NCBI GenBank assembly: GCA_964390805.1 | Contig: CAYMKL010000010.1 | Span: 12,158 to 76,157 of the forward strand | From: an uncultured Anaerolineae bacterium | Lineage (GTDB): Bacteria; Chloroflexota; Anaerolineae; VGOG01 | DNA length: 64,000 bases | Direction: 5' to 3' | Shown: positions 1 to 64,000 of the stretch, piece after piece | Layout: each line of letters opens with the position of its first letter | How positions within the stretch are numbered: position 1 is the stretch's first letter | The notes under the pieces: generated by a model | What the model saw: the letters and a program-made list of their open reading frames with translations, nothing else | What the model was told of the DNA's origin: nothing | Database searches by the model: none | Program-made: the position numbers and the translations under genes

Positions 1-402
1 GACGAGAGCTACCTTCGTCAGGTGCTTGAAGGAGGTGGGTCTGGTTACGTTCTGAAGAGAGCTGCTGACACCGAGTTGCTGTCCGCCATACGGGCTGTAC
101 ACGGAGGCGGAACGTATCTGCATCCCGCCCATGCTCAAATGCTTTTGGAGGGAACTGGGGAGAGTAGAAAGACCGAGGATGCAAATAGGGGTGGGTACGA
201 TCTCTTGAGCAATCGTGAAAAACAGGTGCTCAAGCTGGTAGTTCTTGGCTATACCAATAGGCAAATTGCCGATAAGCTCTTCATCAGTGTGAAGACGGCC
301 GAGACATACAGAGCGCGTATGCAAAACAAGCTTGGAATCAGGAGTCGAGCTGCCCTGGTACGCTATGCCTTGAGCCAAGAACTGCTCCTCGAAGACGAGT
401 AG
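1..402 (+). CDS. NarL/FixJ (LuxR-type) response regulator, C-terminal part (5' end outside window)
   Basis: Frame 1 is open from base 1. The C-terminal LuxR HTH region is present: 'NREKQVLKLVVLGYTNRQIADKLFISVKTAETYRARMQNKLGI'. Confidence 0.8.
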   Translation, partial: DESYLRQVLEGGGSGYVLKRAADTELLSAIRAVHGGGTYLHPAHAQMLLEGTGESRKTEDANRGGYDLLSNREKQVLKLVVLGYTNRQIADKLFISVKTAETYRARMQNKLGIRSRAALVRYALSQELLLEDE

Positions 403-475
403 ACCCTCCTTAACAATCATTCTGGGGCGAGTCAAAACAGTGGGCATCTCACTGATGCCGTCATAACACAAAAGG

Positions 476-507
476 GCAAGGGCTGGCTGTATTAGCCAGC
501 CTTTTTG
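476..507 (+). terminator. rho-independent terminator after the LuxR regulator gene
   Basis: Stem ggctggct / agccagcc (8 bp) with loop gtatt, followed by TTTTT (502-506). Confidence 0.7.
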
Positions 508-660
508 CGTCTTTCACAGAAAACAAGGGTTTTACCTGACAGGAAAAGGAAAATCATAGGGTTTTCCCCGCTAGACGAAAGCCGTCGGCAATTGTATAAT
601 AGTCTCGTCGCGACACACCTAAAAAACTAGTCCTATAGTGTTCATACCCGGTGGTCTGTT

Positions 661-1017
661 ATGGATTCGACTGCGAAGCCAGACGCCTATCAACCGAAAG
701 AAGGGGAATTTGCCAAGCGGGCTGAAGAGCAGCGCTCCGATGATGCCACCCTGCCCAATGCTGAAGTTGAGAGACGGGCCAAAGTTTTCAGCGCGTTGGG
801 CAACGAAACGCGGTTGAAGATCCTGAGATTGCTTTTGAGCGGAGACCTGTGTGTGTCTGGCATTGTGGAGAGTGTTGCTGGGGCTGCCTCGACGGTGGCC
901 CACCACTTGCGCATGTTGGAGGATGCTGGGCTTGTCACTAGTCGTCGCGATGGCAGATCTACCTACTACACTATCCAGAAAGAAGAACTGTCCAAGTATC
1001 ACATCTTTGAGTCATGA
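661..1017 (+). CDS. ArsR/SmtB-family metalloregulatory transcription factor
   Basis: HTH_5 signature: 'LGNETRLKILRLLLSGDLCVSGIVESVAGAASTVAHHLRMLEDAGLVTSRRDGRSTYYTI'. Its stop overlaps the downstream start (ATGA at 1014-1017), indicating translational coupling. Confidence 0.85.
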   Translation: MDSTAKPDAYQPKEGEFAKRAEEQRSDDATLPNAEVERRAKVFSALGNETRLKILRLLLSGDLCVSGIVESVAGAASTVAHHLRMLEDAGLVTSRRDGRSTYYTIQKEELSKYHIFES

Positions 1018-3332
1018 AGATTAGCAGGCGTGAGTTCATCAAACTGGCTGGCGTCAGCGCGGCCGCCGCAGCCCTGTACGAGTCCAGCGGCTCCATCCTA
1101 CAAGCCTTGAGCTTGATCAACCAGGCGACCCCTCCCGGCCAGGAGGTGTGGGCACCCAGCGTGTGCCAACTGTGTCCAGCTCAGTGTGGCCTGCGGGTAC
1201 GAGTAGTGAGGGGGCTGGCGGTCAAGATCGAGGGCAACCCCCGCCATCCTCTCAACCAGGGCAAGCCCTGCCCGCGAGCCCAGGCCGCCCTCCAGGTTCT
1301 CTACGACCCCGACCGGATACAGCATCCCCTCCGTCGCGTGGGAGAGCGGGGAGAGGACCGCTGGGAATCTATCTCCTGGGAGGAAGCCATCGCCCAGGTG
1401 GCAGACCACCTGAGAGGGCTGCACCACCAGGGGCAGGCCCACACGCTCCTTTTCCTGCACGACGCGCTCTCCGGCCAGATGCGCGAACTGATCGAGCGTT
1501 TCTGCCGGGCTTATGGCTCGCCCAATGTCGTCGCCGCCGACGGACTGGACGCCGAGCGTCTGACCCACCTCCTCACGCAAGGTTGGTTTGACCTGGCCGC
1601 GCACGATTGGGAGGAGACGGCTTACGTCCTGTTCTTCGGCGGCTCCTACTTGGAGGACTGGCAGCCCCAGGTGCACATGCTGCGAGCCTACTCGTACATG
1701 CGGCGCGGCCGGCCTGACCGGCGGACTCGCCTGGTACAAATAGGCTCTCGTTTCTCCGTTTCCGCGGCCAAGTCGGACGAGTGGGTGCCGCTCCTGCCTG
1801 GTCGCCAGGGGGCGCTGGCGCTGGGGATGGCCCACGTCATCATCCGCGAGCGGCTTTACGACCACGCCTTCGTGGCCGACCACACCGAGGGGTTCGACGA
1901 CTTTGCCACTCTGGTGCTGAAGCAGTACACGCCGGACGCGGTGACAGCGCTGAGCGGGGTGCCTGCCGATACGATCAAGCGGCTGGCGCGGGAGTTTGCT
2001 GGCAGCCGCCCTGCTGTAGCCGTCGCCGGACGAGGACTGGGGGAGGGTATCAATGCTCTCTTCAATCACGTCACCATCCACGCTCTCAACGCCCTGGTGG
2101 GCAGCGTGGATGCACCGGGCGGCATCCTGAGACCTCGACAGCCTCCTTTCACCCCCTGGCAGTCCGACCTGCCCGAAGAGTCCTCTCAGCCCAGACTGGA
2201 CGGGGCCGGCACTGCACCTTATCCGCTGGCCGCCAACGCCCTTCACACTCTGCCGGAGCGCATCGTGCTTGGCGCACCTTATGCCCCCCAGGCCCTGTTC
2301 TTCCACGAGACCAACCCTCTCTTTGAGGGGGCCGGGGCGAGCCGCTGGCGCGCTGCTTTCGAGCACATTCCCTTTGTAGTCAGCTTCTCTCCCTTCATGG
2401 ACGAGAGCACGCGCTACGCCGACCTGGTGCTGCCCAACCACACCTTTCTGGAGCGATGGGTAGACGGGACGCCGCCGGGCGGGCTGGGTGTGCCCACCAT
2501 TGGAGTAGGGCAGCCTGCCGTCGAGCCACTCTACGACACCCGAAACACCGGCGACGTGCTACTAGCCCTGGCTCGCGCCTTTGACGACGGCTTGGCCGAT
2601 CTCTTCCCCTGGTCGGATTACGAGCAATTGCTCCGCTTCCGAACACAGAGGCTCCTCGAGGCGGGAGGGTCCATCCAGGCTGACACCTTCGACCAGTTCT
2701 GGGGTGAGCTTGTGAAGCGAGGGGTCTGGGTAGGCTCCCCCTACACCTTCGGCCAATGGGAGGAAGTGCTGACTACACCTTCAGGTCGCTTCCAGTTCCG
2801 CCTGGCTCAGTTGGAAGAGGCATTGAGCAGGATCGGGGAAGAAAACGTCGGCTTTCTGGGACTGGAAGGCGAAGGAGATGTACTGTCGTTGCCCCACTAC
2901 GAGCCACCGCGCTATGCGGGCGATGTGGCAGAATATCCCCTCCACCTGATTCCCTACCAGGTGATCGCCGACGCTGGCTGTCGGGCTCCCAACGCCCCGC
3001 TCCTGTGGGAGATGTACGGCCTGCACCTCAAGGAGATGTGGCAGAGCTGGGTGGAGATCCACCCGGAGACGGCTCACCGGCTGGGCATTTATGATGGAGA
3101 CCAGGTGTGGATCGAATCGCCCCAGGGCCGCATCCGGCTCAAGGCCCGTCTCTACGAGGGGGCGATGCCTGACGCTGTCAACATCCCCCTGGGGGGAGGG
3201 CACACTGCCGGCGGACGCTGGGCCAGTCAGGTGGGAGGGGGGAACGTGGCCGAAATCGTCGTTCCGCAGACCGACCCGCTGGCCGGCACCGCTGCCTGGT
3301 GCAGCACGCGCGTCCGCGTTTACAAGGCTTGA
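1014..3332 (+). CDS. Tat-exported molybdopterin (bis-MGD) oxidoreductase catalytic subunit, PsrA/PhsA/TtrA-like CISM family
   Basis: Twin-arginine signal 'SRREFIKLAGVSAAAAALY'. N-terminal FS0 4Fe-4S motif 'CQLCPAQCGL...C'. Length 772 aa, and followed by FeS and NrfD subunit genes. Confidence 0.85.
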   Translation: MKISRREFIKLAGVSAAAAALYESSGSILQALSLINQATPPGQEVWAPSVCQLCPAQCGLRVRVVRGLAVKIEGNPRHPLNQGKPCPRAQAALQVLYDPDRIQHPLRRVGERGEDRWESISWEEAIAQVADHLRGLHHQGQAHTLLFLHDALSGQMRELIERFCRAYGSPNVVAADGLDAERLTHLLTQGWFDLAAHDWEETAYVLFFGGSYLEDWQPQVHMLRAYSYMRRGRPDRRTRLVQIGSRFSVSAAKSDEWVPLLPGRQGALALGMAHVIIRERLYDHAFVADHTEGFDDFATLVLKQYTPDAVTALSGVPADTIKRLAREFAGSRPAVAVAGRGLGEGINALFNHVTIHALNALVGSVDAPGGILRPRQPPFTPWQSDLPEESSQPRLDGAGTAPYPLAANALHTLPERIVLGAPYAPQALFFHETNPLFEGAGASRWRAAFEHIPFVVSFSPFMDESTRYADLVLPNHTFLERWVDGTPPGGLGVPTIGVGQPAVEPLYDTRNTGDVLLALARAFDDGLADLFPWSDYEQLLRFRTQRLLEAGGSIQADTFDQFWGELVKRGVWVGSPYTFGQWEEVLTTPSGRFQFRLAQLEEALSRIGEENVGFLGLEGEGDVLSLPHYEPPRYAGDVAEYPLHLIPYQVIADAGCRAPNAPLLWEMYGLHLKEMWQSWVEIHPETAHRLGIYDGDQVWIESPQGRIRLKARLYEGAMPDAVNIPLGGGHTAGGRWASQVGGGNVAEIVVPQTDPLAGTAAWCSTRVRVYKA

Positions 3333-3354
3333 AGGTTAGCGCAAGGAGTGAGAG

Positions 3355-4044
3355 ATGCCCCATTGGGGTATGGTGATTGATCTGGATAAATGCACCGCTT
3401 GCCAGTCCTGCTCAGCGGCCTGCCGGGCCGAGAACAGCGTTCCCTTCGCCGGGCCTGAACAGGCAGCCATGGGCCGACCGATTTTCTGGCAAGAGGTGCT
3501 TGAGCGGGAAGTGCGCGGCCACTACCCCTTCCTGGAGATGCAGTTCGTTCCTCGCCCCTGCATGCATTGCGAGAAGCCGCCGTGCGTCAAGGTCTGCCCG
3601 GTGGGCGCAACCTTTCGGACAGAGGATGGCCTGGTGGCGATGGACTACGACATCTGCGTCGGCTGCCGCATGTGCACCACTGCCTGTCCCTACGGCGTGC
3701 GCTACTTCAACTGGTACGCCCCGCAGTTCCCGGTGCCGCTGGACCGCACGCTGAACCCTGATGTACCGGTGCGTGACAAGGGAGTAGTGGAAAAGTGCAC
3801 CTTCTGTGTCCATCGGTTGCGAGCTGCGGAAGCCCAGGCGGAAGAAGAGGGGCGAGAATTGAGTGACGCTGAGGTCGTGCTCCTACCGGCCTGCAACCAG
3901 GCCTGCCCCGCCTCCGCCCGCTACTTCGGTGATCTGGAGGATCCGGAGAGTACCGTCTCACGGCTGGCTCGCAGCCGGCGTGCCTACGTACTGTTCGAGG
4001 AATTGGGCACTGAGCCCAGTGTCTACTATCTGAAGAGCGAGTAG
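3355..4044 (+). CDS. 4Fe-4S cluster electron-transfer subunit (PsrB/NrfC/DmsB-like)
   Basis: Several CxxCxxCxxxCP ferredoxin motifs: 'DKCTACQSCSAACRAEN', 'CMHCEKPPCVKVCP', 'CVGCRMCTTACPYG', 'CTFCVHR'. Confidence 0.9.
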   Translation: MPHWGMVIDLDKCTACQSCSAACRAENSVPFAGPEQAAMGRPIFWQEVLEREVRGHYPFLEMQFVPRPCMHCEKPPCVKVCPVGATFRTEDGLVAMDYDICVGCRMCTTACPYGVRYFNWYAPQFPVPLDRTLNPDVPVRDKGVVEKCTFCVHRLRAAEAQAEEEGRELSDAEVVLLPACNQACPASARYFGDLEDPESTVSRLARSRRAYVLFEELGTEPSVYYLKSE

Positions 4045-4047
4045 CGA

Positions 4048-5340
4048 ATGATGCAACAAGGTGAAGAGGCCCTACTTCTAGCTCCACTAACTCGCACGAG
4101 CCGCGGGTTCGCTGTCTTCGTGGGCCTGTTGCTGGCTGTCGTCGTCGCGGGGGGCGCGGCCTATGCCTATCAGCTTATTAACGGCCTGGGCGTGACCAGC
4201 ATGAACCGTCCTGTCTACTGGGGCGTTTACATCGTCAACTTCGTCTTCTTCATTGGCCTGGCCCACTCCGGCACCTTCATCTCCGCCATCCTGCGGCTGG
4301 TGGGAGCAGAATGGCGCAAGCCGCTGGCCCGCGCTGCCGAAGCCATCACCGTCTTCAGCATTCCTTTCGGTGCTGGCAGCATCCTGATGGATTTGGGCCG
4401 CATTGATCGCATGGTCAACATATTCGCCCGTGGGCGGTTCGAGTCCCCCCTCTTGTGGGACGTGACTTGCGTAAGTCTGTATCTGTTTTCCAGCGTTGTT
4501 TTCTTCTACCTGTCCCTTCTGCCTGACCTTGCTCGCTGCCGGGACCAGTTGACCGACGTACCTCGCTGGCAGCACCAGATGTACCGCATCCTGTCCCTGG
4601 GCTGGAAAGACCGCCCTGAGCAGTACCGTCGCCTGGAGAGGGTGCTGGGTGGGATGACAGTCTTTATGGCCATGCTCGTCGTCATCGTCCACACCGTCGT
4701 CGCCTGGGTGTTCGGCATGACGCTCCAGCCGGGCTGGCACACCGCCATCCTGGGCCCGTTCTTTCTCATAGGGGCTGTCTTCTCCGGCTCCGGTGCCGTC
4801 GTCGTGGCTATGGCGGTGTTGCGGCGCGCCTTTCACCTGGAAGAGGTGCTGACCCTCAAGCACTTCGACTACATGCGCAAACTGCTCATCAGCCTCACCC
4901 TGGTCTGGCTCTACTTCATGGTGACCGAATACCTGACCACCTTCTACGGCCAGGAAGTGGAGGAGATGCTGGTCTTCTGGCAGAAATTCACCGGCGCCTA
5001 TGCTATCCCTTTCTGGATCATGTTCGCGCTATGCTTCGCCGTGCCTCTGGCGATTTTCATGACCAAGGGAAAGCGAAGCGTCAGTTGGATGGTGGCGGCG
5101 GGATTGATCATCAACGTCGGGATGTGGCTGGAGCGGTACATCGTTATCATTCCCACCCTGACGCGGCCCCGGCTGTTGAGCGAGTTGGCGATGGGTTCCT
5201 ATACACCCTCTGTGATCGAATGGATCATCACCGCCGCCTGCTTCGCCGGCGTGTTGCTCTTTTATGCTCTGTTCACCCGTTTCTTTCCCATCATCCCCAT
5301 CTGGGAGCGATCGGAGGAAGTGGAGGCATACTTGCATTAG
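4048..5340 (+). CDS. NrfD/PsrC-family integral membrane quinol-interacting subunit
   Basis: About 8-10 predicted TM helices over 430 aa. Typical third gene of a PsrABC-type operon. Confidence 0.8.
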   Translation: MMQQGEEALLLAPLTRTSRGFAVFVGLLLAVVVAGGAAYAYQLINGLGVTSMNRPVYWGVYIVNFVFFIGLAHSGTFISAILRLVGAEWRKPLARAAEAITVFSIPFGAGSILMDLGRIDRMVNIFARGRFESPLLWDVTCVSLYLFSSVVFFYLSLLPDLARCRDQLTDVPRWQHQMYRILSLGWKDRPEQYRRLERVLGGMTVFMAMLVVIVHTVVAWVFGMTLQPGWHTAILGPFFLIGAVFSGSGAVVVAMAVLRRAFHLEEVLTLKHFDYMRKLLISLTLVWLYFMVTEYLTTFYGQEVEEMLVFWQKFTGAYAIPFWIMFALCFAVPLAIFMTKGKRSVSWMVAAGLIINVGMWLERYIVIIPTLTRPRLLSELAMGSYTPSVIEWIITAACFAGVLLFYALFTRFFPIIPIWERSEEVEAYLH

Positions 5341-5347
5341 TGGAGGG

Positions 5348-5447
5348 CAGAAACCAGGTTTTTTGGTTGATAAGATGGCTTCTCGCGTCCCAGGAGATCT
5401 CACACGGACAATCTGTTTGCTCAGACGGGGCAAAAACCTGGTTTCTC
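5348..5447. promoter_or_regulatory. 16-bp inverted repeat (CAGAAACCAGGTTTTT ... AAAAACCTGGTTTCTC) flanking a ~67-nt spacer, in the intergenic region
   Basis: The arms at 5348-5363 and 5432-5447 are reverse complements (15/16). A related pair lies at 13385-13477. Confidence 0.5.
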
Positions 5448-5469
5448 TGCCAAGACAAGGAGTGGAGCC

Positions 5470-5913
5470 ATGAAGACTGTCAAAGATCTGTTGAAAGGCA
5501 AAGGGTATGACATCTGGGCTGTGGCGCCGGATGATTCGGTGTATGACGCCCTCAAGCTGATGGCCGACAAGAATGTGGGAGCCGTGCTGGTGATGGACGC
5601 CGACCATCTGGTGGGCATCCTGTCGGAGCGGGATTACGCCAGGAGGGTCCTTTTCAAGGGAAAACTACCGGAAGAAACACCTGTCCGGGAGATCATGACC
5701 GAAAAGGTGTTGTGGGTGCGCCCTGATCAGACCGTCGAGGAGTGCATGGCGCTGATGACCAACAAGCGCGTGCGACACCTGCCCGTCTTCGAAGGCGATC
5801 AGTTGATCGGCGTGATCTCCATTGGGGACGTGGTCAAGGCCATCATCTCTGAGCAGGAGTTCATGATCGAACAGCTCGAACACTACATCACGGGGGGATA
5901 CTTCCGACCCTAA
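5470..5913 (+). CDS. CBS-pair domain protein
   Basis: Two CBS motifs: 'VGAVLVMDADHLVGILSERDY' and 'VRHLPVFEGDQLIGVISIGDV'. Confidence 0.85.
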   Translation: MKTVKDLLKGKGYDIWAVAPDDSVYDALKLMADKNVGAVLVMDADHLVGILSERDYARRVLFKGKLPEETPVREIMTEKVLWVRPDQTVEECMALMTNKRVRHLPVFEGDQLIGVISIGDVVKAIISEQEFMIEQLEHYITGGYFRP

Positions 5914-5927
5914 AGCCGAGGAAGATT

Positions 5928-6092
5928 ATGGACATTTCGTGGATTTTCACCACGCCGGGAATCGGCGGAATCATTGCTGCGACAGTGCTGCTGAGCGCGG
6001 CTGTGATATACATCGGTCTGACCCGTTGGATTCTGCAAGGCGGACGAGAAGAGGCGCCGCCGTGGGAGCAGATGGGCTGGCCATTCAAGTAG
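5928..6092 (+). CDS. small (54 aa) single-TM membrane protein; possible NfeD-like partner of the downstream SPFH protein
   Basis: ATG at 5928 after 'gaggaaga'. Translation 'MDISWIFTTPGIGGIIAATVLLSAAVIYIGLTRWILQGG...'. Absent from the ORF track because it is under 60 aa. Position directly upstream of the SPFH gene. Confidence 0.4.
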   Translation: MDISWIFTTPGIGGIIAATVLLSAAVIYIGLTRWILQGGREEAPPWEQMGWPFK

Positions 6093-6122
6093 AGCCATTT
6101 TTGAATAGTGAGGAGGCAAAAA

Positions 6123-6905
6123 ATGGACAACTTAGGGATTATAGGGGCTGCTGTGGCAGGCGCAATCGCTTTCCTAGTGCTCATCGTCTGGCCGGCAGTC
6201 AAGATCGTCCAGCAGTGGGAGAAGGGGGTCGTGCTGCGCTTTGGCCGGCTGATTGGCATCCGTGAGGCGGGGATCAACTTCATCCTACCCTGGATTGACC
6301 GCATGGTCAAAGTAGACATGCGAGTCGAGACCCTGGTCCTCGAACCTCAAGAGGTGATCACCCGCGACAATGTGACCGTGCACGTGGACGCGGTGGTCTA
6401 CTTCAAGGTGGTTGACGCCAAGAAGGCCGTCATTGAGGTCACGAACTACGTCAAGGCGACCACCCAGATCGCCTTGACCACGCTGCGGAGCGTTCTGGGT
6501 CAGTCTGAGCTGGACGAACTGCTGTCCCACCGCGACAGGATCAACGAGCGGTTGCGGGACATCATTGACGAGCATACCGAGGAGCCGTGGGGTGTGTTGG
6601 TGGTGACTGTCGAGGTCAAGGACGTGCTCCTGCCGGAGGGATTGCAGCGGGCCATGGCCCGCCAGGCCGAGGCCGAGCGGGAGAAGCGGGGCAAGATCAT
6701 CCACGCCGAGGGAGAGTTGGCCGCGGCCGAGCAACTGGTGCAGGCCGGAGACATGATCGCCAGCCAGCCGGTGAGTCTGCAACTGCGCTATCTTCAAACG
6801 TTGGTGGAGATGGCGGGCGAGCGAACCAGCACCATCATCCCTGTCCCCCTGGACATCCTCTCTTCGCTGGCCCCGATGCTGGGTGGAAAGTCCGACGAGG
6901 ACTAG
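6123..6905 (+). CDS. SPFH/band-7 (stomatin/prohibitin-like) membrane protein
   Basis: N-terminal TM helix followed by a band-7 core: 'VVLRFGRLIGIREAGINFILPWIDRMVKVDMRVETL...TRDNVTVHVDAVVYFKV'. AGGAGG RBS lies 6 nt upstream of ATG 6123. Confidence 0.85.
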   Translation: MDNLGIIGAAVAGAIAFLVLIVWPAVKIVQQWEKGVVLRFGRLIGIREAGINFILPWIDRMVKVDMRVETLVLEPQEVITRDNVTVHVDAVVYFKVVDAKKAVIEVTNYVKATTQIALTTLRSVLGQSELDELLSHRDRINERLRDIIDEHTEEPWGVLVVTVEVKDVLLPEGLQRAMARQAEAEREKRGKIIHAEGELAAAEQLVQAGDMIASQPVSLQLRYLQTLVEMAGERTSTIIPVPLDILSSLAPMLGGKSDED

Positions 6906-6932
6906 GCAGACCTTCTGCGAAGGGAGACGGGA

Positions 6933-8042
6933 ATGAAGAACTGGATATTCCATCATCGTTGGCTCCTGGCCGGAGCGCTGCTCCTGGTAGCACTACTGGC
7001 TATCGTGGGGACCATCGCCGCTCAGCCGCCCGTCCCACACGCGGTGATGGAGGGGGAGGACTGTCTGGGTTGTCACCAGGCGGGCGTGGCCGGCGCGCCC
7101 CGCCTGGCCTGGGACCACCTGGGGCGCAACAACGAGGACTGCGCGCGCTGCCACGAAATCAGTGGCGCGCCAGCCGGCGAGATCACCCATCCCGTGGTCG
7201 GTCGAGAGGACTGCTTGTCGTGCCATCGCGAGGGAGTGGGCGCCACGCCCAAGCTGACCGGCAATCACGTGGACTACACCAATGATGAGTGCGATTTGTG
7301 TCACTTTCCGTCAGCGATCGCGGTAGTAGAAGAACCTACTCCTGTGCCAGTGGAGCCTACCCCTGAGCCAGTAGAACCTACTCCGACCCCAGAGACCCCT
7401 CACATACCCACCGGCGAGAACGCCTGTGTGTCCTGCCACCAGCTCATCTTCACCGACGAGGAGCACGCCCTCTTCACCGGCCAGCCTATGGGCGACGCCG
7501 AGGCCGGCGCGATCCTCTACGCCCAGGTGTGCGCGAGCTGCCATGGCGACGACGGCTCCACTCCGGTGGGCGATGAGGATGCCGTCATTGGCGCAGAAGC
7601 TTACTGGAGCACCCATGACGATGCGGCCATCCTGCAAGACATCGGCATCGGGTCACATGGCCAGATGACTGCCTTTGCCCAGGACTACGACGGCCCGCTC
7701 TCCTGGGAGGAAATCCTGGACATAGCGGCCTTTGTGCGCTCGTGGGGACCGCTGGCTCAACCTTCGGAAGTGCCCGCTGTGGAAGGCCCTACCTACAGCG
7801 ACACCATCGGCCCGCTTCTGACCGAGCAGTGCGCACTTTGCCACGCGGCCCCTGCTACCCTGATCGTTACATCCTACGAGTCACTGATGGCCGGATCTGC
7901 TTCCGGGCCAGTGATCGTGCCCGGCGACCCTGACGGGAGCCGCATCGTTGAGGTGCTGCAAGAGGGGCACTTTGCCCAGTTGAGCGAAGCGGAGTTGGAT
8001 CTGTTGATCGAATGGATCGCCAACGGGGCGCCTGAAAAGTAG
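6933..8042 (+). CDS. heptaheme c-type cytochrome with N-terminal signal/anchor and a Pro/Thr/Glu-rich linker
   Basis: 7 CXXCH motifs (CLGCH, CARCH, CLSCH, CDLCH, CVSCH, CASCH, CALCH). N-terminal hydrophobic segment. Linker 'EPTPVPVEPTPEPVEPTPTPETP'. Confidence 0.85.
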   Translation: MKNWIFHHRWLLAGALLLVALLAIVGTIAAQPPVPHAVMEGEDCLGCHQAGVAGAPRLAWDHLGRNNEDCARCHEISGAPAGEITHPVVGREDCLSCHREGVGATPKLTGNHVDYTNDECDLCHFPSAIAVVEEPTPVPVEPTPEPVEPTPTPETPHIPTGENACVSCHQLIFTDEEHALFTGQPMGDAEAGAILYAQVCASCHGDDGSTPVGDEDAVIGAEAYWSTHDDAAILQDIGIGSHGQMTAFAQDYDGPLSWEEILDIAAFVRSWGPLAQPSEVPAVEGPTYSDTIGPLLTEQCALCHAAPATLIVTSYESLMAGSASGPVIVPGDPDGSRIVEVLQEGHFAQLSEAELDLLIEWIANGAPEK

Positions 8043-8073
8043 TATACCAGGGAAGAATGGACTTGATCATTCT

Positions 8074-10383
8074 ATGAAAGAAATCAGCCGACGAACCTTT
8101 CTTAAATTGGCCGGAGTAAGCGCTGCTGCTGCGGCCCTATATCAGTCAACTGGCTCCATCTTGGCCGCGCTGAACATTATTGACCAGGAAACCTCTCCTG
8201 GCGCAGAGAGGTGGGTGCCCAGCGTTTGTCAACTTTGCCCGGCCGAGTGTGGCCTTCGGGTACGAGTGGTGGGAGACGTGGCGGTCAAGATCAAGGGTAA
8301 CCACCAAAACCCCTGTAACCAGGGTCGAACCTGCCCGAAGGGACAGGTCGGCTTGCACCTTTTGTACAATCCCGACCGGGTGAAGACACCGCTCAAGCGG
8401 GTGGGGGAACGGGGAGAGGGCCGCTGGCAGGCCATATCTTGGGACGAAGCCATTGGCGCTGTGGGTTCCCGGCTGTTGGCTTTGCGTCTGGCCGGCACGC
8501 CGGAGCGCATGGCTTTCCTCTATGAGCGGCCGGCTGGGCTGCTAGAGGAAACCCTCACCTACTTTTGCCAGGCCATGGGCACGCCGAATGTGATGGATAT
8601 GCGCCCAGATGCGCTCAGTAAAGCCGTCCTTCTAACTCAGGGCTGGGATGCCCAACCTGGCTACAATCTGGAGCTCACGCGCCACCTTTTGAGCTTCAAC
8701 TATGCGCTCCTGGAATCGGCCCAGCCCACGGTGCGTCTGCTGGCTGCGTACAGCTTCATGCGCCGCGGACGGCCCGGCGACCGAACGTATATGGTGCAAA
8801 TCGAGCCGCGCCTGTCGGTGACGGGCGCCAAGGCCGATGAGTGGGTGCCTATCAAGCCGGGCACCGAGGGTTTGTTGGCTCTCGGTCTGGCCTGGGTGAT
8901 TGTTTTCGAGCACCTCTACGACAAAACCTTCGTTTCCCAGCACTGCCACGGATTTGAGGAGTGGAGCCAAGCCGTGCTGCAAGACTATACTCCAGAGCGA
9001 GTCTCGCAGCTCACTGGCGTCAGTGAAAGGACGATAACACGGCTGGCGCGCGAGTTCGCCGACACGTCGCCAGCCCTGGCCATAGGCGGCGACGCAGTGG
9101 GGCAGCAGACTAACGGCCTCGCCAGCCAACTAGCTATCCACTCGCTGAACGCGCTAGTCGGCTCCATAGACGTGCCGGGTGGCGTGATGATGCAGCGTCC
9201 AGTGCCCCTCACGCCCTGGCCCGATGTATTCATGGACGACGTAACGATCGAGGGGCTGGCCCGACCCCGTATTGATGGGCCTGAGCGCTATCTCCTGGCG
9301 CGCTCAGCAATCCACCACCTGCCAAAGGCGATTCTGACCGAAGATCCCTATCCGCTGGAGGCGCTGCTGCTCTATCGCGCCAACCCCATTCACGAACTAC
9401 CTGACCCGGAAGCGTGGCGGGAGGCCCTGAAACGGGTGCCGCTCATTGTCAGCTTTGATTCCTTTGTTGAAGAAACATCGGCCTACGCCGATTACATCCT
9501 TCCTGACCACACTTTCCTGGAGCGGTGGATCGCCGCGCCGCTGATGCCTTCGCTGGGCTACCCGGTGTTGGCGTTTGGGCAGCCCGTCGTGGCGCCGCTC
9601 TACGATACGCGGGCCTTCGGCGACGTGCTCATCCAGCTTGCCAATCAGGTTGGGGGGGCGCCCAAAGCGAACTTCCCCTGGAACGACCACCGCGAGTTGT
9701 TGCGCTTCCGGTTCGAAGACCTGGTGGCGGCAGGACATGGCACGATTCGAGCTGACACAATGGATGGCTTCTGGCAGGAGTTGGAGGAGCGCGGCACGTG
9801 GTTCAGCACACCTTACCACTTCGCGGGGGGAAATGGGAGGAACCCGGAGGGATGGGGGACGGTATTGGCCACGCCTTCCGGAAAGTTCGAGTTCACACCC
9901 CAGGTGTTCCAAAAGCAGCTCTCGTTGTCGCCGCCCTACTACAGAGTTCCGCGCTATGTGGGTGAGGAAGATGAGTTTCCCTTCCACCTGCAGTTCTATA
10001 CCCTGATGAACCAGGGAAGTGGGCCGGGAGCGGCAAATCTGCCCCATTTGCACGAACTCTACGGCCTACACATCAAGCAGATATGGGGAAACTGGGTGGA
10101 AATCAATCCTGAGACAGCTCACGAACTGGGTATTGAGGAATGGGATGAAGTGTGGGTCGAGTCGCTGGTCGGTAAGATCCGGCTCCCGGCGAGGCTCTAC
10201 CCGGGCATACCACCTGAGACGTTGTGTATACCCACGGGACTGGGCCACACTGCGGGCGGCCAGTGGACAAAGGGCATTGGCGTCAACCCGGAAACTCTGG
10301 TTAGTAGCAGCTACGTGGACGAGCTGAGCGGACTGGTCGCCCGGCAGGGCGTACGGGTCAAGATATACAAAGTGGAAGGATAG
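8074..10383 (+). CDS. Tat-exported molybdopterin oxidoreductase catalytic subunit (paralog of 1014..3332)
   Basis: Tat signal 'SRRTFLKLAGVSAAAAALY'. FS0 motif 'CQLCPAECGL'. Collinear similarity to the first copy along the whole length. Confidence 0.85.
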   Translation: MKEISRRTFLKLAGVSAAAAALYQSTGSILAALNIIDQETSPGAERWVPSVCQLCPAECGLRVRVVGDVAVKIKGNHQNPCNQGRTCPKGQVGLHLLYNPDRVKTPLKRVGERGEGRWQAISWDEAIGAVGSRLLALRLAGTPERMAFLYERPAGLLEETLTYFCQAMGTPNVMDMRPDALSKAVLLTQGWDAQPGYNLELTRHLLSFNYALLESAQPTVRLLAAYSFMRRGRPGDRTYMVQIEPRLSVTGAKADEWVPIKPGTEGLLALGLAWVIVFEHLYDKTFVSQHCHGFEEWSQAVLQDYTPERVSQLTGVSERTITRLAREFADTSPALAIGGDAVGQQTNGLASQLAIHSLNALVGSIDVPGGVMMQRPVPLTPWPDVFMDDVTIEGLARPRIDGPERYLLARSAIHHLPKAILTEDPYPLEALLLYRANPIHELPDPEAWREALKRVPLIVSFDSFVEETSAYADYILPDHTFLERWIAAPLMPSLGYPVLAFGQPVVAPLYDTRAFGDVLIQLANQVGGAPKANFPWNDHRELLRFRFEDLVAAGHGTIRADTMDGFWQELEERGTWFSTPYHFAGGNGRNPEGWGTVLATPSGKFEFTPQVFQKQLSLSPPYYRVPRYVGEEDEFPFHLQFYTLMNQGSGPGAANLPHLHELYGLHIKQIWGNWVEINPETAHELGIEEWDEVWVESLVGKIRLPARLYPGIPPETLCIPTGLGHTAGGQWTKGIGVNPETLVSSSYVDELSGLVARQGVRVKIYKVEG

Positions 10384-10390
10384 GTTACGT

Positions 10391-11080
10391 ATGCCGAGAT
10401 GGGGCATGGTCATTGACCTCGACAAGTGTACCGGCTGTCAGGCATGTAGCGTGGCTTGCCGGATGGAGAACAACATTCCCTTCGCTGGGCCAGAGGAAGC
10501 GGATTTGAGCCGTGTCAAATGGTGGCACAAGGTGTTGCGCTTTGTGGAAGGAGAATACCCCAATGTTCACATCACGTTCATGCCCCGGCCTTGCCAGCAC
10601 TGCGACAAACCGCCTTGCGTGAACGTCTGTCCGGTAGGAGCCACCTACAAGGACGAGGAAGGCGCCGTGCGGATGAACTATGACCGCTGTGTCGGCTGTC
10701 GCTTCTGCGCCTCAACCTGCCCGTATGGGGCGCGCCACTTCAACTGGTACGACCCAATCTACCCCGAGGAGATGCGGGCTGCCCTCAATCCAGACGTGCC
10801 CGTTCGCCCCCGCGGAGTGGTGGAGAAGTGTACCTTCTGCATTCATCGCCTGGAGAAGGCCAAGCGTAAGGCGGCTGAGGAGGGGCGTGAACTGGTGAAC
10901 GCCGAATTGGTCAACCTGCCGGCCTGCAACGAGGTCTGTCCGGCCTCCGCCCGTTATTTCGGCGATCTGGATGATCCGGAAAGCACCGTCTCACGCCTAG
11001 CCCACAGCTCGCGGGCCTTCATACTATTAGAGGAGCTGGGCACCTTTCCCAAGGTGTTTTATCTGAAAGCGGCAAGCTAA
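10391..11080 (+). CDS. 4Fe-4S electron-transfer subunit (paralog of 3355..4044)
   Basis: 'MPRWGMVIDLDKCTGCQACSVACRMEN' and three further Cys clusters. Same length as the first copy (229 aa). Confidence 0.9.
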   Translation: MPRWGMVIDLDKCTGCQACSVACRMENNIPFAGPEEADLSRVKWWHKVLRFVEGEYPNVHITFMPRPCQHCDKPPCVNVCPVGATYKDEEGAVRMNYDRCVGCRFCASTCPYGARHFNWYDPIYPEEMRAALNPDVPVRPRGVVEKCTFCIHRLEKAKRKAAEEGRELVNAELVNLPACNEVCPASARYFGDLDDPESTVSRLAHSSRAFILLEELGTFPKVFYLKAAS

Positions 11081-11101
11081 CGGAAGAGAAAGAGACGATA
11101 T

Positions 11102-12439
11102 ATGTCATTTGAGGGTTATAGCATTCAGGAAAGACGTACTCTGGCAAGACCGGTGGATGAGGACGCCATCCTGTTCGAGCCGCTCCAGCGCACTGGATGG
11201 AAGTTCTGGGCTATCGTGGCCATCCTAGTGTACGTCATCATCTTTGGGGTGTCGGCCTACTACCGCCAGCTTACCAAAGGGTTGGGCATCACCGGCCTGA
11301 ACTACCCGGTCTACTGGGGAATGTACATCATCAACACCATCTTTTTCATCGCCATCAGCTACGGTGGCACGCTCACCTCCGCCATTCTGCGAATCTTCGG
11401 TATCCGGTGGCGGACGCCGATCACCCGCGCCGCCGAGGTGATGACCGCTTGCGCCCTCTCCATCGGGGCGCTGAACATCGTCCTGGACATGGGGCGGCCC
11501 GACCGGGTGTTGAACTTGATCCTGTACGGCCGATGGCAGTCGCCCATTCTGTGGGACTTCTACGCCGTTAGCCTGTACATGGCCTGTAGCCTACTCTACC
11601 TCTACTTGCCGCTGATACCGGACATCGCCGAGTTGAAAGAGCGGTTCCCTCGCCGCCGATGGCTCTACGGTCCCCTGTCGCTGGGCTGGACAGGCACCCC
11701 ACAGCAAAAGAGGCGGCTGGACAGGATCATAGACATCATGGCCTATGCTATGGTTCCCATCGCGGTGATGGTACATACTGTTCTCTCCTACCTGTTTGCT
11801 CTGACCACACAGCCGATGTGGCACAGCACGCTCATGGGGCCCTACTTTGTCATGGGGGCCGTCTACAGCGGCATGGCTGGGTTAGTCATCGTCATGGCGC
11901 TTCTCCGGCGGTTCCTCCACCTGGAGCGCTACCTTGAGCCCAAGCACTTCAAATACATGGGACTGATGATCCTGGGTATGACGTCCGTCTGGCTCTACTT
12001 CACTTTCTCAGAGTATATCACCACCTACTACGGCCAGGACCCGTCTCACCTAGAGGTGTTCCATGCTAAGTTCTTCGGCGAGTTCGCGCCTTATTTCTGG
12101 ATTCAGGTCGTATTGTGCCTGGTGGTTCCTGTGCTGGTGTTGAGCTTCCGGCGGACACGCACCATCGCGGGCACGGTCTTTGCCAGCGTGTTGATTCTCG
12201 TTGGCATGTGGTTGGAGCGGTTCCTGATCATCGTTCCCACTCTCACCCATCCTCGCCTGCCACTTGACCTGCCCTTCACCATAGGCAAATACCAGGCCAC
12301 CAGCGCTGAGTGGGCCATCATGGCTGCCAGTGCAGCGGCCATTGCGTTACTCTACTTGATGTTCATCAAACTGTTTCCCATCGTACCCGTCTGGGAGATT
12401 CGCGAGGAGCGGGAAACCCATAAACCCGTAAATCCGTAG
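11102..12439 (+). CDS. NrfD/PsrC-family membrane subunit (paralog of 4048..5340)
   Basis: Polytopic membrane protein of 445 aa. Similar to the first copy, e.g. 'WLERFLIIVPTLTHPRL' vs 'WLERYIVIIPTLTRPRL'. Confidence 0.8.
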   Translation: MSFEGYSIQERRTLARPVDEDAILFEPLQRTGWKFWAIVAILVYVIIFGVSAYYRQLTKGLGITGLNYPVYWGMYIINTIFFIAISYGGTLTSAILRIFGIRWRTPITRAAEVMTACALSIGALNIVLDMGRPDRVLNLILYGRWQSPILWDFYAVSLYMACSLLYLYLPLIPDIAELKERFPRRRWLYGPLSLGWTGTPQQKRRLDRIIDIMAYAMVPIAVMVHTVLSYLFALTTQPMWHSTLMGPYFVMGAVYSGMAGLVIVMALLRRFLHLERYLEPKHFKYMGLMILGMTSVWLYFTFSEYITTYYGQDPSHLEVFHAKFFGEFAPYFWIQVVLCLVVPVLVLSFRRTRTIAGTVFASVLILVGMWLERFLIIVPTLTHPRLPLDLPFTIGKYQATSAEWAIMAASAAAIALLYLMFIKLFPIVPVWEIREERETHKPVNP

Positions 12440-12520
12440 GTTCGTAAATTCGGGGGCACGAATCTACGAGTTCCGAATGTACGAATCTACCAACTCACAA
12501 ATTAGAGGAGGAAAAAGCAA

Positions 12521-13303
12521 ATGGATCAACTAGTAAGTCTGCTACCAATTATCTTTCCTGTCGCGATCTTGGTGGGCCTCATCGTCGTCCCTGCCGTCAA
12601 GATCGTCTATCAGTACGAGCGCGGTGTACTGTTCCGCTTCGGTAGGTTCATAGGCCTCCGCAAGCCGGGCATCAACCTGATCTTGCCCTGGATTGACAGG
12701 CTGGTCAAGGTTGACCTGCGAACCAGAACGGTGATCCTGACACCCCAGGAGGTCATCACCCGCGACAACGTGACTGTCCACGTGGACGCGGTGGTGTACT
12801 TCAACGTCTTTGACCCAGAGCGCGCTGTCATCCAGGTTGAAGAATACGCCATGGCCACCGAGCAGTTGGCCCTGACCACTCTGCGGAGTGTGCTGGGCCA
12901 GTCCGATCTCGACGAGCTCCTGGCCCATCGTGACCGCATCAACGAGCGCCTGCGGGACATCATTGACGATCATACCGAAGATCCGTGGGGCGTGATGGTC
13001 ACGCTGGTCGAGGTGCGGGACGTGTTGTTGCCAGAAGGGATGCAGCGGGCCATGGCCCGCCAGGCTGAGGCCGAGCGAGAAAAGCGAGCCAAGATCATCC
13101 ACGCCGAGGGTGAGGAAGCGGCGGCGCAAGCCCTGGCCAATGCAGCCAGGACCATCGGTGCCGCACCGCCAGCGATACAACTGCGCTACTTGCAGACGCT
13201 GGTCGAGATGGCTGGTGAAAGAAACAGCACCATTATCCCCTTGCCGGTGGACATTGTCTCTTTTTTGGGCGAAGGGCTACGGCAGGGGAGCGACTCAAAG
13301 TAG
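12521..13303 (+). CDS. SPFH/band-7 protein (paralog of 6123..6905)
   Basis: The band-7 core is nearly identical to the first copy ('TRDNVTVHVDAVVYF', 'AMARQAEAEREKR'). Confidence 0.85.
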   Translation: MDQLVSLLPIIFPVAILVGLIVVPAVKIVYQYERGVLFRFGRFIGLRKPGINLILPWIDRLVKVDLRTRTVILTPQEVITRDNVTVHVDAVVYFNVFDPERAVIQVEEYAMATEQLALTTLRSVLGQSDLDELLAHRDRINERLRDIIDDHTEDPWGVMVTLVEVRDVLLPEGMQRAMARQAEAEREKRAKIIHAEGEEAAAQALANAARTIGAAPPAIQLRYLQTLVEMAGERNSTIIPLPVDIVSFLGEGLRQGSDSK

Positions 13304-13384
13304 CCATTGATCATCAACCTGGGAGTATGGCTGGAGCGTTCCCGCCATGACGCAGCCACGCCTGGGTAAGACATCTGGAAATCA

Positions 13385-13477
13385 GGGTTTTCGCTAGCGG
13401 GTAGATTCTGGTTAGCGAGCAGACTGGAGCTATCACATCTCCTCGCTTTTGGACGCAAAAACCTGGTTTCCAGTTGA
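13385..13477. promoter_or_regulatory. second copy of the CTGGAAAYCAGGTTTT ... AAAAACCTGGTTTCCAG inverted-repeat element
   Basis: The arms at 13385-13401 and 13461-13477 are reverse complements with 2 mismatches. The arm sequence is the same as at 5348-5447. Confidence 0.45.
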
Positions 13478-13501
13478 ATCAGATTACGGAAGGAACCAAG
13501 A

Positions 13502-14593
13502 ATGAGATATTGGATATCTCGTCACTATTGGCTAGTAGTCATTGTGCTGATCCTGGCGGCTCTGCTGCTTACTGTAGGGCCAACCTCGGCTCAGCCCCCC
13601 GTACCCCACGGTGTAATAGAGGGGGATGACTGCCTCAGTTGCCACGAGGCGGGTGTAGCTGATGCGCTTCGCCTGTCGCGAGACCACATGGGGCGCAACA
13701 ACGAAGACTGCGCCATCTGCCACGAACCCAGCGGTGCATTCGCAGACGACACACCCCACCCGATAGCCGGTCGAGAGGATTGTCTCTCGTGCCATAGCGT
13801 GGGGATAGGCACTATATTGGCCAGGAGTCACCTGGAACGCACGAACGACCAGTGCGAACTATGCCACCTGCCCTCGCCTGCTGTAGAGGAGCCTACTCCG
13901 ACCCCGGCCACAGCGAAACCTACTCCCACCCCAACCCCCCACGCCACTCCAGAGGCAGGCCCTCCCCCTTCTGGGGCAGAGACCTGCGCGGCGTGTCATC
14001 AGCGTACGGCCGTTGATGAAGGACATGCTACGTTCACCAGCCAGCCCCTCGGTGACCAAGAGGCCGGTGCAACGCTCTTCACTCAGCAGTGCGCGACCTG
14101 CCACGGCGAGGATGGCGCCACGCCGGTGGGCGAAGATGGGAACATCATCAACTCAGAGGAGTACTTGAGCGCTCACGACGACGCTGACATTCTGAAGGAC
14201 ATCGGCATCAACCCTCACGGCGCGACGCCTGCCTTTGTCGAGGACTACGGCGGTCCCCTCTCGTGGGAGGAGGTGTTGGATCTGGCAGCCTTCGTTCGCT
14301 TGTGGGGACCGATGGCTGCGCCACACGCAATGCCTGGGCCAACCTATGCCAGTACCATTGGTTCACTGCTGACCGAGCGGTGTGGAGCCTGTCATGGATC
14401 TGCTGGCGGTCTGAGTGTGGCGGACTATGATGCACTGATGGCTGGGGGCTCTTCAGGCCCTGTGGTGGTGCCCGGCGATCCGGAGGGAAGCAGCCTCGTT
14501 GAGTTGCTGCGGGGGGGACACTTTGCTCAGTTGAGCGAGGCGGAACTAGACCTGTTGATCGAATGGATCGCCAATGGAGCACCAGGGGAGTAA
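13502..14593 (+). CDS. heptaheme c-type cytochrome (paralog of 6933..8042)
   Basis: 7 CXXCH motifs. Pro/Thr-rich linker 'EEPTPTPATAKPTPTPTPHATPEAGPPP'. The C-terminal 'LDLLIEWIANGAP' is conserved with the first copy. Confidence 0.85.
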   Translation: MRYWISRHYWLVVIVLILAALLLTVGPTSAQPPVPHGVIEGDDCLSCHEAGVADALRLSRDHMGRNNEDCAICHEPSGAFADDTPHPIAGREDCLSCHSVGIGTILARSHLERTNDQCELCHLPSPAVEEPTPTPATAKPTPTPTPHATPEAGPPPSGAETCAACHQRTAVDEGHATFTSQPLGDQEAGATLFTQQCATCHGEDGATPVGEDGNIINSEEYLSAHDDADILKDIGINPHGATPAFVEDYGGPLSWEEVLDLAAFVRLWGPMAAPHAMPGPTYASTIGSLLTERCGACHGSAGGLSVADYDALMAGGSSGPVVVPGDPEGSSLVELLRGGHFAQLSEAELDLLIEWIANGAPGE

Positions 14594-14599
14594 GGCAAG

Positions 14600-16362
14600 A
14601 TGAGGCGTGTGTTTAGTACCAAGAACTGGTCTTCAGAGGCCAAACCCATCCTGCGATGGGCTGGCCTTATGCTGCTGGCGGCCGGTCTGTTAGTGGCCTG
14701 TGCCCAGCAGTCAACAGAGACTACCACTGTGAAGTCTGGCCAACAGCGCCGCCCGTTACTATTCTAATCGAGGCCACGCCCGCACCACCGGTCGAGCCGG
14801 TGGCAATGACGTGGCGCGAGTCGGTGGATGCCTTGTTGGTCGAAGCGGACATCGGCGCGGAGTCGCAAGGGTGTGTCAACTGCCACCTGGCCACGACGCC
14901 TAAGATGGTGGAACAATGGGTCTCGTCGGAGCACGCAGCAGAGAGTGTTGATTGCCTGGAGTGCCACACAGCCCAGGAGGGGGACTGGGACTACACGGAA
15001 CACCATGGCAACGTGGCTGTCGCCACCAATCCAACGGCCGGTGACTGCGCCAACTGCCACGAGCAGGAGTACGAGGAATTCAGCCGGAGCAAGCACTCAG
15101 CCCTGGCGATGATCTTCTTCTCCGCCTCGTTCGACCGAAACGTCCTCGAGCCGACCATCGCCACCAAGCACGGCTGTCAGGAGTGCCACAACATTGGCCA
15201 CTTCTGGCCCGACCAAAGCGTGGGCGAGTGTGACGCCTGCCACCCCAAACACTCCTTTGACGTGGCCGTGGCCCGCAATCCCTACACTTGCGGCGAGTGT
15301 CACATCGGCCCAGATCACCCGCACATCGAAATCTGGGAAGAGTCCAAACACGGCAACGTGTTCATGAGCAACCCCGAAAACTGGGAGGAGCTGGGCTACG
15401 AGGCCGTGAAGGGGGAGCCGCCACCCTTCGACGCGCCGACCTGCACCACTTGTCACATGGACGCCACGGTTAACCTGCCGGCCACGCACGATGTCGGCTC
15501 TCGAATGGCCTGGGAGACCCAGTCGCCGTGGACGATCCGCGCTACCGAAGCCTGGGGAGGCGGGCTGACCTGGGAGGAGAAGCGGGCGAACATGACCGCG
15601 ACCTGTCTCCAATGCCACGCCCAGCCTTTTGTTGACCGCTACTTGCTGGAAGGCGATATGGCCGCGCTCCAGTACAGCGAGATCTTCCGCGAGGGCAAGC
15701 GCTGGTTGAACGAGATGAACGAGGCTGGCATCATCTTGACGGCCGGTTTCGAGGGCCTGGCTCCCTTTGGCACAGCCGGCTACGACGAAGTTCCCGAGGA
15801 GATCTCATATCACATCTGGCACCACGAAGGCCGACGCTACCGCCACGGCGCGCTGATGATGGCAGCCGACTACACCCAGTGGCACGGCATCTGGGACTTG
15901 CAGCATGATCTGATAGAGATTATCCGCTACGGGGCCGAGCACGGCCTGCCCGAAGCTGAGGCTTGGATGGCGTCGGACGATCCGGCCAAGTTCTGGCTCT
16001 ATCCGTTCTACGATGTGCCCGGTTCGGTCTGGGGCATTGACACCATCGCCTACCGCATGGGAGACGATTGGACGACCAAGATCTGGATGAACCGCAACGG
16101 CCAGGAAGGTCTCGACGCCTACTGGGAAGCCGCCTATGCCAACGTCCAGGCGGCATACGAGGCGGGCCTTTTCTCCGATGAGCAGTGGTCGCTTTATCGG
16201 CAGCTCTTCGAGAACCGCGAAGTCGAGAACGGCAACACCTATCCGCTGCCGGATCTCTTCCAGGTGCACCTGGACGGGAAGGCGGCCGATGGCGCAGCGG
16301 CCAGTGAATACGGGGCGGGGTTGCAATTGCCCGGTGCAGATGGCTGGGACTACTCTCCGTGA
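14600..16362 (+). CDS. octaheme c-type cytochrome (HAO/OTR-like lipoprotein) with an apparent single-base frameshift separating the lipoprotein signal (14600..14767) from the mature domain (frame of 14656..16362)
   Basis: Frame 2 reads 'MRRVFSTKNWSSEAKPILRWAGLMLLAAGLLVACAQQ...' (lipobox LVAC) and stops at 14767. Frame 1 continues 'PPVTILIEATPAPPVEPV...' with 8 CXXCH motifs. One extra C in the run near 14748-14756 would fuse the two. Confidence 0.6.
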
Positions 16363-16422
16363 GATGGGTGGTCCTCGAGCGAACGTGATGCGGGATTGAC
16401 GGTGATCAATGAAAGACCTGCC

Positions 16423-17895
16423 ATGGATTCTAAGATACGATCTCGCTTGAGACCCCTTAGAACAAGCCTGCGCGTCAGAGTCGCCTTGGGCGTCGCGTTG
16501 CCGATCGTGTTGGTGCTGTTCTCGCTGTCCTTGATACACTACTGGCGCGAGCGTCAACTGCTGGAATACCAGATTGGGCTGACCGCGTTGCAGTTGGGCG
16601 ACATGATGGTAGGCAACCTGCGCCATGCCATGATGGCCAACGACCGCGAGATGCTCGACCAGATCCTCGCTGACGTGGGCAGAATGGAAAACGTTCATCA
16701 GGTGCAGATTCTGGACCTCGAAGGCCGGGTGAAAGTAGACAGTCGTGGTGAGGAGGAAGGGGAAACTATCTGGCAGCGCGACGATCTTGGATGCATCGAA
16801 TGTCACCAGTCGCCAGTCGAGCCCTGGCCCCGCGTGGCGGAGTTGCCCACCTCGACTGGCGTGGTGCAGATTTCCATACCGATCGAGAACGAGCCAAGTT
16901 GCACCGGTTGTCACACAGAGGACACTCCTCATTTAGGAGAGTTACTCTTTGAAGTGTCTCTCATTGATGTCGGAGAGCATCTCCTCCACAACCTTCAGGT
17001 CGACTTGGCTGTCTTGGTCGGAAGCACGGTGTTGGTGACATTGGGCCTGTATTCGCTGGTGCATTTGCTGGTGGTGCAGAGGGTAGAGGCATTTCGTCGC
17101 CCTCTAGCGGAGTTCGCCGCTGGCGATTTCACCTCCCGATTGCCATCCCCCTTGGTTCCAGCCGATGAGCTGGATGAGTTGGCCAATACCTTCAACCAGA
17201 TGGCGCACGAACTCGAGCGCCGTGGTCGCGAGCAAGAGGAGCGCAGCGAACTGCGGCAGCGGGCCATCGTGGAGGAGCGCGAACGCATTGCCCGTGAACT
17301 GCACGATGGGCTGGCTCAACTGCTTGGGTACGTCAACACCAAGACGATGGCTGTGCGGCTGATGCTGAAGAATCAGCAGGTGGAGGCTGCTGATCGGCAC
17401 CTCCTTCAACTCGATGAAGCCACCCGTGAGCTGTCCGTTGATGTGCGCCAGGCAGTGCTCGGGTTGAGGACAGCGGGGCAAATCGGTGACGGACTGACCG
17501 CCATGCTCGGGGACTTCGCCGCTCAGTTTAGCCGCTTCGGCGGTGTCCCGGTCGAGGTCGTAATCGCGCCGGAGATCCAGGGCCTTGCACTGACTCCCGA
17601 GGCTGAACTGCAATTGCTTCGCATCGTCCAGGAAGCGTTGACCAACGTCCGAAAGCATGCTTCGGCTACCCGGGCGTGGGTGAGCTTGGAGGTCAACGGC
17701 AACATTCTTGAACTAACAATCGGCGACAACGGCAATGGATTCGATGTGGAAGGTCATCGTCTCAATGATCGGTCACGCTTTGGATTGAGCACGATGCGAG
17801 AGCGGGCTGAGGCCATTGAGGCCGAGTTCAACCTGGACTCCGTGCCAGGTGCCGGAACCCGGGTCACGGTACGGCTAGCTGAGAGAGAGGGGTAG
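16423..17895 (+). CDS. sensor histidine kinase (HisKA_3/NarX-LiaS type) with a periplasmic domain carrying two CXXCH c-type haem motifs
   Basis: TM1 at ~residues 28-50. Periplasmic segment with 'CIECH' (nt ~16792) and 'CTGCH'. TM2 at ~200. HAMP-like region. HisKA_3 H-box 'RIARELHDGLAQLL'. HATPase_c 'ITIGDNGNGFD...GLSTMRERAEAI'. Confidence 0.85.
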   Translation: MDSKIRSRLRPLRTSLRVRVALGVALPIVLVLFSLSLIHYWRERQLLEYQIGLTALQLGDMMVGNLRHAMMANDREMLDQILADVGRMENVHQVQILDLEGRVKVDSRGEEEGETIWQRDDLGCIECHQSPVEPWPRVAELPTSTGVVQISIPIENEPSCTGCHTEDTPHLGELLFEVSLIDVGEHLLHNLQVDLAVLVGSTVLVTLGLYSLVHLLVVQRVEAFRRPLAEFAAGDFTSRLPSPLVPADELDELANTFNQMAHELERRGREQEERSELRQRAIVEERERIARELHDGLAQLLGYVNTKTMAVRLMLKNQQVEAADRHLLQLDEATRELSVDVRQAVLGLRTAGQIGDGLTAMLGDFAAQFSRFGGVPVEVVIAPEIQGLALTPEAELQLLRIVQEALTNVRKHASATRAWVSLEVNGNILELTIGDNGNGFDVEGHRLNDRSRFGLSTMRERAEAIEAEFNLDSVPGAGTRVTVRLAEREG

Positions 17896-17899
17896 GTAT

Positions 17900-18547
17900 A
17901 TGCGCGTCCTGGTAGCTGACGACCACCCTTTGTTTCGCGATGGCATAGTTAGCCTGCTTGAGGCGGCTGGCTTTGATGTCGTTGGACAGGCCGGCAACGG
18001 TCGGGTAGCTGTCGAGATGGCGCTGGGCCTGCGCCCCGACCTGGTACTGATGGACATCACCATGCCGCAGATGACGGGCCTAGAAGCATTGCGCTTGATC
18101 AAGGCTGAGTTGCATGAGACACAAGTGGTGATGCTAACTGTCTCCGACGACAACGCCGATTTGATTGAAGCTGTCAAGGCAGGGGCGCAGGGCTACCTAC
18201 TCAAAAACCTGAACGCCAGCGAGTTTCTGGAGATGCTTGCGGGACTGGAGCACGGCGAGGCTGCCATCACCCGTAAGACTGCCACCCGCTTGATCGAGGG
18301 CTTTGCTGACCGGTCTCGCCCGCACTCCGAGCCGTTGGAAAGCCTTACCCAACGGGAGATAGAAATCCTTCGCTTGGTGGCCGAAGGCCTCCCGAACAGG
18401 GCCATTGCCCAGGCGTTATTCGTCAGCGAGAATACCATTAAATATCACATGAAGAACGTCCTGCAAAAATTGGGCGTTCAGAACCGGACCGAAGCCGCCA
18501 CTTCCGCCCTCCGCGCTGGGCTTCTCAAGTCTGACTCTCCCCGCTAG
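17900..18547 (+). CDS. NarL/FixJ-family response regulator (REC + LuxR HTH)
   Basis: 'MRVLVADDHPLFRDGIVSLL...LVLMDITMP' (REC). C-terminal 'LTQREIEILRLVAEGLPNRAIAQALFVSENTIKYHMKNVLQKLGV' (LuxR HTH). Confidence 0.9.
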   Translation: MRVLVADDHPLFRDGIVSLLEAAGFDVVGQAGNGRVAVEMALGLRPDLVLMDITMPQMTGLEALRLIKAELHETQVVMLTVSDDNADLIEAVKAGAQGYLLKNLNASEFLEMLAGLEHGEAAITRKTATRLIEGFADRSRPHSEPLESLTQREIEILRLVAEGLPNRAIAQALFVSENTIKYHMKNVLQKLGVQNRTEAATSALRAGLLKSDSPR

Positions 18548-18659
18548 TTTCTTCGCCGCCCCACCCTACCTATTAGGGTAGGATGGACCTACCCCTCAGA
18601 GTTGATTCCTTCTCTATCCTGACTACCCCTATTTGCGCTCGGATTCATACCGATGGGTC

Positions 18660-18689
18660 TTGCCAGATGCGATCATTTTGTGTTATAAT
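18660..18689 (+). promoter_or_regulatory. sigma70-like promoter with extended -10 (TTGCCA - 18 nt - TGtTATAAT)
   Basis: -35 TTGCCA at 18660-18665; TGn extended -10 with TATAAT at 18684-18689. Lies upstream of the ORF at 18751. Confidence 0.55.
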
Positions 18690-18750
18690 TGCCGAAGGGA
18701 AGCTCTGAAAGGTTCAATGATGTCAAGCCGTGTGGTGGGAGGTGTGCCCG

Positions 18751-19083
18751 GTGCGGAGGCGCGTCGTCATCCTATCAGGCCATTCGCTCTTTGCTGAGGG
18801 CGTTGCTAGCCAGCTCCGACAGCACCCACAGGAGTTGGAGGTTGAGGTTGTGGATATCCGGCAGCCGGATGCGATGGCCCAAATCATCGCTGTCCGGCCG
18901 TCCGCCGTGATCCTGGACACCACCGACTCTGAGGTCGCCCGGCTTGGCCTTATGAGCAGACTGCCACTTGTGCTTCCGGAGCTCAAGATTGTCTGCCTGG
19001 ACTCACAGCAGGAACACATCCAGGTGGTGACAAGCGAGCAGCTTCCAGCGGATCAGGTGCGTGATCTGCTCGATGTGATTTAG
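18751..19083 (+). CDS. stand-alone receiver-like (pseudo-receiver) domain protein
   Basis: REC-like fold signature ('VVILSGHSLF...AVILDTTD...LKIVCLD') but lacking the N-terminal acidic DD pair. GTG start at 18751 follows a GGGAGG RBS. Confidence 0.45.
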   Translation: MRRRVVILSGHSLFAEGVASQLRQHPQELEVEVVDIRQPDAMAQIIAVRPSAVILDTTDSEVARLGLMSRLPLVLPELKIVCLDSQQEHIQVVTSEQLPADQVRDLLDVI

Positions 19084-19177
19084 CACTTCCCACAGTCAAT
19101 GGGATGAAAAGAAAGGAGGGTGATAACCAAAGAAGATAGTTCGGAAGACGTTTGAACAGAGAATCAGAGGAGGATAT

Positions 19178-22100
19178 ATGAGAGACATCAGAAAGTTAGT
19201 GGTTCTATGTGTTGTTCTGACGGCCGTGGTGCTCGTTGTCGGCGGCTGTACGACTCCCACACCTGAGACCATCGAAAAGGAAGTGACCAGGGAAGTGCCG
19301 GTCGAAGTCACCCGAGAGGTGGTGGTGGAAAAGGAAGTCACCGTGGAGGTGGAGAAAGAAGTGCCGGTCGAAGTCACCCGCGAGGTAGAGGTAGAGGTCA
19401 CGCGAGAGGTGGAGGTAGAGGTCACGCGGGAGGTGGAGGTAGAGGTGCCGGTGGAGGGAGAGCCAGGCGTGGAGGCGCCCTTCGAGGCGCTCTGGGCTGG
19501 CTCCGGGCACGCCGATGCGGAGGCCGAGGCTTTCAGACACTGGGACGAGGACGATCCAGTAGAGGTATCCACTAGTTGCGCCAAGTGCCATAGCTCCTAT
19601 GGGTATCTGGACTTCCTGGGCGCAGATGGCACCGAAGCCGGTGTGGTGGATAATGCTGCGGCTGTGGACTCGGTGATTGACTGCACCACGTGCCACAACG
19701 AAGCAGCCGCCAGCCTGACCAGCGTGGTCATGCCCTCTGGCGTCGAACTCACCGGTCTCGGCGCAGAGGCCCGCTGTATGCAGTGTCACCAGGGACGCCA
19801 GTCCACCGTCAGTGTCAACGATCACGTCGCTGCGGCAGGTGTCGCCGACGACGACACAGTCAGTGAGGATCTTGCTTTCCGTAACGTCCACTACTTCGCG
19901 GCCGGCGCCACGCTCTATGGCGGGCAGGCCATGGGCGGCTATCAGTACGATGGCAAGACCTACGACGCCAGGTTCGCGCACGTCGAGGGGATAGACACCT
20001 GCATAGACTGTCACGATCCCCACACTTTGGAAGTCAGGGTGGAGATGTGCAGCGCGTGTCACGTGGATGTGTCCAGCAAAGAAGACCTGGCGGACATCCG
20101 ACTGCTGGGCTCTGGAGTGGATTTCGATGGCGATGGCGAAGTCAGTGAAGGCATCGCTGTCGAAATCGAGCACCTTCAGGAGGTCCTCTATGAGGCTATC
20201 CAGGCTTATGCCAGTGATGCTGGAACTCCCGTCGTGTACGACTCCCACGCTTACCCCTACTTCTTCATAGACACCAATGCCAACAGCGAAGCCGATGCTG
20301 ACGAGGCCAACTACGGCAACAGGTACAATGCCTGGACCGGACGTCTGCTCAAGGCAGCCTACAACTACCAGTACTCCAAGAAGGATCCTGGCGCGTTCGC
20401 TCACGGCGGCAAGTATGTCATCCAGCTCCTCTACGATTCCATTGAGGACTTGGACGCTGGCCTTGTAGCGGGTCTGCATCGCGACGACGCAGGGCACTTC
20501 GCCGGATCAACAGAGGCATGGAGGCACTGGGATGAGGATGGCGAAGTTCGCAGTTCCTGCGCCAGGTGTCATAGTGCCACTGGCCTGCCGTTCTACCTGG
20601 AAACGGGTGTCAATGTAGCCGAGCCTCTGGCCAACGGGATGCTGTGTTCCACCTGCCATGACCCCGAGACGTACGCTCCGTACGCTGTGGATGAGGTGGA
20701 GTTCCCCAGCGGCGCGACCGCCAGCTTTGGCGAGGGGGCGACTTCGAACCTGTGTCTGAACTGTCACCAGGGACGCCAGTCCACCGTCAGCGTCAACTCC
20801 AGAATTGGCGACAACGAGGACGACGCTGTGGTGGAGGGGTTGGGCTTTGCCAACGTCCACTACTTCGCGGCCGGCGCCACCATGTTCGGCGGGGAGGTCA
20901 TGGGCGGGTATCAGTACGATGGCAAGACCTACGACGTCAAGTTCGCCCACGTCGAGGGGATAGATGCTTGCGTGGATTGCCACGACGCTCACACCTTGGA
21001 AGTCAAGGTGGAGGTCTGCAGCGCGTGCCACGCGGGCGTGTCCAGTGCAGAAGACCTGGCGGACATCCGCTTGCTAGGCTCCATTGCGGATTACGATGGT
21101 GATGGTGAAGCCACCGAAGGCATTGCCCACGAGATTGAGCACCTGACGGAGGTTCTCTACGGGGCTATCCAGGCCTATGCCGCAGACGTGGCTGGCACCC
21201 CCATCGTGTACAACTCGCACCGCTACCCCTACTGGTTCACCGATGCCGAAGAAAGATACGGCACCTGGACGCCTCGTCTGCTCAGAGCGGCCTACAACTA
21301 TCAGTACGCCAAGAAGGATCCCGGCGCGTTCGCTCACGGCGGCAAGTACCTCATCCAGCTCCTCTACGATTCCATTGAGGACCTGGATGCTGGCCTGGTG
21401 GCGGACATGCACCGCGACGATCCAGGGCACTTTGCTGGGTCTACGGAGGCATGGCGGCACTGGGATGAGGATGGCGAGGTCAGTGCTTCGTGCGCCAAGT
21501 GCCACAGTGCCACTGGCCTGCCCACCTACCTGGCAACGGGAGAAAATGTAGCCGAGCCCTTGGCCAATGGGATGCTGTGCACCACCTGCCACGATGATCC
21601 CGTCGCGTACACCCGTTACGCTGTGGACGAGGTGGAGTTCCCCAGCGGAGCCGTGGCAGGCTTTGGCGAGGGGGTGGATTCCAATCTCTGTCTGAACTGT
21701 CACCAGGGACGCCAGTCTACCGTCAGTGTTGATGAGCACATCACTGCGGCGGGCGTCGGTGACGACGAAGTCAGCGGAGATCTTGGTTTCCGTAACGTCC
21801 ACTACTTTGCGGCCGGGGCCACGGTCTTCGGTGCGGAGGCTATGGGGGCGTACCAGTACGAGGGCAAAGAGTACGTCGGAGCGTTCGCTCACGTACCGGG
21901 CTTCGACACTTGCACCCAGTGCCACGACACTCATAATCTCGAAGTCAAGGTAGAAGCCTGTGGCACGTGCCATCCCGGCAAAGAGAGTGTCGAAGACATC
22001 CGCATGAGCACCACGGACTTCGACGGGGACGGCCACGCGGACGAAGGCATCGCCCACGAGATCGACCACTTGCAGGAGACTCTCTACGGAGCCATCCAGG

Positions 22101-22381
22101 CTTACGCCAGCGAGGTTACCACGCCCATCATATACGACTCACACTCCTACCCCTACTTCTTCGTGGACACCGACGGGAACGGTGAGGTTGATGCGGGCGA
22201 GGCTAACTACGGCAACAGGTACAGAGCCTGGACACCGCGTCTGCTCCGGGCTGCCTATAACTATCAGTACGCTGCCAAGGATCCCGGCGGGTTTGCTCAC
22301 AACGGCAAGTATGTCATCCAGGCGCTTTACGATAGTCTGGACGACATCGGCGCCGATACCGCTGGCATGGTTAGGCCTTAG
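19178..22381 (+). CDS. large lipoprotein multiheme c-type cytochrome: 15 CXXCH in three tandem pentaheme domains, preceded by an EVTREV repeat linker
   Basis: Signal plus lipobox 'LVVGGC'. Repeat linker 'EVTREVPVEVTREVVVEKEVTVEVEKEVPVEVTREVEVEVTREVEVEVTREVEVEVPVE'. Three ~320-aa repeats each with CA(K/R)CHS, C(T/S)TCH(N/D), C(M/L)(Q/N)CHQ, C(I/V/T)(D/Q)CHD and C(S/G)(A/T)CH. Confidence 0.9.
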   Translation: MRDIRKLVVLCVVLTAVVLVVGGCTTPTPETIEKEVTREVPVEVTREVVVEKEVTVEVEKEVPVEVTREVEVEVTREVEVEVTREVEVEVPVEGEPGVEAPFEALWAGSGHADAEAEAFRHWDEDDPVEVSTSCAKCHSSYGYLDFLGADGTEAGVVDNAAAVDSVIDCTTCHNEAAASLTSVVMPSGVELTGLGAEARCMQCHQGRQSTVSVNDHVAAAGVADDDTVSEDLAFRNVHYFAAGATLYGGQAMGGYQYDGKTYDARFAHVEGIDTCIDCHDPHTLEVRVEMCSACHVDVSSKEDLADIRLLGSGVDFDGDGEVSEGIAVEIEHLQEVLYEAIQAYASDAGTPVVYDSHAYPYFFIDTNANSEADADEANYGNRYNAWTGRLLKAAYNYQYSKKDPGAFAHGGKYVIQLLYDSIEDLDAGLVAGLHRDDAGHFAGSTEAWRHWDEDGEVRSSCARCHSATGLPFYLETGVNVAEPLANGMLCSTCHDPETYAPYAVDEVEFPSGATASFGEGATSNLCLNCHQGRQSTVSVNSRIGDNEDDAVVEGLGFANVHYFAAGATMFGGEVMGGYQYDGKTYDVKFAHVEGIDACVDCHDAHTLEVKVEVCSACHAGVSSAEDLADIRLLGSIADYDGDGEATEGIAHEIEHLTEVLYGAIQAYAADVAGTPIVYNSHRYPYWFTDAEERYGTWTPRLLRAAYNYQYAKKDPGAFAHGGKYLIQLLYDSIEDLDAGLVADMHRDDPGHFAGSTEAWRHWDEDGEVSASCAKCHSATGLPTYLATGENVAEPLANGMLCTTCHDDPVAYTRYAVDEVEFPSGAVAGFGEGVDSNLCLNCHQGRQSTVSVDEHITAAGVGDDEVSGDLGFRNVHYFAAGATVFGAEAMGAYQYEGKEYVGAFAHVPGFDTCTQCHDTHNLEVKVEACGTCHPGKESVEDIRMSTTDFDGDGHADEGIAHEIDHLQETLYGAIQAYASEVTTPIIYDSHSYPYFFVDTDGNGEVDAGEANYGNRYRAWTPRLLRAAYNYQYAAKDPGGFAHNGKYVIQALYDSLDDIGADTAGMVRP
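19290..19470 (+). repeat. in-frame tandem nucleotide repeats encoding the (EVTREV/EVEV) linker
   Basis: 'gaggtagaggtcacgcgagaggtggaggta' is reiterated about 3 times, with degenerate flanking copies. Confidence 0.8.
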
Positions 22382-22435
22382 AGCGGGAGACCGTGCTCTC
22401 TCCGGGGAGCACCATAGCCTAACTTCAGTAACGAT

Positions 22436-22467
22436 AGGGGGGCAGGCCGTCTACCGGTCTGCCCCCC
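22436..22467. terminator. GC-rich hairpin between convergent genes; possible bidirectional terminator
   Basis: gggggcaggccg / cggtctgccccc stem with loop tctac. Lies between the ends of the 19178 (+) and 22593 (-) genes. No clear U-tract. Confidence 0.45.
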
Positions 22468-22592
22468 TGCATCTTAGACGAACGACGCCAACCCGTATAG
22501 CGTGCACACGGTAGTTGGCCATGACGCGGAGAAATAGAAAAAGCAGGTCGCCCTGACAACCGACCTGCCTTATAATCTTACCACCTGTCGTT

Positions 22593-24113
22593 TTACGACG
22601 CCAGAAGTTGGTCAAAGGCGTAGCGCTTGGCCACGTTCTGCAGTTCGGGAGCCAGTTGGCGCAGCGTCCGCTCGAAGGATTGGCGAGCATTCTCCCGCCC
22701 GAAACGGTGACTGACTACGTCCAGTTGCGTCAGCAGGAAACGGCGGTACATCTCCACCAGGTCATCGGTCCTCAGTTGGGGATCGGCCTGATCCTCGATC
22801 CTTCCCCGATTGAGGCGTAAGGGCAGATGGGCACATAGCTGGTTGACCTCCTCCTCGCAGGCGCGGTCTTCAGGTGAGGCTCGCCAGGCTATGGTGCTAC
22901 TGCACATCAGCTCGGCGATCTCGCGGAAGACGCGGCGCAGGCGGATCTTGTCCAGGTCGGCAGTGCGCACGACTCCCACTGCGACCAGGCAGTAAAAGCC
23001 CCGGCTGACTTCGAAGACGGTCAGGCCCAGCTCACGGGCGATGGTTGCCACGTCCTTGACACCGTCAACGGCAGCCACGATCTGCTCCTCGGCTGGCGTC
23101 AGGGACAGACCATCCATGCGCTCGTAAGCGGGGCCCAGCTCAAAGATGGCGTCGGCCGAGGGGACCAGCCGCTGGATGATGGTCCAGTTGTCCACCCAAC
23201 GGCAGCCGCACAGGATTAGGTCCTCGGCGCTGAGAGCCAGGGGGACACACCAGTCCTCGCAGCCCGTCTCCTGATCGAAGGTGAATTGCCCTTCCTGCCA
23301 GCGAAAGAGATCGCATAGCCCTTCCAATACTTGTTCGGGAGGCGGTGGGGGAGGGACCGGCTCGTCCTGGCGCAGGCAGGCGGCACAGACAGGTCTCCCC
23401 CCTTCAAAGCTGAGGGTGCGGATCACAACCCCATCGGTGATGGTGAGTGTGCCGCTGTGCCGACCAGAGACGATGAGGCGAATGAGATCGGGCAAATGAT
23501 AATGGCGCAGGTTACCGCTGAGGATCATCAGTCCTCGCCGGGTGCCTGCTTCGGCATGGTGTGCCTCTCCCTCACCTTGAATATCACGGATGACGTCGGC
23601 CAGCCAGTCATGCTCCATCTCCAGGAAACGACACGTATGATCGAGGATGGCCAGCTTGAGGGGCGATTGTCCGTCATCCTGTTCCGCAGCCAGGGCCGCC
23701 TGGACTTTTTGGGTCTCCTCGGCCAGGAACGCCTGGCGCTGTTCCAGCAAGGGGATGGCACGCTGCAAGGGGAGCTTGTTCAACAAGTGGATGACCAGGT
23801 CATAGGCGAGATAGGTCTTCTCCTGGCTGGCTGCCTGGATCTCCATGGCCGCAAAGAAGGCGCTCCGGCCTTCCTCAGTGAGACGGTAAGTGGACTTGCG
23901 AGCACTGCGGGCTCCTCGCTGACGCGACTCGGCCACCAGGCCCTGATCGCGCAGCTTGCCCAGCGAATAGTAGACGCCGGCCATACTGACGTTGAACCAG
24001 GCATCAATGCCCTCGGCCTGGATCTGCTGGTAGAGCTCGTAGCCGTGCATGGGCCGGTCCAGCAGCAAGCCTAGAAGCAGTAGGTCCGTTTTGGTCGCGA
24101 CTGGCTTAGTCAT
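22593..24113 (-). CDS. PadR-family transcriptional regulator with a long C-terminal extension (~400 aa)
   Basis: N-terminal PadR wHTH 'LLLLGLLLDRPMHGYELYQQIQAEGIDAWFNVSMAGVYYSLGKLRDQGLV...STYRLTEEGR'. Start chosen at MTKPV (GGGAGG RBS); an alternative start is at 24140. Confidence 0.7.
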   Translation of the reverse strand: MTKPVATKTDLLLLGLLLDRPMHGYELYQQIQAEGIDAWFNVSMAGVYYSLGKLRDQGLVAESRQRGARSARKSTYRLTEEGRSAFFAAMEIQAASQEKTYLAYDLVIHLLNKLPLQRAIPLLEQRQAFLAEETQKVQAALAAEQDDGQSPLKLAILDHTCRFLEMEHDWLADVIRDIQGEGEAHHAEAGTRRGLMILSGNLRHYHLPDLIRLIVSGRHSGTLTITDGVVIRTLSFEGGRPVCAACLRQDEPVPPPPPPEQVLEGLCDLFRWQEGQFTFDQETGCEDWCVPLALSAEDLILCGCRWVDNWTIIQRLVPSADAIFELGPAYERMDGLSLTPAEEQIVAAVDGVKDVATIARELGLTVFEVSRGFYCLVAVGVVRTADLDKIRLRRVFREIAELMCSSTIAWRASPEDRACEEEVNQLCAHLPLRLNRGRIEDQADPQLRTDDLVEMYRRFLLTQLDVVSHRFGRENARQSFERTLRQLAPELQNVAKRYAFDQLLAS

Positions 24114-24180
24114 CGGTCCGCCTCCCTGTCTGCTGCTCATAGTATACCAGAAAACCTGGGAAAAATCAACTCAAACATTC

Positions 24181-24209
24181 TTGACAAAAGGCGAAAAACG
24201 TGTTATAAT
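24181..24209 (+). promoter_or_regulatory. consensus sigma70 promoter (TTGACA - 17 nt - TATAAT, extended -10 TGtTATAAT)
   Basis: TTGACA at 24181-24186; TATAAT at 24204-24209. Nearly identical to the promoter at 30766-30794. Confidence 0.7.
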
Positions 24210-24230
24210 CCACGCTAAGGTATGAATACT

Positions 24231-24252
24231 AAAATACTCAGTCCTGAGTATT
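24231..24252. promoter_or_regulatory. 9-bp inverted repeat AAATACTCA-gtcc-TGAGTATTT downstream of the -10 (candidate operator or 5'-UTR hairpin)
   Basis: Perfect palindrome immediately after the promoter and ahead of the RBS of the 24287 gene. Confidence 0.5.
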
Positions 24253-24286
24253 TACATCCAGGCTTGTCTCGCTGAGGAGAGAAGAA

Positions 24287-24934
24287 ATGAGTGCAAAATC
24301 GGTTTCACGGCGCACCTTCCTTAAATCGGCTCTGGCCGGAGGTGCGCTGGTTGCTGTGGGCGGTGGGGCAGCCCTGGCCAGTCCGAAACAGGCCGATAAG
24401 ACGGCAGATTATGCCCTGATCATTGACACCACCAAATGCGTGGGCTGCGGCGCATGCGAGACAGCCTGCAACCTGCGCAACCACCTGCACGAAGGCCACA
24501 GTTACATCCACATCCTGCACCGGGGCGAGGGAGAAGACGAGCGTTTTCTGCCTGTCCAATGCCAGCACTGTGCCGATCCCCCGTGTGCCCACGTCTGCCC
24601 TACCAACGCCACCTACATCCGCGACGACGGGGTGGTGCTCATCAATGAAAAGGTCTGCGTCGGCTGCCACTACTGCGAAGTGGCCTGCCCCTATCAGGCT
24701 CGCATCTTCGATGAGGGGCGGGGCGTGGCCGACAAGTGCTGGCTGTGTCTGGACTACGTTTTAGGCGGCGGCGAGCCGGCCTGTGTCCATGCCTGTGTGC
24801 TGGGGGCCCGACTGTTCGGTCGCACCGACGATCCGGGCAGTGAAGTGGCTCAACTAATCGCCTCGGGACAGGCCAAGCCGCTCCGTCCCGAATTTGGCAC
24901 CGAACCGACGGTGCTCCGCTACATCATCGAGTGA
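24287..24934 (+). CDS. Tat-exported 4Fe-4S ferredoxin-type subunit (HybA/NrfC/DmsB-like)
   Basis: Tat signal 'SRRTFLKSALAGGALVAVGGGAALA'. Cys clusters 'CVGCGACETACNLRN', 'CQHCADPPCAHVCP', 'CVGCHYCEVACPY', 'CWLCLD...CVHAC'. Confidence 0.9.
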   Translation: MSAKSVSRRTFLKSALAGGALVAVGGGAALASPKQADKTADYALIIDTTKCVGCGACETACNLRNHLHEGHSYIHILHRGEGEDERFLPVQCQHCADPPCAHVCPTNATYIRDDGVVLINEKVCVGCHYCEVACPYQARIFDEGRGVADKCWLCLDYVLGGGEPACVHACVLGARLFGRTDDPGSEVAQLIASGQAKPLRPEFGTEPTVLRYIIE

Positions 24935-24937
24935 GGT

Positions 24938-25906
24938 GTGACCATGCAAACTGCCTGGGGTTGGTTGCCATCCATTTACCTGTTTTTGGGCGGTCTGGGA
25001 GCCGGGGCGTTTTTAGTGGCCGCTATCATGGAGTGGACAGGTGAGCAATACAAACACGACTTTTGCCCCACCTCTATGGTAGGCGCCACCGTTGGCGGGC
25101 CACTGTTGCTTTTGGGCACAGTGTTGCTGATTTTCGACCTGGGGGCTGGCCTGAGACAACCCTGGCGTATCCTCCACATGTTCACCCACTTCAGCTCGGT
25201 GATGACCTGGGGCATCTGGATCCTGAGCATCTTCATCCCCTTGTGTTTCCTGTACGGCTTTCTGGAGCTGATGGAGGTCTACCCCAGAGTGTGGCAGGGA
25301 CTGTTTGTTCGCCGCTTTTCCCCGCTGGGCCGGCTGCAGTTACGACGGATCAAACACTGGGTGGCCGGAATAGGTAGTCTGTTCGCCGTGGGCACGGCTG
25401 TCTACACCGGGGTGTTACTGTCAGCGGTGGGGCCGTCTATCCCCTTCTGGTCCACTCCTATTGCTTCCGGTCTGCCCATTCCCATGCTGCCGGTGTTGTT
25501 CTTGGTATCGGCCATCTCCACCGGCCTGGGCTTGACCATTGACCTGTCGGCCACCGTGTCCCTACCGGAGGTGTTGCGCCGCTTCCACTACATGCCTATG
25601 ATCCACCTGGTGCTCATCGGGTTGGAAGCTGTGCTCATCGGAGCGCTGTTGCTGGTGGCTCTGGGTCAAGGTGGAGAAGCAGCTCAATCGGCCACTTATA
25701 TCCTTAGTGGCCAACTGAGTGTGGTCTTTTGGATCGGGGTGGTGGCGCCAGGTTTGGTCTTTCCTTTTGTGGTACACGCCTACGCCATCGGTGCTGGTAG
25801 TCACTCCCTGGCTTCGGGGCTGATTTCCGGAGTGGGTATCGTCGTAGCTGGCCTGTTTCTGCGCTACATCATCGTCGCTAGCGGCGTACCGGCCGCCCTA
25901 TGGTGA
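24938..25906 (+). CDS. NrfD/PsrC-like polytopic membrane protein
   Basis: 322 aa with ~8 TM helices. Sits between the HybA-like and multiheme cytochrome genes. Confidence 0.75.
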   Translation: MTMQTAWGWLPSIYLFLGGLGAGAFLVAAIMEWTGEQYKHDFCPTSMVGATVGGPLLLLGTVLLIFDLGAGLRQPWRILHMFTHFSSVMTWGIWILSIFIPLCFLYGFLELMEVYPRVWQGLFVRRFSPLGRLQLRRIKHWVAGIGSLFAVGTAVYTGVLLSAVGPSIPFWSTPIASGLPIPMLPVLFLVSAISTGLGLTIDLSATVSLPEVLRRFHYMPMIHLVLIGLEAVLIGALLLVALGQGGEAAQSATYILSGQLSVVFWIGVVAPGLVFPFVVHAYAIGAGSHSLASGLISGVGIVVAGLFLRYIIVASGVPAALW

Positions 25907-25922
25907 TTGGAGGAGATGCAAC

Positions 25923-27476
25923 ATGATCCCATCTACGTGGCCTCGTTGGACAGTGATCGTGATTGGGTTGATCCTGGCTGTGCTCACAATTGCCATCGCC
26001 TTGCTACTGGAGCCAGTGGGCCAGGCCTTCGCCCCAGCGATTACACCCACACCGACGCTTCCCTCTATCAATTACGCTCGTCCCGTCTCTGGCGAGTGCG
26101 AGCAGTGCCACTTCGACAGACAGGCCCTCATTGCCAGTGCAGACTCCTCTGAGAACGTGGAAGACTTCTACTTCTACATCGAGCCGGCCTCTCTGAACAC
26201 TCCTCATGGACACCTGGGATGTATCACCTGCCACGGCGGCACGGCGAACGTGGCTGACGAAGAGGCTGCTCATCAGGGCTTGATTGAGGACCTCAGTGAG
26301 ACCCATCCTGAGGATTGCCTGCTTTGTCATCGCAACCTCCCAGACCAGCTCCCTGAGGACCATCTGCGCACCCCCCACGGCCAGGTATCCAACGCTGTCT
26401 GGGAAGGCTCAGCGTGTGGGGTGTTGTGCAGTGATTGCCATGGACAGGTGGGCCACGGGTTCGACCCCGTCACGGGTGAGATCATCTGTCCCATGACCGT
26501 GTGCCTGGATTGCCACATTGAGCGCGGGCTGGGAGAAAAGCTCACCGATTGTAACACCTGTCACGTTGGCCCCCACGATGTGGCTGTGGCCATGACCTGC
26601 AAGGACTGCCATACCTCCACGGACACGTGGAAAGAGACGGCGCTGTCGGTGCATCCAGTGGAGATCATGGGCCAGCACGCCACAGCAGATTGCTTTTCCT
26701 GCCACGGGTGGCCCGATTTCAAGGGATTGGACTATGTCTGCAGCGACTGCCACAAGCAGTCTCACGACTTCGGCGGCGACAACTGTGCACTGTGTCACAC
26801 CTCGGTCGGCTGGGCTGAGTCAGCCGATGCACTGGTGGCCGGTGCCACGGGCATCCCCCATCCAGTAGTCGGGCGCGAAGACTGCCGATCCTGCCACGGA
26901 TTAGAGGGCCAGCCACCTATCCCGGTTGATCACAAGGGGCGCATCAACGATACCTGTCAGATCTGTCACGTCCTGGAACCGGCGCCGGCCATCCTGCACC
27001 CGGTGGAGGGGCACGAGCGTTGCCTGAGCTGCCACGGCGAGGGCCAGGTTGCCCAGTTCCCGCTCTCTACGCACAGAGACCGTGATGAGGCGAGTTGCCG
27101 CGCCTGCCACGACCCAGCCGGTGTGGTGCCGCTGCCCATCTCACATCCGCTGGAGGGGAGGGAGGACTGTCTCATGTGCCATGCAGCCGAGGCTTTCATG
27201 CCCTATCCAGACAGCCACGAGGGCTGGGGGAATGAGCTCTGTCAGCTTTGTCACGAGGCTGGAGCACTGCCGAGCGAGGGGGAACATCCCTTCCCGCAGG
27301 ATCACGACGGGGCGGCCAAGGTTTGTGTCCTCTGCCACTCTGGCAATGACTTCACGGCCTATCAGTGTGACACTTGCCATGCCGCGGATGGAATGCAGCA
27401 AGTGCACAGTGCGCGAGGAATCAGCGGGATAGAGAATACCTGTGCGCTCTGCCACCCGCAGGGACAAAAGCCATAG
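25923..27476 (+). CDS. 19-heme c-type cytochrome with N-terminal signal peptide
   Basis: 19 CXXCH motifs counted across 517 aa. Signal 'VIVIGLILAVLTIAIALLLEPVGQAFA'. Confidence 0.9.
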   Translation: MIPSTWPRWTVIVIGLILAVLTIAIALLLEPVGQAFAPAITPTPTLPSINYARPVSGECEQCHFDRQALIASADSSENVEDFYFYIEPASLNTPHGHLGCITCHGGTANVADEEAAHQGLIEDLSETHPEDCLLCHRNLPDQLPEDHLRTPHGQVSNAVWEGSACGVLCSDCHGQVGHGFDPVTGEIICPMTVCLDCHIERGLGEKLTDCNTCHVGPHDVAVAMTCKDCHTSTDTWKETALSVHPVEIMGQHATADCFSCHGWPDFKGLDYVCSDCHKQSHDFGGDNCALCHTSVGWAESADALVAGATGIPHPVVGREDCRSCHGLEGQPPIPVDHKGRINDTCQICHVLEPAPAILHPVEGHERCLSCHGEGQVAQFPLSTHRDRDEASCRACHDPAGVVPLPISHPLEGREDCLMCHAAEAFMPYPDSHEGWGNELCQLCHEAGALPSEGEHPFPQDHDGAAKVCVLCHSGNDFTAYQCDTCHAADGMQQVHSARGISGIENTCALCHPQGQKP

Positions 27477-27590
27477 CAAGGAGGTGAGAGCCGGAGAGAA
27501 AAACGAAGACAGATCAGGCCAGATTCTTCCTGGCCAGCAAACCCGTTCAACACACACAACATCTACTTAAGGAGGAAAACAACAAGAACA

Positions 27591-28724
27591 ATGAAGAAGC
27601 TTACATTTCTCACCCTAGCCCTGGTCATCGTTCTGACCATGGCCACCAGTGTCTGGGCCGACGATCCCACTGGCGAATTTGCTGTCATCCAGCAGGCTGC
27701 CGACGACTATCTCAGCAGTGGCAAATCGCCGGTCATCAAAGCCGACGCCCTGTTCGAGAATCTGAACGACGGCGACGCCTCCAATGATCCCTTCATTCTC
27801 AGTGTGCGCAGCCCGGATCACTATGCCATCGGCCACATTGCGGGGGCCATCAACATCCCCTGGCGAGAGGTCGCCAAGCCGGAGAACCTGGCCAAGCTCC
27901 CTACAGACAGACAGATCGTGGATTACTGCTACACCGGTCACACTGGTCAGGTGGCAGCGACCATTTTCAACTTGCTGGGTTACGACGCCCTCAACCTCAA
28001 GTTCGGGATCATGGGATGGACCAAGGACGACACCGTTTTCGGTCACACTGATCGCTTCTACCCGGAGACCCAACCGGACTACAGAGTGGAGACCGACCCC
28101 CATGAGGCCACGACCACTTATCCTTATCCTGTGGTCAGCACCGGCAAGGCCGAAGCTATGGACATCATCGCCACTGCCGCCGACGAGTATCTCAGCAGCG
28201 GCAAACCGCCGGTCATTAAGGCCGATGCCCTGTTCGAGAACCTAAACGACGGTGATGCCTCCAATGATCCCTTCGTCGTCAGTGTTCGCAGCCCGGACCA
28301 CTATGCCATCGGCCACGTTCCAGGGGCCATCAACATCCCCTGGCGGGAGATCGCCAAGCCGGAGAACTTGGCTAAGCTCCCTACTGACAGACAGATCGTG
28401 GTCTATTGCTACACGGGTCACACTGGCCAGGTGGCAGCGACCATTCTCAACTTGTTGGGTTACGATGCCCTCAACCTCAAGTTTGGGATCATGGGATGGA
28501 CCAAGGACGACACCGTTTTCGGTCACACTGATCGCTTCAACCCGGCCACCCAGCCAGACTACAGAGTGGAGACCGCTCCGGTAGCTGTTACTTTGCCCAC
28601 CACCGGTGGAGCCTTGCCTGCCGAAGCTGCGTCCCTGGGCCTGGTGGTCTTTGGTGCCGTCTCTCTAACCGCCGGCGTGGCCAGCTATGCCTGGCGCCGC
28701 CGCAACCTGCGCAAGGCTGCCTGA
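27591..28724 (+). CDS. secreted tandem-rhodanese (sulfurtransferase) protein with a C-terminal LPXTG sortase sorting signal
   Basis: Signal peptide. Two repeated rhodanese modules, each with 'YCYTGHTGQVAATI' containing the active-site Cys. C-terminal 'LPTTGG' + hydrophobic 'LGLVVFGAVSLTAGVASYA' + 'WRRRNLRKAA'. Confidence 0.85.
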   Translation: MKKLTFLTLALVIVLTMATSVWADDPTGEFAVIQQAADDYLSSGKSPVIKADALFENLNDGDASNDPFILSVRSPDHYAIGHIAGAINIPWREVAKPENLAKLPTDRQIVDYCYTGHTGQVAATIFNLLGYDALNLKFGIMGWTKDDTVFGHTDRFYPETQPDYRVETDPHEATTTYPYPVVSTGKAEAMDIIATAADEYLSSGKPPVIKADALFENLNDGDASNDPFVVSVRSPDHYAIGHVPGAINIPWREIAKPENLAKLPTDRQIVVYCYTGHTGQVAATILNLLGYDALNLKFGIMGWTKDDTVFGHTDRFNPATQPDYRVETAPVAVTLPTTGGALPAEAASLGLVVFGAVSLTAGVASYAWRRRNLRKAA

Positions 28725-28969
28725 TCGCTTAAGTTCACTAAGAAGACTCAGTAGATCCAATTCTGCTCGGCCTGGATCGCCAGATCCAGGCCAAAGGCGG
28801 GGAAGGCAACCGTAGGTTGCACGCAATCCCCTTGGAGCAATTCTGGATCTACTGAGACTCTGGGGATGAGAGGTCGAAGACGACCTCTCATCCCCAAGAC
28901 CATGTCTGCAAGTCATCCGGCAGGTGAGCCTGATAGCGGCTTGCCGATTCTAATTTCAGGAGACTGGCT
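28725..28969. other. intergenic region with nested perfect hairpins
   Basis: ggcctggatc-gcca-gatccaggcc; ggggatgagaggtcg-aaga-cgacctctcatcccc (15-bp stem). Flanking imperfect inverted repeat 'ctcagtagatccaattc' ... 'gaattctggatctactgag'. Confidence 0.5.
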
Positions 28970-29515
28970 ATGAACAATTCTACACTGCGCGGATTGGTAA
29001 CCCTGACCGCGTTGCTGCTGGTCGTCTTATTGGCGGCTTGCGGGCCTCAGCCGACGCCGGTCACACCGGTGCCGCCGACGACCGTAGTGGCTGCACAGCC
29101 CACTGATACCCCGGTGCCGCCTACGGACACGCCGGTGCCGCCGACTGACACTCCTGTCCCGCCAACCGCTACGCCGATACCCCCAACCGATACTCCTATC
29201 CCACCCACTGCCACGCCGGTACCTCCGACCGATACCCCGGTGCCGCCCACCGCTACGCCAGTACCCCCAACCGATACTCCCATCCCACCCACCGCTACGC
29301 CAGTGTCCCCAACCGATACTCCTATCCCACCCACCGCCACGCCGATGCCCCCAACCGACACGCCGGCACTGCCTACCGATACCCCGGAGCCTCCAACAGC
29401 CACACCGGTGCGCAGCGCGGACAATTGCGTCGCCTGCCACACCGATGAGGCGACGCTGCAGGCCCTGGCTGTGGAGAAGGAGGTCAAGTCGGCCGAGACG
29501 TCGGGTGAGGGCTGA
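28970..29515 (+). CDS. lipoprotein with a Pro/Thr-rich repeat linker and one CXXCH; probably the N-terminal part of the downstream decaheme cytochrome (separated by an in-frame TGA)
   Basis: Lipobox 'LLAACG'. ([12 protein letters not shown])n repeats. 'CVACHT' near the end. Same reading frame as the 29534 ORF; stop TGA at 29513-29515. Confidence 0.7.
29090..29400 (+). repeat. in-frame tandem repeats encoding the PT(D/A)TP(V/I)PP linker
   Basis: Reiterated 'cccaccgatactcctatcccacccaccgctacgccagtaccc'-type units. Confidence 0.8.
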
Positions 29516-29533
29516 GGAGGAGCGTTACCTCCG

Positions 29534-30622
29534 TTGGAGGTATGGGAGAAAGTCTTCGTCAGTGATGCGGACTTCATGACCTCAGTTCACAACACGCCCA
29601 ACTGTATCGGCTGCCACAGTGGCATCGGCGGCACGGACGACAAGGACGCCGCCCACCAGGGAGTGGTCGGCGACCCGACCCTGGATCCGGTGCCTGCTTG
29701 CGGCACCTGCCACAACGACATCGTGAGGACGGCCGAGACCAGCTTGCACTTCGCCATCAACGGCTACAACACCATCCTGACTGACCGAGGCGCTGATTTC
29801 AGCAATCCGGCCATGGCCGAGGCCTTCGACAACCACTGCACCGAGTGCCACACCACCTGCGGCCAGTGTCACGTCAGCAGGCCCGCCTACGCGGACGGTG
29901 GTCTGATCAAAGGCCACCAGTTCAAGAAGGTGGCCTCCATCAGCCTCACCTGCCTGGGCTGCCACGGCGGGCGCGTCGGGCCTGAGTACCAGGGCAAGAA
30001 CGAAGGGATACCAGGCGACGTCCACTGGTTCAAGGGTGGCATGCCCTGTATCGAGTGCCACGACGTGACGCAGTACCACGGAGACGGCACAGAGTATGCC
30101 CATCGCTACGACGGGCCAGTGTCGCCCAATTGCGTGGACTGCCATCCAGATGTGGAGGGCGGCCAGGACGGCGTGCCCCAGCACATCATGCACGGCGAGA
30201 AGGTGGCCTGCCAGGTCTGCCACAGCGCCGGAGCTTACAAGACGTGCTACGGATGCCACGTGGGCAAGGACGACCAGGGCCTGACCTACCGCAAGACCGA
30301 TCCCACCCGTTTTGAGTTCAAGATCGGCTTGAACCCACAGCAGAGCGAGGAGCGGCCCTGGGAGTACGTCCTGCTCCGCCACGCGCCGGTGGCCCGCGAC
30401 ACCTTTGCTTACTACGGCGAGAACCTGTTGCCCAACTTCGATGCCGTGCCGACCTGGAAATACACCACCCCGCACAACATCCAGCGGATCACGGCGCAGA
30501 ACCAGGAGTGCAACAACTGTCACGGCCAGGCCGACCTGTTCCTGACCGCCGACGACGTGCTGCCCGACGAGCTGGAAGCCAACGCAGCCGTCATCGTGAC
30601 CGAGATACCGGCAGGCAAATAG
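29534..30622 (+). CDS. decaheme c-type cytochrome domain (no signal peptide of its own; TTG start only if independent)
   Basis: 10 CXXCH motifs. No hydrophobic N-terminus. In frame with the upstream lipoprotein ORF across a single TGA. Confidence 0.75.
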   Translation: MEVWEKVFVSDADFMTSVHNTPNCIGCHSGIGGTDDKDAAHQGVVGDPTLDPVPACGTCHNDIVRTAETSLHFAINGYNTILTDRGADFSNPAMAEAFDNHCTECHTTCGQCHVSRPAYADGGLIKGHQFKKVASISLTCLGCHGGRVGPEYQGKNEGIPGDVHWFKGGMPCIECHDVTQYHGDGTEYAHRYDGPVSPNCVDCHPDVEGGQDGVPQHIMHGEKVACQVCHSAGAYKTCYGCHVGKDDQGLTYRKTDPTRFEFKIGLNPQQSEERPWEYVLLRHAPVARDTFAYYGENLLPNFDAVPTWKYTTPHNIQRITAQNQECNNCHGQADLFLTADDVLPDELEANAAVIVTEIPAGK

Positions 30623-30648
30623 AAAGCTCGCTCTTGGGCAAAACCACT

Positions 30649-30683
30649 GAGCCATCCTTGTGAAACAGGATGGCTCTTTTGTT
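30649..30683 (+). terminator. rho-independent terminator
   Basis: gagccatcc / ggatggctc 9-bp stem with loop ttgtgaaacag, followed by TTTTGTT. Confidence 0.7.
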
Positions 30684-30765
30684 CCCAGGTCCGATGTCCC
30701 CTAGACGAGAGAGACCTAGCACTATTCGGGTCTCTTTGCGCTTTGAGTTTTTAATGTTCCAACTC

Positions 30766-30794
30766 TTGACAAAATGCCAAAAAGGTGATATAAT
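30766..30794 (+). promoter_or_regulatory. consensus sigma70 promoter (TTGACA - 17 nt - TGaTATAAT), near-identical to the promoter at 24181
   Basis: cTTGACAAAAtGCcAAAAAgGTGaTATAATc vs cTTGACAAAAgGCgAAAAAcGTGtTATAATc. Confidence 0.7.
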
Positions 30795-30848
30795 CTATAT
30801 GTGTAAATTGTCACTATAGGCAGATTGACGTTATTGTTGGGAGGTGAA

Positions 30849-31258
30849 TTATGCCACGCGGTCGTCGTCGGAGGGGAAGGGGGGGCAGAGGTGGTGGCCC
30901 CTGCCCCACGCGAATATATCGTTTCGTGGAACCGTGTCTGCTCCTGCTGCTTCATCGCGGTGCATCCCACGGCTATAGCCTGGTGGAGGAGTTGAAGGAG
31001 TTCGGGTTTGCGGAGACTCCCATTGATCCCAGCATGGTCTATCGCGCCTTGAGGGAGATGGAGGCCCTGGGTCTCGTGACCTCAGCCTGGGATACCGAGG
31101 GCTCAGGGCCGCCACGGCGGGTCTATCAAATAACCGCCGAGGGCGACCAACACCTGGCCCTATGCGTGGCCGACCTGCGGGAAATGGACCGGGTGCTGCA
31201 CAGCTTCTTTGTCGCTTATGATAGCCACATGGAGGAGGGCGAGGGTGAGCATCATTGA
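30849..31258 (+). CDS. PadR-family transcriptional regulator
   Basis: 'HGYSLVEELKEFGF...SMVYRALREMEALGLVTSAWDTEG...RRVYQITAEGDQHL'. Arg/Gly-rich N-terminus. Confidence 0.85.
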
Positions 31259-32003
31259 TGATCTGATCGCCTCTCTGAGAGGCGATGCTCCCGTGCGCGA
31301 AGTACGGGTCTGCGCCTTCTGGACGGCAGTGGTGCTTGATGACGGACGCTGCGGACTGGCTTCCACTCTGCGTCCCGATGAGCCTCAGTGTGCTGGCCCC
31401 GCTCCCCTGGTGCCGCGGGCAGGCCACCTGTTGGATTGCAGCGCGATGGAGCTATCTCAATACGCCAGATCCGAGAGCCTCCTGGAGGCCTCCATCGGGA
31501 TGGCGGCTGTGAACTCCCTGATGGAGATTGACGAGAGCCGGTATGTGGAGCTAAACGCGGGGGATGTCATCCTGAAGGAGGGAACGGGCAGGAAAGTGGC
31601 CATCGTGGGGCACTTTCCCTTCACCCCCAGGGTGAGGGAGGCGGCCGAGAAGCTGTGGGTGCTGGAAAAGAGGCCATTGGAGGGAGACCTGCCTGCGGAG
31701 ATGGCGGCCGAGGTGCTCCCCCAGGCAGACGTGGCGGCCATCACCGGCACCTCGCTCATCAACCACACCTTTGAGGGATTGATGAAGCTGTGCCGCCCCG
31801 ACACTCTGGTCATCGTCCTGGGCCCCACGGCGCCCCTCTCGCCCCTGCTCTTCGACTACGGCGTGGACATCATCTGCGGAACCCTGGTCGCCGACGCGGA
31901 AAACGTGCTGCGACTCATCGGCCAGGGAGCCAACTTCGGGCAGGTGAAGCGCGGCAGGGGCGTGCGCTTGCTGACCATGGCCCAGACGCGAGATTCTAGT
32001 TAA
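31245..32003 (+). CDS. DUF364-like (Rossmann-like domain; putative metal or cofactor-binding) protein
   Basis: 'GKVAIVGHFPFTP...ADVAAITGTSLINHTFEGLMKLC...LVIVLGPTAP...GVDIICGTLV'. GTG start at 31245 chosen so as not to overlap the PadR gene. Confidence 0.55.
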   Translation: MSIIDDLIASLRGDAPVREVRVCAFWTAVVLDDGRCGLASTLRPDEPQCAGPAPLVPRAGHLLDCSAMELSQYARSESLLEASIGMAAVNSLMEIDESRYVELNAGDVILKEGTGRKVAIVGHFPFTPRVREAAEKLWVLEKRPLEGDLPAEMAAEVLPQADVAAITGTSLINHTFEGLMKLCRPDTLVIVLGPTAPLSPLLFDYGVDIICGTLVADAENVLRLIGQGANFGQVKRGRGVRLLTMAQTRDSS

Positions 32004-32093
32004 AGAACATATCCTACCAGGACGCAGATGAACGCAGACAAACGCTGATTTTTTGATCTCATCTACGTGTAAGCAAAGCGGCATCTGCGTTCG

Positions 32094-33185
32094 ATGAAGA
32101 ACGATTTCATGAGAAAGGAGCAAGAGTTGGTTGACGAACAGCAGGTACATCAAGCGTTACGAGAGGTAAAACATCCAGAGTCAGGCGGTAGTTTGATGGA
32201 ACTGGGCATGATCAGGGACATAAGGGTGGACGACAGGCAGGTGAGATTCACCGTCGTCCTGCCCTTCATGGACGTGCCCATCAAGGATCAGGTCGTGAGC
32301 GAAGCGCGGGCGGCGGTGGAGAAGCTGCCAGAGGTCAAGAGGGTAGCCATCGAGCTGGCCGAGATGACTCAGAAGGAGAGAGCCCACTTCATGTCGTTCG
32401 GCAGAGAGACCGGTTCGGCTGAGGGAGTGAACCGTGTCAAGCACGTCATCGCTGTGTTGAGCGGCAAGGGTGGAGTAGGCAAATCTACAGTGGCAGCACT
32501 TCTGACTGTTGCTTTGAGGAGGGAAGGCCATAGAGTGGGCCTGCTCGACGCCGACATCACCGGCCCCAGCATCCCCAAGATGTTCTTCCCCACGCAGAGG
32601 CATCCAGATAACAGCCCCCTGGGCATCCTGCCGGTGGAAAGCGAAACAGGCATTGAGGTCATGTCCATCAATCTGCTTCTCCCCAGCGAGGACCAGGCGG
32701 TCATCTGGCGGGGGCCGCTCATTGGCAAGGCCATTCAGCAGTTTTGGGGTGACGTATACTGGGGCGATCTGGATTACCTGGTCGTGGACCTTCCCCCCGG
32801 TACGGCCGATGCCGCGCTGACCGTCATGCAATCTATTCCTCTGGATGGTGTAGTTCTGGTCACCTCGCCCCAGGGGCTGGCGGGAATGGTAGTGCGTAAG
32901 GCGGCGCAGATGACTCAACACATGGGTACGCCCATCTTAGGGTTGGTGGAAAACATGAGCTACACCATTTGCCCCAAATGCGGGGAGCGCATCGAGATCT
33001 TCGGTCCCAGCAAGGCGGCAACTACAGCAGAGAAGTTCAACATGCCGTTTTTGGGCCGGCTGCCCCTCGATCCCGAGATCTCTAAACTCTGTGATGCCGG
33101 GATGGTTGAGAAATACCCAGCCGATACTTTCGCCCCCATTGCTCAAAAGGTAGTGGCTAACAGGGAAGCGAGAGCCGATAGATGA
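32094..33185 (+). CDS. apbC: Mrp/NBP35/ApbC-family Fe-S cluster carrier ATPase with N-terminal DUF59 domain
   Basis: N-terminal DUF59 'HPESGGSLMELGMIRDIRVD'. Deviant Walker A 'IAVLSGKGGVGKSTVAALL'. C-terminal 'CPKCGERIE'. Confidence 0.9.
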   Translation: MKNDFMRKEQELVDEQQVHQALREVKHPESGGSLMELGMIRDIRVDDRQVRFTVVLPFMDVPIKDQVVSEARAAVEKLPEVKRVAIELAEMTQKERAHFMSFGRETGSAEGVNRVKHVIAVLSGKGGVGKSTVAALLTVALRREGHRVGLLDADITGPSIPKMFFPTQRHPDNSPLGILPVESETGIEVMSINLLLPSEDQAVIWRGPLIGKAIQQFWGDVYWGDLDYLVVDLPPGTADAALTVMQSIPLDGVVLVTSPQGLAGMVVRKAAQMTQHMGTPILGLVENMSYTICPKCGERIEIFGPSKAATTAEKFNMPFLGRLPLDPEISKLCDAGMVEKYPADTFAPIAQKVVANREARADR

Positions 33186-33223
33186 AGATCTGCTGAAGGT
33201 AAAAAGCAAAGAAAACAGAGGAG

Positions 33224-33451
33224 ATGAAAGCGATGTTTCAACGATTATTCGGTCGTGGAGGCGGTCGTGGTGGAGGCCGCGGCCTGGGACACGGCGGAGG
33301 GCGGGGCCGCATGGGCGGCACCAAGGCTGGTGCGGGGCCCGACGGCTACTGCATCTGCCCCAACTGCGGACATAAGGCGCCACATCAGGTGGGTGTGCCC
33401 TGCTACCAAATGGACTGCCCCAAGTGTGGCACCAAGATGGTGAGGGGGTAA
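33224..33451 (+). CDS. small Gly/Arg-rich zinc-ribbon protein (paralog at 49206..49442)
   Basis: 'FGRGGGRGGGRGLGHGGGRGRMGG' followed by 'CICPNCGHKAPHQ...CPKCGTKM' (two CxxC). Confidence 0.6.
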   Translation: MKAMFQRLFGRGGGRGGGRGLGHGGGRGRMGGTKAGAGPDGYCICPNCGHKAPHQVGVPCYQMDCPKCGTKMVRG

Positions 33452-33454
33452 GCC

Positions 33455-34357
33455 ATGATCATCACTGTGGCTAGCGGTAAGGGAGGTACAGGAAAGACCA
33501 TGGTTGCGGTCAATCTGGCATTGGCTGTAGCATCTGGCCAGACAGCAAGCGAGATTGCTGAGAAGCCAGGCCGCTATGATGCCAGGATACTGTTACTGGA
33601 CTGCGACGTGGAGGCCCCCAATGATCATCTGTTCCTGAAACCGACATTCAAAGGGCAGGAGGAGGTGACGCTCCTGGCACCTGAGATCGTCTTGGACAAG
33701 TGCACTTACTGCGGGCGCTGTGCCGAGGCCTGCAACTATAACGCCCTCGCCGTGGTGAGAGGCCAGGTGCTCTTTTTCTCCGAGCTGTGTCACGGCTGTG
33801 GGGCCTGCGCGTTGGTGTGCCCTGAGGGGGCCATCCACGAGGTGCCGGAGGTGATTGGCCTCATCGAAGAGGGTGTAGTGTCCACCCCGCTGGCTGACCT
33901 CGACTTCGCCCATGGTATGCTGGAGATAGGTCGAGCTATCGCCCCGCCAGTTATCCGGCAGTTGAAGCGGCGCATCAACTCCGACCGGCTGGTGATCCTT
34001 GACGCCTCACCTGGCACCTCCTGCCCGGTGGTGGAGGCCATGAAGGGGGCCGACTTCGTGCTGCTGGTCACCGAGCCCACCCCCTTCGGCCTGCACGACC
34101 TGCGGCTGACGGTGGAGGTGGCCCGCGATGAGCTGGGCCTACCGGTGGGCGTGGTGATTAACCGCGACGGCATAGGCGATGAGAAGGTGGAGGAGTACTG
34201 CCAGTCGGAGGGGATCCCTATCCTGATGCGAATTCCCTTCGACCGTCGCATCGCCGAGGTCTACTCCGAGGGAGGGCTGGTCATCGAGGCCCTGCCTGAA
34301 TACAGGGAACGGTTCCGGGAACTCTATCGAAGGATTCGAGAAGAGGTGGACAAGTGA
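33455..34357 (+). CDS. MinD/ParA-superfamily P-loop ATPase with an inserted 2x[4Fe-4S] ferredoxin domain (COG1149-type)
   Basis: 'IITVASGKGGTGKTMVAVNLA'. Inserted 'CTYCGRCAEACNYNAL...CHGCGACALVCPEGAI'. Confidence 0.85.
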   Translation: MIITVASGKGGTGKTMVAVNLALAVASGQTASEIAEKPGRYDARILLLDCDVEAPNDHLFLKPTFKGQEEVTLLAPEIVLDKCTYCGRCAEACNYNALAVVRGQVLFFSELCHGCGACALVCPEGAIHEVPEVIGLIEEGVVSTPLADLDFAHGMLEIGRAIAPPVIRQLKRRINSDRLVILDASPGTSCPVVEAMKGADFVLLVTEPTPFGLHDLRLTVEVARDELGLPVGVVINRDGIGDEKVEEYCQSEGIPILMRIPFDRRIAEVYSEGGLVIEALPEYRERFRELYRRIREEVDK

Positions 34358-35232
34358 GACAAATCGTGATCCTGAGTGGTAAAGGAGGCACAGGCAAAAC
34401 GACAGTGACTGCGGCGCTGGCCCATCTGGCCTCGCAGGAAGCCTCCATCGTGCTGGCCGACGCCGACGTGGATGCGGCCAACCTGGAACTGGTGCTCTCG
34501 CCCCAGGTCCAGGAGGAGGGTGAGTTCATCGGTGGTGGGGTGGCGGTGATTGATGTGGAGCTGTGCACTGCCTGCGGGATCTGCCATGATGTCTGCCGCT
34601 TCGAGGCCATCGTCCCCGGCGACGAGGTGTACGCTGTGGATGACCTCGGCTGTGAGGGTTGCGGCGCTTGCGTATACGCCTGCCCGGTGGAGGCGATTGA
34701 GATGCAGGAGCAGTTGGACGGGAAGTGGTTCCGCTCCCAGGCCCGCTACGGTCCGTTGTTCCACGCCCATCTCTTCGCCGCGCGGGAGAACTCGGGCAAG
34801 CTGGTGACGCTGATCAAAAACGAGGCCCGTGATCTGGCCCCGGAACGGGGGGCTGACTACCTGCTGGTGGATGGCCCGCCGGGCATCGGCTGCCCGGTCA
34901 TCGCCGCCATCTCCGGCACGGACCTGACCCTCCTGGTCACCGAACCTACAGTGTCCGGGGCGCACGACCTGGAACGTATCGTAGGCGTGGCCCAGCACTT
35001 CGGAGTTCCAGCCGCGGTCTGCATCAACAAGTATGACCTGAACCTCGCCAAAACCGAGGAGATCGCCGCCTGGTGTGCTGCACAAGGGGTGCCGATCGTG
35101 GGAAGGATCCCTTTTGACCACGAGGTTACGCGGGCCATGGTGCAGGGAAAACCCATCACCGAACACGCCGATGGAGCGGTAGCTGAGGAGCTTCGACGGG
35201 TTTGGGCTTGGCTCAAGGCGAGGTTTGACTAA
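34354..35232 (+). CDS. second MinD-ferredoxin ATPase (COG1149-type), translationally coupled
   Basis: 'IVILSGKGGTGKTTVTAALA'. 'CTACGICHDVCRFEAI...CEGCGACVYACPVEAI'. Start overlaps the previous stop. Confidence 0.85.
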   Translation: MRQIVILSGKGGTGKTTVTAALAHLASQEASIVLADADVDAANLELVLSPQVQEEGEFIGGGVAVIDVELCTACGICHDVCRFEAIVPGDEVYAVDDLGCEGCGACVYACPVEAIEMQEQLDGKWFRSQARYGPLFHAHLFAARENSGKLVTLIKNEARDLAPERGADYLLVDGPPGIGCPVIAAISGTDLTLLVTEPTVSGAHDLERIVGVAQHFGVPAAVCINKYDLNLAKTEEIAAWCAAQGVPIVGRIPFDHEVTRAMVQGKPITEHADGAVAEELRRVWAWLKARFD

Positions 35233-35241
35233 GGGGAGCAA

Positions 35242-35898
35242 ATGGCGATCAAAGAGAAGGTGAACACGCTTCTTGAGGAGTTGCCCGATGGAGTAGAGTT
35301 AGTTGGCGCTGCTAAGGGCCGAACTGCCCGCGAGATCGAGGAGGCGATAGATGCCGGCTTGGAGATCGTTGGGGAGAACTATATCCAGGAGACCCTGCCA
35401 GTTCAAAACCGTGTGAGCAGAGATGTGGAATGGCATTTCATCGGGCATCTGCAGAGGAACAAGGTGAAGCAGGCGGTGGGGATATTCGATATGATAGAGA
35501 GCCTGGACTCCCTCCGGCTGGCGGAGGAGATAGACAGGAGATGCGAGAGGATCGACAAGGTGATGCCCGTGCTAGTAGAGGTAAACAGTGGCAGAGAGGA
35601 GCAGAAATTCGGGGTGTTGCCGGAAGATGTCGAAGAGCTTGTCAGGAAAGCCTCGACTCTTCCAAACATCAAGATAATGGGGCTGATGACCATGGGCCCT
35701 CGCTTCGGCAACCCTGAGGACTCGCGTCCCTATTTTATCAAGACAAGAGAGATTTTCGAAAAGATTAAGCGACTTAACTTGCCAAACGTTGAAATGAGGT
35801 ATCTTTCTATGGGTATGACAAATTCCTACCGCGTTGCCCTGGAGGAAGGGGCTAACATGTTACGGATAGGAACCAAGGTATTCGGAGAGAGGAGGTGA
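35242..35898 (+). CDS. yggS: YggS/PLPHP-family pyridoxal-phosphate-binding protein
   Basis: 'LVGAAKGRTAREIEEAIDAGLEIVGENYIQE...WHFIGHLQRNKVKQAV...MGLMTMGP'. Confidence 0.85.
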   Translation: MAIKEKVNTLLEELPDGVELVGAAKGRTAREIEEAIDAGLEIVGENYIQETLPVQNRVSRDVEWHFIGHLQRNKVKQAVGIFDMIESLDSLRLAEEIDRRCERIDKVMPVLVEVNSGREEQKFGVLPEDVEELVRKASTLPNIKIMGLMTMGPRFGNPEDSRPYFIKTREIFEKIKRLNLPNVEMRYLSMGMTNSYRVALEEGANMLRIGTKVFGERR

Positions 35899-35903
35899 GC
35901 GAT

Positions 35904-36191
35904 ATGCCAGCTTTTGATGGAACCGGGCCTCGGGGCCTCGGCCCCATGACCGGCCACGGGGAGGGGTACTGCGCCATCGCGTTCCCCCCGCCCGGAACGG
36001 GGAAGGCGCCCTACGGATACGCGGGACTGGCGGGCACGCCGGTGCAGCCTGCCCTGGCGGGCAGTCCAGAGACGGGGGTTCCCTACGCTACGCCACCCGT
36101 TACCGCAACACCCTTTGTGCCTTTGTCTGCCCCACGGTTTGGCCGGGGATTGGGACGGCGCCGGGGTAGAGGTAGAGGAAGATGGCGATAG
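35904..36191 (+). CDS. DUF5320-like Gly/Pro-rich small protein (N-terminal MPxFDGTGP motif)
   Basis: 'MPAFDGTGPRGLGPMTGHGEGYCAIAF...RFGRGLGRRRGRGRGRWR'. RBS GAGGAGG upstream. Confidence 0.6.
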   Translation: MPAFDGTGPRGLGPMTGHGEGYCAIAFPPPGTGKAPYGYAGLAGTPVQPALAGSPETGVPYATPPVTATPFVPLSAPRFGRGLGRRRGRGRGRWR

Positions 36192-36244
36192 TGTGAAGTC
36201 GCCCACAATTATCTAAACTGATGTATTGGAAGGAGGTGAACAAG

Positions 36245-36566
36245 ATGCCAGGCTTTGATGGAACAGGACCGGGTGGTATGGGCCCCATGACTGGTGGCGG
36301 ACGGGGAAGGTGCAATCCGTACAGCCCCTTCTATCTATGCCGGATATGGCCCTTACCCCGCTTCCTATCCCTATCAGCCCTACACTCCGACGGGTACAGG
36401 CTACGCTCCTGTGGCTGGATGGCCAACTGGGGGCTATGGCTTCCAACCCTACGGAGGCTATCCCGGGCCTTACGGCTTTGGGCGTCCCCGATGGGGCATG
36501 CGAGGCTTCGGGGGCCGGGGCATGGGCTGGGGAGAGCGAGGTCGCGGCCGGGGACGTTGGTGGTAG
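36245..36566 (+). pseudogene. second DUF5320-like gene, apparently frameshifted near 36300-36310
   Basis: Frame 2 gives 'MPGFDGTGPGGMGPMTGGGRG' then nonsense. Frame 0 (GTG at 36294) gives the homologous remainder 'GEGAIRTAPSIYAGYGPYP...GFGGRGMGWGERGRGRGRWW'. The shift lies in the G-rich run 'ggcggacggggaagg'. Confidence 0.5.
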
Positions 36567-36628
36567 CAACTATTGACCACCTGACCAAGGACCAACTGAC
36601 TAACTGACCAAGAAGGAGGTGAATTTTA

Positions 36629-36991
36629 ATGGGAGGACACGGGCATCGCTGGATGTACTATGCCACCGGGCTTCCGGGCTGGATGCGCTTTGGCTATAGC
36701 CCAGGCTGGGTGGGCCGCAGTCCTACGGGGCTAGGCCCCTGCGCCGAGTACCTCACGACGGGACAGTGGCCCACGCCACAGATGGCCGCCGCCTGGGGGG
36801 GCGAACCATGGGCTTACGGCGCGCCGGCGCCCGGCGCCTGGCAGGCCGGACCCTGGGCTTATGGCGCTCCAGCGCCCGGCGCGATGCCGCGCGAGCAGGA
36901 GCTGCAGATGCTGAGGGATAACGCCGAAGCACTGAAGGCTCAGCTCGATCAGATCAGCGCGCGCATCGAGGAACTGGAAAAGGAGACATAG
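36629..36991 (+). CDS. Gly/Pro/Trp-rich protein with a C-terminal coiled-coil motif shared with the NifX-like proteins downstream (DUF5320 C-terminal-like)
   Basis: '...PREQELQMLRDNAEALKAQLDQISARIEELEKET'. Compare the tails of the 37138 and 37782 genes. Confidence 0.5.
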   Translation: MGGHGHRWMYYATGLPGWMRFGYSPGWVGRSPTGLGPCAEYLTTGQWPTPQMAAAWGGEPWAYGAPAPGAWQAGPWAYGAPAPGAMPREQELQMLRDNAEALKAQLDQISARIEELEKET

Positions 36992-37137
36992 CGATGGATA
37001 GCAGGGGGATAAAATTCGGGGCGGGTGAACAGAATCGGAAGACTCGCCACCCGCCCCGAGCCCCCAACCTGCACGGTGGTCTGACAACCGGCAGGAGAGG
37101 TACACCTAATCATACCGTCAATAAGGAGGAATTGCAA

Positions 37138-37779
37138 ATGAAGATCGTCGTCACATCCGATGGCGCGGACCTGGACGCGCCGGCCAGCCCAATCTTTGGG
37201 CGGTGCTCCACCTACATCTTCGTTAATACGGAGACCATGGAATTTGAGGTCGTTTCCAACCCGGCCATGTCCGCTCCTGGTGGGGCGGGAATCCAGGCGG
37301 CCCAATTTGTCATCGAGCAAGGCGCACAGGCAGTACTGACCGGCAACATGGGCCCCAATGCCTACAACGTTTTCCAGGCTGCCGGCGTACCCATCTACCT
37401 GCTCACGGGCGGGACAGTGAGAGAGGCAGTGGAGGCGTACAAGGCGGGAAGGCTGCAATCCGCCGCTGACGCCAGCGTCCAGGCGCACGCCGGGATGGGT
37501 ATGGGTCTTGGCATGGGCCGAGGGATGGGCATGGGCCGTGGCATGGGCCGGGGTATGGGCCGTGGCATGGGCATGGGCCAAGGCGCTTACGGAACAACGC
37601 CTCCGCCGCAGCCCGCGCCACCCGCTTCCCGCCCTTCGACAAGCCCTTCGTCAGGCTCAGGACCCAGCTCAGGACAGCGCGAGGAGGAGGTCATGGCCTT
37701 GAAGCAAACGGCCAGTGACTTGCGTCAGCAGTTGGCTCAGATCATGGAACGGCTCGATAAGCTGGAAAAGGAGAGCTAA
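37138..37779 (+). CDS. NifX/NafY/NifB-C-terminal-like (dinitrogenase FeMo-cofactor-binding fold, PF02579-like) protein with Gly/Met-rich repeat and coiled-coil tail
   Basis: 'MKIVVTSDGADLDAPASPIFGRCSTYIFVNTE...GAGIQAAQFVIEQGAQAVLTGNMGPNAYNVFQAAGVPIY'. Then '(GMGxGR)n' and '...LRQQLAQIMERLDKLEKES'. Confidence 0.7.
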   Translation: MKIVVTSDGADLDAPASPIFGRCSTYIFVNTETMEFEVVSNPAMSAPGGAGIQAAQFVIEQGAQAVLTGNMGPNAYNVFQAAGVPIYLLTGGTVREAVEAYKAGRLQSAADASVQAHAGMGMGLGMGRGMGMGRGMGRGMGRGMGMGQGAYGTTPPPQPAPPASRPSTSPSSGSGPSSGQREEEVMALKQTASDLRQQLAQIMERLDKLEKES

Positions 37780-37781
37780 TA

Positions 37782-38288
37782 ATGCGCATTGCGATATCAG
37801 CCGATGACAACAATGGCCTCGATAGCGTGGTTAGCCCTCACTTCGGTCGCTGCCCGCACTACATCCTGGCGGACCTGGACGGTCAGGAGATCCAGGCCGT
37901 CCAGGCTGTGGATAATCCCTACCACGGCCGGCACGCGCCGGGGCAGGTGCCGGGCTTCATCCACAGCCAGGGAGTGCACGTGATGCTCACTGGCGGGATG
38001 GGAGGGCGAGCCATCGGCTTCTTTGAGCAGTATGGCATCGAGGCCGTGACCGGCGCGTCGGGCACGGTGCGCTATGCCCTGGAACGCTACCTGGGCGGCC
38101 AACTGAAGGGTGTCGAACCCTGTCACGAGAGCATTGAGCACGGCCACGGAGAGCTTGACCTGAGCGCCGCTTCGCTTGCGGTCGAAGGGTACGAGCAGGA
38201 CGAAGTAGGCCGCCTGCGCGAGGAAGCCGAGATGCTGCGTCGCCAACTGGGCGAGGTGACGGCTCGGCTGGATAAGCTAGGGAAATAG
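37782..38288 (+). CDS. second NifX/NafY-like (PF02579-like) protein with coiled-coil tail
   Basis: 'MRIAISADDNNGLDSVVSPHFGRCPHYILADLDG...HVMLTGGMGGRAIGFFEQYGIEAV'. C-terminal 'LREEAEMLRRQLGEVTARLDKLGK'. Confidence 0.7.
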   Translation: MRIAISADDNNGLDSVVSPHFGRCPHYILADLDGQEIQAVQAVDNPYHGRHAPGQVPGFIHSQGVHVMLTGGMGGRAIGFFEQYGIEAVTGASGTVRYALERYLGGQLKGVEPCHESIEHGHGELDLSAASLAVEGYEQDEVGRLREEAEMLRRQLGEVTARLDKLGK

Positions 38289-38412
38289 CGCAAGGCAGGA
38301 TGTACCGCATCGCCGATCTGAAAATTACTCACCTGCTCCCGCTAGACCCTAGTCCAGCGGCCTCCTGTTGCCCGAGGAATATCGAAGGGTCTATAGCCAG
38401 AAGGAAATTGAT

Positions 38413-38985
38413 ATGTCTGGAAAAGGAATTGATGTCAGGACGATAGCCATCACCGGCATCATGATCGCAGTGGTGGCTGTATTCACCCGATCTATCATAG
38501 TCCCCATCGGCACCGGGTTTTTCAACTTCTCCGATGTGGCTATCTACTTCGCCGCCTTCGCCTTCGGGCCCTGGATCGGGTTTGTAGCGGGAGGGGTAGG
38601 GGCTGCTCTGGCGGACATCAGCCTGGGTTACAGCCAGTTCGCTCTCCTGACCTTCTTCGCTCATGGCCTGGAGGGCTTGGTAGCCGGTTACCTGGGCTGG
38701 GAGGGGAGCCGGATCGCCCGCTTCGTGGGCAAGGGAGATGTCCGTTTGCGGATGTTTCTGGGCTGGCTGGCGGGAACGGTGGTGATGGTGGGACTCTATT
38801 TCGTGGGGGAGGCTGCCGTGCCGGCCATGTGGGGAGGTCTGCCCCAGGCTCTCACCGAGTGGCCTTTCAACTTGCTGCAGAACGTGGCTGGCGGCATCGT
38901 TGGGATTCCTCTGGTGCTGGCTGTGCGCAGGGCCTATCCCCCCATCACTCGGATGGGCTTGGGGGCAACCTGGAAGGAGCGCTAG
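38413..38985 (+). CDS. ECF-transporter S-component-like polytopic membrane protein
   Basis: About 190 aa with 5-6 TM helices. 'FNFSDVAIYFAAFAFGPWIGFVAGGVGAALADI'. Confidence 0.5.
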   Translation: MSGKGIDVRTIAITGIMIAVVAVFTRSIIVPIGTGFFNFSDVAIYFAAFAFGPWIGFVAGGVGAALADISLGYSQFALLTFFAHGLEGLVAGYLGWEGSRIARFVGKGDVRLRMFLGWLAGTVVMVGLYFVGEAAVPAMWGGLPQALTEWPFNLLQNVAGGIVGIPLVLAVRRAYPPITRMGLGATWKER

Positions 38986-38998
38986 AGGTGATAAACCA

Positions 38999-39418
38999 AT
39001 GCTGACCATCGAGTTGAACCGCTGCGACGGCTGCAGCGCCTGCGTGGAGGTCTGTCCTGAAGGAGCCATCTCTTTGGTCAATGGAGTGGCGAGGATAGAT
39101 TCAGGCTCCTGCACCGAGTGTGAGGCCTGCGTCCAGGCTTGCCCCACCGGGGCGATCCGGGTGGCTAGGCCGATCGCCGTCAGGGAGGAGGCGACGACTG
39201 CTGTGGCAGAGAGGCTCCGGCCCAGCACACTGGCAACGCTGGCCGGCGCGGCCCTCAGCTTCATAGGAAGCCAGCTCTTGCCCCGCGCAGCCGATGCCAT
39301 CGTCAACGCCCTGGACAAGCGACTCAGCGAAGAGCCTGCAGCCGAATCCCGCGAAGCAGTGCCGAGCACAGGGAAGCAGGGTAGTCGTCGCCACCGAAGA
39401 CGTGGAGGGCGAGGATGA
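38999..39418 (+). CDS. 2x[4Fe-4S] ferredoxin-domain protein with a disordered Arg-rich C-terminal tail (paralog at 45176..45727)
   Basis: 'CDGCSACVEVCPEGAI...CTECEACVQACPTGAI'. '...AADAIVNALDKRL...RRHRRRGGRG'. Confidence 0.75.
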   Translation: MLTIELNRCDGCSACVEVCPEGAISLVNGVARIDSGSCTECEACVQACPTGAIRVARPIAVREEATTAVAERLRPSTLATLAGAALSFIGSQLLPRAADAIVNALDKRLSEEPAAESREAVPSTGKQGSRRHRRRGGRG

Positions 39419-40164
39419 TCGTTCTCAAATCCTCCCGCGAGTTGGCGCTCATGCGCCAGGCGGGCCGCATCGTGGCCCAGGTCCACGAGCGCTTCCGGGA
39501 GGTGGTGCGCCCAGGGATCACCACCGCAGATCTGGAGAAAGTCGCCTCCCGTATCATCGAGCAAGAGGGGGCGATTCCCTCTTTCAAGGGATACCGAGGC
39601 TTTCCAGCCGCCATCTGCGCCTCGATCAACGAGGAGATAGTGCACGGCATCCCCAGCCCCGAGCGGGTGCTGAAGGAAGGCGACATCATCAGCCTCGATG
39701 TGGGCACTATCTACAAAGGTTATCAGGGGGACGCGGCTATCACCCTGCCGGTGGGCGAGGTGGATGAGGAGGTTCGACGCCTTTTGCAGGTGACCCAAGG
39801 CGCGCTGAAGGTGGGCATCGCCCAATCCCGCGCCGGCAAGCGGCTGGGCGATATCTCCGCAGCTATCCAGCGCTATGCAGAGGTCAATGGCTTCAACGTG
39901 GTGCGGGAGTACACGGGCCACGGCATCGGTCAGGAGATGCACGAGGATCCGCAGATTCCCAACTTCGGGCGACCCAATCGGGGGCCGCGCTTGCGGCCGG
40001 GCATGACCTTCGCCCTGGAGCCGATGGTCATGACAGGGGACTGGCGGACGAGGACGCTGTCCAATAACTGGACGGTGGTCACCGCCGACGGCTCGCTTTC
40101 CGCTCACTTCGAACACACCATAGCCGTTACCAACGGCGAGCCGGAGATCCTCACGCAATTGTAA
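39415..40164 (+). CDS. map: type I methionine aminopeptidase
   Basis: 'IVLKSSRELALMRQAGRIVAQVH...ICASINEEIVHGIP...ISLDVGTIYKGYQGD...EYTGHGIGQEMHEDPQIPN'. Confidence 0.95.
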   Translation: MIVLKSSRELALMRQAGRIVAQVHERFREVVRPGITTADLEKVASRIIEQEGAIPSFKGYRGFPAAICASINEEIVHGIPSPERVLKEGDIISLDVGTIYKGYQGDAAITLPVGEVDEEVRRLLQVTQGALKVGIAQSRAGKRLGDISAAIQRYAEVNGFNVVREYTGHGIGQEMHEDPQIPNFGRPNRGPRLRPGMTFALEPMVMTGDWRTRTLSNNWTVVTADGSLSAHFEHTIAVTNGEPEILTQL

Positions 40165-40176
40165 GGAGGAAAGGAT

Positions 40177-40887
40177 TTGAGAACGGTTGGCATCGTAGGA
40201 TACAAGGACAGCGGCAAGACCACGTTGACCCACGCCCTGGTCCGCGAGTTGACCCGGCGGGGCCACGAGGTGGCCGTGATCAAGCACACGTCCCACCGCC
40301 TGGACCTCCCAGGGAAGGACACCGCTACGCTGGGAGAAGCCGTCAGCCGGGTGGGGTTCATCTCGCCTCAGGAGTCGGGGGTCTTCTGGAAGAAGCCGCT
40401 GAGCCTGGAGAACATCATCCCCTATCTGGAGGCGGACATCCTCCTCATTGAGGGCTTCAAGGCGGAGAAGACCTTCCCCAAAATCATCTGCCTACGGGGA
40501 GAGCTGGATGATCAGGATCTCTTCGACGGCCTGGCCATCTGCGCCGTGGGCCCCGCTTCTGAGGCGTGCGAACTCGACGTCCCCCACTTGAGCCTGGACG
40601 AGATAGGCAAAATCGCCGACCTGGTAGAGGAGAAAGCGTTCAAGCTGCCCAATCTCGACTGTGGAAGCTGCGGGTTCGAGACTTGTTACGAGTTAGCTCG
40701 CGAGATTGTCAAGGGTAACAGGGATGTGGAGGACTGCGTCTCCCTGCAGCCGATGACGGAGGTGAGAATAGATGGGGAGCTGATGCCCATGAATCCCTTT
40801 ATCTCCGACATTGTGAGAGGCACTATCCTGGGGATGCTGTCACCGCTCAAAGGATTTAAGAAGGGAAAGATCGAGATCAGGATCTGA
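40177..40887 (+). CDS. mobB: molybdopterin-guanine dinucleotide biosynthesis protein MobB with a C-terminal Cys-containing extension
   Basis: P-loop 'VGIVGYKDSGKTTL', '...VAVIKHTSH'. C-terminal 'LDCGSCGFETCYELA'. Confidence 0.8.
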   Translation: MRTVGIVGYKDSGKTTLTHALVRELTRRGHEVAVIKHTSHRLDLPGKDTATLGEAVSRVGFISPQESGVFWKKPLSLENIIPYLEADILLIEGFKAEKTFPKIICLRGELDDQDLFDGLAICAVGPASEACELDVPHLSLDEIGKIADLVEEKAFKLPNLDCGSCGFETCYELAREIVKGNRDVEDCVSLQPMTEVRIDGELMPMNPFISDIVRGTILGMLSPLKGFKKGKIEIRI

Positions 40888-41336
40888 TGGAGCACCAGGA
40901 AGAGACAACTGACTTCGACCGCATGGTGGCGGAGCTGCAGAGAGAGATCATCGAACAGGCGCGGGCGATTTATTCGGCCAAGGTCATTGAGGAGTTCTAC
41001 AATCCCAAGAACCTGGGCCGTATGTCTGTGCCTGATGCTTGTGGAATCGTACATGGCTGGTGCGGCGACACGATGGAGATCTACCTGCAGTTGAACGGGG
41101 ATAGGATCAGAGAGGCCACTTTCATGACCGATGGCTGCGGACCGTCGGTGGCTTGTGGAAGTATGCTCACCACGATGGCACGGGGGATGTCGCTGGAGGA
41201 AGCGAGCGAGATCACGCCGCAAGACCTGCTCGCTGCCTTGGGTGGCCTGCCTGAGGAAAGCGTCCACTGCGCCGAACTGGCGGTGAGCACGCTGCGAGAG
41301 GCCATCGCCAATTGGCATGTAGAAGACAGGGCGTGA
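40887..41336 (+). CDS. NifU/IscU N-terminal-domain-like Fe-S cluster scaffold protein
   Basis: 'YNPKNLGRMSVPDACGIVHGWCGDTMEIYLQ...ATFMTDGCGPSVACGS...VHCAELAVSTLREAI'. Confidence 0.8.
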   Translation: MEHQEETTDFDRMVAELQREIIEQARAIYSAKVIEEFYNPKNLGRMSVPDACGIVHGWCGDTMEIYLQLNGDRIREATFMTDGCGPSVACGSMLTTMARGMSLEEASEITPQDLLAALGGLPEESVHCAELAVSTLREAIANWHVEDRA

Positions 41337-41351
41337 AACAAGGAGGTTAGC

Positions 41352-41840
41352 TTGGCCGTGAGTGGAATGTCGGACTACTTCGTTCGCCTGCGGAACTGCA
41401 TAGGGCACGATCCACTGTTGCATCCCGCTGCTGCTGCCTGTATCCGCGACGAGCAGGGTCGTATCCTGCTCCTGCGGCGCAGCGACGGCATCAATCTGTG
41501 GAGCTTTCCCGGCGGAGCGATGGAGCTGGGCGAGCGTGCCGGCGAGGCGGTGATACGCGAAGTGCACGAGGAGACAGGGTTGGAAGTGGAGCCGGTGGCG
41601 CTCATCGGCGTCTACTCCAACCCCGATTATGCCATCACGTATCCCAACGGCGACCAGGTCCAGCCGGTGATACTCTTCTTCGAGTGTCGGGTGGTGGGCG
41701 GCACGCTCCAGCCGGACATGGAGGAGATCGTGGGGGCGCGTTACTTTGGCCCGCACGATGAGCTGCCGCCGATGTTCCCCTGCTGCGTCGCCAAGGCCCG
41801 CGATGCGTTCATTTTCAACGGGCGGGCTTTCTTCCGCTAA
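41352..41840 (+). CDS. NUDIX hydrolase
   Basis: Nudix box 'GGAMELGERAGEAVIREVHEETGLEV'. Confidence 0.85.
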   Translation: MAVSGMSDYFVRLRNCIGHDPLLHPAAAACIRDEQGRILLLRRSDGINLWSFPGGAMELGERAGEAVIREVHEETGLEVEPVALIGVYSNPDYAITYPNGDQVQPVILFFECRVVGGTLQPDMEEIVGARYFGPHDELPPMFPCCVAKARDAFIFNGRAFFR

Positions 41841-41916
41841 CATCACACTTTTTGCCAATATGCACACTTTGCCCATAATACACTAACTCAAGATTAAGGA
41901 AAGGACTACAAACAAA

Positions 41917-43266
41917 ATGAAGCAAGCTGATATCGTCGTCATCGGAGGAAGTGCTGCCGGTCTGACCGCTGCGATTACGGCACGGCGGCACTATCCAGAC
42001 AAAAGGATCCTCATGGTGCGCAAGGAGAAGCAGGTTCTGATACCGTGCGGTATTCCTTACATCTTTGGCACCGTGGAGAGCCCTCAGAAGAACCTCATCG
42101 GTGATGCAGTGCTCGAAAAGAACAACATTGAGCTACTCCTCGCCGAGGCCACGGACATGGACCGAGAAAGGAAAGTGCTTCACACCACTGAAGGCGATGT
42201 GGGCTACGAACGGCTCATCGTCGCCACCGGCTCAAGGCCCGCCATGCCGCCGATACCGGGGTTTGACCTGGACGGCGTGTACGCGGTGGTCAAGGATGTT
42301 GAATATCTGAGCGGACTTCAGCAGCGACTCGAACCGGTCGAGGACGTGGTCATCATCGGGGGCGGCTTCATCGGCATTGAGCTTGGGGACGAGATCAACA
42401 AGGCGGGTGACAAGAACGTCACCATCGTTGAGATGTTGCCGCATTGCCTGGCTCTGGCCTATGATGAAGAACTTTGCATCGAGATGGAAAAAGTGCTCGA
42501 ATCGCGGGGGATCAACATCCGCACCTCTTCCAGAGTGGAGAAGATCGCCGGCGATGGCAAGGTGGAAAAGGTCGTTCTTTCCGATGGCAACGAGATCAAG
42601 GCCGATGTCGTGATCCTGGGCATCGGAGCCGTGGCCAACGTGGATATGGCCCGAAAAGCCGGGCTGCGCATCGGCCTGACGGGCAGCATCGCGGTGGATC
42701 GGACGATGCAGACGTCCGATGCCAACATCTACGCTTGCGGGGACTGCGCCGAAAAGATCTCGTTCTTCGGTGGAAGGCCCTCGCCGCTCAAGCTGGCCTC
42801 CATCGCTACGTTGGAGGCGCGCATCGCCGGAGCTAACCTATTTGGCATCAGGCGTGAGAACATCGGCACGGTAGGTGTCTGGTCAACGGCGGTGGGGAAT
42901 CACGCGCTGGCCACCGCCGGATTGACCGAGGGAATGGCCAGGAAGCGTGGTTACGATGTGGTTGCCGTCACCATTCAAGGTCCCAATCGTCACCCTGGCC
43001 TCATGCCGGGCGCGGTGAACACCAGGCTAAAATTAGTGTTCGAGCGGAACTCCGGCGTAATTCTGGGCGGGCAAGTTATGGGCGGCGCGGCGGCGGGCGA
43101 GGTCATCAATGCCATCTCCGCCTGCGTGCAGAACCGCATGACCGCCGAGGACATTGCCATGTTCCAGGCGGGCACTCACCCTGCGTTGACCGCCTCACCT
43201 ATCGCCTATCACATGGTGAATGCCGCCGAGATGGCCATACAGCAGATGCACGAGCAGGGAGGGTAG
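41917..43266 (+). CDS. FAD-dependent pyridine nucleotide-disulfide oxidoreductase (CoA-disulfide reductase / NADH oxidase family)
   Basis: 'IVVIGGSAAGLTAA', redox Cys in 'LIPCGIPY', second Rossmann 'VVIIGGGFIGIELG'. 449 aa. Confidence 0.85.
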   Translation: MKQADIVVIGGSAAGLTAAITARRHYPDKRILMVRKEKQVLIPCGIPYIFGTVESPQKNLIGDAVLEKNNIELLLAEATDMDRERKVLHTTEGDVGYERLIVATGSRPAMPPIPGFDLDGVYAVVKDVEYLSGLQQRLEPVEDVVIIGGGFIGIELGDEINKAGDKNVTIVEMLPHCLALAYDEELCIEMEKVLESRGINIRTSSRVEKIAGDGKVEKVVLSDGNEIKADVVILGIGAVANVDMARKAGLRIGLTGSIAVDRTMQTSDANIYACGDCAEKISFFGGRPSPLKLASIATLEARIAGANLFGIRRENIGTVGVWSTAVGNHALATAGLTEGMARKRGYDVVAVTIQGPNRHPGLMPGAVNTRLKLVFERNSGVILGGQVMGGAAAGEVINAISACVQNRMTAEDIAMFQAGTHPALTASPIAYHMVNAAEMAIQQMHEQGG

Positions 43267-43268
43267 TT

Positions 43269-43679
43269 ATGTCAAAGATATTGATCATAGACGATGACCC
43301 GGATTTCAACTACGTCTTTCAGATGGTGCTCGAAGCCAACGACTTCGAGGTAGATACGGCGACGACACCAGAGGAAGGGATCAATAAGGTCTTGAGCATC
43401 GAACCGGACCTGGTGGTCCTGGATGTCATGATGCCGACAGGCTACGAGGGGTTCGATGTGGCCCGTGAAATCAGGGAGGAACACGGTCTGACCGAGTTGC
43501 CCATCGTTATCCTCACCAACGTGCACAACGTCAGAGAAGTGCCCTACCGCTTCGCTCCCGATGAAGACTACCTGCCGGTGGACGTGTTCCTGGACAAACC
43601 GGTTGAACCAGAGGCGCTGGTAGACATCATCAAAGAGATGCTGGGAGAGCGCCGAGAAGAACTTGAGTATCCTCTATAG
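43269..43679 (+). CDS. single-domain response regulator (CheY-like receiver)
   Basis: 'ILIIDDDPDF...LVVLDVMMP...PIVILT'. Confidence 0.85.
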   Translation: MSKILIIDDDPDFNYVFQMVLEANDFEVDTATTPEEGINKVLSIEPDLVVLDVMMPTGYEGFDVAREIREEHGLTELPIVILTNVHNVREVPYRFAPDEDYLPVDVFLDKPVEPEALVDIIKEMLGERREELEYPL

Positions 43680-43689
43680 GACTCGCTTG

Positions 43690-43975
43690 TACTATACTTT
43701 CCGCTAACTTGGAAAGTAGGTGAATCTGGCTTTTACTATATATAGTGGCATTGCGTGAAACTGACACTAGATGTAGTAGTTTCAGGCAAGACAAGCCCGT
43801 TGCGTTAGGGGGAACTGCCGAGTATCAACTTTGGGTAATGGCTGGTCTCTCTGAGTGTTACTACTATATATAGGAGCTTGCTAACGCATACCCACAACAT
43901 ATAGTGCAATATTCCTTTGGCGTTACGAGACTTTCCACGTCAATTTAGCGGAAAGTAAAGTTGTAGCGATTAAGA
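43690..43975. other. AT-rich (~40% GC) non-coding element bounded by 11-bp inverted repeats (ctttccgctaa ... ttagcggaaag), with internal 'tactatatata' direct repeats
   Basis: Sharp GC drop against a ~62% background. Terminal inverted repeat at ~43700 and ~43950. No ORF. Confidence 0.5.
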
Positions 43976-43984
43976 AAAAGGTCA

Positions 43985-44686
43985 GTGATGAGGATAGCGG
44001 TGGTTTACGACAACAGGTCGCTTCGTGGCGAGCTTTCCCCCGCCTGGGGGTTCTCCTGCCTGGTGGGCGACGACCTTCTCTTCGATACCGGCGGAGACGG
44101 ACCGAGGTTGCTCTCCAACATGGGGCAGATGGGGCTCGACGTTGGGAGGATTAGGTCAGTGGTCCTCTCGCACGCGCACGGAGACCACACAGGTGGCCTT
44201 GCGGGTCTCCTAGCCGTCAGCAGGGGAATCACCGTCTACTTGCCCTGCTCCTTTCCCAGTCGGTTCAAGGCCCAGGTGCGCAGCCACGCCCGCGTGGTAG
44301 AGGTCCACGAGCCGATGGAGATAGCCGAGGGCATCTACACCACCGGCGAGATGGGGAGAGGCCTGGTCGAGCAGGCACTTGCTTTGGTCACAAACCAAGG
44401 TCTGGTTATCGTCACCGGCTGCGCCCATCCGGGAATCGTGGGCATGATACGCCGTGCCAAGCAAATTGGCGGAAACGGAATTTACCTGGCAATCGGCGGC
44501 TTCCACCTGAGTGTGGCAAGTCGGGGAGCGGTCAAAGATATCATCGCCGAATTCCGGCTGCTGGGAGTGCAGAAAGTAGCCCCCTGCCATTGTACCGGAA
44601 AACAGGCGATGGGGATGTTCGCCGCCGAGTACGGGGAGGATTTCATCAAGGCCGGCGTGGGAAAGGTCCTGGATATTGGGCCATAA
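43985..44686 (+). CDS. MBL-fold metallo-hydrolase
   Basis: 'SVVLSHAHGDHTGGLAGLL'. Paralogous to the 49446..50333 gene. Confidence 0.8.
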   Translation: MMRIAVVYDNRSLRGELSPAWGFSCLVGDDLLFDTGGDGPRLLSNMGQMGLDVGRIRSVVLSHAHGDHTGGLAGLLAVSRGITVYLPCSFPSRFKAQVRSHARVVEVHEPMEIAEGIYTTGEMGRGLVEQALALVTNQGLVIVTGCAHPGIVGMIRRAKQIGGNGIYLAIGGFHLSVASRGAVKDIIAEFRLLGVQKVAPCHCTGKQAMGMFAAEYGEDFIKAGVGKVLDIGP

Positions 44687-44771
44687 CGGCTTGCATAAAG
44701 CCGGAGTCCCGAACTTGTTCGGGCTGTAGCGAGGCAAGTTTCACACTCCAATAAAACGCAGAGGGAAACAA

Positions 44772-45161
44772 ATGGAAAAACTGATCCAGGAATTCATCAG
44801 CCAGCGTGTCTGGGCAGTGGTGGGGGCCTCGACGAACCCAGAGAAGTATGGCCACAAGATATTCCGCGACCTGCGGGCAGCAGGCTACATCGTCTACGGC
44901 GTCAATCCCGACGAGGGCGAGATTGAGGGCCAGAGGCTATACCCCAGTTTGGCCGACCTGCCGGAGAAGCCGGCGGTGGTGGACATCGTCGTCCCGCCGA
45001 AGATCACCGGGGAGATAGTCCGCCAGTGCGCGGAACTGGGGCTAGAGAGAGTCTGGATGCAGCCCGGTTCGGAGTCGGAGGAGACCATTCGCTTCTGCCA
45101 GGGGGAGGGCATCAAGGTCATCCACAGCGCCTGTGCTATGATCCGAAAACGGGAGTGGTGA
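44772..45161 (+). CDS. CoA-binding domain protein (YccU-like)
   Basis: 'VWAVVGASTNPEKYGHKIFRDLRAAGYIVYGVNP...VVDIVVPP'. Confidence 0.8.
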   Translation: MEKLIQEFISQRVWAVVGASTNPEKYGHKIFRDLRAAGYIVYGVNPDEGEIEGQRLYPSLADLPEKPAVVDIVVPPKITGEIVRQCAELGLERVWMQPGSESEETIRFCQGEGIKVIHSACAMIRKREW

Positions 45162-45175
45162 GGAGGTGATGGAAG

Positions 45176-45727
45176 ATGGTTTACATTGATCTCGAGAAGT
45201 GCGCCGGCTGCGGGGTCTGTGCTGAAGCCTGCCCTGTAGGGGCCATAAGCTTGGTCGGAGGCACAGCCCAAGTTGACCAGGAGAGGTGCACAGACCACGT
45301 CCTGAGCTTGTCGAAGGGCTGCGAGGCTTGTATAGAGGTCTGCCCCAATAGGGCCATGCTGGCCGTGAGGGAGCCGGTCGCAGAGCGGGCGGCGGTCCCC
45401 AGCGTGCGCCCGGCGCCTGAGGTCATCCGGGTCAGGCCGCAGCCGGCACCCGTTTCCCTGCCAACCAGGGGCTTGCCGGCCGTAGGAGCAGCACTGACCT
45501 ATCTGGGCCGTAACGTCGCCCCCCGTCTGGCAGACCATTTGCTCAATGCCCTGGATCGCAGGCTGGGTCAGGGGCAAGCTAGCCCTGCTGTGAGAGCATC
45601 TAGGCCCGTATCCCCGGCTTCTGGTGTGGGAGGACGAAGCCCTTCGACAGCCCTTCGACGGAGCCCAGGACAAGGCTCAGGACGGGGCCTTCGTCGAAGG
45701 AGGAGGCGGGGCAGGGGCAGAAGATAA
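45176..45727 (+). CDS. ferredoxin-domain protein with Arg-rich C-terminal tail (paralog of 38999..39418)
   Basis: 'CAGCGVCAEACPVGAI...CEACIEVCPNRAM'. '...LADHLLNALDRRL...RRRRRRGRGRR'. Confidence 0.75.
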   Translation: MVYIDLEKCAGCGVCAEACPVGAISLVGGTAQVDQERCTDHVLSLSKGCEACIEVCPNRAMLAVREPVAERAAVPSVRPAPEVIRVRPQPAPVSLPTRGLPAVGAALTYLGRNVAPRLADHLLNALDRRLGQGQASPAVRASRPVSPASGVGGRSPSTALRRSPGQGSGRGLRRRRRRGRGRR

Positions 45728-45906
45728 ACCCAAAACGCTCTTAGCCAGCTTTGTGTGGGAACGCAGTCTAGATCGCCTGAAACGGCCGCGGACAGGTGTT
45801 TCACATGAAAGCGGTGAAGAGAGGAACTAAGATTTGAAAGATGGCTATTCCTACACTTGAACGCTGTGAGCAGAAGGCGGGTCGCCTTCGGGGAGGTTTG
45901 ACGAAC

Positions 45907-46089
45907 ATGAGCAACGAGCGGATCAAGGAGCTGGAGAGTCAGATAGCGGAGTTGAAGAGCCGATGGCCGGCCCATTCGGTGCCGCCGACGATGCTTCAGC
46001 AGTTGGAAGAGCTGGAGGAAGAACTGGAGAAGGGGCTGAAGAAAACAGACGAGGGTAGGACCGATGCCAAAGCAGATGGCCATGATTGA
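45907..46089 (+). CDS. hypothetical small coiled-coil protein
   Basis: 'MSNERIKELESQIAELKSRWPAHSVPPTMLQQLEELEEELEKGLKK'. No family recognised. Confidence 0.35.
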   Translation: MSNERIKELESQIAELKSRWPAHSVPPTMLQQLEELEEELEKGLKKTDEGRTDAKADGHD

Positions 46090-46270
46090 TTATAGAAAGT
46101 GCCAGCCTGAGAAATGCGACCAGGGCATCTGCCTCGCTGTGCTTGCGTGTCCAAACAAAGTCCTCAAGCAAGAGGCTCCTTATGAGATGCCCGATCCTCC
46201 TCTGACCATGTGTGTCGGCTGTAGTCTGTGTACTCAGGCTTGCCTGTTGAAGGCAGTTCAAATGATATAA
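46082..46270 (+). CDS. small Cys-rich ferredoxin-like protein
   Basis: 'CQPEKCDQGICLAVLACP...CVGCSLCTQACLLKA'. A 27-codon copy of its 3' end recurs at 48864..48947. Confidence 0.5.
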   Translation: MIDYRKCQPEKCDQGICLAVLACPNKVLKQEAPYEMPDPPLTMCVGCSLCTQACLLKAVQMI

Positions 46271-46331
46271 AGCTGCGCAAGGTGGGGAGTCTTTCGAGGT
46301 AGCCGTATCAAGTCGAAGTCAGGTCGAGAGG

Positions 46332-47027
46332 ATGAGACCGATGACCGAAATCACTCAACCCACATTTAAAGACCGCTGTGTCATATCCTGCGGGATGCTG
46401 CACCCGGAGATAACCCATCTGATGGAGAGCGGTTTTCTGAATCCACGCCGCGTCTTTTTTACGCCACCGGGTCTGCACGCCTTGCCGGCCAAGCTGGAGA
46501 AGTATCTTCTCAAGAGACTGGCCCAGGCCCAGGAGTGGTGCCCCGACCATGGGCGGCTGCCTAACATTGTCGTCGTGTATGGGAAGAAGTGCCACATCAG
46601 CGTTGATGAGCCGTTCAAACGGGTGGACTCGATCCTACAGGCAGCGGGACAGGGGATCGTCAGGGTGCAGGGGGACTACGGCTACGACATGCTAGCCGGC
46701 TTTGAGGATCGGCAGCGGATCAGCGGGGGCAGGGAGGGCAAGACCCTTTGGTTCACACCGGGCTGGCTCAAGAGCTGGAGGGCGGTCTACCAGAAGTATT
46801 TCGGCTGGGATGAGGCGGATGCTAATGCAAACTTTCCAGGATTCTACGACAAGATCATCGTCCTGGACGGCCTTGGCCTAGCCGAAGAGTATATGGCGCA
46901 GCACGCCGAGGAGATCCTGGAACTGTTCGACTGGACAGGCCTGGAGGTGGAGTTTCACCCCATCACCCTGGACCGTTTCAAGGGACTGCTGATGGACAGC
47001 CTGTCGCCAGGAGATACTTCGGGATAA
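46332..47027 (+). CDS. hypothetical protein (DUF1638-like?)
   Basis: 231 aa with no clear motif. The family assignment is tentative. Confidence 0.35.
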   Translation: MRPMTEITQPTFKDRCVISCGMLHPEITHLMESGFLNPRRVFFTPPGLHALPAKLEKYLLKRLAQAQEWCPDHGRLPNIVVVYGKKCHISVDEPFKRVDSILQAAGQGIVRVQGDYGYDMLAGFEDRQRISGGREGKTLWFTPGWLKSWRAVYQKYFGWDEADANANFPGFYDKIIVLDGLGLAEEYMAQHAEEILELFDWTGLEVEFHPITLDRFKGLLMDSLSPGDTSG

Positions 47028-47091
47028 TACCAATGTTTCGACAAGCTCAACACAAGTTGCTCTACACGGGAACCGTTTTGGAGTTTGGAGT

Positions 47092-47358
47092 ATGGTGAGG
47101 CCGTTGTGGCAGCTCTTGTTGGAGGATCCATCGGATCTGACCTGTGACGAGTGTTTCTCCGTGATGGAGTATTACGCTGAGCTTTTGGCTAAGGGTAGCA
47201 CCGATCGCCTCCCTGAAGTCATCGAGCGTCTAAAGGAATGTCTTCCTTGTGAGGTTCAGCATCGTGAGGAGCTGCGCCACCTCATAGCAAGCCAGTCAGA
47301 GACGAGCACCGCGTTACCGCCTGATTTGACAAAACCGATTGATGCTGAAGCCAGATGA
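47092..47358 (+). CDS. hypothetical small protein with CxxC ... CxC
   Basis: 'LTCDECFSVMEYY...LKECLPCEVQH'. Confidence 0.35.
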   Translation: MVRPLWQLLLEDPSDLTCDECFSVMEYYAELLAKGSTDRLPEVIERLKECLPCEVQHREELRHLIASQSETSTALPPDLTKPIDAEAR

Positions 47359-48008
47359 ACCGGTTGCTTGCTAACCCCTTCACCAACCCGACCCTCGTGG
47401 CCGGCTACGAAGCCTGGTACGAAACCTCCGGGCTCCGGGCCGACCGCCTGGAGAAGCCCCTGTTGAAGCGGCTGCTGGCTGGCTTTTCGCGGGCACGCAC
47501 CCTCCTGGAGGTAGGTTGCGGCACCGGCCGTTTCACCCGCTGGTTCGGCGAGCAAGGTCTACAGGTGATGGGGTTGGACCAGTCGTCGCCCATGCTGGCC
47601 GAGGCTGTCCGGCTGGGCGGTCCACCGTGCGTCCTCGGCGACGCGCTGGCCTTGCCCTTCCTGGACGGGGCCTTCGACCTGGTGGCCCTGATCACGACGC
47701 TGGAGTTCGTAACCGATCCCGCCCAGGTCCTGGCCGAGGCAGTCTGCGTGGCCCGGCACGGATTGATCCTGGGAGTGTTGAATCGGCAGAGTCTGCTGGC
47801 GTGGCGGCGGGAACGTTCGGGGGAAGCGTTGTGGCAGATGGCCCGCTTCTTCACGCCGGCAGAATTGGTCCGTCTGCTGCAGCAGGCTGCCGTAGGGAAG
47901 CGATTGAAGATCGTGTGGCGAACGACCTTGTGGCCGGGCTGGCCCGGAGAGCTACCGCTGCCGTGGGGTGGGTTCATTGGTATGGCGGTAAGCATGGTTG
48001 AACCGTGA
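47355..48008 (+). CDS. class I SAM-dependent methyltransferase
   Basis: Motif I 'LLEVGCGTGRF'. 'LPFLDGAFDLVALITTLEFVTDP'. Confidence 0.85.
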   Translation: MNRLLANPFTNPTLVAGYEAWYETSGLRADRLEKPLLKRLLAGFSRARTLLEVGCGTGRFTRWFGEQGLQVMGLDQSSPMLAEAVRLGGPPCVLGDALALPFLDGAFDLVALITTLEFVTDPAQVLAEAVCVARHGLILGVLNRQSLLAWRRERSGEALWQMARFFTPAELVRLLQQAAVGKRLKIVWRTTLWPGWPGELPLPWGGFIGMAVSMVEP

Positions 48009-48285
48009 AAAGCGGAGGAGGAAAGTGATCGGTATCGCCGCTCAGGTTAGCTTGTATCCTTTGCGACAAGCGTCTTTGTCACCAGCGATTGGCCAGGCAC
48101 TCCAGATCTTTCGAGAGCACGGTCTGGGCGTGGAACCGGGCGCCATGAGCACCCTGATCACCGGCAACGATGCGACGGTGTTTGCCGCTCTGCAAGAGGC
48201 CTTTCGTCGCGTTGCCGAGCAGGGCCAGGTGGTGATGGTGGTGACCCTCTCGAACGCATGCCCTGTGCCGGAGAACTTGTCCTGA
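47998..48285 (+). CDS. MTH1187/YkoF-family (UPF0045) small protein
   Basis: 'VIGIAAQVSLYPL...PAIGQALQIFREHGLGVEPGAMSTLITGN...QGQVVMVVTLSN'. Confidence 0.6.
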   Translation: MNREKRRRKVIGIAAQVSLYPLRQASLSPAIGQALQIFREHGLGVEPGAMSTLITGNDATVFAALQEAFRRVAEQGQVVMVVTLSNACPVPENLS

Positions 48286-48344
48286 GCCTGTCGAAGGGAA
48301 CGACGGGGGAGCCCATTGTCTAAGGATACGTAGGGGGAAGTCAG

Positions 48345-48848
48345 ATGATAGAGTTCAGTCGCATTTTGGTCCCATTGGATGGCTCGTCTCTGTCGGAGAG
48401 GGCGCTGCCGGTGGTTCGTGCGCTGGCACGGAAATTCGAAAGCCAGATCATTCTGTTACGTGTGTTGGATATCCCCACTCCTACAGTGCCCACCTCGCAC
48501 CTGGAGGAGGCAATAGGTTGGGTACGAGAAGCGCGCCAACAGGCCCTTCAGGAAGCCCAAAGCTATCTGGAAGCCATCCAGCGCGAACTTCATGGGGAAG
48601 GGTTTGAGACCCGAATCCTATTGCGAGATAGGTCGCCGGCCGAGGACATCCTCGATGTCGCCTGTGCCGAGAATATAGACCTGATCGTCATGTCTAGCCA
48701 CGGAAAGGGCGGCGGTTTGGCTCGCTGGACTTTCGGCAGCGTCGCTGAGAGAGTGGCGCGTCACAGCCTTTGTCCCGTGCTGCTGGTTCGACAGGAGCCG
48801 GAGACCGAGAGCGAATCACAGTCGGCAGCCATGTCCAAACCGACGTGA
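48345..48848 (+). CDS. universal stress protein (UspA family)
   Basis: 'ILVPLDGSSLSERAL...DLIVMSSHGKGGGLARWTFGSVAERVARHSLCPVLLVR'. Confidence 0.9.
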   Translation: MIEFSRILVPLDGSSLSERALPVVRALARKFESQIILLRVLDIPTPTVPTSHLEEAIGWVREARQQALQEAQSYLEAIQRELHGEGFETRILLRDRSPAEDILDVACAENIDLIVMSSHGKGGGLARWTFGSVAERVARHSLCPVLLVRQEPETESESQSAAMSKPT

Positions 48849-48863
48849 ACCGACGCACGAGAG

Positions 48864-48947
48864 ATGCCCGATCTTCCTATGACCTTATGTGTCGGCTGTA
48901 GTCTGTGTACTGAGGCCTGCCGGTTGCAGGCAATCCGAATGATGTGA
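48864..48947 (+). pseudogene. 27-codon remnant duplicating the 3' end of the 46082..46270 ferredoxin-like gene
   Basis: 'MPDLPMTLCVGCSLCTEACRLQAIRMM' vs 'MPDPPLTMCVGCSLCTQACLLKAVQMI'. About 80% nucleotide identity over ~84 bp. Confidence 0.5.
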
Positions 48948-48959
48948 GGGAGGGTAGTT

Positions 48960-49199
48960 GTGCCCGTCTACGAATATCGCTGTAAGAACTGCGGGGAGCA
49001 GGTGGAGGTGTTGGTTCGTTCTAGGACGAGCGCCTCGCCCACCTGCCCCAACTGCGGCAGCTCCCTGCTAGAGAAGCTCCTCTCCGTTCCTTACGTGATG
49101 GGTGGGGAGAAGCGCCCGGCGGGGCAGACCTGCTGTGGGCGAGAGGAGCGCTGCGAAGCCCCACCCTGTTCCACGGATGACGTTTGCAGAAGGAGGTGA
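48960..49199 (+). CDS. FmdB-family zinc-ribbon protein
   Basis: 'MPVYEYRCKNCGEQVEVLVRSRTSASPTCPNCGSSLLEKLLS'. Confidence 0.85.
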   Translation: MPVYEYRCKNCGEQVEVLVRSRTSASPTCPNCGSSLLEKLLSVPYVMGGEKRPAGQTCCGREERCEAPPCSTDDVCRRR

Positions 49200-49205
49200 T
49201 GAGAG

Positions 49206-49442
49206 ATGTTCCAGAGGCTTCTTACGCTTTTTGGCCGAGGTGGTGGCCGAGGTGGAGGCCGTGGCGGCGGTGCCGGACGCGGTGGCGGTCGTGGGCCGGG
49301 TCGTATGGGCGGCACCAAAGCGGCCGGGCCAGGCGGCAACTGCGTGTGCCCCAGTTGCGGTCACAAAGCGCCCCACCAGGTGGGACAAGCATGCTATCAG
49401 ATGACTTGTCCCAAGTGTGGCACCAAAATGACCCGCGAGTGA
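49206..49442 (+). CDS. small Gly/Arg-rich zinc-ribbon protein (paralog of 33224..33451)
   Basis: 'FGRGGGRGGGRGGGAGRGGGRGPGRMGG...CVCPSCGHKAPHQ...CPKCGTKM'. Confidence 0.6.
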   Translation: MFQRLLTLFGRGGGRGGGRGGGAGRGGGRGPGRMGGTKAAGPGGNCVCPSCGHKAPHQVGQACYQMTCPKCGTKMTRE

Positions 49443-49445
49443 GCC

Positions 49446-50333
49446 ATGAAAGTAACCTGCGTAGTAGACGACGCGGTTCGCGATCACTCGCCGTTCTGGG
49501 GTGAGCATGGGTTGGCCTTTCTGATCGAGACGGAGAGTGGGCGTGTCCTTTTCGACACCGGCCAGAGCGGCACCGTGCTGCTGCACAATCTGGAGCTGCT
49601 GGACATCGAGCCAAAGGCGACCAGTGCTCTAGCCATCAGCCACGCCCACTACGATCACACCGGCGGGTTGCCGGCTCTGCTGGATCGGGTTGACGGAATC
49701 TCTCTTCATGCTCACCCCGACCTCTTCCGTGAGCGCTTCTCGCGGCGGGAGGGAACGCCCAAGTTTGTGGGCCTACCTGTGGAAAGGGAGGCGTTGGAGC
49801 AACTACTGGCGCTCCAACTGAGCACGGAGCCGACGGAGATTCTGCCCGGCGTGTGGACGACGGGCGAGATCGCAGACCGCACAGAGCCAGAGGGGCGCAG
49901 CACCCATCACCTGATCCGTAGCCCAGAGGGCTGGGAACCTGATCCCTACTGTGACGACATGGCTCTGGTCCTGGAGACCGATGGAGGACTGGTGGTGCTC
50001 TGCGGCTGCTGTCACGCTGGCCTGCTCAACACCCTGGCCCATGTGCGCCGCACTTTTGGCACAGACATTGCCGCTGTGGCTGGGGGGACCCATCTGCTCC
50101 ACGCTGACGCAGCTCATCTGCGGCGTGTCATGGAGGTGTTGAGGGAGCTTGGCGTGCCCCGGCTCTATCTCAACCACTGCACCGGGCAACAGGCCTATGT
50201 CATCCTGGCCCAGGCTTTCGGCGAGGCGGTAGCCCCCTGTCCGGCAGGCACGGCGTTGAGCTTCTCGGAAAGGATGATGAAGTTGGGCACGGTTATTGAT
50301 CCGGAGACCGGGAAGGTCGACCATGGCCGTTAG
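49446..50333 (+). CDS. MBL-fold metallo-hydrolase
   Basis: 'LAISHAHYDHTGGLPALL'. 295 aa. Confidence 0.85.
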   Translation: MKVTCVVDDAVRDHSPFWGEHGLAFLIETESGRVLFDTGQSGTVLLHNLELLDIEPKATSALAISHAHYDHTGGLPALLDRVDGISLHAHPDLFRERFSRREGTPKFVGLPVEREALEQLLALQLSTEPTEILPGVWTTGEIADRTEPEGRSTHHLIRSPEGWEPDPYCDDMALVLETDGGLVVLCGCCHAGLLNTLAHVRRTFGTDIAAVAGGTHLLHADAAHLRRVMEVLRELGVPRLYLNHCTGQQAYVILAQAFGEAVAPCPAGTALSFSERMMKLGTVIDPETGKVDHGR

Positions 50334-50336
50334 AGA

Positions 50337-50576
50337 CATCTTAACGTTCACATCAATTTCTACTCCCACCGTTCCCGGGGTTTTCACTTGCTTCAGCATC
50401 CCCAGGACGACAGGAGCCGTCCCCGACGCGGGGTCTTTGCTCTGCGCAGCCCGCGTCGTCCCAACCCCATCGGCGTCACTGTGGTGGACCTAATGGCCAC
50501 GGAAGGAAATGTGCTACGAGTGCGGGGACTGGATGCAATCAACGGCACACCGGTGCTGGACCTCAAGCCGGCGTGA
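50337..50576 (+). pseudogene. trmO: 5'-truncated trmO (YaeB/TsaA-family tRNA methyltransferase) remnant; only the C-terminal ~80 codons
   Basis: '...GVFALRSPRRPNPIGVTVVDLMATEGNVLRVRGLDAINGTPVLDLKPA*' matches the conserved TrmO C-terminus. No N-terminal domain; an upstream stop is in frame. Confidence 0.55.
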
Positions 50577-50628
50577 TGATCACATCCCAAGACGCCGTCG
50601 AGTAGTGAGAGTTGCTCAAGCAGTAAGG

Positions 50629-51372
50629 ATGGTACGAATGCTCACCAACACGTTCGCAGCAGTAATGCTAGCCAGCTTCCTGGCGTGTGCGGTTACGACA
50701 ATTGGCATAACCGTCATCGGCAAATTCGAGAAATGGGGCCAGGAGTATTCCGTCTATTTCATGAGCTTTGCAGCCGGGGTGCTCATCTCCGTCTCATTCA
50801 TGCACATCATACCCGAGTCTTTCCAGATGAACAGCGCGGCCCCAGTGTTCTTGCTGGTGGGGTTCCTGGCCATCCATCTATCCAATCGTCTCCTTAACCT
50901 ATACGCCTGTCACGAGCACCAGTATGCCGATTACGCTATGGGCATCATCCCCATGCTGGGAATTGGCTTTCACTCCTTTATTGATGGCCTCATCTATTCA
51001 GTGACCTTTAACGTCAGCATCCTCACGGGGGCGTTGGCCGCCATCGGGATGATATTCCACGAATTCCCTGAGGGGATTGTCACCTTTGTGCTCCTGAAGC
51101 AAGCGGGCTTCAGCCGAAAGAAGTCGGCCTTATATGCCTTTCTGGCGGCGGCCGTCTCCACCCCGTTGGGCACGTTGGTATCGTATCCCTTTATCAACAA
51201 CATTGATCAGTCCCTTTTAGGCATATTGCTGGCCATCTCTGCCGGAGCATTAGTTTACGTGGGGGCTTCTCACCTGCTTCCCGCAGTCGAAAGAGAGAAC
51301 AAAAGGTATAGCATCCTCGCGTTGGCCGCTGGGGTGTTGGTTGCCGTCATCATCATCTTGTCGAAAGGCTAA
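50629..51372 (+). CDS. ZIP-family divalent metal (zinc) transporter
   Basis: 'HEFPEGIVTFVLL'. Polytopic, 8 TM helices. 'HSFIDGLIY'. Confidence 0.8.
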   Translation: MVRMLTNTFAAVMLASFLACAVTTIGITVIGKFEKWGQEYSVYFMSFAAGVLISVSFMHIIPESFQMNSAAPVFLLVGFLAIHLSNRLLNLYACHEHQYADYAMGIIPMLGIGFHSFIDGLIYSVTFNVSILTGALAAIGMIFHEFPEGIVTFVLLKQAGFSRKKSALYAFLAAAVSTPLGTLVSYPFINNIDQSLLGILLAISAGALVYVGASHLLPAVERENKRYSILALAAGVLVAVIIILSKG

Positions 51373-51380
51373 TCGGTTTC

Positions 51381-52646
51381 GTGCATTTGCAACGGCTTTA
51401 TCAGCGCACCGTTGGCTTTGTGCAACGTCAGAGGCACGATTTCAAACTCATGCTGTTGCGTCGGGCACTACATGGGGTGGCCGCCGGTCTCTCTACGCAG
51501 TATAACTCTATCTACGCGACGCTGCTGGGGGCTGATCCGGTACAACTGGGGTCGCTGCAAAGCGTGGGCAACGCCATTGGCGCTCTGGCAGCATTGCCTG
51601 CTGGTTGGTTCATTGACTATTATAGCCTGAGGAAGGTCTTTCTCTTAGGCACGGCGATGCTGGCGGCTTCCAGATTGCTCTACTTCGTGGCTCCCCATTG
51701 GGTCTGGCTTTATGCAGCCATCATCCTCTACTACCTGGGAATACGCATGACTTGTACTGCGTGCACTGTGACTTGCGCGGGGGAATTGCCTAACGAGGAA
51801 CGGGCTACCGGACGCGGGCTCTGTCGGACGATATCGTCTCCGGTGGCCATCGTCACGCCCTTGCTGGCGGCCTGGCTTATCTCTCAATCTGGCGGTATGA
51901 GCGTTCGCGGCATCCGTCCGCTTTATATGATCCAGGTGGTCATTTTTGCTGGGATCTTCGTCCTCCTGTTGACTCAGTTATCTGGCTCCCAAGTCAGCAG
52001 CGCGTCAAGCGATGGGCGTCACGTTCTCTCAGGCTTTCTTCAAATCTTCAAGCAGGGCCCCGATGTGGCTCGTCTGATGCTTGTGATGGGCTTCATGGAG
52101 TTGCCCTGGACGTTAGCACAGCCATTCATGCCTGTGTATGCTCATGAGTTCAAAGGAGCCAATGAGTTCATGCTGGGTGGCATCTCCATGGCCATCACCA
52201 TCGTGCCCATGCTGACCTCCCTCGCGCTAGGACGTCTGGCCGATCGGTATGGCCGCAAGAAGCTGCTCTTTGCCATCGCTCCTCTGGCCTACGCGGGCAA
52301 TCTGTGTTTGGTCTTCGCGCCGGTCTCAGGAGCGGGGGCGTGGGTGTTTCTATTGCTCTACGGCATCCTCTTCGGCTTCAACAGCATCAGCATGGCCTTG
52401 GCCTCTTCGATGACGGCCGAGATCGTGCCCAGGGAGCAGATGGGGCGCTGGATCGGCATGGTCAGCCTTTTCCGTGGCTTGCTTGGCATCCCTGCCCCAC
52501 TGATAGGGGGGCTGATCTGGGAGCACATTGGTCCTCAGTACGTGTTCTTCGCTGCCATCGCCATTGATGCATTGTTCCGCCTGCCACTTCTAGCTTCGGT
52601 CAGGGAGACGTTGCATCTTTCTCCCGTCGAGCACTGCGAAAGGTGA
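51381..52646 (+). CDS. MFS transporter
   Basis: About 12 TM helices. 'GRLADRYGRKKLL' MFS loop motif. Confidence 0.75.
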   Translation: MHLQRLYQRTVGFVQRQRHDFKLMLLRRALHGVAAGLSTQYNSIYATLLGADPVQLGSLQSVGNAIGALAALPAGWFIDYYSLRKVFLLGTAMLAASRLLYFVAPHWVWLYAAIILYYLGIRMTCTACTVTCAGELPNEERATGRGLCRTISSPVAIVTPLLAAWLISQSGGMSVRGIRPLYMIQVVIFAGIFVLLLTQLSGSQVSSASSDGRHVLSGFLQIFKQGPDVARLMLVMGFMELPWTLAQPFMPVYAHEFKGANEFMLGGISMAITIVPMLTSLALGRLADRYGRKKLLFAIAPLAYAGNLCLVFAPVSGAGAWVFLLLYGILFGFNSISMALASSMTAEIVPREQMGRWIGMVSLFRGLLGIPAPLIGGLIWEHIGPQYVFFAAIAIDALFRLPLLASVRETLHLSPVEHCER

Positions 52647-52656
52647 AGGGATCACC

Positions 52657-53673
52657 ATGTCCTCGAATCGCAGTAAAGCCATCGAGGTATCCAACCTCAC
52701 CAAATACTATCGCGACTTGCTGGCGGTGGACCACATCAGCTTCGAGGTGTACCAGGGCGAGGTCTTCGGTTTCCTGGGGCCCAACGGGGCGGGCAAGACG
52801 ACCACCCAACGCATGCTCACCACACTTCTGGAGCCGACCGAGGGTCGCATCGTCATCAACGGCCACGACCTGGCCCACGACGCCTACCCGGTCAAGCGGA
52901 AAATGGGACTGGTGCCAGAAGAATCCAATGTCTACACCGAACTGACCGCCTGGGACAACCTGATGTTCACTGCCCGACTCTACCGAGTGCCCAGGGCCGA
53001 GCGGGCGACGCGAGTGCGCGAACTGCTGGAGACCTTCGGCCTGTGGGAGAAGCGGGACGTGAAGGTGGAGGACTTCTCCAAAGGGATGCGCCGACGCTTG
53101 AGCATTGCTATGGCCATCATTCATAAGCCAACGCTTCTCTTCTTGGACGAGCCGACGCCGGGGCTAGATGCTCAGAGCGCCCGGGCCATCCGGGGCTTGA
53201 TTCGTCAATTGCACGCCGCAGGGACGACCGTTTTTCTGACCACGCACCAGATCGAAGAGGCCAACCAGTTGTGCGACCGGGTGGCCATCATCAACCACGG
53301 GCAGATCGCGGCCATTGATACCCCGGAGCGGCTGAAGCGAGCCTTCCAGCGGGTGCAGTCAGTGGAAGTGGCACTGGAGCCGGATGGACAATTGCATGGA
53401 GATGCTTTGGCTGGGTTGCCAGGTGTGACCACGTCAGTCAAAAGGGGCGACAAGTGGCGGCTGTACACGGAGGATCCCGCGGCCTTGCTGCCCCGGGTGA
53501 TGGACTATGCCCGCTCGCACGGGCTGAAGGTGGTCAGCCTGAGCACCCTGGGTCCCAGCCTGGAGGATGTCTTCCTGGAAATCACGGGGCAACAGGTGGG
53601 CACCGTGCGTCATGAAACGCAAGAGGCGGGAAGCCGGAGGAAAGGGGCTGGGGGCAAGAGGGGAGTTTGGTGA
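52657..53673 (+). CDS. ABC transporter ATP-binding protein (ABC-2 / DrrA-like)
   Basis: Walker A 'GPNGAGKTT'. Signature 'FSKGMRRRLSIAMA'. Walker B 'LLFLDEPTPGLD'. Confidence 0.9.
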   Translation: MSSNRSKAIEVSNLTKYYRDLLAVDHISFEVYQGEVFGFLGPNGAGKTTTQRMLTTLLEPTEGRIVINGHDLAHDAYPVKRKMGLVPEESNVYTELTAWDNLMFTARLYRVPRAERATRVRELLETFGLWEKRDVKVEDFSKGMRRRLSIAMAIIHKPTLLFLDEPTPGLDAQSARAIRGLIRQLHAAGTTVFLTTHQIEEANQLCDRVAIINHGQIAAIDTPERLKRAFQRVQSVEVALEPDGQLHGDALAGLPGVTTSVKRGDKWRLYTEDPAALLPRVMDYARSHGLKVVSLSTLGPSLEDVFLEITGQQVGTVRHETQEAGSRRKGAGGKRGVW

Positions 53674-54437
53674 TGAGAGATAGAGGGTTGGGACGACTAC
53701 GCGATGAACTGGCCCAGGCTTGGAATGTAGCTGTCAAAGACATCAAGGTCTACTATCTGACGCCGCCGATGGTTATGTTCGGCCTGATGATGCCATTCTT
53801 CATGTTCTTCTCCTTCTCAGTGCGGCGGGAGATGGCGGCAGCGCAGAGCGTCGCCCGGTTGCTGGCCCTGACCACTTTCTTCACTGCCTCGTCGGCTGGA
53901 CCGGTGATTATCCCTCTGGAGCGGCGGATGGGCACCTACGACCGGTTGCTGGCGGCGCCGATGTTGCTCGTTACCCTGTTGCTGGGCAAGTCTCTAGTGG
54001 GAACCTTCTTCGCCGTGGCGGTGTCGGCAATACCGTTGTTGGTAGGACTACTATGGCTGCGTGTGACCGTGGCCAACGTCGAGCTACTGGCGCTGGGGTT
54101 GGTGGTGGCAAGCATGGCCTTCTCGGCCTTTGGTTTGGCTTTTGCTTCGATCCCCACTCGGTCGGTGGGCAGCATTATGATGCCCAGCACGCTGATCCGC
54201 TGGCCGCTGCTGTTCGTCAGCGGTGTCTTCATCCCTCTGGAGGAGATGGCGACCTGGATGCGCGCCCTGGCCTACGTCTCGCCGCTGACCTATGCCCAGG
54301 ACTTGATGAACCACCTTGTGTCCGGGAAGGGCTTGCTCAATCCATGGCTGGACCTGGTTGCTCTGTTGCTGAGTGGGGTTTTGTTTTTGCTGATAGCCGT
54401 GTATATGCACCGACGGTCCCGCAGATTGGGGTATTGA
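53667..54437 (+). CDS. ABC-2 type transporter permease
   Basis: 6 TM helices. Translationally coupled to the ATPase. Confidence 0.8.
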   Translation: MVMRDRGLGRLRDELAQAWNVAVKDIKVYYLTPPMVMFGLMMPFFMFFSFSVRREMAAAQSVARLLALTTFFTASSAGPVIIPLERRMGTYDRLLAAPMLLVTLLLGKSLVGTFFAVAVSAIPLLVGLLWLRVTVANVELLALGLVVASMAFSAFGLAFASIPTRSVGSIMMPSTLIRWPLLFVSGVFIPLEEMATWMRALAYVSPLTYAQDLMNHLVSGKGLLNPWLDLVALLLSGVLFLLIAVYMHRRSRRLGY

Positions 54438-54487
54438 TCGGTGGAGAGTGAAATGACTGATGATATGTTGGCGGAAAAACATGCCTA

Positions 54488-54570
54488 CATGCTATCAGAT
54501 GACTTGCCCAAGTGTGGCACCAAAATAGCCCGTGAGTGAGCGATGAAAGCCACTTGCGTGGTAGACAAAG
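54488..54570 (+). pseudogene. remnant duplicating the junction of the Zn-ribbon gene 3' end and the MBL gene 5' end (copy of ~49389..49470)
   Basis: 'atgctatcagatgacttgcccaagtgtggcaccaaaatagcccgtgagtgagcgatgaaagccacttgcgtggtagac' vs 49389-49470. Encodes '...CPKCGTKIARE*' then 'MKATCVVD'. Confidence 0.5.
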
Positions 54571-54579
54571 GAGGTTTCA

Positions 54580-55218
54580 TTGGAAAAGCTTCGCTGTGCT
54601 ATGTGTGGAGTACGGGTGTGCAGTGCCGAGCCCGGCACCGAGAAATATCCGCCTTTCTGCCCCATGCCTACGGAAACAGCCGTCCTCTCCAGAGCAGAGG
54701 AGGCATATCTGGGCCAGGACGATCTGCGAGAATTCGCCCTGGCTGCGGCTCGCACCGAGGCGGCAGGATATTGCAAGGAGCCCCGGGTGGAAGAGATCAT
54801 GAACTTCGCCCGGCGCATCGGAGCCCAGCGGTTGGGCATCGCCAGTTGCGTCGGCCTCCTCCGAGAGGCCCGCATCTTGCAGCAGATCCTGGAGGCCAAT
54901 GGGTTCGAGGTGGACAGCGTCTGCTGTAAAGTGGGCTCCATTGACAAGGAGAAAATCGGTCTGAGAGACGAAGAGAAGATCCGTCCTGGGCAGTATGAAT
55001 CCCTCTGCAACCCTGTGGGACAGGCCATGTTACTGAACAAAGCCGGCACAGAGTTGAATATCGTCGTGGGGCTATGTGTCGGCCACGACAGTCTCTTCTT
55101 CAAACACTCCGATGCGCCGGTCACAGTGCTGGTGGCCAAGGACCGCGTTACGGGCCACAACCCCGTGGCTGCTCTTTACACCAGCCATTCCTACTACAAG
55201 CGGCTGCGAGGGCAGTGA
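54580..55218 (+). CDS. DUF1847-family Cys-rich protein
   Basis: 'MEKLRCAMCGVRVC...YPPFCPMP ... CVGLL ... CVGHDSLFFKHSD'. Confidence 0.55.
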   Translation: MEKLRCAMCGVRVCSAEPGTEKYPPFCPMPTETAVLSRAEEAYLGQDDLREFALAAARTEAAGYCKEPRVEEIMNFARRIGAQRLGIASCVGLLREARILQQILEANGFEVDSVCCKVGSIDKEKIGLRDEEKIRPGQYESLCNPVGQAMLLNKAGTELNIVVGLCVGHDSLFFKHSDAPVTVLVAKDRVTGHNPVAALYTSHSYYKRLRGQ

Positions 55219-55260
55219 TGATTCCAAGGCAACACCACGAATTGCTGAGGGAGGCATAAG

Positions 55261-55464
55261 ATGTGTCAGGCAACAGTGTATCTGGCCGGCGACGGCCAGG
55301 AAGAGGAAATCATGCGGGACGTAATCCTGCTGGAGCCAGTGGCGAACGGCGTTCGGCTGGCTACCTTTTTTGAGGAGCCGCAGACGGTACGGGCGCGCAT
55401 CCAGCGGATTGATTTTCTGAAGCATACCGTCACCTTGGTGCCAGAGGTGGAGGGGGAGGGGTAA
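55261..55464 (+). CDS. cooT: CooT-family small nickel-binding protein
   Basis: Starts 'MC' (Cys2). 'MCQATVYLAGDGQEEEIMRDVILLEPVANGVRLATFFEEPQTVRARIQRIDFLKHTVTL'. 67 aa. Confidence 0.6.
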   Translation: MCQATVYLAGDGQEEEIMRDVILLEPVANGVRLATFFEEPQTVRARIQRIDFLKHTVTLVPEVEGEG

Positions 55465-55465
55465 G

Positions 55466-55681
55466 ATGGCGGACATGACCGATCTACAAAAACTGCGGAT
55501 ACTATTGCCACACTGGATAGAGCACAACGCCGAGCACGCAGCCGAGTTCCGGGAGTGGGCAGAGCGAGCCCGCGCTGCGGGACGGGAAGGCGTGGCTTCG
55601 GACATCGGCCTGGCCGCTGAAGAGATGGAATGGGTCAACGGGGAACTGGCGGCGGCTCTAGAGAAGCTGGGCCAGGAATGA
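55466..55681 (+). CDS. hypothetical small protein
   Basis: 'LPHWIEHNAEHAAEFREWAERA'. No family recognised. Confidence 0.3.
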   Translation: MADMTDLQKLRILLPHWIEHNAEHAAEFREWAERARAAGREGVASDIGLAAEEMEWVNGELAAALEKLGQE

Positions 55682-56673
55682 CGAAATACGTTTACGGCCC
55701 GGTCCCTTCGCGGCGGCTGGGTCAGTCACTTGGAGTGGATCCCATCCCCTTCAAGACCTGCAACTACAACTGCGTCTATTGCCAGTTGGGTCGCACCACG
55801 CCCCTCACCAACGAACGCAGAGACTTCTTTCCTCGAGAGGAGATTCTGGCCCAGGTGCAGGACGCGCTGGAAATCCACCAGCCCGGCGAGGTGGACTACG
55901 TGACCTTCGTCGGCCAGGGGGAGCCCACGCTGTGCGCCGGCCTGGGGTGGCTCATTTGCCAGGTCAAGGCCCTCACCCACATCCCGGTGGCCGTCCTCAC
56001 CAACGGCGCACTCCTCTTCCAGCCAGAGGTGCGGGAGGAACTGGCTGCTGCCGACCTGGTGATGCCCACCCTCGACGCGGCCAACCAGGAGGCTTTCCGC
56101 AGGATCAACCGCCCCTGGCCCCGCTTCCGCATAGCCGAGATCATCGAGGGGATGGCGGCCTTCCGGACGATGTTCACAGGCCAGCTCTGGATAGAGGTGA
56201 TGCTGGTCAGGGGGCTGAACGACGACGAGGCGACGCTTTTGGGCATCCGCGATGCCCTGGTCCGCATCCGCCCTGACCGAGTGCAGATCAATGTGCCCGT
56301 CCGTCCGCCGGCCGAGCCCTGGGTGGAGATCCCCAACGACGAGGCCGTCGAGCGTGCCACGGCCATCCTGGGCGAGGCGGCCGAAGTCGTCGCTCCCTAC
56401 GAGGGGCACTTCGGCCTCTCCGGCTTCGCGGACGTGGCCGAGGCGATACTGGCCATCATCCGTCGCCACCCGATGCGCCAGCGGCGGCTGGTAGAGACGC
56501 TGGACAGGTGGGCGCCGGGCGAGGTGGAGGGGACGCTGGCCCGGTTGGAGTCTGGCGGCCAGGCCCGAAAGCATCTTTACCGGAGTGAAGTTTTCTGGGA
56601 ATACGCTGGCAGAGTTTTCGGCGAACAGCGTCCTGAGCCCGCCGAAGGAAGGAGAGTGCACCGTGAACGTTGA
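55678..56673 (+). CDS. radical SAM domain protein
   Basis: CX3CX2C 'CNYNCVYC'. 'GEPTL' glycine-rich motif. Confidence 0.85.
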   Translation: MTKYVYGPVPSRRLGQSLGVDPIPFKTCNYNCVYCQLGRTTPLTNERRDFFPREEILAQVQDALEIHQPGEVDYVTFVGQGEPTLCAGLGWLICQVKALTHIPVAVLTNGALLFQPEVREELAAADLVMPTLDAANQEAFRRINRPWPRFRIAEIIEGMAAFRTMFTGQLWIEVMLVRGLNDDEATLLGIRDALVRIRPDRVQINVPVRPPAEPWVEIPNDEAVERATAILGEAAEVVAPYEGHFGLSGFADVAEAILAIIRRHPMRQRRLVETLDRWAPGEVEGTLARLESGGQARKHLYRSEVFWEYAGRVFGEQRPEPAEGRRVHRER

Positions 56674-57853
56674 ACGCTGGGGTTGGTATTCTATAATGGT
56701 CAACGTCGCTCTGGGGCTGATCAACCTGGTCATCGCCAGAGCCTCCGGCAGCCTGGCTGTGGAGGCAGAGATGGTCCACAACCTGGTGGACCTGCTGACG
56801 GCGGTGGCGGTGCTCATCGGGCTGAGACTCTCGACGCGCAAGTCCAAGGATTTTCCCTACGGCCTGTACAAACTGGAGAACGTGGTGGCCGTGGTGCTGG
56901 CGGTGATGATCTTCTTCACCGCTTACGAGATCGCCCGGGATGCCCTCTTCACGCCGGCGCGCCAGGCCACGGTGGATCCCTGGATGCTGGTGGGGCTGGT
57001 GGTGGCGACGGTCATCCCGCTGGTTTTCAGTCACTTCGAGTTGCGCGCTGGGAAGGCGGCCAATTCCCCCTCCCTCATCGCCGACGCCAAGGAGTACCGC
57101 GCCCACGTCTTCACCACGGGCATCGTCTTTGCCGCGCTGTTGGCCCAGCGGTTCAATCTCCCGCTGGACCGCATCGCGGCGTTGGTCATTGTGGTTGCCA
57201 TCGCCAAGACGGGCTGGGAGTTGCTCTCTGATGGGATGCGCGTGCTGCTCGATGCCTCGCTGGACGCCGATACCGTCCTCCAAATCCGGGACATCATCAC
57301 TGCCGAGCCGACGGTGGCCGAGCTCAAGTGGGCCACCGGGCGCAATGCTGGCCGCTTTCGCTTCGTGGAGGCCGAGGTCGCCCTGCGAGTTCGCGAGCTG
57401 GAGCAGGCGGAGGCCACCACCCGGCGCATTGAGGAGCGAATCCGAGAGGCCGTGCCCTATGTGGACCGGGTGCTGATCCACGCCGAACCGATGGAGCGGA
57501 CGCACCTGCGCTACGCCGCCCCGTTGAGCGACACAGCGGGCACGCTGAGCGAGCATTTGGGCGAGGCTCCCTACTTCGCCCTGGTCACAGTGCGCCTGAC
57601 CGATGACACCATCGAGGAACAGCAAATCGTGGCCAATCCCCACCAGGCAGTGGAGAAAGCCAAGGGCATCCGGGTGGCCGAGTGGCTGGTGGGTCAGAAC
57701 GTGGATGTAGTACTGCTGAAGGAGAGCCTGCGTGGCAAAGGACCGGTCTACGTCTTCGGCGACGCCGGGGTGGAGATGCAGGAAACCACCGCGACGACGC
57801 TGGAGGAGGCGCTGACGGAAACGACCCAGAGCCGAGAAAGGATCAAGAGGTAG
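56663..57853 (+). CDS. cation diffusion facilitator (CDF) transporter fused to a C-terminal NifX/NafY-like (PF02579-like) domain
   Basis: CDF TM core 'SLAVEAEMVHNLVDLLTAVAVLIGLRLS...'. C-terminal 'SDTAGTLSEHLGEAPYFALVTV...IRVAEWLVGQNVDVVLL...VFGDAGV' resembles the 37138 and 37782 proteins. Confidence 0.7.
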   Translation: MNVERWGWYSIMVNVALGLINLVIARASGSLAVEAEMVHNLVDLLTAVAVLIGLRLSTRKSKDFPYGLYKLENVVAVVLAVMIFFTAYEIARDALFTPARQATVDPWMLVGLVVATVIPLVFSHFELRAGKAANSPSLIADAKEYRAHVFTTGIVFAALLAQRFNLPLDRIAALVIVVAIAKTGWELLSDGMRVLLDASLDADTVLQIRDIITAEPTVAELKWATGRNAGRFRFVEAEVALRVRELEQAEATTRRIEERIREAVPYVDRVLIHAEPMERTHLRYAAPLSDTAGTLSEHLGEAPYFALVTVRLTDDTIEEQQIVANPHQAVEKAKGIRVAEWLVGQNVDVVLLKESLRGKGPVYVFGDAGVEMQETTATTLEEALTETTQSRERIKR

Positions 57854-58047
57854 ATACCATAAAGCGAAACGCCACTGGACAACATCCTGGCGCCGTACAC
57901 GACGCTCCGGGGCACCCGATTCCAAATTGACAGCCCCCTCCGGATACGATATAATGGGAGGGGGTGTTTCATTACCAGTTGGGGGGAATCCTTGCGAAGG
58001 TTTGGGCAACGATTCCAATCCATGAGAAAACCGTTGGAGTGAAGGGC

Positions 58048-58737
58048 ATGGGGGAGGGAAGGATACTGGTCGTTGAGGACGAGCCGAGCATCCGTGAGGT
58101 GGTTAGCCTCTACCTGCGGCGCGCCGGCTACCAGGTCACCGCCGTCGAAGACGGGCAGGCGGCGCTGGAGAGCCTCGCCCGCCAGACGCCCGACCTGATC
58201 GTGCTGGACCTGATGCTGCCCAAGGTGGACGGGCTGGAGATCACCCGTTGGCTGAGGGAGCGGGGCGATACGCCGATCATCATGCTCACCGCCCGCCGCG
58301 AGGAGCACGACCGCATCGCCGGACTGGAGATGGGCGCCGATGACTATGTCGTCAAGCCCTTCAGTCCCCAGGAACTGGTCAGCCGGGTGCGGGCCGTGCT
58401 GCGCCGGGCCCAGAGAGGCGGGATGACCAGCACCGAGCAGCCGCTGGTCTATGGTGACCTGGGCATAGACCCCCAGACCCGCCTGGTGACGGTCGGCGGT
58501 GAGGAAAAAACGCTCACCGCCAAAGAGTTCGACCTGCTGTGGACGTTGGCCCGCCACCCACGCCAGGTGTTCACCCGCGATCAACTGCTCGACCTGGTGT
58601 GGGGCCTGGCCGAGTACATTGACCCCAGCACCGTGACGGTGCACGTGCGCCGCCTTCGGGAGAAGATCGAGGCCGACCCCAGCAACCCGGTCCACATCCA
58701 GACGGTGTGGGGCGTTGGCTACAAGTTTGAGCCGTGA
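58048..58737 (+). CDS. OmpR-family response regulator
   Basis: 'RILVVEDEPSIRE...LIVLDLMLPKVDG...PIIMLTAR'. Winged helix '...VHVRRLREKIE...IQTVWGVGYKF'. Confidence 0.9.
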   Translation: MGEGRILVVEDEPSIREVVSLYLRRAGYQVTAVEDGQAALESLARQTPDLIVLDLMLPKVDGLEITRWLRERGDTPIIMLTARREEHDRIAGLEMGADDYVVKPFSPQELVSRVRAVLRRAQRGGMTSTEQPLVYGDLGIDPQTRLVTVGGEEKTLTAKEFDLLWTLARHPRQVFTRDQLLDLVWGLAEYIDPSTVTVHVRRLREKIEADPSNPVHIQTVWGVGYKFEP

Positions 58738-58757
58738 GCGGTGGGAGGAGGGTTGTG

Positions 58758-60002
58758 ATGGAAGTTCAGCGTTCGTTCGGTCCGCACCTGCGCTTTGTTG
58801 GCGCCGTGGCCCTGACGATGGCGACGGCGCTGGGTTTCTTTTTCCTGCTCATGCGTCCGCCGATGCGGGACGTGGGCCTCGTGGCTCTCTTTCTAACGGT
58901 CACGGCGGCCATCTCGATAGCCGCTGGCTACGGGGCCTACCGCCTGGGCTGGGTTCATCGCTCGCCGCACATCAGTTGGACACTGCTGGGGGGCTATGCA
59001 CTGGCCAGCCTGTTGACCTTCCTCAACGTCTGGATCACGGCACGGCTGATGTTCGTCAGCGAGCACGACCTGCTCCTGGCGACGGTGCTGCTGCTTTTTG
59101 CCGGGGGAATCGCCATGTCGGTGGGCTACTTCCTGTCGCTGGCCCTGATTGACCGCATCGTCATACTCGACCGGGTGGCGAAAAAGGTCGCCCAGGGGGA
59201 TCTGGGTGTGCGCGTGCCGGTCATCGGCAACGACGAGATGGCCAGCCTAGCCCGCACCTTCAACGAGATGGCCGCCCGGCTCCAGGCCGCCGACGAGAGG
59301 CAGCGCGAACTGGACCGGCTGCGCCGCAACCTTATCGCCTGGGCTGGGCACGACCTGCGCACGCCGCTGGCCTCGATCCACGCCATCGTCGAGGCCCTGG
59401 CCGACGGCGTGGTGGACGATCCCGAGACTGTGGACCGCTACCTGGGCACCGCCAGCCGCGAGATTGACTCGCTCTCGCGGCTGATAGACGACCTGTTCGA
59501 GCTGGCCCAACTGGAGGCGGGCGGCCTGCGGCTGGAATTGCGACCCAATTCGCTCTCCGACCTGCTGTCGGACACGCTGGAGAGCTTTTCCGAGCTGGCG
59601 GTACAGCAGGGGATCACGCTGGGGGGGCGTGCCGACTCCGATGTGGACCCGGTGATGATGGATGCCCGGCAAATCGGGCGGGTGCTGTCGAACCTGCTGG
59701 GCAATGCGCTGCGGCACACGCCCTCTGGCGGGGCCGTGTACGCCCAGGCGACCAGGACAGCGGAGGGGGTGCAGGTAGAGGTCCGCGACACTGGCGAGGG
59801 CATTGATGCCGCAGACCTGCCCTACGTCTTTGAGCACTTTTATCGGGGCGACAAGTCGCGCAGCCGGGCCACCGGCGGTGCGGGCCTGGGCCTGGCCATC
59901 GCCAAGGGGATCGTCGAGGCCCACGACGGTTGGATCGGTCTGGAAAGCCCGCCCGGCGGGGGAACGCGGTTCTTTTTCACCCTGCCAGGGACAGCGACGT
60001 AA
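58758..60002 (+). CDS. sensor histidine kinase (TM-HAMP-HisKA-HATPase)
   Basis: H-box 'IAWAGHDLRTPLASI'. N-box 'LSNLLGNALRHT'. G-boxes 'DTGEGI' and 'GGAGLGLAI'. Confidence 0.9.
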   Translation: MEVQRSFGPHLRFVGAVALTMATALGFFFLLMRPPMRDVGLVALFLTVTAAISIAAGYGAYRLGWVHRSPHISWTLLGGYALASLLTFLNVWITARLMFVSEHDLLLATVLLLFAGGIAMSVGYFLSLALIDRIVILDRVAKKVAQGDLGVRVPVIGNDEMASLARTFNEMAARLQAADERQRELDRLRRNLIAWAGHDLRTPLASIHAIVEALADGVVDDPETVDRYLGTASREIDSLSRLIDDLFELAQLEAGGLRLELRPNSLSDLLSDTLESFSELAVQQGITLGGRADSDVDPVMMDARQIGRVLSNLLGNALRHTPSGGAVYAQATRTAEGVQVEVRDTGEGIDAADLPYVFEHFYRGDKSRSRATGGAGLGLAIAKGIVEAHDGWIGLESPPGGGTRFFFTLPGTAT

Positions 60003-60084
60003 TCATCTTGTAAGGATTGGATAATCTATTCTTAAGGATTGGGTGGTATCATAGAGACCAGATTTGGCGTGTGAGTAAAAGGAG

Positions 60085-61350
60085 ATGATAGATATGGCGG
60101 ATAGTCGCATCTTGATTATCGGAGGACTCGTTGTCCTCCTGATCGGTGGCGCGTTGGTTTGGACTCTTTTCAAGCCCGCGCCAGGGAGCAGTACGATGGA
60201 ATGTGAAGAGACAGGCGGAGGCGAGGTTTGCGCGAGTTCCTCCGGTGGGGACAACGGGCCCCGGATGGACTTTCAAAAGCCACCCCAGAGCGAATTGAGG
60301 ACAATGCTCACTCCCTTGCAGTACCATGTCACGCAGGAAAACGGGACGGAGCGCCCCTTCCAGAACGAGTACTGGGACAACCACCGGGAAGGCATCTACG
60401 TTGATGTGGTCTCGGGAGAGCCTCTCTTCAGTTCCCTGGACAAGTTCGACTCTGGCACTGGCTGGCCCAGTTTCACCACGCCGCTGGAGCCGGGGAACAT
60501 CGTGGAGGTGGCGGACAGGGCGCTGGGCATGGTCAGGATAGAGGTGAGAAGCCATCACGGGGACTCCCACCTGGGGCACGTCTTCCGCGACGGCCCGCCG
60601 CCCACCGGCTTGCGCTACTGCATCAACTCCGCGGCCCTGCGCTTCATCCCCAAGGAGGATTTGGAGAAAGAGGGCTACGGTGAATACCTGTCACCTCTCG
60701 CAATCCTCCCCACAGACACCGCCGCGCCCACCAACACGGCGACGGCGACGTTCGCGATGGGCTGATTCTGGGGACCCGACTCCCAGTTTGGGAGTCTCCC
60801 CGGTGTGGTACGGACCCGCGTCGGGTACGCTGGTGGCACCACCGAGAACCCTACGTATCACAATCTGGGCGGCCACTCCGAGACGATTCAGATCGAGTAC
60901 GATCCGACCCGGATTTCGTACCAGGAGTTGCTGGACGTCTTTTGGGCCGGTCACGCCCCGACCCGACCGGCTTGGTCGCGGCAATACGCCTCCCTCATCT
61001 TTTACCACGACGAGGAGCAGCGGCGGCTGGCCCAGGCATCGAAGGAGCGGTATGAAGCCCAGTGTGATTGTCAGGTTTATACCGAGATCATCCCGGCCAC
61101 CGCGTTCTACCTGGCCGAGGACTATCACCAAAAGTACCGGTTGCGACAGTCGTCCACCTTTATGAGCGAGTTTGCGACCATGTACCCCGACTCGGCCGAT
61201 TTCGTCAACTCGACGGCGGCGGCGCGGGTGAACGGCTACCTGGGCGGGCATGGCACGCTCGCCGACCTGCAGGCCGAGATTGAGGACCTGGGATTGTCTC
61301 CCGCGGTGCGAGAAAAGCTGCTGGACATCGTCCGAGGACGCCAGCGGTGA
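60085..61350 (+). CDS. msrBA: bifunctional peptide-methionine sulfoxide reductase MsrB-MsrA fusion; MsrA active-site residue encoded by in-frame TGA (candidate selenocysteine)
   Basis: MsrB 'GTGWPSF...RYCINSAAL'. Then '[18 protein letters not shown]...[11 protein letters not shown]' where MsrA has GCFWG. Both ORFs are in frame 1; TGA at 60763-60765. Confidence 0.75.
60770..60801 (+). ncRNA. candidate bacterial SECIS hairpin starting 5 nt after the TGA
   Basis: ggggaCCCgactccc-agttt-gggagtctcccc: a 7-bp perfect apical stem plus a 5-bp lower stem with a 3-nt bulge. Confidence 0.55.
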
Positions 61351-61391
61351 ATCTGCGAGGAGCGATTCAAGTGGAAAAACCGTTGCTGGCC

Positions 61392-61434
61392 CAGCTCCGT
61401 AGCCGTGGCATGAATCGCCACGGCTACGGAGCTG
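61392..61434. terminator. 17-bp perfect stem-loop downstream of msrBA (cagctccgtagccgtgg-catgaatcg-ccacggctacggagctg)
   Basis: Perfect inverted repeat. No U-tract, so it could be a terminator-like or REP-like RNA structure. Confidence 0.5.
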
Positions 61435-61694
61435 CCATCCCGTAAACGGGGTTCCTGAGCCCGACTTTATCGGGCGGAAGCTCCGCAGCACGGCGACTTC
61501 ATCGTCGTGCGATCTTTGGGCCTGGTGAGCCGCCCTCATAGTCAACCTCGGTCTATCGCAAACCCCCAAACATCTCACCCTCGGATTTGGACGTTCCAAC
61601 CCCCAATTTTGACGGTCCAATCGAAAAACATTGATTTTCGGTCTATTTTGTGCTATCATAGGAGCAGTGAGCTTCAAATGGAGGGCATTAGGCA

Positions 61695-62636
61695 ATGGAT
61701 GAACCTATCGTCGCGGTAGAAGGATTGGTGAAGCGCTACGGGGATGTGGTTGCCGTGGATGACATCAGCTTCGAGATTCAAGAGGGGGAGATCTTCGGGC
61801 TGCTGGGGCCCAACGGGGCGGGCAAGACGACGACCATCAACGTGCTCTGCACCTACACCGAGCCGACGGCGGGGCAAGTTGCCGTCGGCGGCCACAGCGT
61901 CACCGCCGAGCCGGAGGAGGTCAAGCGGGCCATCGGCGTGGTGCCTCAGGACATCTCCCTCTACCCCGACCTGAACGCGGTGGAGAACCTGCGCTTCTTC
62001 GGACGGATGTACGACGTCCCCAAGGCCAGGCTGGAGACGCGCATCGGCGAACTGCTCCAACTGGTGGGGCTGGAGGAACACGCCCGCCGGCGGGTGGAGC
62101 ACTACTCCGGCGGGATGAAGCGACGGCTCAACCTGGCGGTGGGCTTGCTGAGCGAGCCTCGCTTCCTGATGCTGGACGAGCCGACGGTGGGGGTGGACCC
62201 ACAGTCCCGCAACGCCATCTTCGAGAACATCCAGGCCCTCAACCGCCAGGGGCTGAGCATCCTCTATACCACCCACTACATGGAGGAGGCGGAGCTGCTG
62301 TGCCATCGGGTGGCCATCATGGACGAGGGGCGGATCATCGCCCTCGATACCCCGCAGAACCTGATCAACACCCTGGGCACGGGGATCATCCACATCGGGG
62401 TCAAGGACGTAGATGAGGAGATGCTGGCCCGCCTGCGAGCCCTGCCCCAGGTCAAGGCTGTCGCCCGTCGCGACGACACCCTGGCGTTTGAGACCGTGGA
62501 CGCGCAGCGAGCCTTGCTGGACATCATTGGCCTCTTCAACGAGACGGACACGCCCATGACCTCGCTGGAGATCCTGGAGCCGAATCTGGAGAGCGTGTTC
62601 ATCCAGTTGACGGGGAAGCTGTTGCGGGATGCGTGA
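61695..62636 (+). CDS. ABC transporter ATP-binding protein (ABC-2 type)
   Basis: 'GPNGAGKTTT'. 'YSGGMKRRLNLAVG'. 'FLMLDEPTVGVD'. Confidence 0.9.
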   Translation: MDEPIVAVEGLVKRYGDVVAVDDISFEIQEGEIFGLLGPNGAGKTTTINVLCTYTEPTAGQVAVGGHSVTAEPEEVKRAIGVVPQDISLYPDLNAVENLRFFGRMYDVPKARLETRIGELLQLVGLEEHARRRVEHYSGGMKRRLNLAVGLLSEPRFLMLDEPTVGVDPQSRNAIFENIQALNRQGLSILYTTHYMEEAELLCHRVAIMDEGRIIALDTPQNLINTLGTGIIHIGVKDVDEEMLARLRALPQVKAVARRDDTLAFETVDAQRALLDIIGLFNETDTPMTSLEILEPNLESVFIQLTGKLLRDA

Positions 62637-62663
62637 AACGTGAAGCGTGAATAGGAGGGTGAA

Positions 62664-63875
62664 ATGAAGAAGTTGCTGCACATTGCTCTGAACGAGTTGC
62701 TGTTGCTGCGCAAGGACAGGATGGCTGCTGTTTGGATGATCATCCTACCGCTGGCGATGACGGCCATCATGGGGTTGGTTTTCGGTGGCTTCGGCGGAGA
62801 GAGTGAAGCGGTGGTGATTGACCTGCCGGTGGTGGACCACGACGGGGGCGAGATGGCCGCTGTGGTGCTGGACATCTTGTCGCAGACGGAGAACCTGCAC
62901 CTGGAGACGGCGTACGACGAGGAGACGGCTCGCCAACTGGTGACTGATGGCAAACGGGCCGGCGCAGTGGTCATCCCTTCGGATTTCAGCACTGCTATCA
63001 CCTCTGACAAGTCCACCGCCCTGGAGTTGATCGTCGTCCCCGGCGGGCAGACCGCTCCGCTGTTGGAGGGGATGGTGCGGGGTGTCACCAGCGGCTTCTC
63101 CAACGTGCAGACGACGGTGGAAGTGGCCATCAGCGAAGTGCAGCGGGCCACCAGGAGCTACGATCTTGACTATGAAGGCATCGCCAGCCGGGTGGCAACT
63201 ACGGCTTTGGAGCGGCTGGAGGATCCGCCGGTCCAGGCCCAGATTACGACGGTTGGGAGCGCAGAGGAGGAAGAGTTCGACATCTTCGATCAGGTGGTGC
63301 CAGGTTACGCGGTGATGTTTGCCATGTTCACCGTGCTCTCGGCGGCCGGGGGCATCCTGGAGGAGAAGGAGCGGGGTACCTTCAAGCGGCTGCTCATCGC
63401 TCCCATCCCTCAGTGGTCGCTGCTGGGTGGCAAGCTCCTGGCCCAGTTCCTCATGGGCGTGGGTCAGATCGCGCTGATGTTCTTTTTCGGGGCACTCATC
63501 TTCCGCGTTCAATTGGGGAATTCGCTTTTGGGAGTGTCCTTGATCACCCTGGCCACCTGCTGGGCTACTACCAGCCTGGGCATCCTGCTGGTGGCGGTGA
63601 TCCGCTCGCGCAAGCAGATCCACCCCATCACCACACTGGTCATCCTGGGCTCCTCGGCCATTGGCGGCTCCTGGTTCCCGCTGTTCATGATGCCCAAGGC
63701 GGTACAGCAGGTGGCTCGCGTCACCCTCGTCGCCTGGGCGATGGAAGGCTACAATCGGCTAATGATCCTGGGCGGGAGCCTGGCTGACGTATGGGTGGAC
63801 ATCGGGGTTTTAGTTCTCTACGGCGCGGTCTGCTTCGGAGTGGGACTGAAATTGTTTCGGTTCAAGGAGGCGTGA
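62664..63875 (+). CDS. ABC-2 family transporter permease
   Basis: N-terminal TM, large extracytoplasmic domain, then 5 TM helices. Confidence 0.8.
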   Translation: MKKLLHIALNELLLLRKDRMAAVWMIILPLAMTAIMGLVFGGFGGESEAVVIDLPVVDHDGGEMAAVVLDILSQTENLHLETAYDEETARQLVTDGKRAGAVVIPSDFSTAITSDKSTALELIVVPGGQTAPLLEGMVRGVTSGFSNVQTTVEVAISEVQRATRSYDLDYEGIASRVATTALERLEDPPVQAQITTVGSAEEEEFDIFDQVVPGYAVMFAMFTVLSAAGGILEEKERGTFKRLLIAPIPQWSLLGGKLLAQFLMGVGQIALMFFFGALIFRVQLGNSLLGVSLITLATCWATTSLGILLVAVIRSRKQIHPITTLVILGSSAIGGSWFPLFMMPKAVQQVARVTLVAWAMEGYNRLMILGGSLADVWVDIGVLVLYGAVCFGVGLKLFRFKEA

Positions 63876-63886
63876 AGATGAAGAAA

Positions 63887-64000
63887 CCCGATAGAATCAC
63901 TATTACCACCTATTGGTTGGATTGGCTGCTTTTGCCGATCATGTTGGGTGCAGGCTGGCTGACATTCCGTTGGGCGATGGCAGATTTCAACCTGGCGTCG
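63887..64000 (+). CDS. hypothetical membrane protein, 5' part (continues beyond window)
   Basis: 'MKKPDRITITTYWLDWLLLPIMLGAGWLTFRW...' is open to the window end. Confidence 0.4.

Follow-up and report, generated by a model that had tools for sequence, protein, structure and literature searches.

Two collinear gene modules lie at positions 1014-14593 of the window, by which we mean the whole stretch of 64,000 nucleotides analysed (Table 1). Each encodes a subunit of the Mo-bisPGD family (A), an Fe-S subunit (B), an NrfD-family membrane subunit (C), an SPFH protein and a heptahaem cytochrome (Y). The amino-acid identity between copies is 48% for A, 66% for B, 45% for C, 72% for SPFH and 58% for Y, with A diverging faster than B or SPFH, and DNA identity is patchy only (~68-75%). 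The same tandem pair is found on three other contigs (L002, L034, L088). The earlier note on this DNA, which described two diverged modules arising from an old duplication and not from an assembly artefact, is thus borne out by the open reading frames, the Pfam domains, the divergence of the paralogs and the recurrence of the pair. It had counted five genes in each module. All of these are present; however, copy 1 also contains a CBS-pair gene and a gene for a 54-aa membrane protein, so the modules are not strictly five genes each and their contents are unequal.

Table 1. Features of the two modules and their surroundings, in window coordinates.
Feature	Position	Strand	Description
arsR	661..1017	+	ArsR/SmtB-family regulator; Pfam HTH_5, NCBIfam HTH_metalloreg
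A1	1014..3332	+	Tat-exported Mo-bisPGD-family subunit, 772 aa; four FS0 Cys and CPR, without Mo-ligand Cys
B1	3355..4044	+	Four-cluster Fe-S subunit, 229 aa, 16 Cys; like the ActB Fe-S domain
C1	4048..5340	+	ActC-like NrfD-family quinone-interacting membrane subunit, 430 aa, ~10 TMH (hydropathy)
CBS	5470..5913	+	CBS-pair protein, 147 aa; Pfam CBS 1e-28
54-aa gene	5928..6092	+	Conserved single-TM protein, 54 aa, TPGIGGI motif
SPFH1	6108..6905	+	Membrane-anchored SPFH/band-7 protein (stomatin/HflK-like); Pfam Band_7 1.4e-37; one N-terminal TMH; start likely the ATG at 6123
Y1	6933..8042	+	Heptahaem c-type cytochrome, 369 aa
A2	8074..10383	+	Paralogous Tat-exported Mo-bisPGD-family subunit, 769 aa; FS0 intact
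B2	10391..11080	+	Four-cluster Fe-S subunit, 229 aa, 16 Cys
C2	11102..12439	+	ActC-like NrfD-family membrane subunit, 445 aa
SPFH2	12521..13303	+	SPFH/band-7 protein, 260 aa
Y2	13502..14593	+	Paralogous heptahaem cytochrome, 363 aa
NrfCD-MHC module	24287-27476		Further module in the same window
Rhodanese gene	27591-28724

The A subunits carry a twin-arginine signal and the Pfam domains TAT_signal, Molybdop_Fe4S4, Molybdopterin and Molydop_binding. Among solved structures ArrA is nearest (1e-76), followed by PsrA (9e-56) and, much further away, the Mo-like domain of ActB (7e-16). The best NCBIfam match is PhsA, but the scores of A1 and A2 fall far below the curated cut-offs for PhsA (334/353 vs 694), ArrA (284/252 vs 1600) and TtrA (120/101 vs 1750). 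Both copies were previously described as having an intact FS0 motif and as apparently cofactor-competent. The four FS0 cysteines are indeed kept in A1 and A2, as is the CP(R/K) conduit residue. The claim of competence, however, is not supported by a closer inspection of the active site. In three independent alignments neither A1 nor A2 has a Cys or Sec at or near the position of ArrA Cys193 and PsrA Cys173. Neither the RGRY nor the HSS-C motif of ArrA is present, the HSS-C loop is 3-4 residues shorter, and the positions that bind substrate in ArrA carry other residues or vary. Residues R165, H189, S190, C193 and Y210, invariant in the canonical clade, correspond in the A1 clade to Ala, a variable position, a deletion, Gly and Leu. 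The loop of A1 reads DG-L-DAERL, with Gly in the Cys column, and that of A2 R-PDALSK. Among members of the A2 clade the ligand column holds R8/H5/Y2/C1 (entropy 1.65 bits), and over the whole family G, A, L, V, N, T, D, E, R, H and Y are found there.

The remodelled A1 loop is nevertheless not what a decaying site looks like, as the A1 clade shows almost no variation at D192, G193, D195, R198 and L210. Beyond the catalytic loop, A1 keeps 90% and A2 83% of the 177 columns that are at least 95% conserved in Cys-type relatives, which is no lower than in Cys-type enzymes of equal overall divergence. The Mo ligand and active-site loop have therefore been lost whilst FS0 and most family-conserved residues remain, and because of this retention A1 and A2 may still hold a bound pterin cofactor.

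The B and C subunits had been likened to PsrB and PsrC, but their nearest solved relatives are those of Alternative Complex III (ACIII). B, on which Pfam finds 4Fe-4S dicluster domains and which has no signal peptide of its own, is closest to the Fe-S domain of ActB (for B1, 6f0k_B residues 797-1022, E 4e-59), ahead of PsrB (2e-39) and ArrB (1e-37). For C1 (Pfam NrfD) the best solved relatives are, over the full length, the ActC chains 6f0k_C (E 6e-65), 6lod_C, 6btm_C and 8k9e_C, and the PDB search returned no PsrC match at E<=0.01. We compared both C subunits with the 30 ActC residues named for the quinol site and proton half-channels of R. marinus (PMC5928083). Identical residues number 24/30 in C1 and 18/30 in C2, despite an overall identity to ActC of only 32-36%; C1 matches all 14 residues of the cytoplasmic half-channel, plus D169 and R395.

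Each Y contains the seven CXXCH motifs and the Pro/Thr-rich linker noted previously, and Pfam recognises multihaem and class I cytochrome domains and PSCyt1. In Y1 an N-terminal TM/signal helix leads into an MtrA/NrfB-like tetrahaem part and the P/T linker, after which come one further haem, a class I domain and a monohaem domain resembling FoxE/PSCyt1. Sequence comparison gave no significant link from Y to ActA (E=0.09), ActE or QrcA. The surroundings are rich in cytochromes, with octahaem, 15-, 19- and 10-haem proteins and sensor kinases bearing CXXCH motifs.

The accessory genes differ in how widely they are shared. The position of SPFH between C and Y is conserved across relatives. The 54-aa gene is confined to type-1 modules, where it lies directly upstream of SPFH (also in L089, L091, L092, L098, L100, L104 and L105); there is no small TM gene before SPFH2, nor in the type-2 modules L095, L097 and L106. 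The CBS-pair protein is a lineage-variable accessory, present in L002, found between SPFH2 and Y2 in L095 and absent from L034 and L083. The arsR gene is translationally coupled to A1, as had been noted, through a 4-nt ATGA overlap. As a hint of a metalloid or chalcogen substrate it carries little weight: its product has LCVSG in place of the As(III)-binding CVC motif and, whilst the gene recurs in L002 and L107/L108, it is missing from L034, L083, L091 and L092.

A search of other genomes found the order A-B-C-(small protein)-SPFH-heptahaem cytochrome in ~25 MAG and metagenome contigs, including L002, L034, L083 and 14 of the 18 metagenome loci that were informative and had been reached by way of Y. 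SPFH is directly upstream of Y in 14/18 of these loci, and it has the same place in a second Chloroflexi clade in which A is only 42% identical (L048, L050, L060). Each of the two module types is also found elsewhere in MAGs and metagenomes (60-90% identity), sometimes alone and sometimes in a tandem pair. All 11 genes are under purifying selection (dN/dS 0.04-0.23 against L002), with values of 0.12 for A1 (against L002), 0.12 for A2 and 0.21 for the 54-aa gene. In a neighbourhood survey of 80 related genomic loci, none of the 22 canonical GH-(S/G)SIC loci adjoins a cytochrome of four or more haems; the figure for loci without the Cys, Ser forms included, is 40/46. However, a Cys-containing sister clade (L085, L086, L004) shares the A-B-C-Y architecture, so cytochrome association alone does not mean that the A enzyme is dead. 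In many relatives the gene after C encodes a TorD-like maturation chaperone, and some Cys-less clades (the DSLN clade and Ser forms) still have one, but no such gene was found in the window, L002, L034 or L083.

Like ACIII (ActABCDEF), the modules have a quinone subunit of the ActC type with ten TMH, in which Q-site and proton-path residues are conserved, a B closest to the ActB Fe-S domain, an A derived from a Mo enzyme but lacking the Mo ligand, and a haem wire that combines a multihaem part with a class I monohaem domain. The analogy to ACIII with unfused A and B, drawn in the earlier note, therefore holds, and an unfused A that keeps FS0 has a precedent in ActB1 of iron oxidisers (PMC4643136). 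Unlike ACIII, the modules have no ActD or ActF, a single fused heptahaem Y (MtrA/NrfB, class I and FoxE-like parts) replaces the separate ActA and ActE, A is much nearer to ArrA/PsrA than to ActB, and the operon embeds the SPFH, small TM and CBS proteins. Moreover, the quinone-proximal cluster of ACIII is [3Fe-4S], whereas none is predicted in B because all four of its Fe-S motifs retain four Cys. Qrc (QrcABCD), the menaquinone reductase of sulfate reducers, likewise combines a multihaem cytochrome, a Tat-signal Mo-enzyme-like subunit, a four-cluster Fe-S subunit and a cofactor-less ten-TMH NrfD-family subunit. QrcB and QrcC rank among the best NCBIfam models for A and B, but the scores lie under the equivalog cut-offs (QrcB 329/285 vs 440, QrcC 255 vs 400, QrcD 39/54 vs 570). 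The module cytochrome also comes last in gene order and that of Qrc first, the cytochrome type and phylum differ, and FS0 is intact in A, whereas QrcB has no redox cofactor whatever (PMC13059093). The combination was said to be unlike classical systems, and indeed it is no classical Psr, Ttr or Arr system. Qrc had not been considered, however, nor had the ACIII-like clusters with a split ActB1/ActB2 that occur in iron-oxidising and iron-reducing bacteria, and since the latter are already described (PMC4643136, PMC9386147) the claim of an unprecedented combination is weakened.

Taken together, these data point to two paralogous ACIII/Qrc-like quinone:cytochrome oxidoreductases that feed an island rich in cytochromes and have SPFH as an accessory scaffold, and we regard this reading as probable. 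Each copy would form a small membrane complex at the outer side of the cytoplasmic membrane. Near that side C would bind menaquinone or menaquinol, with a conserved cytoplasmic proton path, and four [4Fe-4S] clusters in B would connect the quinone site with Y and its seven haems. Y could pass electrons to, or receive them from, the many multihaem cytochromes encoded downstream, most likely in extracellular or periplasmic electron transfer. A appears to descend from an Arr/Psr-like molybdoenzyme. With the cysteine that coordinates Mo and the substrate-binding loop both gone, it has probably ceased to reduce oxyanions or chalcogens. It may have been retained as a Tat-signal carrier for the signal-less B, which would be exported as a hitch-hiker, as a scaffold, and as holder of the FS0 that ends the Fe-S wire. 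Non-catalytic Mo-enzyme-like subunits alongside ten-TMH NrfD proteins and cytochromes have precedents in Qrc and ACIII (PMC6303296). SPFH, with the 54-aa protein in type 1, may act as scaffold or quality-control factor, and the CBS protein and ArsR as variable regulatory add-ons. The paralogs would represent two stable module types that are inherited separately and have presumably specialised in direction, partner or condition.

An alternative that we consider somewhat unlikely is that A1, A2 or both still work as Mo/W-bisPGD enzymes, with their metal coordinated in a non-canonical way. They would catalyse some periplasmic redox reaction, and B would branch electrons both to the quinone site of C and to the haem wire of Y. 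The metal could have no protein ligand, or be held by Asp in A1 (D192/D195) or Ser in A2 (DALS). There are precedents in enzymes of the Aio type (arsenite oxidase) that lack a protein ligand and of the Nar type in which the ligand is an Asp. The intact FS0 and CP(R/K), the column retention, the conserved A1 loop, the low dN/dS of A, the Cys-bearing sister clade of identical layout and the TorD-like genes of some Cys-less clades are all consistent with such an enzyme. Against it stand the highly variable ligand column, the deleted HSS residues and the lack of a TorD-like gene in these modules. The candidate replacement residues are moreover not strictly conserved (N/E in the A1 clade, S/G/R/T in the A2 clade), and the D at +2, being ancestral and also D/E in Cys-type enzymes and ArrA, has not been newly recruited as a ligand. 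The uncharacterised GHSSIC Cys-type A-B-C(-TorD) enzymes of NC10, Chloroflexota, Thermoproteota and other phyla belong to the same A, B and C family (~48% identical, with 83-90% of conserved columns in common with A1/A2); unlike the modules, they keep the five ArrA-like residues and the chaperone, and none of their 22 loci has neighbouring cytochromes.

The reading towards which the earlier note leaned, a respiratory reductase of polysulfide, thiosulfate, arsenate or selenate of the PsrABC/PhsABC/ArrABC type with a dedicated cytochrome partner, is very unlikely. These systems share with the modules the A fold and domain set, FS0, a Tat signal with co-exported B and the A-B-C core; they provide the closest solved structures and the best NCBIfam match of A, and the coupled arsR and the rhodanese gene would fit. 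The residue states of A1 and A2 already largely refute it, however: the Mo-ligand Cys, the RGRY and HSS-C motifs and the substrate-site residues are missing. In addition, the scores are far under the family cut-offs, C is ActC-like with ~10 TMH and not of the 8-TMH PsrC type, and ArsR lacks CVC. The modules also differ from these systems in having a dedicated heptahaem cytochrome and SPFH. That one or both copies are decaying, non-functional duplicates, with SPFH and CBS as chance neighbours, might be suggested by the lost catalytic Cys and the faster divergence of A, but is highly improbable, contradicted as it is by intact ORFs, low dN/dS, the occurrence of both types elsewhere and the recurring SPFH-Y synteny. 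The complex is thus most likely a variation on the ACIII/Qrc theme and no new arsenic or sulfur reductase.

Fe-S plus NrfD plus multihaem quinol oxidoreductase modules of the NrfCD/Cbc type have been proposed for iron reducers, Melioribacter and MBNT15 (PMC9386147). As is suggested here for the A-B-C-Y modules, they would link a quinone module with multihaem cytochromes that move electrons in the periplasm or out of the cell, but they have no Mo-enzyme-like subunit and their Fe-S protein carries its own Tat signal. One such module lies downstream in the window (Table 1).

The ORF map and domain scans bear out two collinear gene sets on the forward strand, termed here copies 1 and 2 (see table). 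The five genes proposed for each module encode a Mo-bisPGD-family subunit (A), an Fe-S subunit (B), an NrfD-family membrane subunit (C), an SPFH (band-7) protein and a heptahaem c-type cytochrome (Y). All five are present at both copies, but copy 1 also carries a CBS-pair gene and a small gene for a 54-aa single-TM protein, both overlooked in the earlier note. Amino-acid identity between the paralogues is 48% for A, 66% for B, 45% for C, 72% for SPFH and 58% for Y. The arsR and A1 genes overlap at ATGA. The window is metagenome-derived, and a sequence identical to A1 was found on a Logan contig. The nearest MAG, with 90% identity, belongs to an uncultured member of the Anaerolineae (locus L002); relative to it, dN/dS ranged from 0.04 to 0.23 across all 11 genes compared and was 0.12 for both A1 and A2. 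Scans for promoters and terminators gave counts not above those of shuffled controls, the only suggestive elements being a promoter-like site (10/12, positions 572-600) and a terminator-like hairpin (481-501) 5′ of arsR.

Genes of the two modules and of the cytochrome island downstream of them (positions in the window).
Feature	Location	Position	Strand
arsR	copy 1	661-1017	+
A1	copy 1	1014-3332	+
B1	copy 1	3355-4044	+
C1	copy 1	4048-5340	+
CBS-pair gene	copy 1	5470-5913	+
54-aa single-TM gene	copy 1	5928-6092	+
SPFH1	copy 1	6108/6123-6905	+
Y1	copy 1	6933-8042	+
A2	copy 2	8074-10383	+
B2	copy 2	10391-11080	+
C2	copy 2	11102-12439	+
SPFH2	copy 2	12521-13303	+
Y2	copy 2	13502-14593	+
Octahaem PF13447 ('seven times multi-haem') protein	directly after Y2	14656-16362	
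HisKA_3 sensor kinase, two extracytoplasmic CXXCH motifs	island	16396-17895	
LuxR-type response regulator paired with this kinase	island	17900-18547	
1067-aa, 15-haem, lipoprotein-like cytochrome	island	19178-22381	
Third quinone module: own-Tat Fe-S protein, 8-TMH NrfD, 19-haem cytochrome; no Mo-enzyme-like subunit	island	24287-27476	
Tandem-rhodanese protein	after third quinone module	27591-28724	
10-haem protein	island	29534-30622	

Both A subunits carry a twin-arginine signal and have the Mo/W-bisPGD superfamily fold, with Molybdop_Fe4S4, Molybdopterin and Molydop_binding all scoring above the Pfam gathering thresholds. As claimed previously, the Fe-S cluster motif FS0 is intact, and its four Cys followed by CP(R/K) are conserved in both subunits as well as in their respective clades. 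The nearest solved structures are ArrA (E = 1e-76) and PsrA (9e-56), with the Mo-like domain of ActB from Alternative Complex III (ACIII) a far weaker match (7e-16). The earlier note had also taken these subunits to be apparently cofactor-competent, but the Mo-ligand Cys (ArrA Cys193 / PsrA Cys173) is absent from both, in HMMER alignments against ArrA and PsrA as well as in MAFFT alignments with 105 homologues. In these alignments the position of PsrA Cys173 is taken by Ala, Gly or Asp in A1 and by Leu, Ala or Arg in A2, and no Cys lies within ±5 residues of it in either. The ligand loop (NVVAA--DGLDAERL in A1, NVMDM----RPDALSK in A2) is 3-4 residues shorter in both; the (R/K)GRY motif of ArrA becomes HDAL in A1 and YERP in A2, and HSS is deleted. 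The residues RGRY, HSS-C, R165, H189, S190, C193 and Y210 presumably have the roles assigned to them in structural work on ArrA.

A canonical clade of homologues reads GH-SSIC-(A/E)DG at this site, with R165, H189, S190, C193 and Y210 invariant, and a Cys-bearing sister clade of A1 has GSQC. In other clades the ligand column is occupied by Ser, Asn or Arg, or lies in a Ser-rich loop. Gly takes this place in the A1 clade (23 sequences), where the remodelled loop is itself conserved; among the 16 sequences of the A2 clade the column holds Arg (8), His (5), Tyr (2) or Cys (1). Across both clades the five ArrA residues are replaced, deleted or variable. Elsewhere the protein shows no decay: of 177 columns that are at least 95% conserved in Cys-type members, A1 keeps 90% and A2 83%, and Cys-type enzymes of equal divergence retain the same fraction. 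Column retention tracks overall divergence alike with or without the ligand, and is uninformative on cofactor loss. Overall, the canonical catalytic site of A is gone and the fold and FS0 remain under selection; the pterin pocket is possibly maintained by selection as well.

Scores were also judged against NCBIfam equivalog cut-offs, and A1 and A2 fell short for PhsA (334 and 353 vs 694), QrcB (329 and 285 vs 440) and ArrA (284 and 252 vs 1600). On residue states and cut-offs together, identity as an arsenate or thiosulfate reductase was rejected. A complete pseudo-enzyme of the QrcB type was likewise rejected, as FS0 and most conserved columns are retained.

The subunits disagree on the history of this loss. 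By A identities A1 is nearer to the Cys-type sister clade, by Y identities copies 1 and 2 pair, and by C it is C2 that is nearest the sister clade, so that one or two Cys losses in the A1/A2 lineages both fit. A separate loss within the sister clade is clear (P0033, a homologue from locus L087, where an SPFH gene lies upstream of A). Two Nitrospiria A genes (L009 4090-6519 and L011 1079-3508), both adjoining a 7-haem cytochrome, have Leu for the ligand Cys in an otherwise intact GHSSI-x-SDG; this substitution looks like a very recent ligand loss. A large, uncharacterised 'GHSSIC' A-B-C clade (L006, L012-L015, L017, L019, L022, L033, L038, L045 and others) was also seen in NC10, Chloroflexota, Acidimicrobiia, Thermoproteota and Thermoplasmata. 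It retains R165, H189, S190, C193 and Y210 of ArrA, has one member annotated as ArxA, and may comprise undescribed oxyanion reductases or oxidases.

The best PDB match of B1 is the Fe-S domain of R. marinus ActB (6f0k_B residues 797-1022, E = 4e-59), with weaker matches to PsrB (2e-39) and ArrB (1e-37). B has no signal peptide. B1 and B2 retain 16/16 Cys, whereas ActB has Thr at the second Cys of motif 3 in B1; as all 16 are kept, four [4Fe-4S] clusters are predicted and not a proximal [3Fe-4S]. In the PDB search the matches of C1 were confined to chains of ActC and ActF: four ActC chains are best, over the full length (6e-65 to 5e-55), and the ActF chains match weakly, as paralogues of C. PsrC (2vpw_C) was not matched by C1 at E≤0.01 in this search. 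The QrcC model reached 255 against a cut-off of 400, and the QrcD model 39 and 54 against 570. The hydropathy profile of C indicates about 10 TMH. Residues of the ActC quinol pocket and proton half-channels, mapped as named in the ACIII structure (PMC5928083), are identical at 24/30 positions in C1 and 18/30 in C2, at overall identities of 36% and 32%, and C1 matches the cytoplasmic half-channel at 14/14 positions, plus D169, E394 and R395. S245, which in ACIII communicates with ActD and ActF (PMC5928083), is not conserved in C, and this fits the absence of both proteins from these modules.

Y1 and Y2 each contain seven CXXCH motifs and a Pro/Thr linker, with the haems laid out as 5 + 1 + 1, including a class I domain. 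A profile built from six Y homologues was searched against the PDB. The N-terminal tetrahaem part best matched MtrA (6r2q_A, E = 1e-5), the class I domain matched CcoP (1e-6), cytochrome c4 (1e-4) and cytochrome c6 (3e-3), and the C-terminal haem domain matched FoxE (5mab, 3e-5). ActA appeared at E = 0.09 for the pentahaem region and ActE was not found. No significant sequence link joins Y to ActA, ActE or QrcA, and the resemblance of its layout to ActA plus ActE is one of analogy.

Species-representative genomes were scanned for related loci, and the resulting 80, from many bacterial and archaeal phyla and all from MAGs, were annotated with the proteins of the window and with haem counts. Canonical GH-(S/G)SIC loci consist simply of A-B-C, and a TorD-like chaperone often comes next. 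A cytochrome of at least four haems is adjacent in 0/22 canonical loci, compared with 40/46 loci without the ligand-site Cys (Ser forms included). There are exceptions: pentahaem proteins also adjoin some forms that have a Cys close to the site, and the Cys-bearing sister clade of A1 is arranged A-B-C-Y (L004, L085, L086). Many Cys-less loci follow the order pentahaem / A / B / C / four-haem protein, which matches the 'ACIII-like' clusters with split ActB1/ActB2 known from iron oxidisers (PMC4643136) and MBNT15 (PMC9386147). The synteny of the modules themselves, which the earlier note had proposed to look for in other genomes, does recur, as A-B-C-small-SPFH-Y (type 1) and A-B-C-SPFH-Y (type 2). 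Tandem pairs of the two types occur in the window, L002, L034 and L088; type 1 is single in L083, L091, L092, L098 and L104, and type 2 in L095 and L097. Two partial loci, L084 (A2-B2-C2, the contig ending before SPFH/Y) and L106 (C2-SPFH2-Y2), would fit type 2. Directly 5′ of single-copy modules, multihaem cytochromes with collagen-like (PF01391) repeats were observed at L083 (3681-4919, type 1) and L084 (8393-9694, type 2).

SPFH1 has the SPFH/band-7 architecture (Pfam Band_7, 1.4e-37, plus one N-terminal hydrophobic helix), and its scores stay below the HflK/HflC equivalog cut-offs. When metagenomes were searched starting from Y, an SPFH gene was found in the module just upstream of Y at 14/18 informative loci. 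A second Chloroflexi clade (L048, L050, L060, including a Litorilinea MAG), whose A is just 42% identical and carries Asn as the ligand-site residue, is arranged A-B-C-TorD-small-SPFH-decahaem. Its presence in so diverged a clade marks the small-SPFH-cytochrome cassette as an old, recurrent accessory. The literature search found no paper joining SPFH proteins with multihaem cytochromes or molybdopterin enzymes. The CBS gene varies in presence and position (window, L002, L095), and ArsR occurs in L002 and L107/L108 and is missing from several orthologous modules. A TorD-like gene was not found in the window or in the orthologous modules L002, L034 and L083, nor were Mo-cofactor genes found in the rest of the window. 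In many family members, some with Cys-less A, the NrfD gene is followed by one in which a TorD/DmsD-like chaperone and a 2x[4Fe-4S] ferredoxin domain are fused (L050 6938-7957; L048, L060, L010, L016, L012, L017 and others); this fusion gene is missing from the modules of the window.

On balance, A-B-C-Y probably forms an ACIII/Qrc-like quinone-cytochrome complex in which A is kept as a non-catalytic part. C would have its site for menaquinol or menaquinone at the outer face, B with its four clusters would link this site to the haems of Y, and Y would trade electrons with the surrounding multihaem cytochromes; the complex would oxidise quinol in the manner of ACIII or reduce quinone in that of Qrc. 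A may be kept as the sole Tat-signal carrier of the A-B pair, hitch-hiker export having a precedent in Dms and Psr; it may also serve as a scaffold of the complex, and could hold FS0 at the end of a second Fe-S wire. In the ACIII structure the second wire likewise ends near the protein surface (PMC5928083). By analogy with SPFH proteins of other membranes, the SPFH and 54-aa proteins may organise or stabilise the complex.

The main rival to a non-catalytic A is that it still binds Mo/W-bisPGD with unusual coordination and is catalytic, which is conceivable but doubtful; on such a bound cofactor the evidence from sequence is mixed. It is unlikely that A binds Mo/W-bisPGD without a canonical ligand (ligand-free or Asp/Ser-ligated) and that the SPFH and 54-aa proteins form a dedicated respiratory cage or scaffold; if true, this would be a new catalytic class, a molybdoenzyme wired to the quinone pool and a haem wire.

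The modules share with ACIII an ActC-type 10-TMH NrfD subunit with quinol pocket and proton half-channels, and their Fe-S module has its homologue in the C-terminal domain of ActB. For the Mo-like domain, which in ACIII is cofactor-less and classically fused to the Fe-S domain, the comparison is mixed: A lacks the Mo ligand, but it is unfused, with FS0 intact and 83-90% of family-conserved columns retained. The quinone-proximal [3Fe-4S] of ActB, where one Cys of CxxCxxCxxxCP is replaced, is not predicted for B1/B2; pentahaem ActA and monohaem ActE may have an analogue in the one fused heptahaem Y; and ActD and ActF are absent, the only membrane proteins of the module being C, the 54-aa protein, SPFH and the Y anchor. 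The menaquinone reductase QrcABCD differs in that the equivalog cut-offs of QrcB, QrcC and QrcD are all missed, and QrcB is devoid of any redox cofactor (PMC13059093), whereas the FS0 Cys are conserved in A1, A2 and their clades. The modules are set apart from PsrABC/PhsABC by the lack of a PsrA Cys173 equivalent, the low PhsA score and the lack of an 8-TMH PsrC-type anchor, and from ArrAB(C)/Arx by the low ArrA score and the missing (R/K)GRY and HSS-C motifs. The claim that they are unlike classical PsrABC or ArrABC holds, but for their parts and logic there is precedent in ACIII, in Qrc and in ACIII-like clusters with split ActB1/B2. New are a minimal set of subunits that includes neither ActD nor ActF, a heptahaem cytochrome fused into one protein, an A of Arr/Psr type missing just its ligand loop, two paralogous modules that form a stable pair, and the SPFH, small-protein and CBS genes embedded in them.

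ACIII and Qrc are thought to derive from Psr/Arr-like molybdoenzymes, the catalytic subunit having become a cofactor-less scaffold. The present family shows intermediate stages together, all under purifying selection: Cys-type enzymes without cytochromes, others of this type that do have the same cytochrome (Y), and several lineages, including A1/A2, in which only the Mo ligand and active-site loop were lost and FS0 and the fold were kept. Because these coexist in one family, the path from enzyme to scaffold is testable on a few orthologues. The modules are also a candidate quinone-to-cytochrome entry for extracellular electron transfer in uncultured Anaerolineae, and present a recurrent, so far unexplained association of SPFH with a respiratory complex. 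Metagenome surveys should avoid naming these genes arsenate, thiosulfate or polysulfide reductases; for one relative the label ArxA is already in use.

The 15-haem protein of the island has, by eye, apparently three internal repeats and an acidic/Val-Glu-rich N-terminal repeat. A second HisKA_3 kinase with two extracytoplasmic CXXCH motifs lies just 5′ of the window start (L001 349-1794), with a partial LuxR-type partner (22-402). The same type of two-component system and similar cytochromes flank related loci, with two-component systems at L083, L084, L085 and L087; the haem-motif kinases are possibly redox-sensing regulators of the cytochrome island. The remainder of the window holds unrelated genes. 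Among them (32094-35232, 36994-37779 and 56585-57853) is a cluster of P-loop NTPases, of the Mrp/NUBPL and CbiA-ferredoxin types, together with two NifX/NifB-type 'Nitro_FeMo-Co' proteins, possibly metal-cluster handling genes; one 'Nitro_FeMo-Co' domain protein is fused to a cation-efflux transporter.

Follow-up and report, generated by a model that had tools for sequence, protein, structure and literature searches.

This locus raises the question of what a membrane-bound kinase with two CXXCH motifs reads outside the cell, and which genes answer to its signal. The original prediction, made for a window that comprises the whole 64-kb stretch of DNA analysed here, was that a HisKA_3 kinase with two CXXCH motifs between TM1 and TM2 is paired with a NarL-type regulator and is a prime candidate to govern an electron-transfer island. 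The explanation that we favour, and that we hold as a whole to be probable although far from assured, is a two-component system whose kinase would sense through an outward-facing sCache domain carrying two covalently bound c-type haems, the signal passing by way of a haem relay, a Met70 switch and the regulator to a promoter. The kinase and its partner are laid out as follows.

16423-17895, plus strand: sensor histidine kinase of 490 aa, in the order TM1, two-haem sCache sensor, TM2, HAMP, HisKA_3, HATPase_c (Pfam, Foldseek, AF2)
16480-16542, plus strand: TM1 (about residues 20-40) behind a cytoplasmic N-terminus rich in K/R (hydropathy, charge count)
16543-16998, plus strand: predicted extracytoplasmic sCache/PDC-type sensor domain (about residues 41-192; sensor-only AF2, Foldseek, PF21563)
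16630-16632, plus strand: Met70 codon, predicted distal ligand of haem 2, aligned to Met60 of GSU0582/GSU0935
16792-16806, plus strand: CXXCH motif 1, CIECH, residues 124-128, in the beta2-beta3 connection; an extra predicted haem site
16900-16914, plus strand: CXXCH motif 2, CTGCH, residues 160-164; equivalent of the Geobacter haem site
16999-17070, plus strand: TM2 (about residues 193-216; hydropathy, within a continuous AF2 helix 181-232)
17068-17217, plus strand: HAMP domain (residues 216-265; PF00672, E 2e-8)
17275-17475, plus strand: HisKA_3 dimerisation/phosphoacceptor domain (residues 285-351; PF07730)
17605-17883, plus strand: HATPase_c catalytic domain (residues 395-487; PF02518)
17900-18547, plus strand: NarL/VraR-type response regulator, receiver plus GerE helix-turn-helix (PF00072 and PF00196), 4 bp past the kinase stop

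As the start of the kinase frame, ATG 16423 or TTG 16396 is favoured rather than 16486 as annotated in the database, since residues 13-21 are conserved. The full-length AF2 model reaches a pLDDT of 82, and the kinase core is of the DesK/VraS type, with Foldseek matches to both proteins; H294, D295 and G296 are invariant in a 97-sequence alignment, His294 being the phosphoacceptor His of HisKA_3. Hydropathy gives two hydrophobic segments only, centred near residues 29 and 205, within AF2 helices at 16-71 and 181-232; the N-terminal 19 residues hold seven K/R against one D/E, and HAMP and the kinase core follow TM2. On these grounds the protein is predicted to be N-in, and the loop of about residues 41-192, with both CXXCH motifs, to be extracytoplasmic. 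This topology had been set beforehand as a refuting test, and it places the motifs outside the membrane, as claimed. The word "periplasmic" used for them was looser: an outer membrane is usually considered absent from Anaerolineae, so that "extracytoplasmic" is the safer wording.

The kinase frame contains exactly two CXXCH motifs, and so does every one of the 120 listed homologues with 50% identity or more. C124, C127, H128, C160, C163 and H164 are invariant both in the 97-sequence alignment and in a diverse alignment of 43 sensor sequences (23-49% identity), and within a family of 221 relatives, down to about 27% identity, motif 1 is present in 221/221 and motif 2 in 218/221. The expected conservation among orthologues was borne out, and a chance occurrence of the motifs in this kinase is ruled out at the sequence level.

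The sensor-only AF2 model (pLDDT 78, pTM 0.70) shows a long N-terminal helix followed by an antiparallel beta-sheet, that is, an sCache/PDC fold. Foldseek places 3b42 (E 9e-6) and 3b47 first, followed by the sensor domains of WalK, DctB, KinD and CitA, and its alignments to 3b42 and 3b47 have 18-21% identity. The rmsd to 3b42 is high, for which the domain-swapped dimers of the GSU0582/GSU0935 crystal forms (PMC8396549) may be the cause. At the sequence level the sensor matches 3b47 weakly, with an E of 0.009, with CXXCH motif 2 and Met70 in register, and PF21563 scores 29.0 bits, a small margin above its gathering cut-off of 27 and with a coverage of residues 147-180 only; among the listed homologues, the precomputed Pfam domains include PF21563 in a minority. 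The homology to haem-c PAS-like sensors (now termed sCache) that had been proposed was thus recovered by structure, profile and motif alignment, and fold prediction of the region pointed the same way.

Within this fold, CTGCH 160-164 matches CQSCH of 3b47 and 3b42 residue for residue and lies between the penultimate and last beta-strands of the AF2 model (147-155 and 170-179). Position 70 is Met in 201/221 relatives (91%), and this Met is missing from 3/3 relatives that lack the motif 2 His versus 17/218 of the others. Judged by alignment and model, haem site 2 (Cys160, Cys163 and His164, with Met70) is homologous to the GSU0582/GSU0935 site. Motif 1 faces gaps in the 3b47 alignment and forms a short helix at 124-128 in the AF2 model, the surroundings of which have a pLDDT of 56-68 in the sensor-only version; haem site 1 (Cys124, Cys127, His128) is additional to the Geobacter one, and no other feature of the family is conserved as well.

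It might be argued that the two motifs hold no haem at all, the sCache domain being of the ordinary ligand-binding kind and the motifs serving as a metal site or as a thiol/disulfide switch, and the AF2 models, which are apo forms without haem, fold without difficulty. Nevertheless, the His that follows each Cys pair is as well conserved as the Cys residues, motif 2 and the distal Met align to a haem c site established by crystallography, and the variation of motif 2 among relatives is confined to the known haem-binding forms CX2-4CH. No cytochrome maturation genes were found among ten further window proteins scanned; since the genome encodes many multihaem cytochromes, the c-type maturation machinery must be present. 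Taking all this into account, we regard a haem-free domain as very improbable.

For a haem-carrying sensor, we infer by analogy that the signal is redox state or NO/CO. In GSU0582 and GSU0935 the ferric haem is high-spin, the ferrous haem is low-spin and bound by Met60, and NO and CO bind by displacing this Met (PMC8396549). As in these Geobacter sensors, reduction of haem 2, or the binding of NO or CO to it, would cause Met70 to ligate the iron or to let go of it. This Met stands on the long helix that runs into TM1, and the last beta-strand leads into TM2 and HAMP; because of this continuity, the switch could be passed on to the HisKA_3 core and its His294. Haem 1 would most likely act as a relay, keeping the sensory haem in equilibrium with the multihaem cytochromes or quinol dehydrogenases around it. 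His68 and His170 were considered as its distal ligand and set aside, their conservation being too low for an assignment (His68 in 76% of the 221 relatives; His170 in 60%, and in 32% of the distant ones).

The same observations can be read in another way, in which the kinase is chiefly a sensor of a small ligand (NO, or perhaps CO or a nitrogen oxide) and not of redox state, the gas binding to a haem whose distal position is open or weakly occupied, and cytochromes being induced for detoxification or respiration. Besides the displacement of Met60 by gases in the Geobacter proteins, this reading draws on haem 1, which has no universally conserved distal ligand across the 221 relatives, and on the NO-sensor properties of sCache_haem domains fused to signalling modules (PMC12889525), which favour ligand over redox sensing. 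The genes around the pair bear on this choice.

14656-16362, plus strand: HAO-family octahaem cytochrome with 8 CXXCH, 60 bp 5' of the kinase (PDB 4qo5 at E 2e-32, HAO at E 7e-21)
18751-19083, plus strand: stand-alone atypical receiver-like protein of 110 aa, its DD acidic pair changed to SG
19178-22381, plus strand: 15-haem cytochrome c with 15 CXXCH (Pfam cytochrome c7/c3 families)
22593-24140: PadR/DUF4388 protein, another regulator nearby

The gene directly 5' of the kinase belongs to a family that handles hydroxylamine, NO and nitrite, which suits a ligand sensor; no promoter or terminator was predicted between the two genes, which are possibly co-transcribed. This HAO-like neighbour is, however, specific to the window, the neighbours in the other nine loci being of a general electron-transfer kind (multihaem cytochromes, CytB, NapC/NirT, bc complex). 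In natural fusion proteins the two-haem domain is attached to a NapC/NirT cytochrome and a signalling output is absent, which speaks for a role in electron transfer. Redox and ligand sensing are, moreover, not mutually exclusive. A chiefly ligand-sensing kinase is accordingly a possibility to be kept in mind, and we give it clearly less weight than the favoured reading of a haem-wired kinase responding to redox state or NO/CO.

The remaining components agree with what had been described from the sequence. The NarL-type regulator is the partner of the kinase, matching VraR (E 3e-41) and NarL (E 5e-40) in the PDB, with the acidic pocket Asp7, Asp8 and Asp52 visible in both alignments. The gene at 19178-22381 encodes the cytochrome that had been counted at 15 haems, built of three repeats of about 315 aa that are 64-66% identical. 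A profile of seven orthologues of the atypical receiver matches the receiver domains of VraR, NarL and CheY (E 3e-4 to 6e-3), and this small protein is found again 3' of the regulator gene at other loci. In 10/10 loci the kinase-regulator pair adjoins genes for multihaem cytochromes, CytB, NapC/NirT, a bc complex or NrfCD. The regulatory output is suggested by the DNA between the regulator gene and the atypical receiver.

18564-18583, no strand: palindrome CCCTACCTATTAGGGTAGGA, candidate regulator binding site, the single perfect TACCYN4RGGTA in the 64-kb window
18589-18659, plus strand: direct CTACCCC boxes at 18589 and 18623, and a GATGGGTC box at 18652-18659 abutting the -35 hexamer
18660-18689, plus strand: sigma-70-type promoter, TTGCCA-18-TATAAT with a TG extension (11/12 matches)

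These elements lie 5' of the atypical receiver and the 15-haem cytochrome, and the promoter is the sole promoter-like site within 16200-19300. Palindrome, boxes and promoter are kept in 7/7 orthologous loci, the kinases of which are just 50-63% identical; the palindrome (consensus CCyACCy-N4-GGGTRGG) stands directly 3' of the regulator gene in each of them, whatever the other neighbours, and the box layout is found again in L003, L004, L006, L088, L089 and L090. An independent site lies 5' of a cytochrome operon at L090:115. The half-sites of the palindrome are of the TACCC type, which resembles the NarL heptamer TACYYMT. It is by position and by this likeness that the candidate site is assigned to the NarL-type regulator, and another regulator could bind it. 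In the proposed mechanism, the phosphorylated regulator would bind the palindrome and boxes at 18564-18659 and so control the promoter at 18660-18689 and with it the atypical receiver and the 15-haem cytochrome, the latter being its likely target.

Adjacency to the cytochromes could also be a matter of chance, or the pair might regulate genes far away, the palindrome serving another protein, such as the PadR/DUF4388 regulator. In favour of this, the motif occurs once only in the window and other regulators are encoded nearby. On the other hand, chance would yield about one such site per 32 kb (26 matches per 823 kb of background DNA), as against seven of seven orthologous loci with a palindrome 3' of the regulator gene; the inverted-repeat form is typical of NarL/LuxR-type helix-turn-helix dimers; and the paralogous pairs in L007 and L091 carry a different conserved upstream sequence. 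We therefore consider unrelated adjacency improbable, and control of the 15-haem cytochrome by the regulator at 17900-18547 is retained as the preferred reading.

Control of the whole electron-transfer island was a broader proposal, and it has found support in part. Synteny in the ten loci and the elements at 18564-18689 support a link to the genes at 18751 and 19178, but nothing links the operons at 1014 or 24287, for which NarL-type sites had also been suggested: regulation through the palindrome was rejected for both for want of evidence, no such site lying 5' of either gene. A matrix scan of the 64 kb, with a scoring matrix trained on the same sites that score highest, gave no site but 18564 above 10 bits, and the pattern with one mismatch matched three times in the window versus 2.8 expected. 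A second palindrome, (G/A)AAACCnGGTTT(C/T), at 5350, 5433 and 13458, was also discarded (three occurrences versus 2.0 expected, not above chance).

The sensor family comprises 445 cluster representatives at E <= 1e-3, and the two-haem domain occurs in kinases, GGDEF proteins and chemoreceptors as well as in the fusions mentioned above. Taxonomy is available as a few names only (Chloroflexota, Anaerolineae and Anaerolineales, plus Rubrivivax, Rhodoferax and Betaproteobacteria for the branch with CX4CH), the named close relatives being all from Chloroflexota or Anaerolineae assemblies. A profile search with the sensor alignment returned five matches from 590 candidates, a figure set by the word index and not evidence of rarity. 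Scans of genome contigs seeded on kinase-core peptides gave either none or 80 loci, which match residues of about 240-490 only and were used solely as background DNA. With 445 representatives, and with two-motif versions already noted by sequence (GSU0591, GSU0599, Adeh_2011, Adeh_3383), the rarity and novelty ascribed to such kinases had been overstated.

A wider proposal can be put forward, as a speculation that we consider more doubtful than the account of the locus itself. Two-haem sCache domains may form a distinct and widespread sensor class (Chloroflexota, Betaproteobacteria and others) missed by single-haem profiles, in which haem 1 would be a direct connection between haem 2 and either multihaem cytochromes or NapC/NirT quinol dehydrogenases on the extracytoplasmic side, so that the kinase would read electron flux through a respiratory or extracellular electron-transfer chain by itself accepting electrons. 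In Anaerolineae, kinase, NarL-type regulator, TACCC-box promoter, atypical receiver and multihaem cytochrome would then be a fixed cassette.

Few mechanisms are known by which a bacterium perceives redox state or gases on the outer side of the cytoplasmic membrane, and haem-c Cache sensors are one of them. Of these sensors only single-haem members have been studied; in the literature, sequence-level mentions of two-haem members were found and no biochemical study (haem, redox, ligand) of any of them. What this locus adds is incremental: its signalling logic was known before, and so were its fold and haem site. It provides a compact and well-conserved two-haem example with a predicted output of one promoter and one 15-haem cytochrome operon, and it is a possible test system for the control of multihaem cytochrome expression in Chloroflexota and for distinguishing a relay from a second sensor in the additional haem.

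As regards known systems, the HisKA_3 core and the receiver plus GerE regulator are shared with NarX-NarL, DesK-DesR and LiaS-LiaR (VraS-VraR). The sensor is not the four-helix nitrate-binding module of NarX, and scores are far under the NCBIfam equivalog cut-offs: 104 bits versus 553 for NarQ and 83 versus 578 for NarX, the kinase core alone matching, and 185 under a cut-off of 250 for the regulator as NarL. With the sCache_haem (Tll0287, DUF3365) family, the kinase has in common the Cache fold, a cytochrome-like CXXCH helix before the last strand and the occurrence in kinases, GGDEF proteins and chemoreceptors. That family has by definition one CXXCH, its signalling proteins are reported to behave as NO sensors, and a recent survey finds it rare or absent in Chloroflexota, the source phylum here (Deshpande et al. 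2026 preprint; PMC12889525). The present clade has two haem sites instead of one, and no DUF3365 match was found in the kinase at E <= 0.01 or in the precomputed domains of the 120 listed homologues.

The closest resemblance is to GSU0582 and GSU0935 of Geobacter sulfurreducens (3b47, 3b42; PF21563), periplasmic haem-c PAS-like (sCache_haem) sensor domains of chemoreceptors. Common to them and the kinase are an sCache/PDC domain between two TM helices with HAMP after it, a CXXCH before the last beta-strand, and a distal Met on the N-terminal helix (Met70 corresponding to Met60). The Geobacter pair has one haem per domain, whereas the present protein has a second, fully conserved CXXCH in an insertion of about ten residues that lies between the strands beta2 and beta3; it signals through a HisKA_3 kinase instead of a chemoreceptor, and its source is Chloroflexota instead of Desulfobacterota. 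Homologues of GSU0582/0935 with an additional haem-binding motif, namely the two-component protein GSU0599, GSU0591, Adeh_2011 and Adeh_3383, were flagged by sequence in 2006 and resemble the kinase by their description in the literature (PMC3831638, PMC8396549). Since such two-motif variants have already been noted in Geobacter and Anaeromyxobacter, the kinase is, as far as sequence and models indicate, a little-studied two-haem relative of the Geobacter haem sensors and not a new kind of system.

Two adjacent genes encode the sensor kinase and its response regulator:

16423-17895, + strand: sensor histidine kinase, 490 aa from its ATG, with HAMP, HisKA_3 and HATPase_c domains
17900-18547, + strand: response regulator with receiver and GerE domains, starting 4 bases past the kinase stop codon

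A TTG at 16396 is a possible alternative start of the kinase. The pair is canonical: the regulator, its acidic pocket residues retained, matches VraR and NarL with E of about 1e-40, and the putative counterparts of the DNA-contacting lysines of NarL are conserved in the NarL alignment. The kinase holds exactly two CXXCH motifs, CIECH at residue 124 (motif 1, haem 1) and CTGCH at residue 160 (motif 2, haem 2), and this count and the layout of the pair agree with the original prediction in every checkable detail. By hydropathy the kinase has just two hydrophobic stretches, one around residue 29 and the other around residue 205, with 7 K/R against 1 D/E within residues 1-19 and with the HAMP and ATP-dependent kinase core C-terminal to the second stretch. 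Thus, residues ~41-192, including both motifs, face outward, and hydropathy, charge and domain order speak against a cytoplasmic placement.

The 120 kinase homologues listed when 5.8 billion proteins were searched (50-100% identity, nearly full length, most with more than 90% coverage) all have exactly two CXXCH motifs. In a 97-sequence alignment, the invariant residues of the sensor domain are Cys124, Cys127, His128, Cys160, Cys163, His164 and Gly172. With only the 150-residue sensor as query, exhaustive phmmer searching gave 445 cluster representatives at E ≤ 1e-3; two CXXCH motifs ~34-39 residues apart are present in 121 of the best 149 of these matches, the remainder being mostly fragments. 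When relatives no shorter than 300 aa (221 proteins) are aligned to a sensor profile, motif 1 is retained in all and motif 2 in 218, the latter appearing in some relatives as CX3CH or CX4CH, both known haem-binding forms. The claimed conservation of the motifs in orthologues was thereby borne out. The alternative in which the CXXCH motifs bind no haem is very unlikely, and both are expected to carry it.

PF21563, a family built on the Geobacter haem-c sensors, matches residues 147-180 weakly but above threshold (29 bits, cut-off 27). In AlphaFold2 models (full kinase, pLDDT 82; sensor alone, pLDDT 78, pTM 0.70), the sensor starts with a long helix, residues 16-71, continuous with TM1 and followed by a second helix and then a beta-sheet. 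Motif 1 is carried on a short helix (124-128), motif 2 is placed between the last two beta-strands, and the final strand (170-179) leads directly into the TM2/HAMP helix (181-232). The top Foldseek match of the sensor in the PDB is GSU0935 (3b42, E 9e-6), a single-haem sensor domain of Geobacter sulfurreducens; GSU0582 (3b47), from the same organism, ranks seventh, in a list that also has the WalK, DctB, KinD and CitA sensor domains of sCache/PDC type.

A sequence search also retrieves 3b47 (E 0.009), with its CQSCH aligned to CTGCH 160-164 and, taking His143 as the motif histidine, the position corresponding to its distal Met60 aligned to Met70 of the kinase. Of the 221 relatives, 201 have Met70; all three that lack the motif 2 histidine have another residue there, against 17 of the other 218, and this joint loss supports Met70 as the predicted haem 2 ligand. 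In the 3b47 alignment, motif 1 is opposite gaps, within an insertion of about 10 residues, which makes it an extra site by comparison with the single-haem proteins of known structure. For haem 1, the sensor alignments, the 221 relatives included, show no Met or His with enough conservation to be named as distal ligand (His68, 76%; His170, 60%).

The Geobacter single-haem domains are high-spin in the ferric state and become low-spin on reduction through binding of Met60, which is displaced when NO or CO binds (PMC8396549). By analogy, Met70 switching at haem 2 would shift the TM1-linked helix. NO/CO sensing by the kinase is the main rival of this redox reading, and the signalling members of the sCache_haem family behave as NO sensors (PMC12889525); both modes may coexist. 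The pair lies among the following genes:

1014-8042 and 8074-14593, upstream of the pair: tandem modules 1 and 2, each with a PsrA/PhsA-like molybdopterin oxidoreductase (TAT signal), 4Fe-4S subunit, NrfD, SPFH/Band 7 protein and 7-haem cytochrome
14656-16362, + strand: HAO-family octahaem cytochrome, 8 CXXCH (PDB 4qo5, E 2e-32; hydroxylamine oxidoreductase, E 7e-21)
19178-22381, + strand: 15-haem cytochrome, three repeats of ~315 aa with 5 haems each, 64-66% identical
22593-24140, - strand: PadR + DUF4388 regulator, divergent from the NrfC/NrfD/19-haem operon
25923-27476, + strand: 19-CXXCH multihaem cytochrome, after NrfC/NrfD-like genes
27591-28724: double-rhodanese protein
about 29426-30800, + strand, frame +2: further multihaem cytochrome, at least 11 CXXCH

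The module copies have diverged (43-67% protein identity). By eye, a putative CBS-pair protein was noted between NrfD1 and SPFH1 (5471-5905, + strand), and the putative end of an ArsR/SmtB-type helix-turn-helix protein just before the first molybdopterin oxidoreductase gene (about 760-1013, + strand). The octahaem cytochrome gene ends 60 bp before the kinase, with no promoter or terminator predicted in between. The predicted 15 CXXCH of the downstream cytochrome were confirmed by count; a low-complexity EVTREVEVEV repeat precedes its haem repeats at the N-terminus, and it has no match in PDB or NCBIfam. Nine loci of other assemblies (kinases 50-63% identical) all have electron-transfer genes beside the pair, most commonly a multihaem cytochrome, CytB and NapC/NirT-PSCyt1 operon; in some the neighbours are haem biosynthesis genes, NrfCD or a Rieske/cytochrome b complex. 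Haem 1 may act as a relay for electrons from neighbouring cytochromes.

The 203-bp spacer 3' of the regulator gene and the gene behind it contain:

18564-18583: perfect palindrome CCCTACCTATTAGGGTAGGA
18589 and 18623: two direct CTACCCC boxes
abutting the -35 hexamer: GATGGGTC box
18660-18689: near-consensus promoter TTGCCA-18-TATAAT with TG extension
18751-19083, + strand: stand-alone receiver-like protein, 110 aa, downstream of the promoter and followed by the 15-haem cytochrome gene

The spacer layout of palindrome, boxes and promoter is found in seven of seven orthologous loci (the window, L003, L004, L006, L088, L089 and L090), and in 823 kb of unrelated loci the core ACCY-N4-GGGTR occurs only 26 times. 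At L090:115, a further, independent copy with a high score precedes a multihaem-CytB-NapC operon. The half-sites appear similar to the NarL heptamer TACYYMT, and the regulator is proposed to bind the palindrome. The 64-kb window has no other copy, and this sole site speaks for control of the operon downstream of it but not of the island as a whole. The idea of a regulator of the electron-transfer island is partly supported. The spacer 24141-24286 contains a strong TTGACA...TATAAT-like promoter, and the PadR/DUF4388 protein is more likely than the haem kinase to be the local regulator of the NrfC/NrfD/19-haem operon.

A different palindrome, (G/A)AAACCnGGTTT(C/T), was seen at 5350, 5433 and 13458 (3' of NrfD1 and ahead of the cytochrome gene at 13502) and twice just 3' of the regulator gene in L004 (12132-12165); within the window it is not above chance (3 found vs 2.0 expected), and its possible roles are another operator or a hairpin of the terminator type.

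Searched as a profile, the family of the 110-aa protein gives matches to VraR, NarL and CheY receivers (E 3e-4 to 6e-3); the DD acidic pair is changed to SG, and the Asp at the phosphoacceptor position is kept. In L003 and L004 its gene comes directly 3' of that for the regulator, in L088 and L090 it is close by, and homologues (23-24% identity) also stand behind paralogous pairs in L007 and L091. The protein may be a third partner of the kinase and regulator. These paralogous cassettes (L007 15526-18217; L091 12077-14724), each with a two-CXXCH kinase, a regulator and the small receiver-like ORF, adjoin the orthologous pair and have a different conserved upstream sequence, GTCACAATTGGCGCTC..CCCCGATAT, behind a terminator-like hairpin. 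Two such systems, with different predicted operators, are thus present in some genomes.

Behind the two-haem domain, the outputs found are HAMP-HisKA_3-HATPase, HAMP-GAF-HisKA_3-HATPase, HAMP-GGDEF and a hybrid HisKA kinase with receiver. Five relatives of about 400 aa (P0190, P0205, P0210, P0232 and P0275, from Anaerolineales and metagenomes) are fusions in the order TM1, two-haem sCache domain, TM2, short cytoplasmic loop, TM3 and NapC/NirT-type five-haem cytochrome; they lack any signalling output, which suggests that the two-haem domain can act as, or beside, an electron-transfer module. A more distant branch, named in Rubrivivax, Rhodoferax and other Betaproteobacteria, has CX4CH as second motif.

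The finding is real and was read correctly in outline; the protein is one of the haem-c sCache sensor kinases, which are a kind already known. The idea of a kinase sensor with two motifs is not new, since an additional haem-binding motif has been stated for GSU0591, GSU0599, Adeh_2011 and Adeh_3383 (PMC8396549; Anaeromyxobacter survey, PMC3831638), with reference to Londer et al. 2006. No study of the biochemistry or structure of a two-haem member turned up in literature searches. The family has been redefined as sCache_haem around one CXXCH and described as rare or absent in Chloroflexota (2026 preprint, PMC12889525). The named close relatives of the kinase are all Chloroflexota, Anaerolineae or Anaerolineales assemblies, a Pfam search gave no DUF3365 match in the kinase, and the two-haem clade has probably been overlooked by the family profile. 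What is added here is the extent and strict conservation of this clade in Chloroflexota, the conserved cassette with its predicted operator, the fusions to NapC/NirT cytochromes, and the matching of site 2 with Met70 to the Geobacter site. Site 2 and Met70 are homologous to the haem site of GSU0582 and GSU0935, which lack motif 1.

Follow-up and report, generated by a model that had tools for sequence, protein, structure and literature searches.

The gene at 19178..22381 (+) of the 64-kb window (the whole stretch of DNA that was analysed) encodes a predicted lipoprotein cytochrome with 15 haem-binding motifs, arranged in three consecutive pentahaem modules. We consider it rather probable that this protein is a surface electron conduit fed from menaquinol. 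Its middle module is a mosaic of the two that flank it, for which one staggered duplication accounts. Anaerolineae and other Chloroflexota are among the commonest bacteria of sediments, aquifers and wastewater sludge. Exchange of electrons with minerals and electrodes has often been suspected in the phylum, from which no terminal reductase is known so far. The family described here, with its lipid anchor, spacer, tandem pentahaem modules and cytochrome-rich genomic islands, is a testable candidate for the missing surface step, although predicted multihaem cytochromes are already known to be plentiful in Chloroflexota.

Haem motifs, N-terminus and modules

The gene is a single ORF of 1067 aa, whose ATG at 19178 is preceded by a Shine-Dalgarno-like purine-rich stretch, AGAGGAGGA (19166-19174, +), read from the sequence. 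A motif scan finds exactly 15 CXXCH, where the Cys and His content of the protein would give ~0.04 by chance, and no CXXCK or other variant haem motif anywhere in the 1067 residues. As many as 30 of the 32 cysteines sit in CXXCH motifs, the exceptions being C11, within the signal peptide, and the lipobox C24. The protein has the several CXXCH motifs expected of a multihaem c-type cytochrome, with five invariant non-motif His per unit as candidate axial ligands, and Pfam c7/c3 families score above their cut-offs.

The signal peptide (aa 1-23; MRDIRKLVVLCVVLTAVVLVVGGC) ends in VGG directly before Cys24 and is encoded at 19178..19249 (+), a segment that includes the Cys24 codon (19247-19249). A K/R-containing n-region and a hydrophobic h-region precede the lipobox-like LVVGG-C24, and the region forms a helix at aa 2-19 in the AlphaFold2 (AF2) model. 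On these features the cytochrome is a predicted lipoprotein. V-G-G is a less usual lipobox. Among 114 homologues with complete N-termini, a lipobox-like Cys occupies the equivalent place in 80 and is absent from 34. Downstream of Cys24 lies an acidic Glu/Val/Thr/Arg spacer with EVTREV repeats (aa 25-100; 19250..19477, +), whose 76 residues include 24 E, 24 V, 10 T, 6 P and 5 R. It is encoded in part by a 24-nt tandem DNA repeat at 19366-19446, found both by TRF and by repeat search. The AF2 model gives aa 21-90 a pLDDT below 50 and no secondary structure. Spacers of the Glu/Val/Thr type occur in 45 homologues, while 14 carry a CPxCP-type linker instead.

The remainder of the protein consists of three units, which share between 61 and 73% protein identity and have their haem motifs in an identical order. 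Unit 1 (aa 101-433; 19478..20476, +), a pentahaem and helical module modelled with a pLDDT of ~93, has its CXXCH at aa 134, 169, 200, 275 and 291. In unit 2 (aa 434-744; 20477..21409, +), the mosaic middle module, they are at aa 461, 490, 526, 598 and 614, and in unit 3 (aa 745-1067 plus the stop codon; 21410..22381, +) at aa 772, 801, 838, 912 and 928. Unit 2 lacks a 13-aa EF-hand-like loop that is found in units 1 and 3. The first-pass annotation had described the ORF, its 15 motifs, three units of ~320 aa with a shared motif order, the lipobox and the tandem-repeat spacer, and all of these were recovered in our analysis. Localisation, lipidation and haem occupancy of the protein are predicted from motifs alone. 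No Ccm/Ccs maturation genes were found within the 64-kb window; at a related locus, L001, CcmEFABC lies directly 3' of the orthologous 15-haem gene.

Gene neighbourhood and proposed role

The cytochrome gene is preceded by a pair of regulatory genes. The first (16396-17895, +) encodes a sensor histidine kinase (Pfam HAMP, HisKA_3 and HATPase_c) with two CXXCH in its extracytoplasmic loop, GCIECH and SCTGCH in translation, and the second (17900-18547, +) a NarL/GerE-type response regulator (Pfam Response_reg and GerE). We regard the two as candidate redox-responsive regulators of the cytochrome. Relatives of the kinase lie near the cytochrome in 17 of 48 long loci and relatives of the regulator in 25. 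Directly upstream of the cytochrome is a small conserved ORF of 117 aa (18730..19083, +) with no Pfam match, which may be co-transcribed with it from a promoter-like site at 18660-18689. A 110-aa gene is found at the equivalent position in L002, and phmmer detects relatives of the small ORF in 10 loci.

Downstream, behind a consensus promoter at 24181-24209, lies a trio of genes (24287..27476) that encode a TAT-exported 4Fe-4S protein (24287-24934, +) and an NrfD-type membrane subunit (24938-25906, +), both assigned by Pfam, and a cytochrome with 19 CXXCH and an N-terminal TM anchor (25923-27476, +). This trio, a putative menaquinol-oxidising donor module, is reminiscent of the E. coli NrfC/NrfD/NrfB logic, in which menaquinol reduces an extracytoplasmic cytochrome. 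In L001, orthologues of all three (69/64/74% identity) sit directly 5' of the 15-haem orthologue. More generally, another multihaem ORF is found within 10 kb in 45 of the 48 loci of at least 15 kb. Elsewhere in the family, b-type cytochrome, NapC/NirT and NrfCD genes and kinase/regulator pairs are found at the loci. Conservation of specific neighbours across the family is not strong: of 85 loci, only 4 have a close NrfD relative and 21 an FeS relative. The window holds six more CXXCH-rich ORFs and two clusters of Mo-oxidoreductase, FeS, NrfD and 7-haem genes, which could be alternative partners of the 15-haem cytochrome. A rhodanese gene is also nearby.

It is the TAT-FeS/NrfD/19-haem quinol module, the haem-c sensor kinase and the multihaem genes in 45 of 48 loci that lead us to a role in electron transfer at the cell surface, and the sole structural leads, to OcwA and NrfA (see below), agree with it. 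In the mechanism that we propose, the protein would be exported by Sec as a c-type cytochrome, and a lipid anchor on Cys24 would tether it on the external side of the cytoplasmic membrane, in an Anaerolineae cell that is presumed to have a single membrane. The acidic, unstructured, Glu/Val/Thr-rich spacer of 76 residues would keep the redox body off the membrane. This body would comprise three consecutive modules, each with five haems and, toward its C-terminus, a helical part that contains a calcium-type DxDGDG loop, and the 15 haems would form a single long relay. Electrons would be drawn from menaquinol via the adjacent NrfD/FeS complex and its membrane-anchored 19-haem cytochrome, and would exit to Fe(III)/Mn(IV) minerals, humics, electrodes or partner cells, with reverse flow being possible. 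The neighbouring haem-c sensor kinase and NarL-type regulator would probably govern expression. Chloroflexota are treated as being without a Gram-negative envelope and are rich in large multihaem cytochromes (PMC7399161), and one isolate of the phylum, Ardenticatena maritima, respires electrodes and Fe(III), transferring electrons both anodically and cathodically (PMC5808234).

The family to which the protein belongs is large: a database clustered at 90% identity yields more than 4384 matches, and at 50% identity there are 1290 representatives. Chloroflexota MAGs are the source of about 80% of the genome loci, some members belonging to filamentous taxa of activated sludge and oxic-anoxic interfaces such as Leptofilum and Promineifilaceae. 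Some relatives sit in MAGs of Myxococcota, which have two membranes. In the literature that we searched, no paper was found that describes this family.

The same neighbourhood could be read differently, with the protein confined to the wall zone, the equivalent of a periplasm, as an electron hub or capacitor that collects and stores electrons from quinol-oxidising NrfD modules and feeds extracytoplasmic enzymes, for example the two TAT-exported molybdopterin oxidoreductases and further cytochromes encoded nearby. Both Mo-oxidoreductase clusters share the window with the cytochrome, but these enzymes possess FeS/NrfD partners of their own and dedicated 7-haem cytochromes. A molybdopterin oxidoreductase is encoded just downstream of the two-unit relative P0012, and neighbours vary among loci; nevertheless, in two genomes it is the FeS/NrfD/19-haem trio, not a Mo enzyme, that is syntenic with the cytochrome gene. 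Finally, a lipid anchor would hold the protein at the membrane, whereas the long spacer and the weak likeness to OcwA (see below) point outward. We therefore regard a hub as unlikely.

Improbable, in our view, is a surface chain that runs inward, in which Fe(II), cathodes or partner cells would be the electron source and the quinone pool or nitrate/oxygen reductases the destination. Multihaem chains are reversible in principle, and A. maritima shows anodic and cathodic activity (PMC5808234); moreover, the Leptofilum, Promineifilaceae and other filaments of activated sludge and oxic-anoxic interfaces that harbour family members would suit uptake. However, the window contains no marker of an oxidative pathway, its annotated ORFs include no Cyc2-like or cupredoxin partner, and sequence does not reveal direction.

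Module fold and comparison with known cytochromes

Structural modelling of a single module gave confident results. The AF2 model of unit 3 has a pLDDT of 95.1 and a pTM of 0.93, and in the one-unit model three helices (residues 214-236, 276-290 and 294-313) follow the last CXXCH (184-188). As modelled, then, the module is composed of five haems and a three-helix C-terminal part. In the full-length model the pTM is 0.68 and the pLDDT falls below 50 at the junction of units 1 and 2, and we are only moderately confident of the geometry between units. Neither model contains a domain of β-barrel size, only short hairpins being assigned by DSSP. Across an alignment of 255 units, five non-motif His residues are 100% invariant and all five are present in each of the three units here. 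Since this gives five invariant His per five-haem module, all 15 haems are probably bis-His ligated. A sixth non-motif His is conserved at 95%. The units also contain invariant F-x-N-x-H-Y and K-D-P-G motifs. Foldseek searches of the PDB returned no significant match, and no curated family covering the unit was found, which makes this a confidently modelled fold without a significant solved relative.

The best PDB match to the full model is OcwA from Thermincola potens (TherJR_2595; 6i5b_A, PDB 6I5B), with an E-value of 0.12, a probability of 0.99 and 14% identity over 351 columns (TMt 0.33). At the sequence level there is no match to OcwA, even with the family profile. OcwA is an NrfA-related protein composed of a haem domain and a C-terminal three-helix bundle (PMC6703420). 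Like OcwA and OmhA from Carboxydothermus ferrireducens, which are multihaem reductases at the surface of Gram-positive cells, the 15-haem protein would be an extracytoplasmic multihaem cytochrome of a host with no outer membrane, in which a haem domain is followed by a C-terminal three-helix part, and all are proposed to carry out the last step toward minerals or electrodes (PMC6703420). A trait of the OcwA/OmhA/NrfA type, three long helices that follow the fifth haem at the C-terminal end, is indeed present in the AF2 unit model. However, OcwA is a single nine-haem protein that combines c554-like and NrfA-like modules and has a β-sheet domain, and two of its haems are high-spin. The 15-haem protein, in contrast, carries the pentahaem module three times in tandem, every copy with its five invariant distal His, and has a lipobox and a long acidic spacer.

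A single unit finds its best Foldseek match, which is not significant (TMq 0.40, E 3.7), in the pentahaem nitrite reductase NrfA (2rf7_A). The Pfam NrfA model (PF02335) scores the query at 21.6 bits over haems 1-3, below its cut-off of 24.1 bits, and matches 8 of 62 relatives at E-values of at least 1e-4. As in NrfA, each module has five haems followed by long C-terminal helices, and the motifs are similarly spaced, three being separated from the last two by a gap of ~74 residues. Unlike NrfA, the 15-haem protein has no CXXCK catalytic motif, its modules are in tandem and predicted to be lipid-anchored, and nrf pathway genes are absent besides the NrfC/NrfD-type subunits.

The pentahaem carrier NrfB has the same number of CXXCH as each unit. 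However, NrfB is small and soluble (163 residues in PDB 2ozy) and lacks the helical part of the units. We rejected membership of the NrfB family, as 2ozy scores an E-value of 4.3 against the family profile and the Pfam NrfB-like model (PF22678) matches just 6 of 62 relatives, at E-values of at least 1e-4 (best 1.1e-4). Of the two structural comparisons suggested by the first-pass annotation, the one with Thermincola thus yielded the best, albeit weak, PDB lead, whereas the likeness to NrfB does not extend beyond the motifs.

As for MtrC/OmcA/MtrF/UndA from Shewanella, these are outer-membrane lipoproteins with a presumed surface role; lipoproteins at the surface are also what we suppose for the 15-haem family. 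The decahaem count of MtrC-type proteins equals that of the two pentahaem modules standard in the family, and residues per haem are similar (about 65-70). In contrast to the MtrC family, which has β-barrel domains I and III, the 15-haem protein is modelled without them, as mostly helix or coil, and it has no MtrAB-type porin partner. No MtrC-family structure appears among the Foldseek matches of the unit and full models. The query has no match to PF22113 (MtrC domains II/IV) at E ≤ 1; 42 of 62 relatives match it at E ≤ 0.01 (best 1.3e-11). Scores of relatives are 23-35 bits, around a cut-off of 30, and cover only positions ~71-168 of the 176 in the profile. Membership of this family was rejected, both the four-domain barrel layout and an above-gathering PF22113 match being missing.

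The leads to NrfA and OcwA raise the question of catalysis, for both have open-site haems. OcwA in particular reduces nitrite and has two high-spin CXXCH haems next to conserved non-ligating His (PMC6703420, PMC9250108). One open-coordination haem per unit would make the protein a tri-catalytic surface reductase of small molecules, for example nitrite, hydroxylamine or sulfur species, and the sixth His at 95%, the F-x-N-x-H-Y and K-D-P-G motifs, the nearby rhodanese gene and the sub-threshold NrfA match could be taken as signs of it. We think this very unlikely. CXXCK is absent, the fully invariant non-motif His number exactly five for every five haems, as all-bis-His ligation would predict, the NrfA model matches so few relatives and so weakly, and genes of nitrite/ammonia or sulfite pathways were not seen adjoining the gene.

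Origin of the third module

Two units (ten haems) are the usual architecture, found in 105 of the best 120 homologues, the other 15 having three. The best matches of unit 1 are first units of other proteins (72-85% identity), and sequence comparison indicates orthology of unit 1 with the first and of unit 3 with the last unit of two-unit relatives, this first/last pair being ancient and shared throughout the family. In the mosaic unit 2, the N-terminal third is like unit 3 and the rest like unit 1. The N-part is closer to unit 3 (83% identity) than to unit 1 (39%), the C-part closer to unit 1 (78%) than to unit 3 (68%), and at the DNA level the switch falls at about 20790-20840. DNA identity is 40-65% when the N-part of unit 1 is compared with those of units 2 or 3, and elsewhere reaches 76-93%; the "highly similar DNA repeats" noted earlier are not supported.

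A repeat search located the duplicated segment. Its first copy (19846..20793, +) spans the C-part of unit 1 and the N-part of unit 2, and its second (20815..21729, +) the C-part of unit 2 and the N-part of unit 3. Repeat families D1, D2 and D7 pair the two at 79-84% identity, with a novel junction at about 20794-20814. One staggered in-frame tandem duplication of ~940 bp explains the mosaic: offset from the module boundary, it turned A1A2-B1B2 into A1A2-B1A2-B1B2. The younger copies have a dS of 0.68-0.72 and a dN/dS of 0.13-0.19, and the older copies a dS of at least 1.0. An orthologue from a separate assembly (P0002, 75% identity) has the identical three-unit mosaic, and a partial homologue (P0004) carries a matching chimeric middle unit. 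Consequently, the "recent internal triplication" of the first-pass annotation is incorrect, the history being one of an ancient two-unit form and one later staggered duplication, at a dS of ~0.7.

On a broader view, which we put forward tentatively, the tandem module of five haems and three helices defines an undescribed, mostly Chloroflexota family of surface terminal oxidoreductases. These would be functional counterparts of MtrC and OcwA, related only distantly, if at all, to NrfA and OcwA, and the length of their haem wire would have been tuned in evolution by staggered in-frame duplications to one, two or three modules, the 15-haem protein being one such extension.

The longest exact repeat in the gene is only 32 bp, which makes an assembly artefact unlikely and, together with the architecture of P0002, largely removes the earlier concern that an assembler had collapsed or expanded the repeats. 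That the repeats of a true two-unit gene were mis-joined is barely credible: internal repeats of ~940 bp do exist and the sequence is probably MAG-derived, but the copies are only 79-84% identical, the frame is intact, both copies are under purifying selection, P0002 shares the three-unit mosaic and the partial P0004 its chimeric middle unit. Purifying selection has instead retained the extra module, which makes the relay five haems longer, and the origin of this module represents a clean case of haem-wire growth by offset segmental duplication rather than by whole-domain fusion.

Architecture of the 15-haem cytochrome

The gene at 19178..22381 (+) encodes a protein of 1067 aa and is preceded by a purine-rich ribosome-binding sequence, AGAGGAGGA (19166-19174, +), read from the sequence. 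CXXCH occurs exactly 15 times in its product, as three sets of five, at aa 134, 169, 200, 275 and 291 in unit 1, aa 461, 490, 526, 598 and 614 in unit 2, and aa 772, 801, 838, 912 and 928 in unit 3. CXXCK and longer variant haem motifs are absent from the protein. Of its 32 cysteines, 30 belong to CXXCH motifs, the other two being C11 in the signal peptide and C24, and the chance expectation from its own Cys and His content is about 0.04 motifs. The units were delimited by MAFFT alignment and an HMM built from the three repeats (self-BLASTP gave only the trivial full-length match), and they span aa 101-433, 434-744 and 745-1064. At the N terminus, MRDIRKLVVLCVVLTAVVLVVGGC, a charged n-region leads into a hydrophobic core and then a lipobox-like VGG/C, and the protein is predicted to be lipidated at Cys24. 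Next come 76 residues, nearly all of them E (24), V (24), T (10), P (6) or R (5); a 24-nt tandem repeat at 19366-19446 underlies part of this stretch. Such an EVTREV spacer is found in no other ORF of the window. Direct reading of the sequence, together with the repeat HMM, bears out the first-pass annotation on the ORF coordinates, the 15 motifs, the three units with an identical order of five haem motifs, the lipobox-like Cys and the spacer.

The modules are modeled with confidence. Unit 3 (aa 745-1067, 117-sequence alignment) gave a pLDDT of 95.1 and a pTM of 0.93, with a mostly coil and short-helix region bearing the five CXXCH, followed by a long helix (214-236), a β-hairpin and two further helices (276-290 and 294-313). 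The full-length model reached a pLDDT of 83.9 and a pTM of 0.68, with values below 50 in the spacer (aa 21-90) and at the junction of units 1 and 2 (428-450). The protein is Cys-rich and predicted to be exported, and its 15 haem-attachment sites are spread over three confidently modeled modules behind a disordered acidic tether.

In an alignment of 255 units, five His outside the haem motifs are 100% invariant (H111, H238, H268, H282 and H409 in unit-1 numbering) and a sixth, H121, is 95% conserved; all three units of the 15-haem protein keep these conserved residues. Five invariant distal His for five haems match a prediction of all-bis-His ligation, and haems ligated in this way would make one relay through the protein. 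All units also share, behind haem 5, an invariant or nearly invariant D-x-D-G-D-G...E loop (D315-E329 and equivalents), which resembles calcium-binding DxDxDG loops in its form. A second, EF-hand-like loop of 12 residues is seen in units 1 and 3 (DTNANSEADADE and DTDGNGEVDAGE, aa 365-380 and 997-1012), and was lost from unit 2 through a 13-aa deletion around aa 690 (window 21230-21260).

Duplication history and distribution of the family

A homology search with the 15-haem protein returned more than 4384 proteins. Of the top 120, 105 are two-unit proteins (about 700-750 aa, 10 CXXCH) and the other 15 contain three units. In a library clustered at 50% identity, a single-unit query matched 1290 representatives (334 at E <= 1e-30); the number of matched stretches in these runs from 1 to 5 and is mostly one to three, and other domains are sometimes present.

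The three units had previously been interpreted as a recent internal triplication encoded by highly similar DNA repeats, and neither part of this reading stands. Protein identity is 66% between units 1 and 2, 61% between units 1 and 3, and 73% between units 2 and 3, while the DNA repeat families within the gene are 61-84% identical and the longest exact direct repeat is 32 bp. In the alignment of 255 units, the best matches of unit 1 are first units of other proteins (72-85%), and those of unit 3 are last units of two-unit proteins (68-75%). Close counterparts of unit 2 exist only in P0002, an orthologue of 1026 aa that is 75% identical overall, and in the partial homologue P0004; beyond these, its nearest matches are paralogous units. 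Sliding windows reveal a mosaic unit 2. Over its first ~100 residues, which are of the "last-unit" type of the family, identity is 78-88% with unit 3 and 30-50% with unit 1; starting near residue 120, identity is 77-85% with unit 1 and 62-70% with unit 3. At the DNA level the switch lies at ~20790-20840, coinciding with the ends of the repeat pairs 19846-20793 and 20815-21729.

The simplest model is one in-frame ~940-bp tandem duplication, displaced by about one-third of a unit, in which A1A2-B1B2 (the N- and C-parts of the first and last units of two-unit relatives) became A1A2-B1A2-B1B2. The duplicated copies differ by a dS of 0.68-0.72, and the old A and B halves by a saturated dS of 1.0-1.3. 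The window gene and the P0002 gene have a dS of 0.40-0.85 over orthologous segments, and the extra unit is therefore of about the same age as the divergence of these two MAG lineages. Judged from the dN/dS of 0.13-0.19, both copies have been kept under purifying selection, which gives the gene a defined duplication history under such selection. The full three-unit mosaic is present in P0002, P0004 has the same chimeric middle unit, and the mosaic pattern also occurs in the homologues P0003, P0010 and P0019. The middle-unit halves of P0003 are closest to its own flanking units (75-76%, vs <=70% to any other protein), which suggests independent expansion or gene conversion there. The concern that an assembler had collapsed or expanded the repeats can be set aside as very unlikely, because the longest exact repeat is only 32 bp and the same mosaic recurs in other assemblies.

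Family matches in genomes are mostly in MAGs labelled Anaerolineae/-ales, Chloroflexota, Ardenticatenia, Caldilineae, Thermoflexales, Promineifilaceae or Leptofilum, and the nearest relatives of the 15-haem protein are in Anaerolineae MAGs; a smaller share comes from MAGs labelled Myxococcota, Acidimicrobiia, Pirellulales and others, in part perhaps through binning errors. Of 114 complete homologues, 80 have a lipobox-like Cys and 34 do not; the spacer is of the EVTR/VEV type in 45 and of the CPxCP type in 14. Relatives in Myxococcota-labelled MAGs (contigs L005 and L007; proteins P0073, P0010, P0019, P0029 and P0047) have three units and ~1260-1300 aa, with N-terminal Big_2/invasin-type Ig-like domains replacing the acidic spacer. 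The pentahaem module is therefore not confined to single-membrane bacteria. Near these relatives we observed ResB/CcsA, sigma-54 regulators and a 1019-aa Geobacter-type cytochrome.

Genomic neighbourhood and proposed electron path

The window is an island of respiratory genes. Downstream of the cytochrome gene, behind a perfect sigma-70 consensus (TTGACA-17-TATAAT, 24181-24209, +), an operon at 24287-27476 (+) encodes a TAT-exported 4Fe-4S protein, an NrfD-type membrane subunit and a cytochrome that has an N-terminal membrane anchor and, over 517 aa, 19 CXXCH (one haem per about 27 residues). In L001, the Anaerolineae MAG contig carrying the orthologous 15-haem gene, the orthologous trio (69/64/74% identity) lies immediately upstream of that gene on the same strand, and CcmE/F/A/B/C come next after it. 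Two genomes share this conserved link between the 15-haem gene and a putative quinol-oxidising FeS/NrfD/19-haem module. A divergent gene at 22593-24140 (-), encoding a 515-aa PadR/DUF4388 protein with an N-terminal PadR-type DNA-binding domain, separates the two in the window and is absent in L001, where they are contiguous.

Upstream, a sensor histidine kinase (16396-17895, +) is followed by a NarL/GerE-type response regulator (17900-18547, +). Since the kinase carries two CXXCH (GCIECH and SCTGCH) in an extracytoplasmic loop between two TM helices, it may be a haem-c redox sensor. We propose that this kinase controls the 15-haem gene. Relatives of the kinase and regulator lie near the cytochrome in 17 and 25, respectively, of 48 long related loci. 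Between the regulator and the cytochrome is a small conserved ORF of 117 aa (18730-19083, +) with a promoter-like site ahead of it (18660-18689); it has no Pfam match, but a 110-aa gene occupies the equivalent place in the related locus L002, and phmmer found relatives in about 10 related loci.

Across 85 related loci, tblastn found no wide conservation of specific window neighbours (NrfD, for example, in 4), and an operon conserved across the family is not supported. What is retained is the two-genome synteny of the trio and an enrichment in multihaem genes, at least one extra multihaem ORF lying within 10 kb in 45 of 48 related loci of >=15 kb, and at least two in 37. Other family loci contain a b-type cytochrome subunit, NapC/NirT, NrfCD, further multihaem cytochromes and kinase/regulator pairs.

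We propose that electrons would pass from menaquinol through NrfD/FeS and the 19-haem cytochrome to the 15-haem lipoprotein, and on to external acceptors. Passing through the wall of a Chloroflexota cell with a single membrane, an envelope type taken from literature cited in PMC7399161, the lipoprotein would be exposed outside the membrane. Anaerolineae have many large multihaem cytochromes and may carry out extracellular electron transfer (10.1101/2021.08.23.457424; PMC7399161). Ardenticatena maritima performs it with ARMA_0580, a seven-haem surface protein differing from ours (PMC5808234). The protein might instead be a wall-zone electron hub serving soluble enzymes, which we consider unlikely. 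Still less probable is a relay running in the reverse direction, for uptake.

Elsewhere in the window, two paralogous clusters (1014-8042 and 8074-14593, +) each encode a TAT molybdopterin oxidoreductase (~770 aa), a 4Fe-4S protein (229 aa), NrfD (430/445 aa), an SPFH/Band-7 protein and a 7-CXXCH cytochrome with a class-I cytochrome c domain (369/363 aa). They are followed by a 568-aa cytochrome with 8 CXXCH (14656-16362, +; Pfam PF13447, Multi-haem_cyto). A 10-CXXCH ORF at 29534-30622 (+) has a TTG start and no signal peptide, and directly ahead of it is a 181-aa ORF with no Pfam match (28970-29515, +); the start may be mis-set, or there may be a frameshift or split gene. A cluster at 32094-38288 (+) has genes for an Mrp/NUBPL-type FeS-assembly ATPase, for two CbiA/MinD-like ATPases into which 4Fe-4S ferredoxin domains are inserted, and for two proteins with a dinitrogenase FeMo-cofactor-binding (NifX/NifB-like) domain.

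Comparison with known cytochromes

Pfam returned only generic haem-motif families (c7, c3) for the 15-haem protein, and NCBIfam matches to DmsE, GSU2203 decahaem, HmcA and similar were far sub-threshold and taken as motif matches. Against PDB sequences, phmmer found nothing meaningful, the sole match being the MS2 coat protein (E 0.28). The family profile matched nine-haem cytochrome c, OmcS and the pentahaem carrier NrfB at the level of motifs only, so that the suggested relation to NrfB is not supported. Foldseek of a single unit gave no PDB match at E <= 0.001, its best extended alignments being with NrfA nitrite reductases (2rf7_A, TMq 0.40, E 3.7, not significant).

As for Thermincola-type surface cytochromes, the other comparison proposed earlier, OcwA of Thermincola potens (6i5b_A) is indeed the best match of the full-length model (probability 0.99, 351 columns, TMt 0.33), but a weak one, with an E of 0.12 and 14% identity; the pentahaem nitrite reductase NrfA comes next. 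OcwA consists of a globular haem domain and a C-terminal three-helix bundle recalling NrfA, and its haems 5-9 superimpose on the NrfA core (PMC6703420; PMC9250108). It shares with our unit the layout of five haems then three helices. The NrfA Pfam model matched haems 1-3 of unit 1 just below threshold (21.6 vs 24.1 bits). A very distant relationship of the module to the C-terminal module of NrfA/OcwA is possible, yet the module has no demonstrable membership in any described family, and a catalytic role like that of OcwA or NrfA is very improbable for a protein with predicted all-bis-His haems.

The literature searched contains no description of this family and no link between Chloroflexota cytochromes and OcwA. 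In general character the protein is unsurprising: it would join the surface multihaem cytochromes known from bacteria that lack an outer membrane. Its family, with a predicted role, is real and widespread as well as uncurated and structurally unplaced. In Pfam scans of relatives, covering 10 proteins and a smaller alignment of 62, the NrfA model matched only 8 of the 62. The MtrC/MtrF domain II/IV model, which did not match the 15-haem protein itself, matched 42 of these 62, over about half the model length and mostly near the cut-off (best E 1.3e-11).
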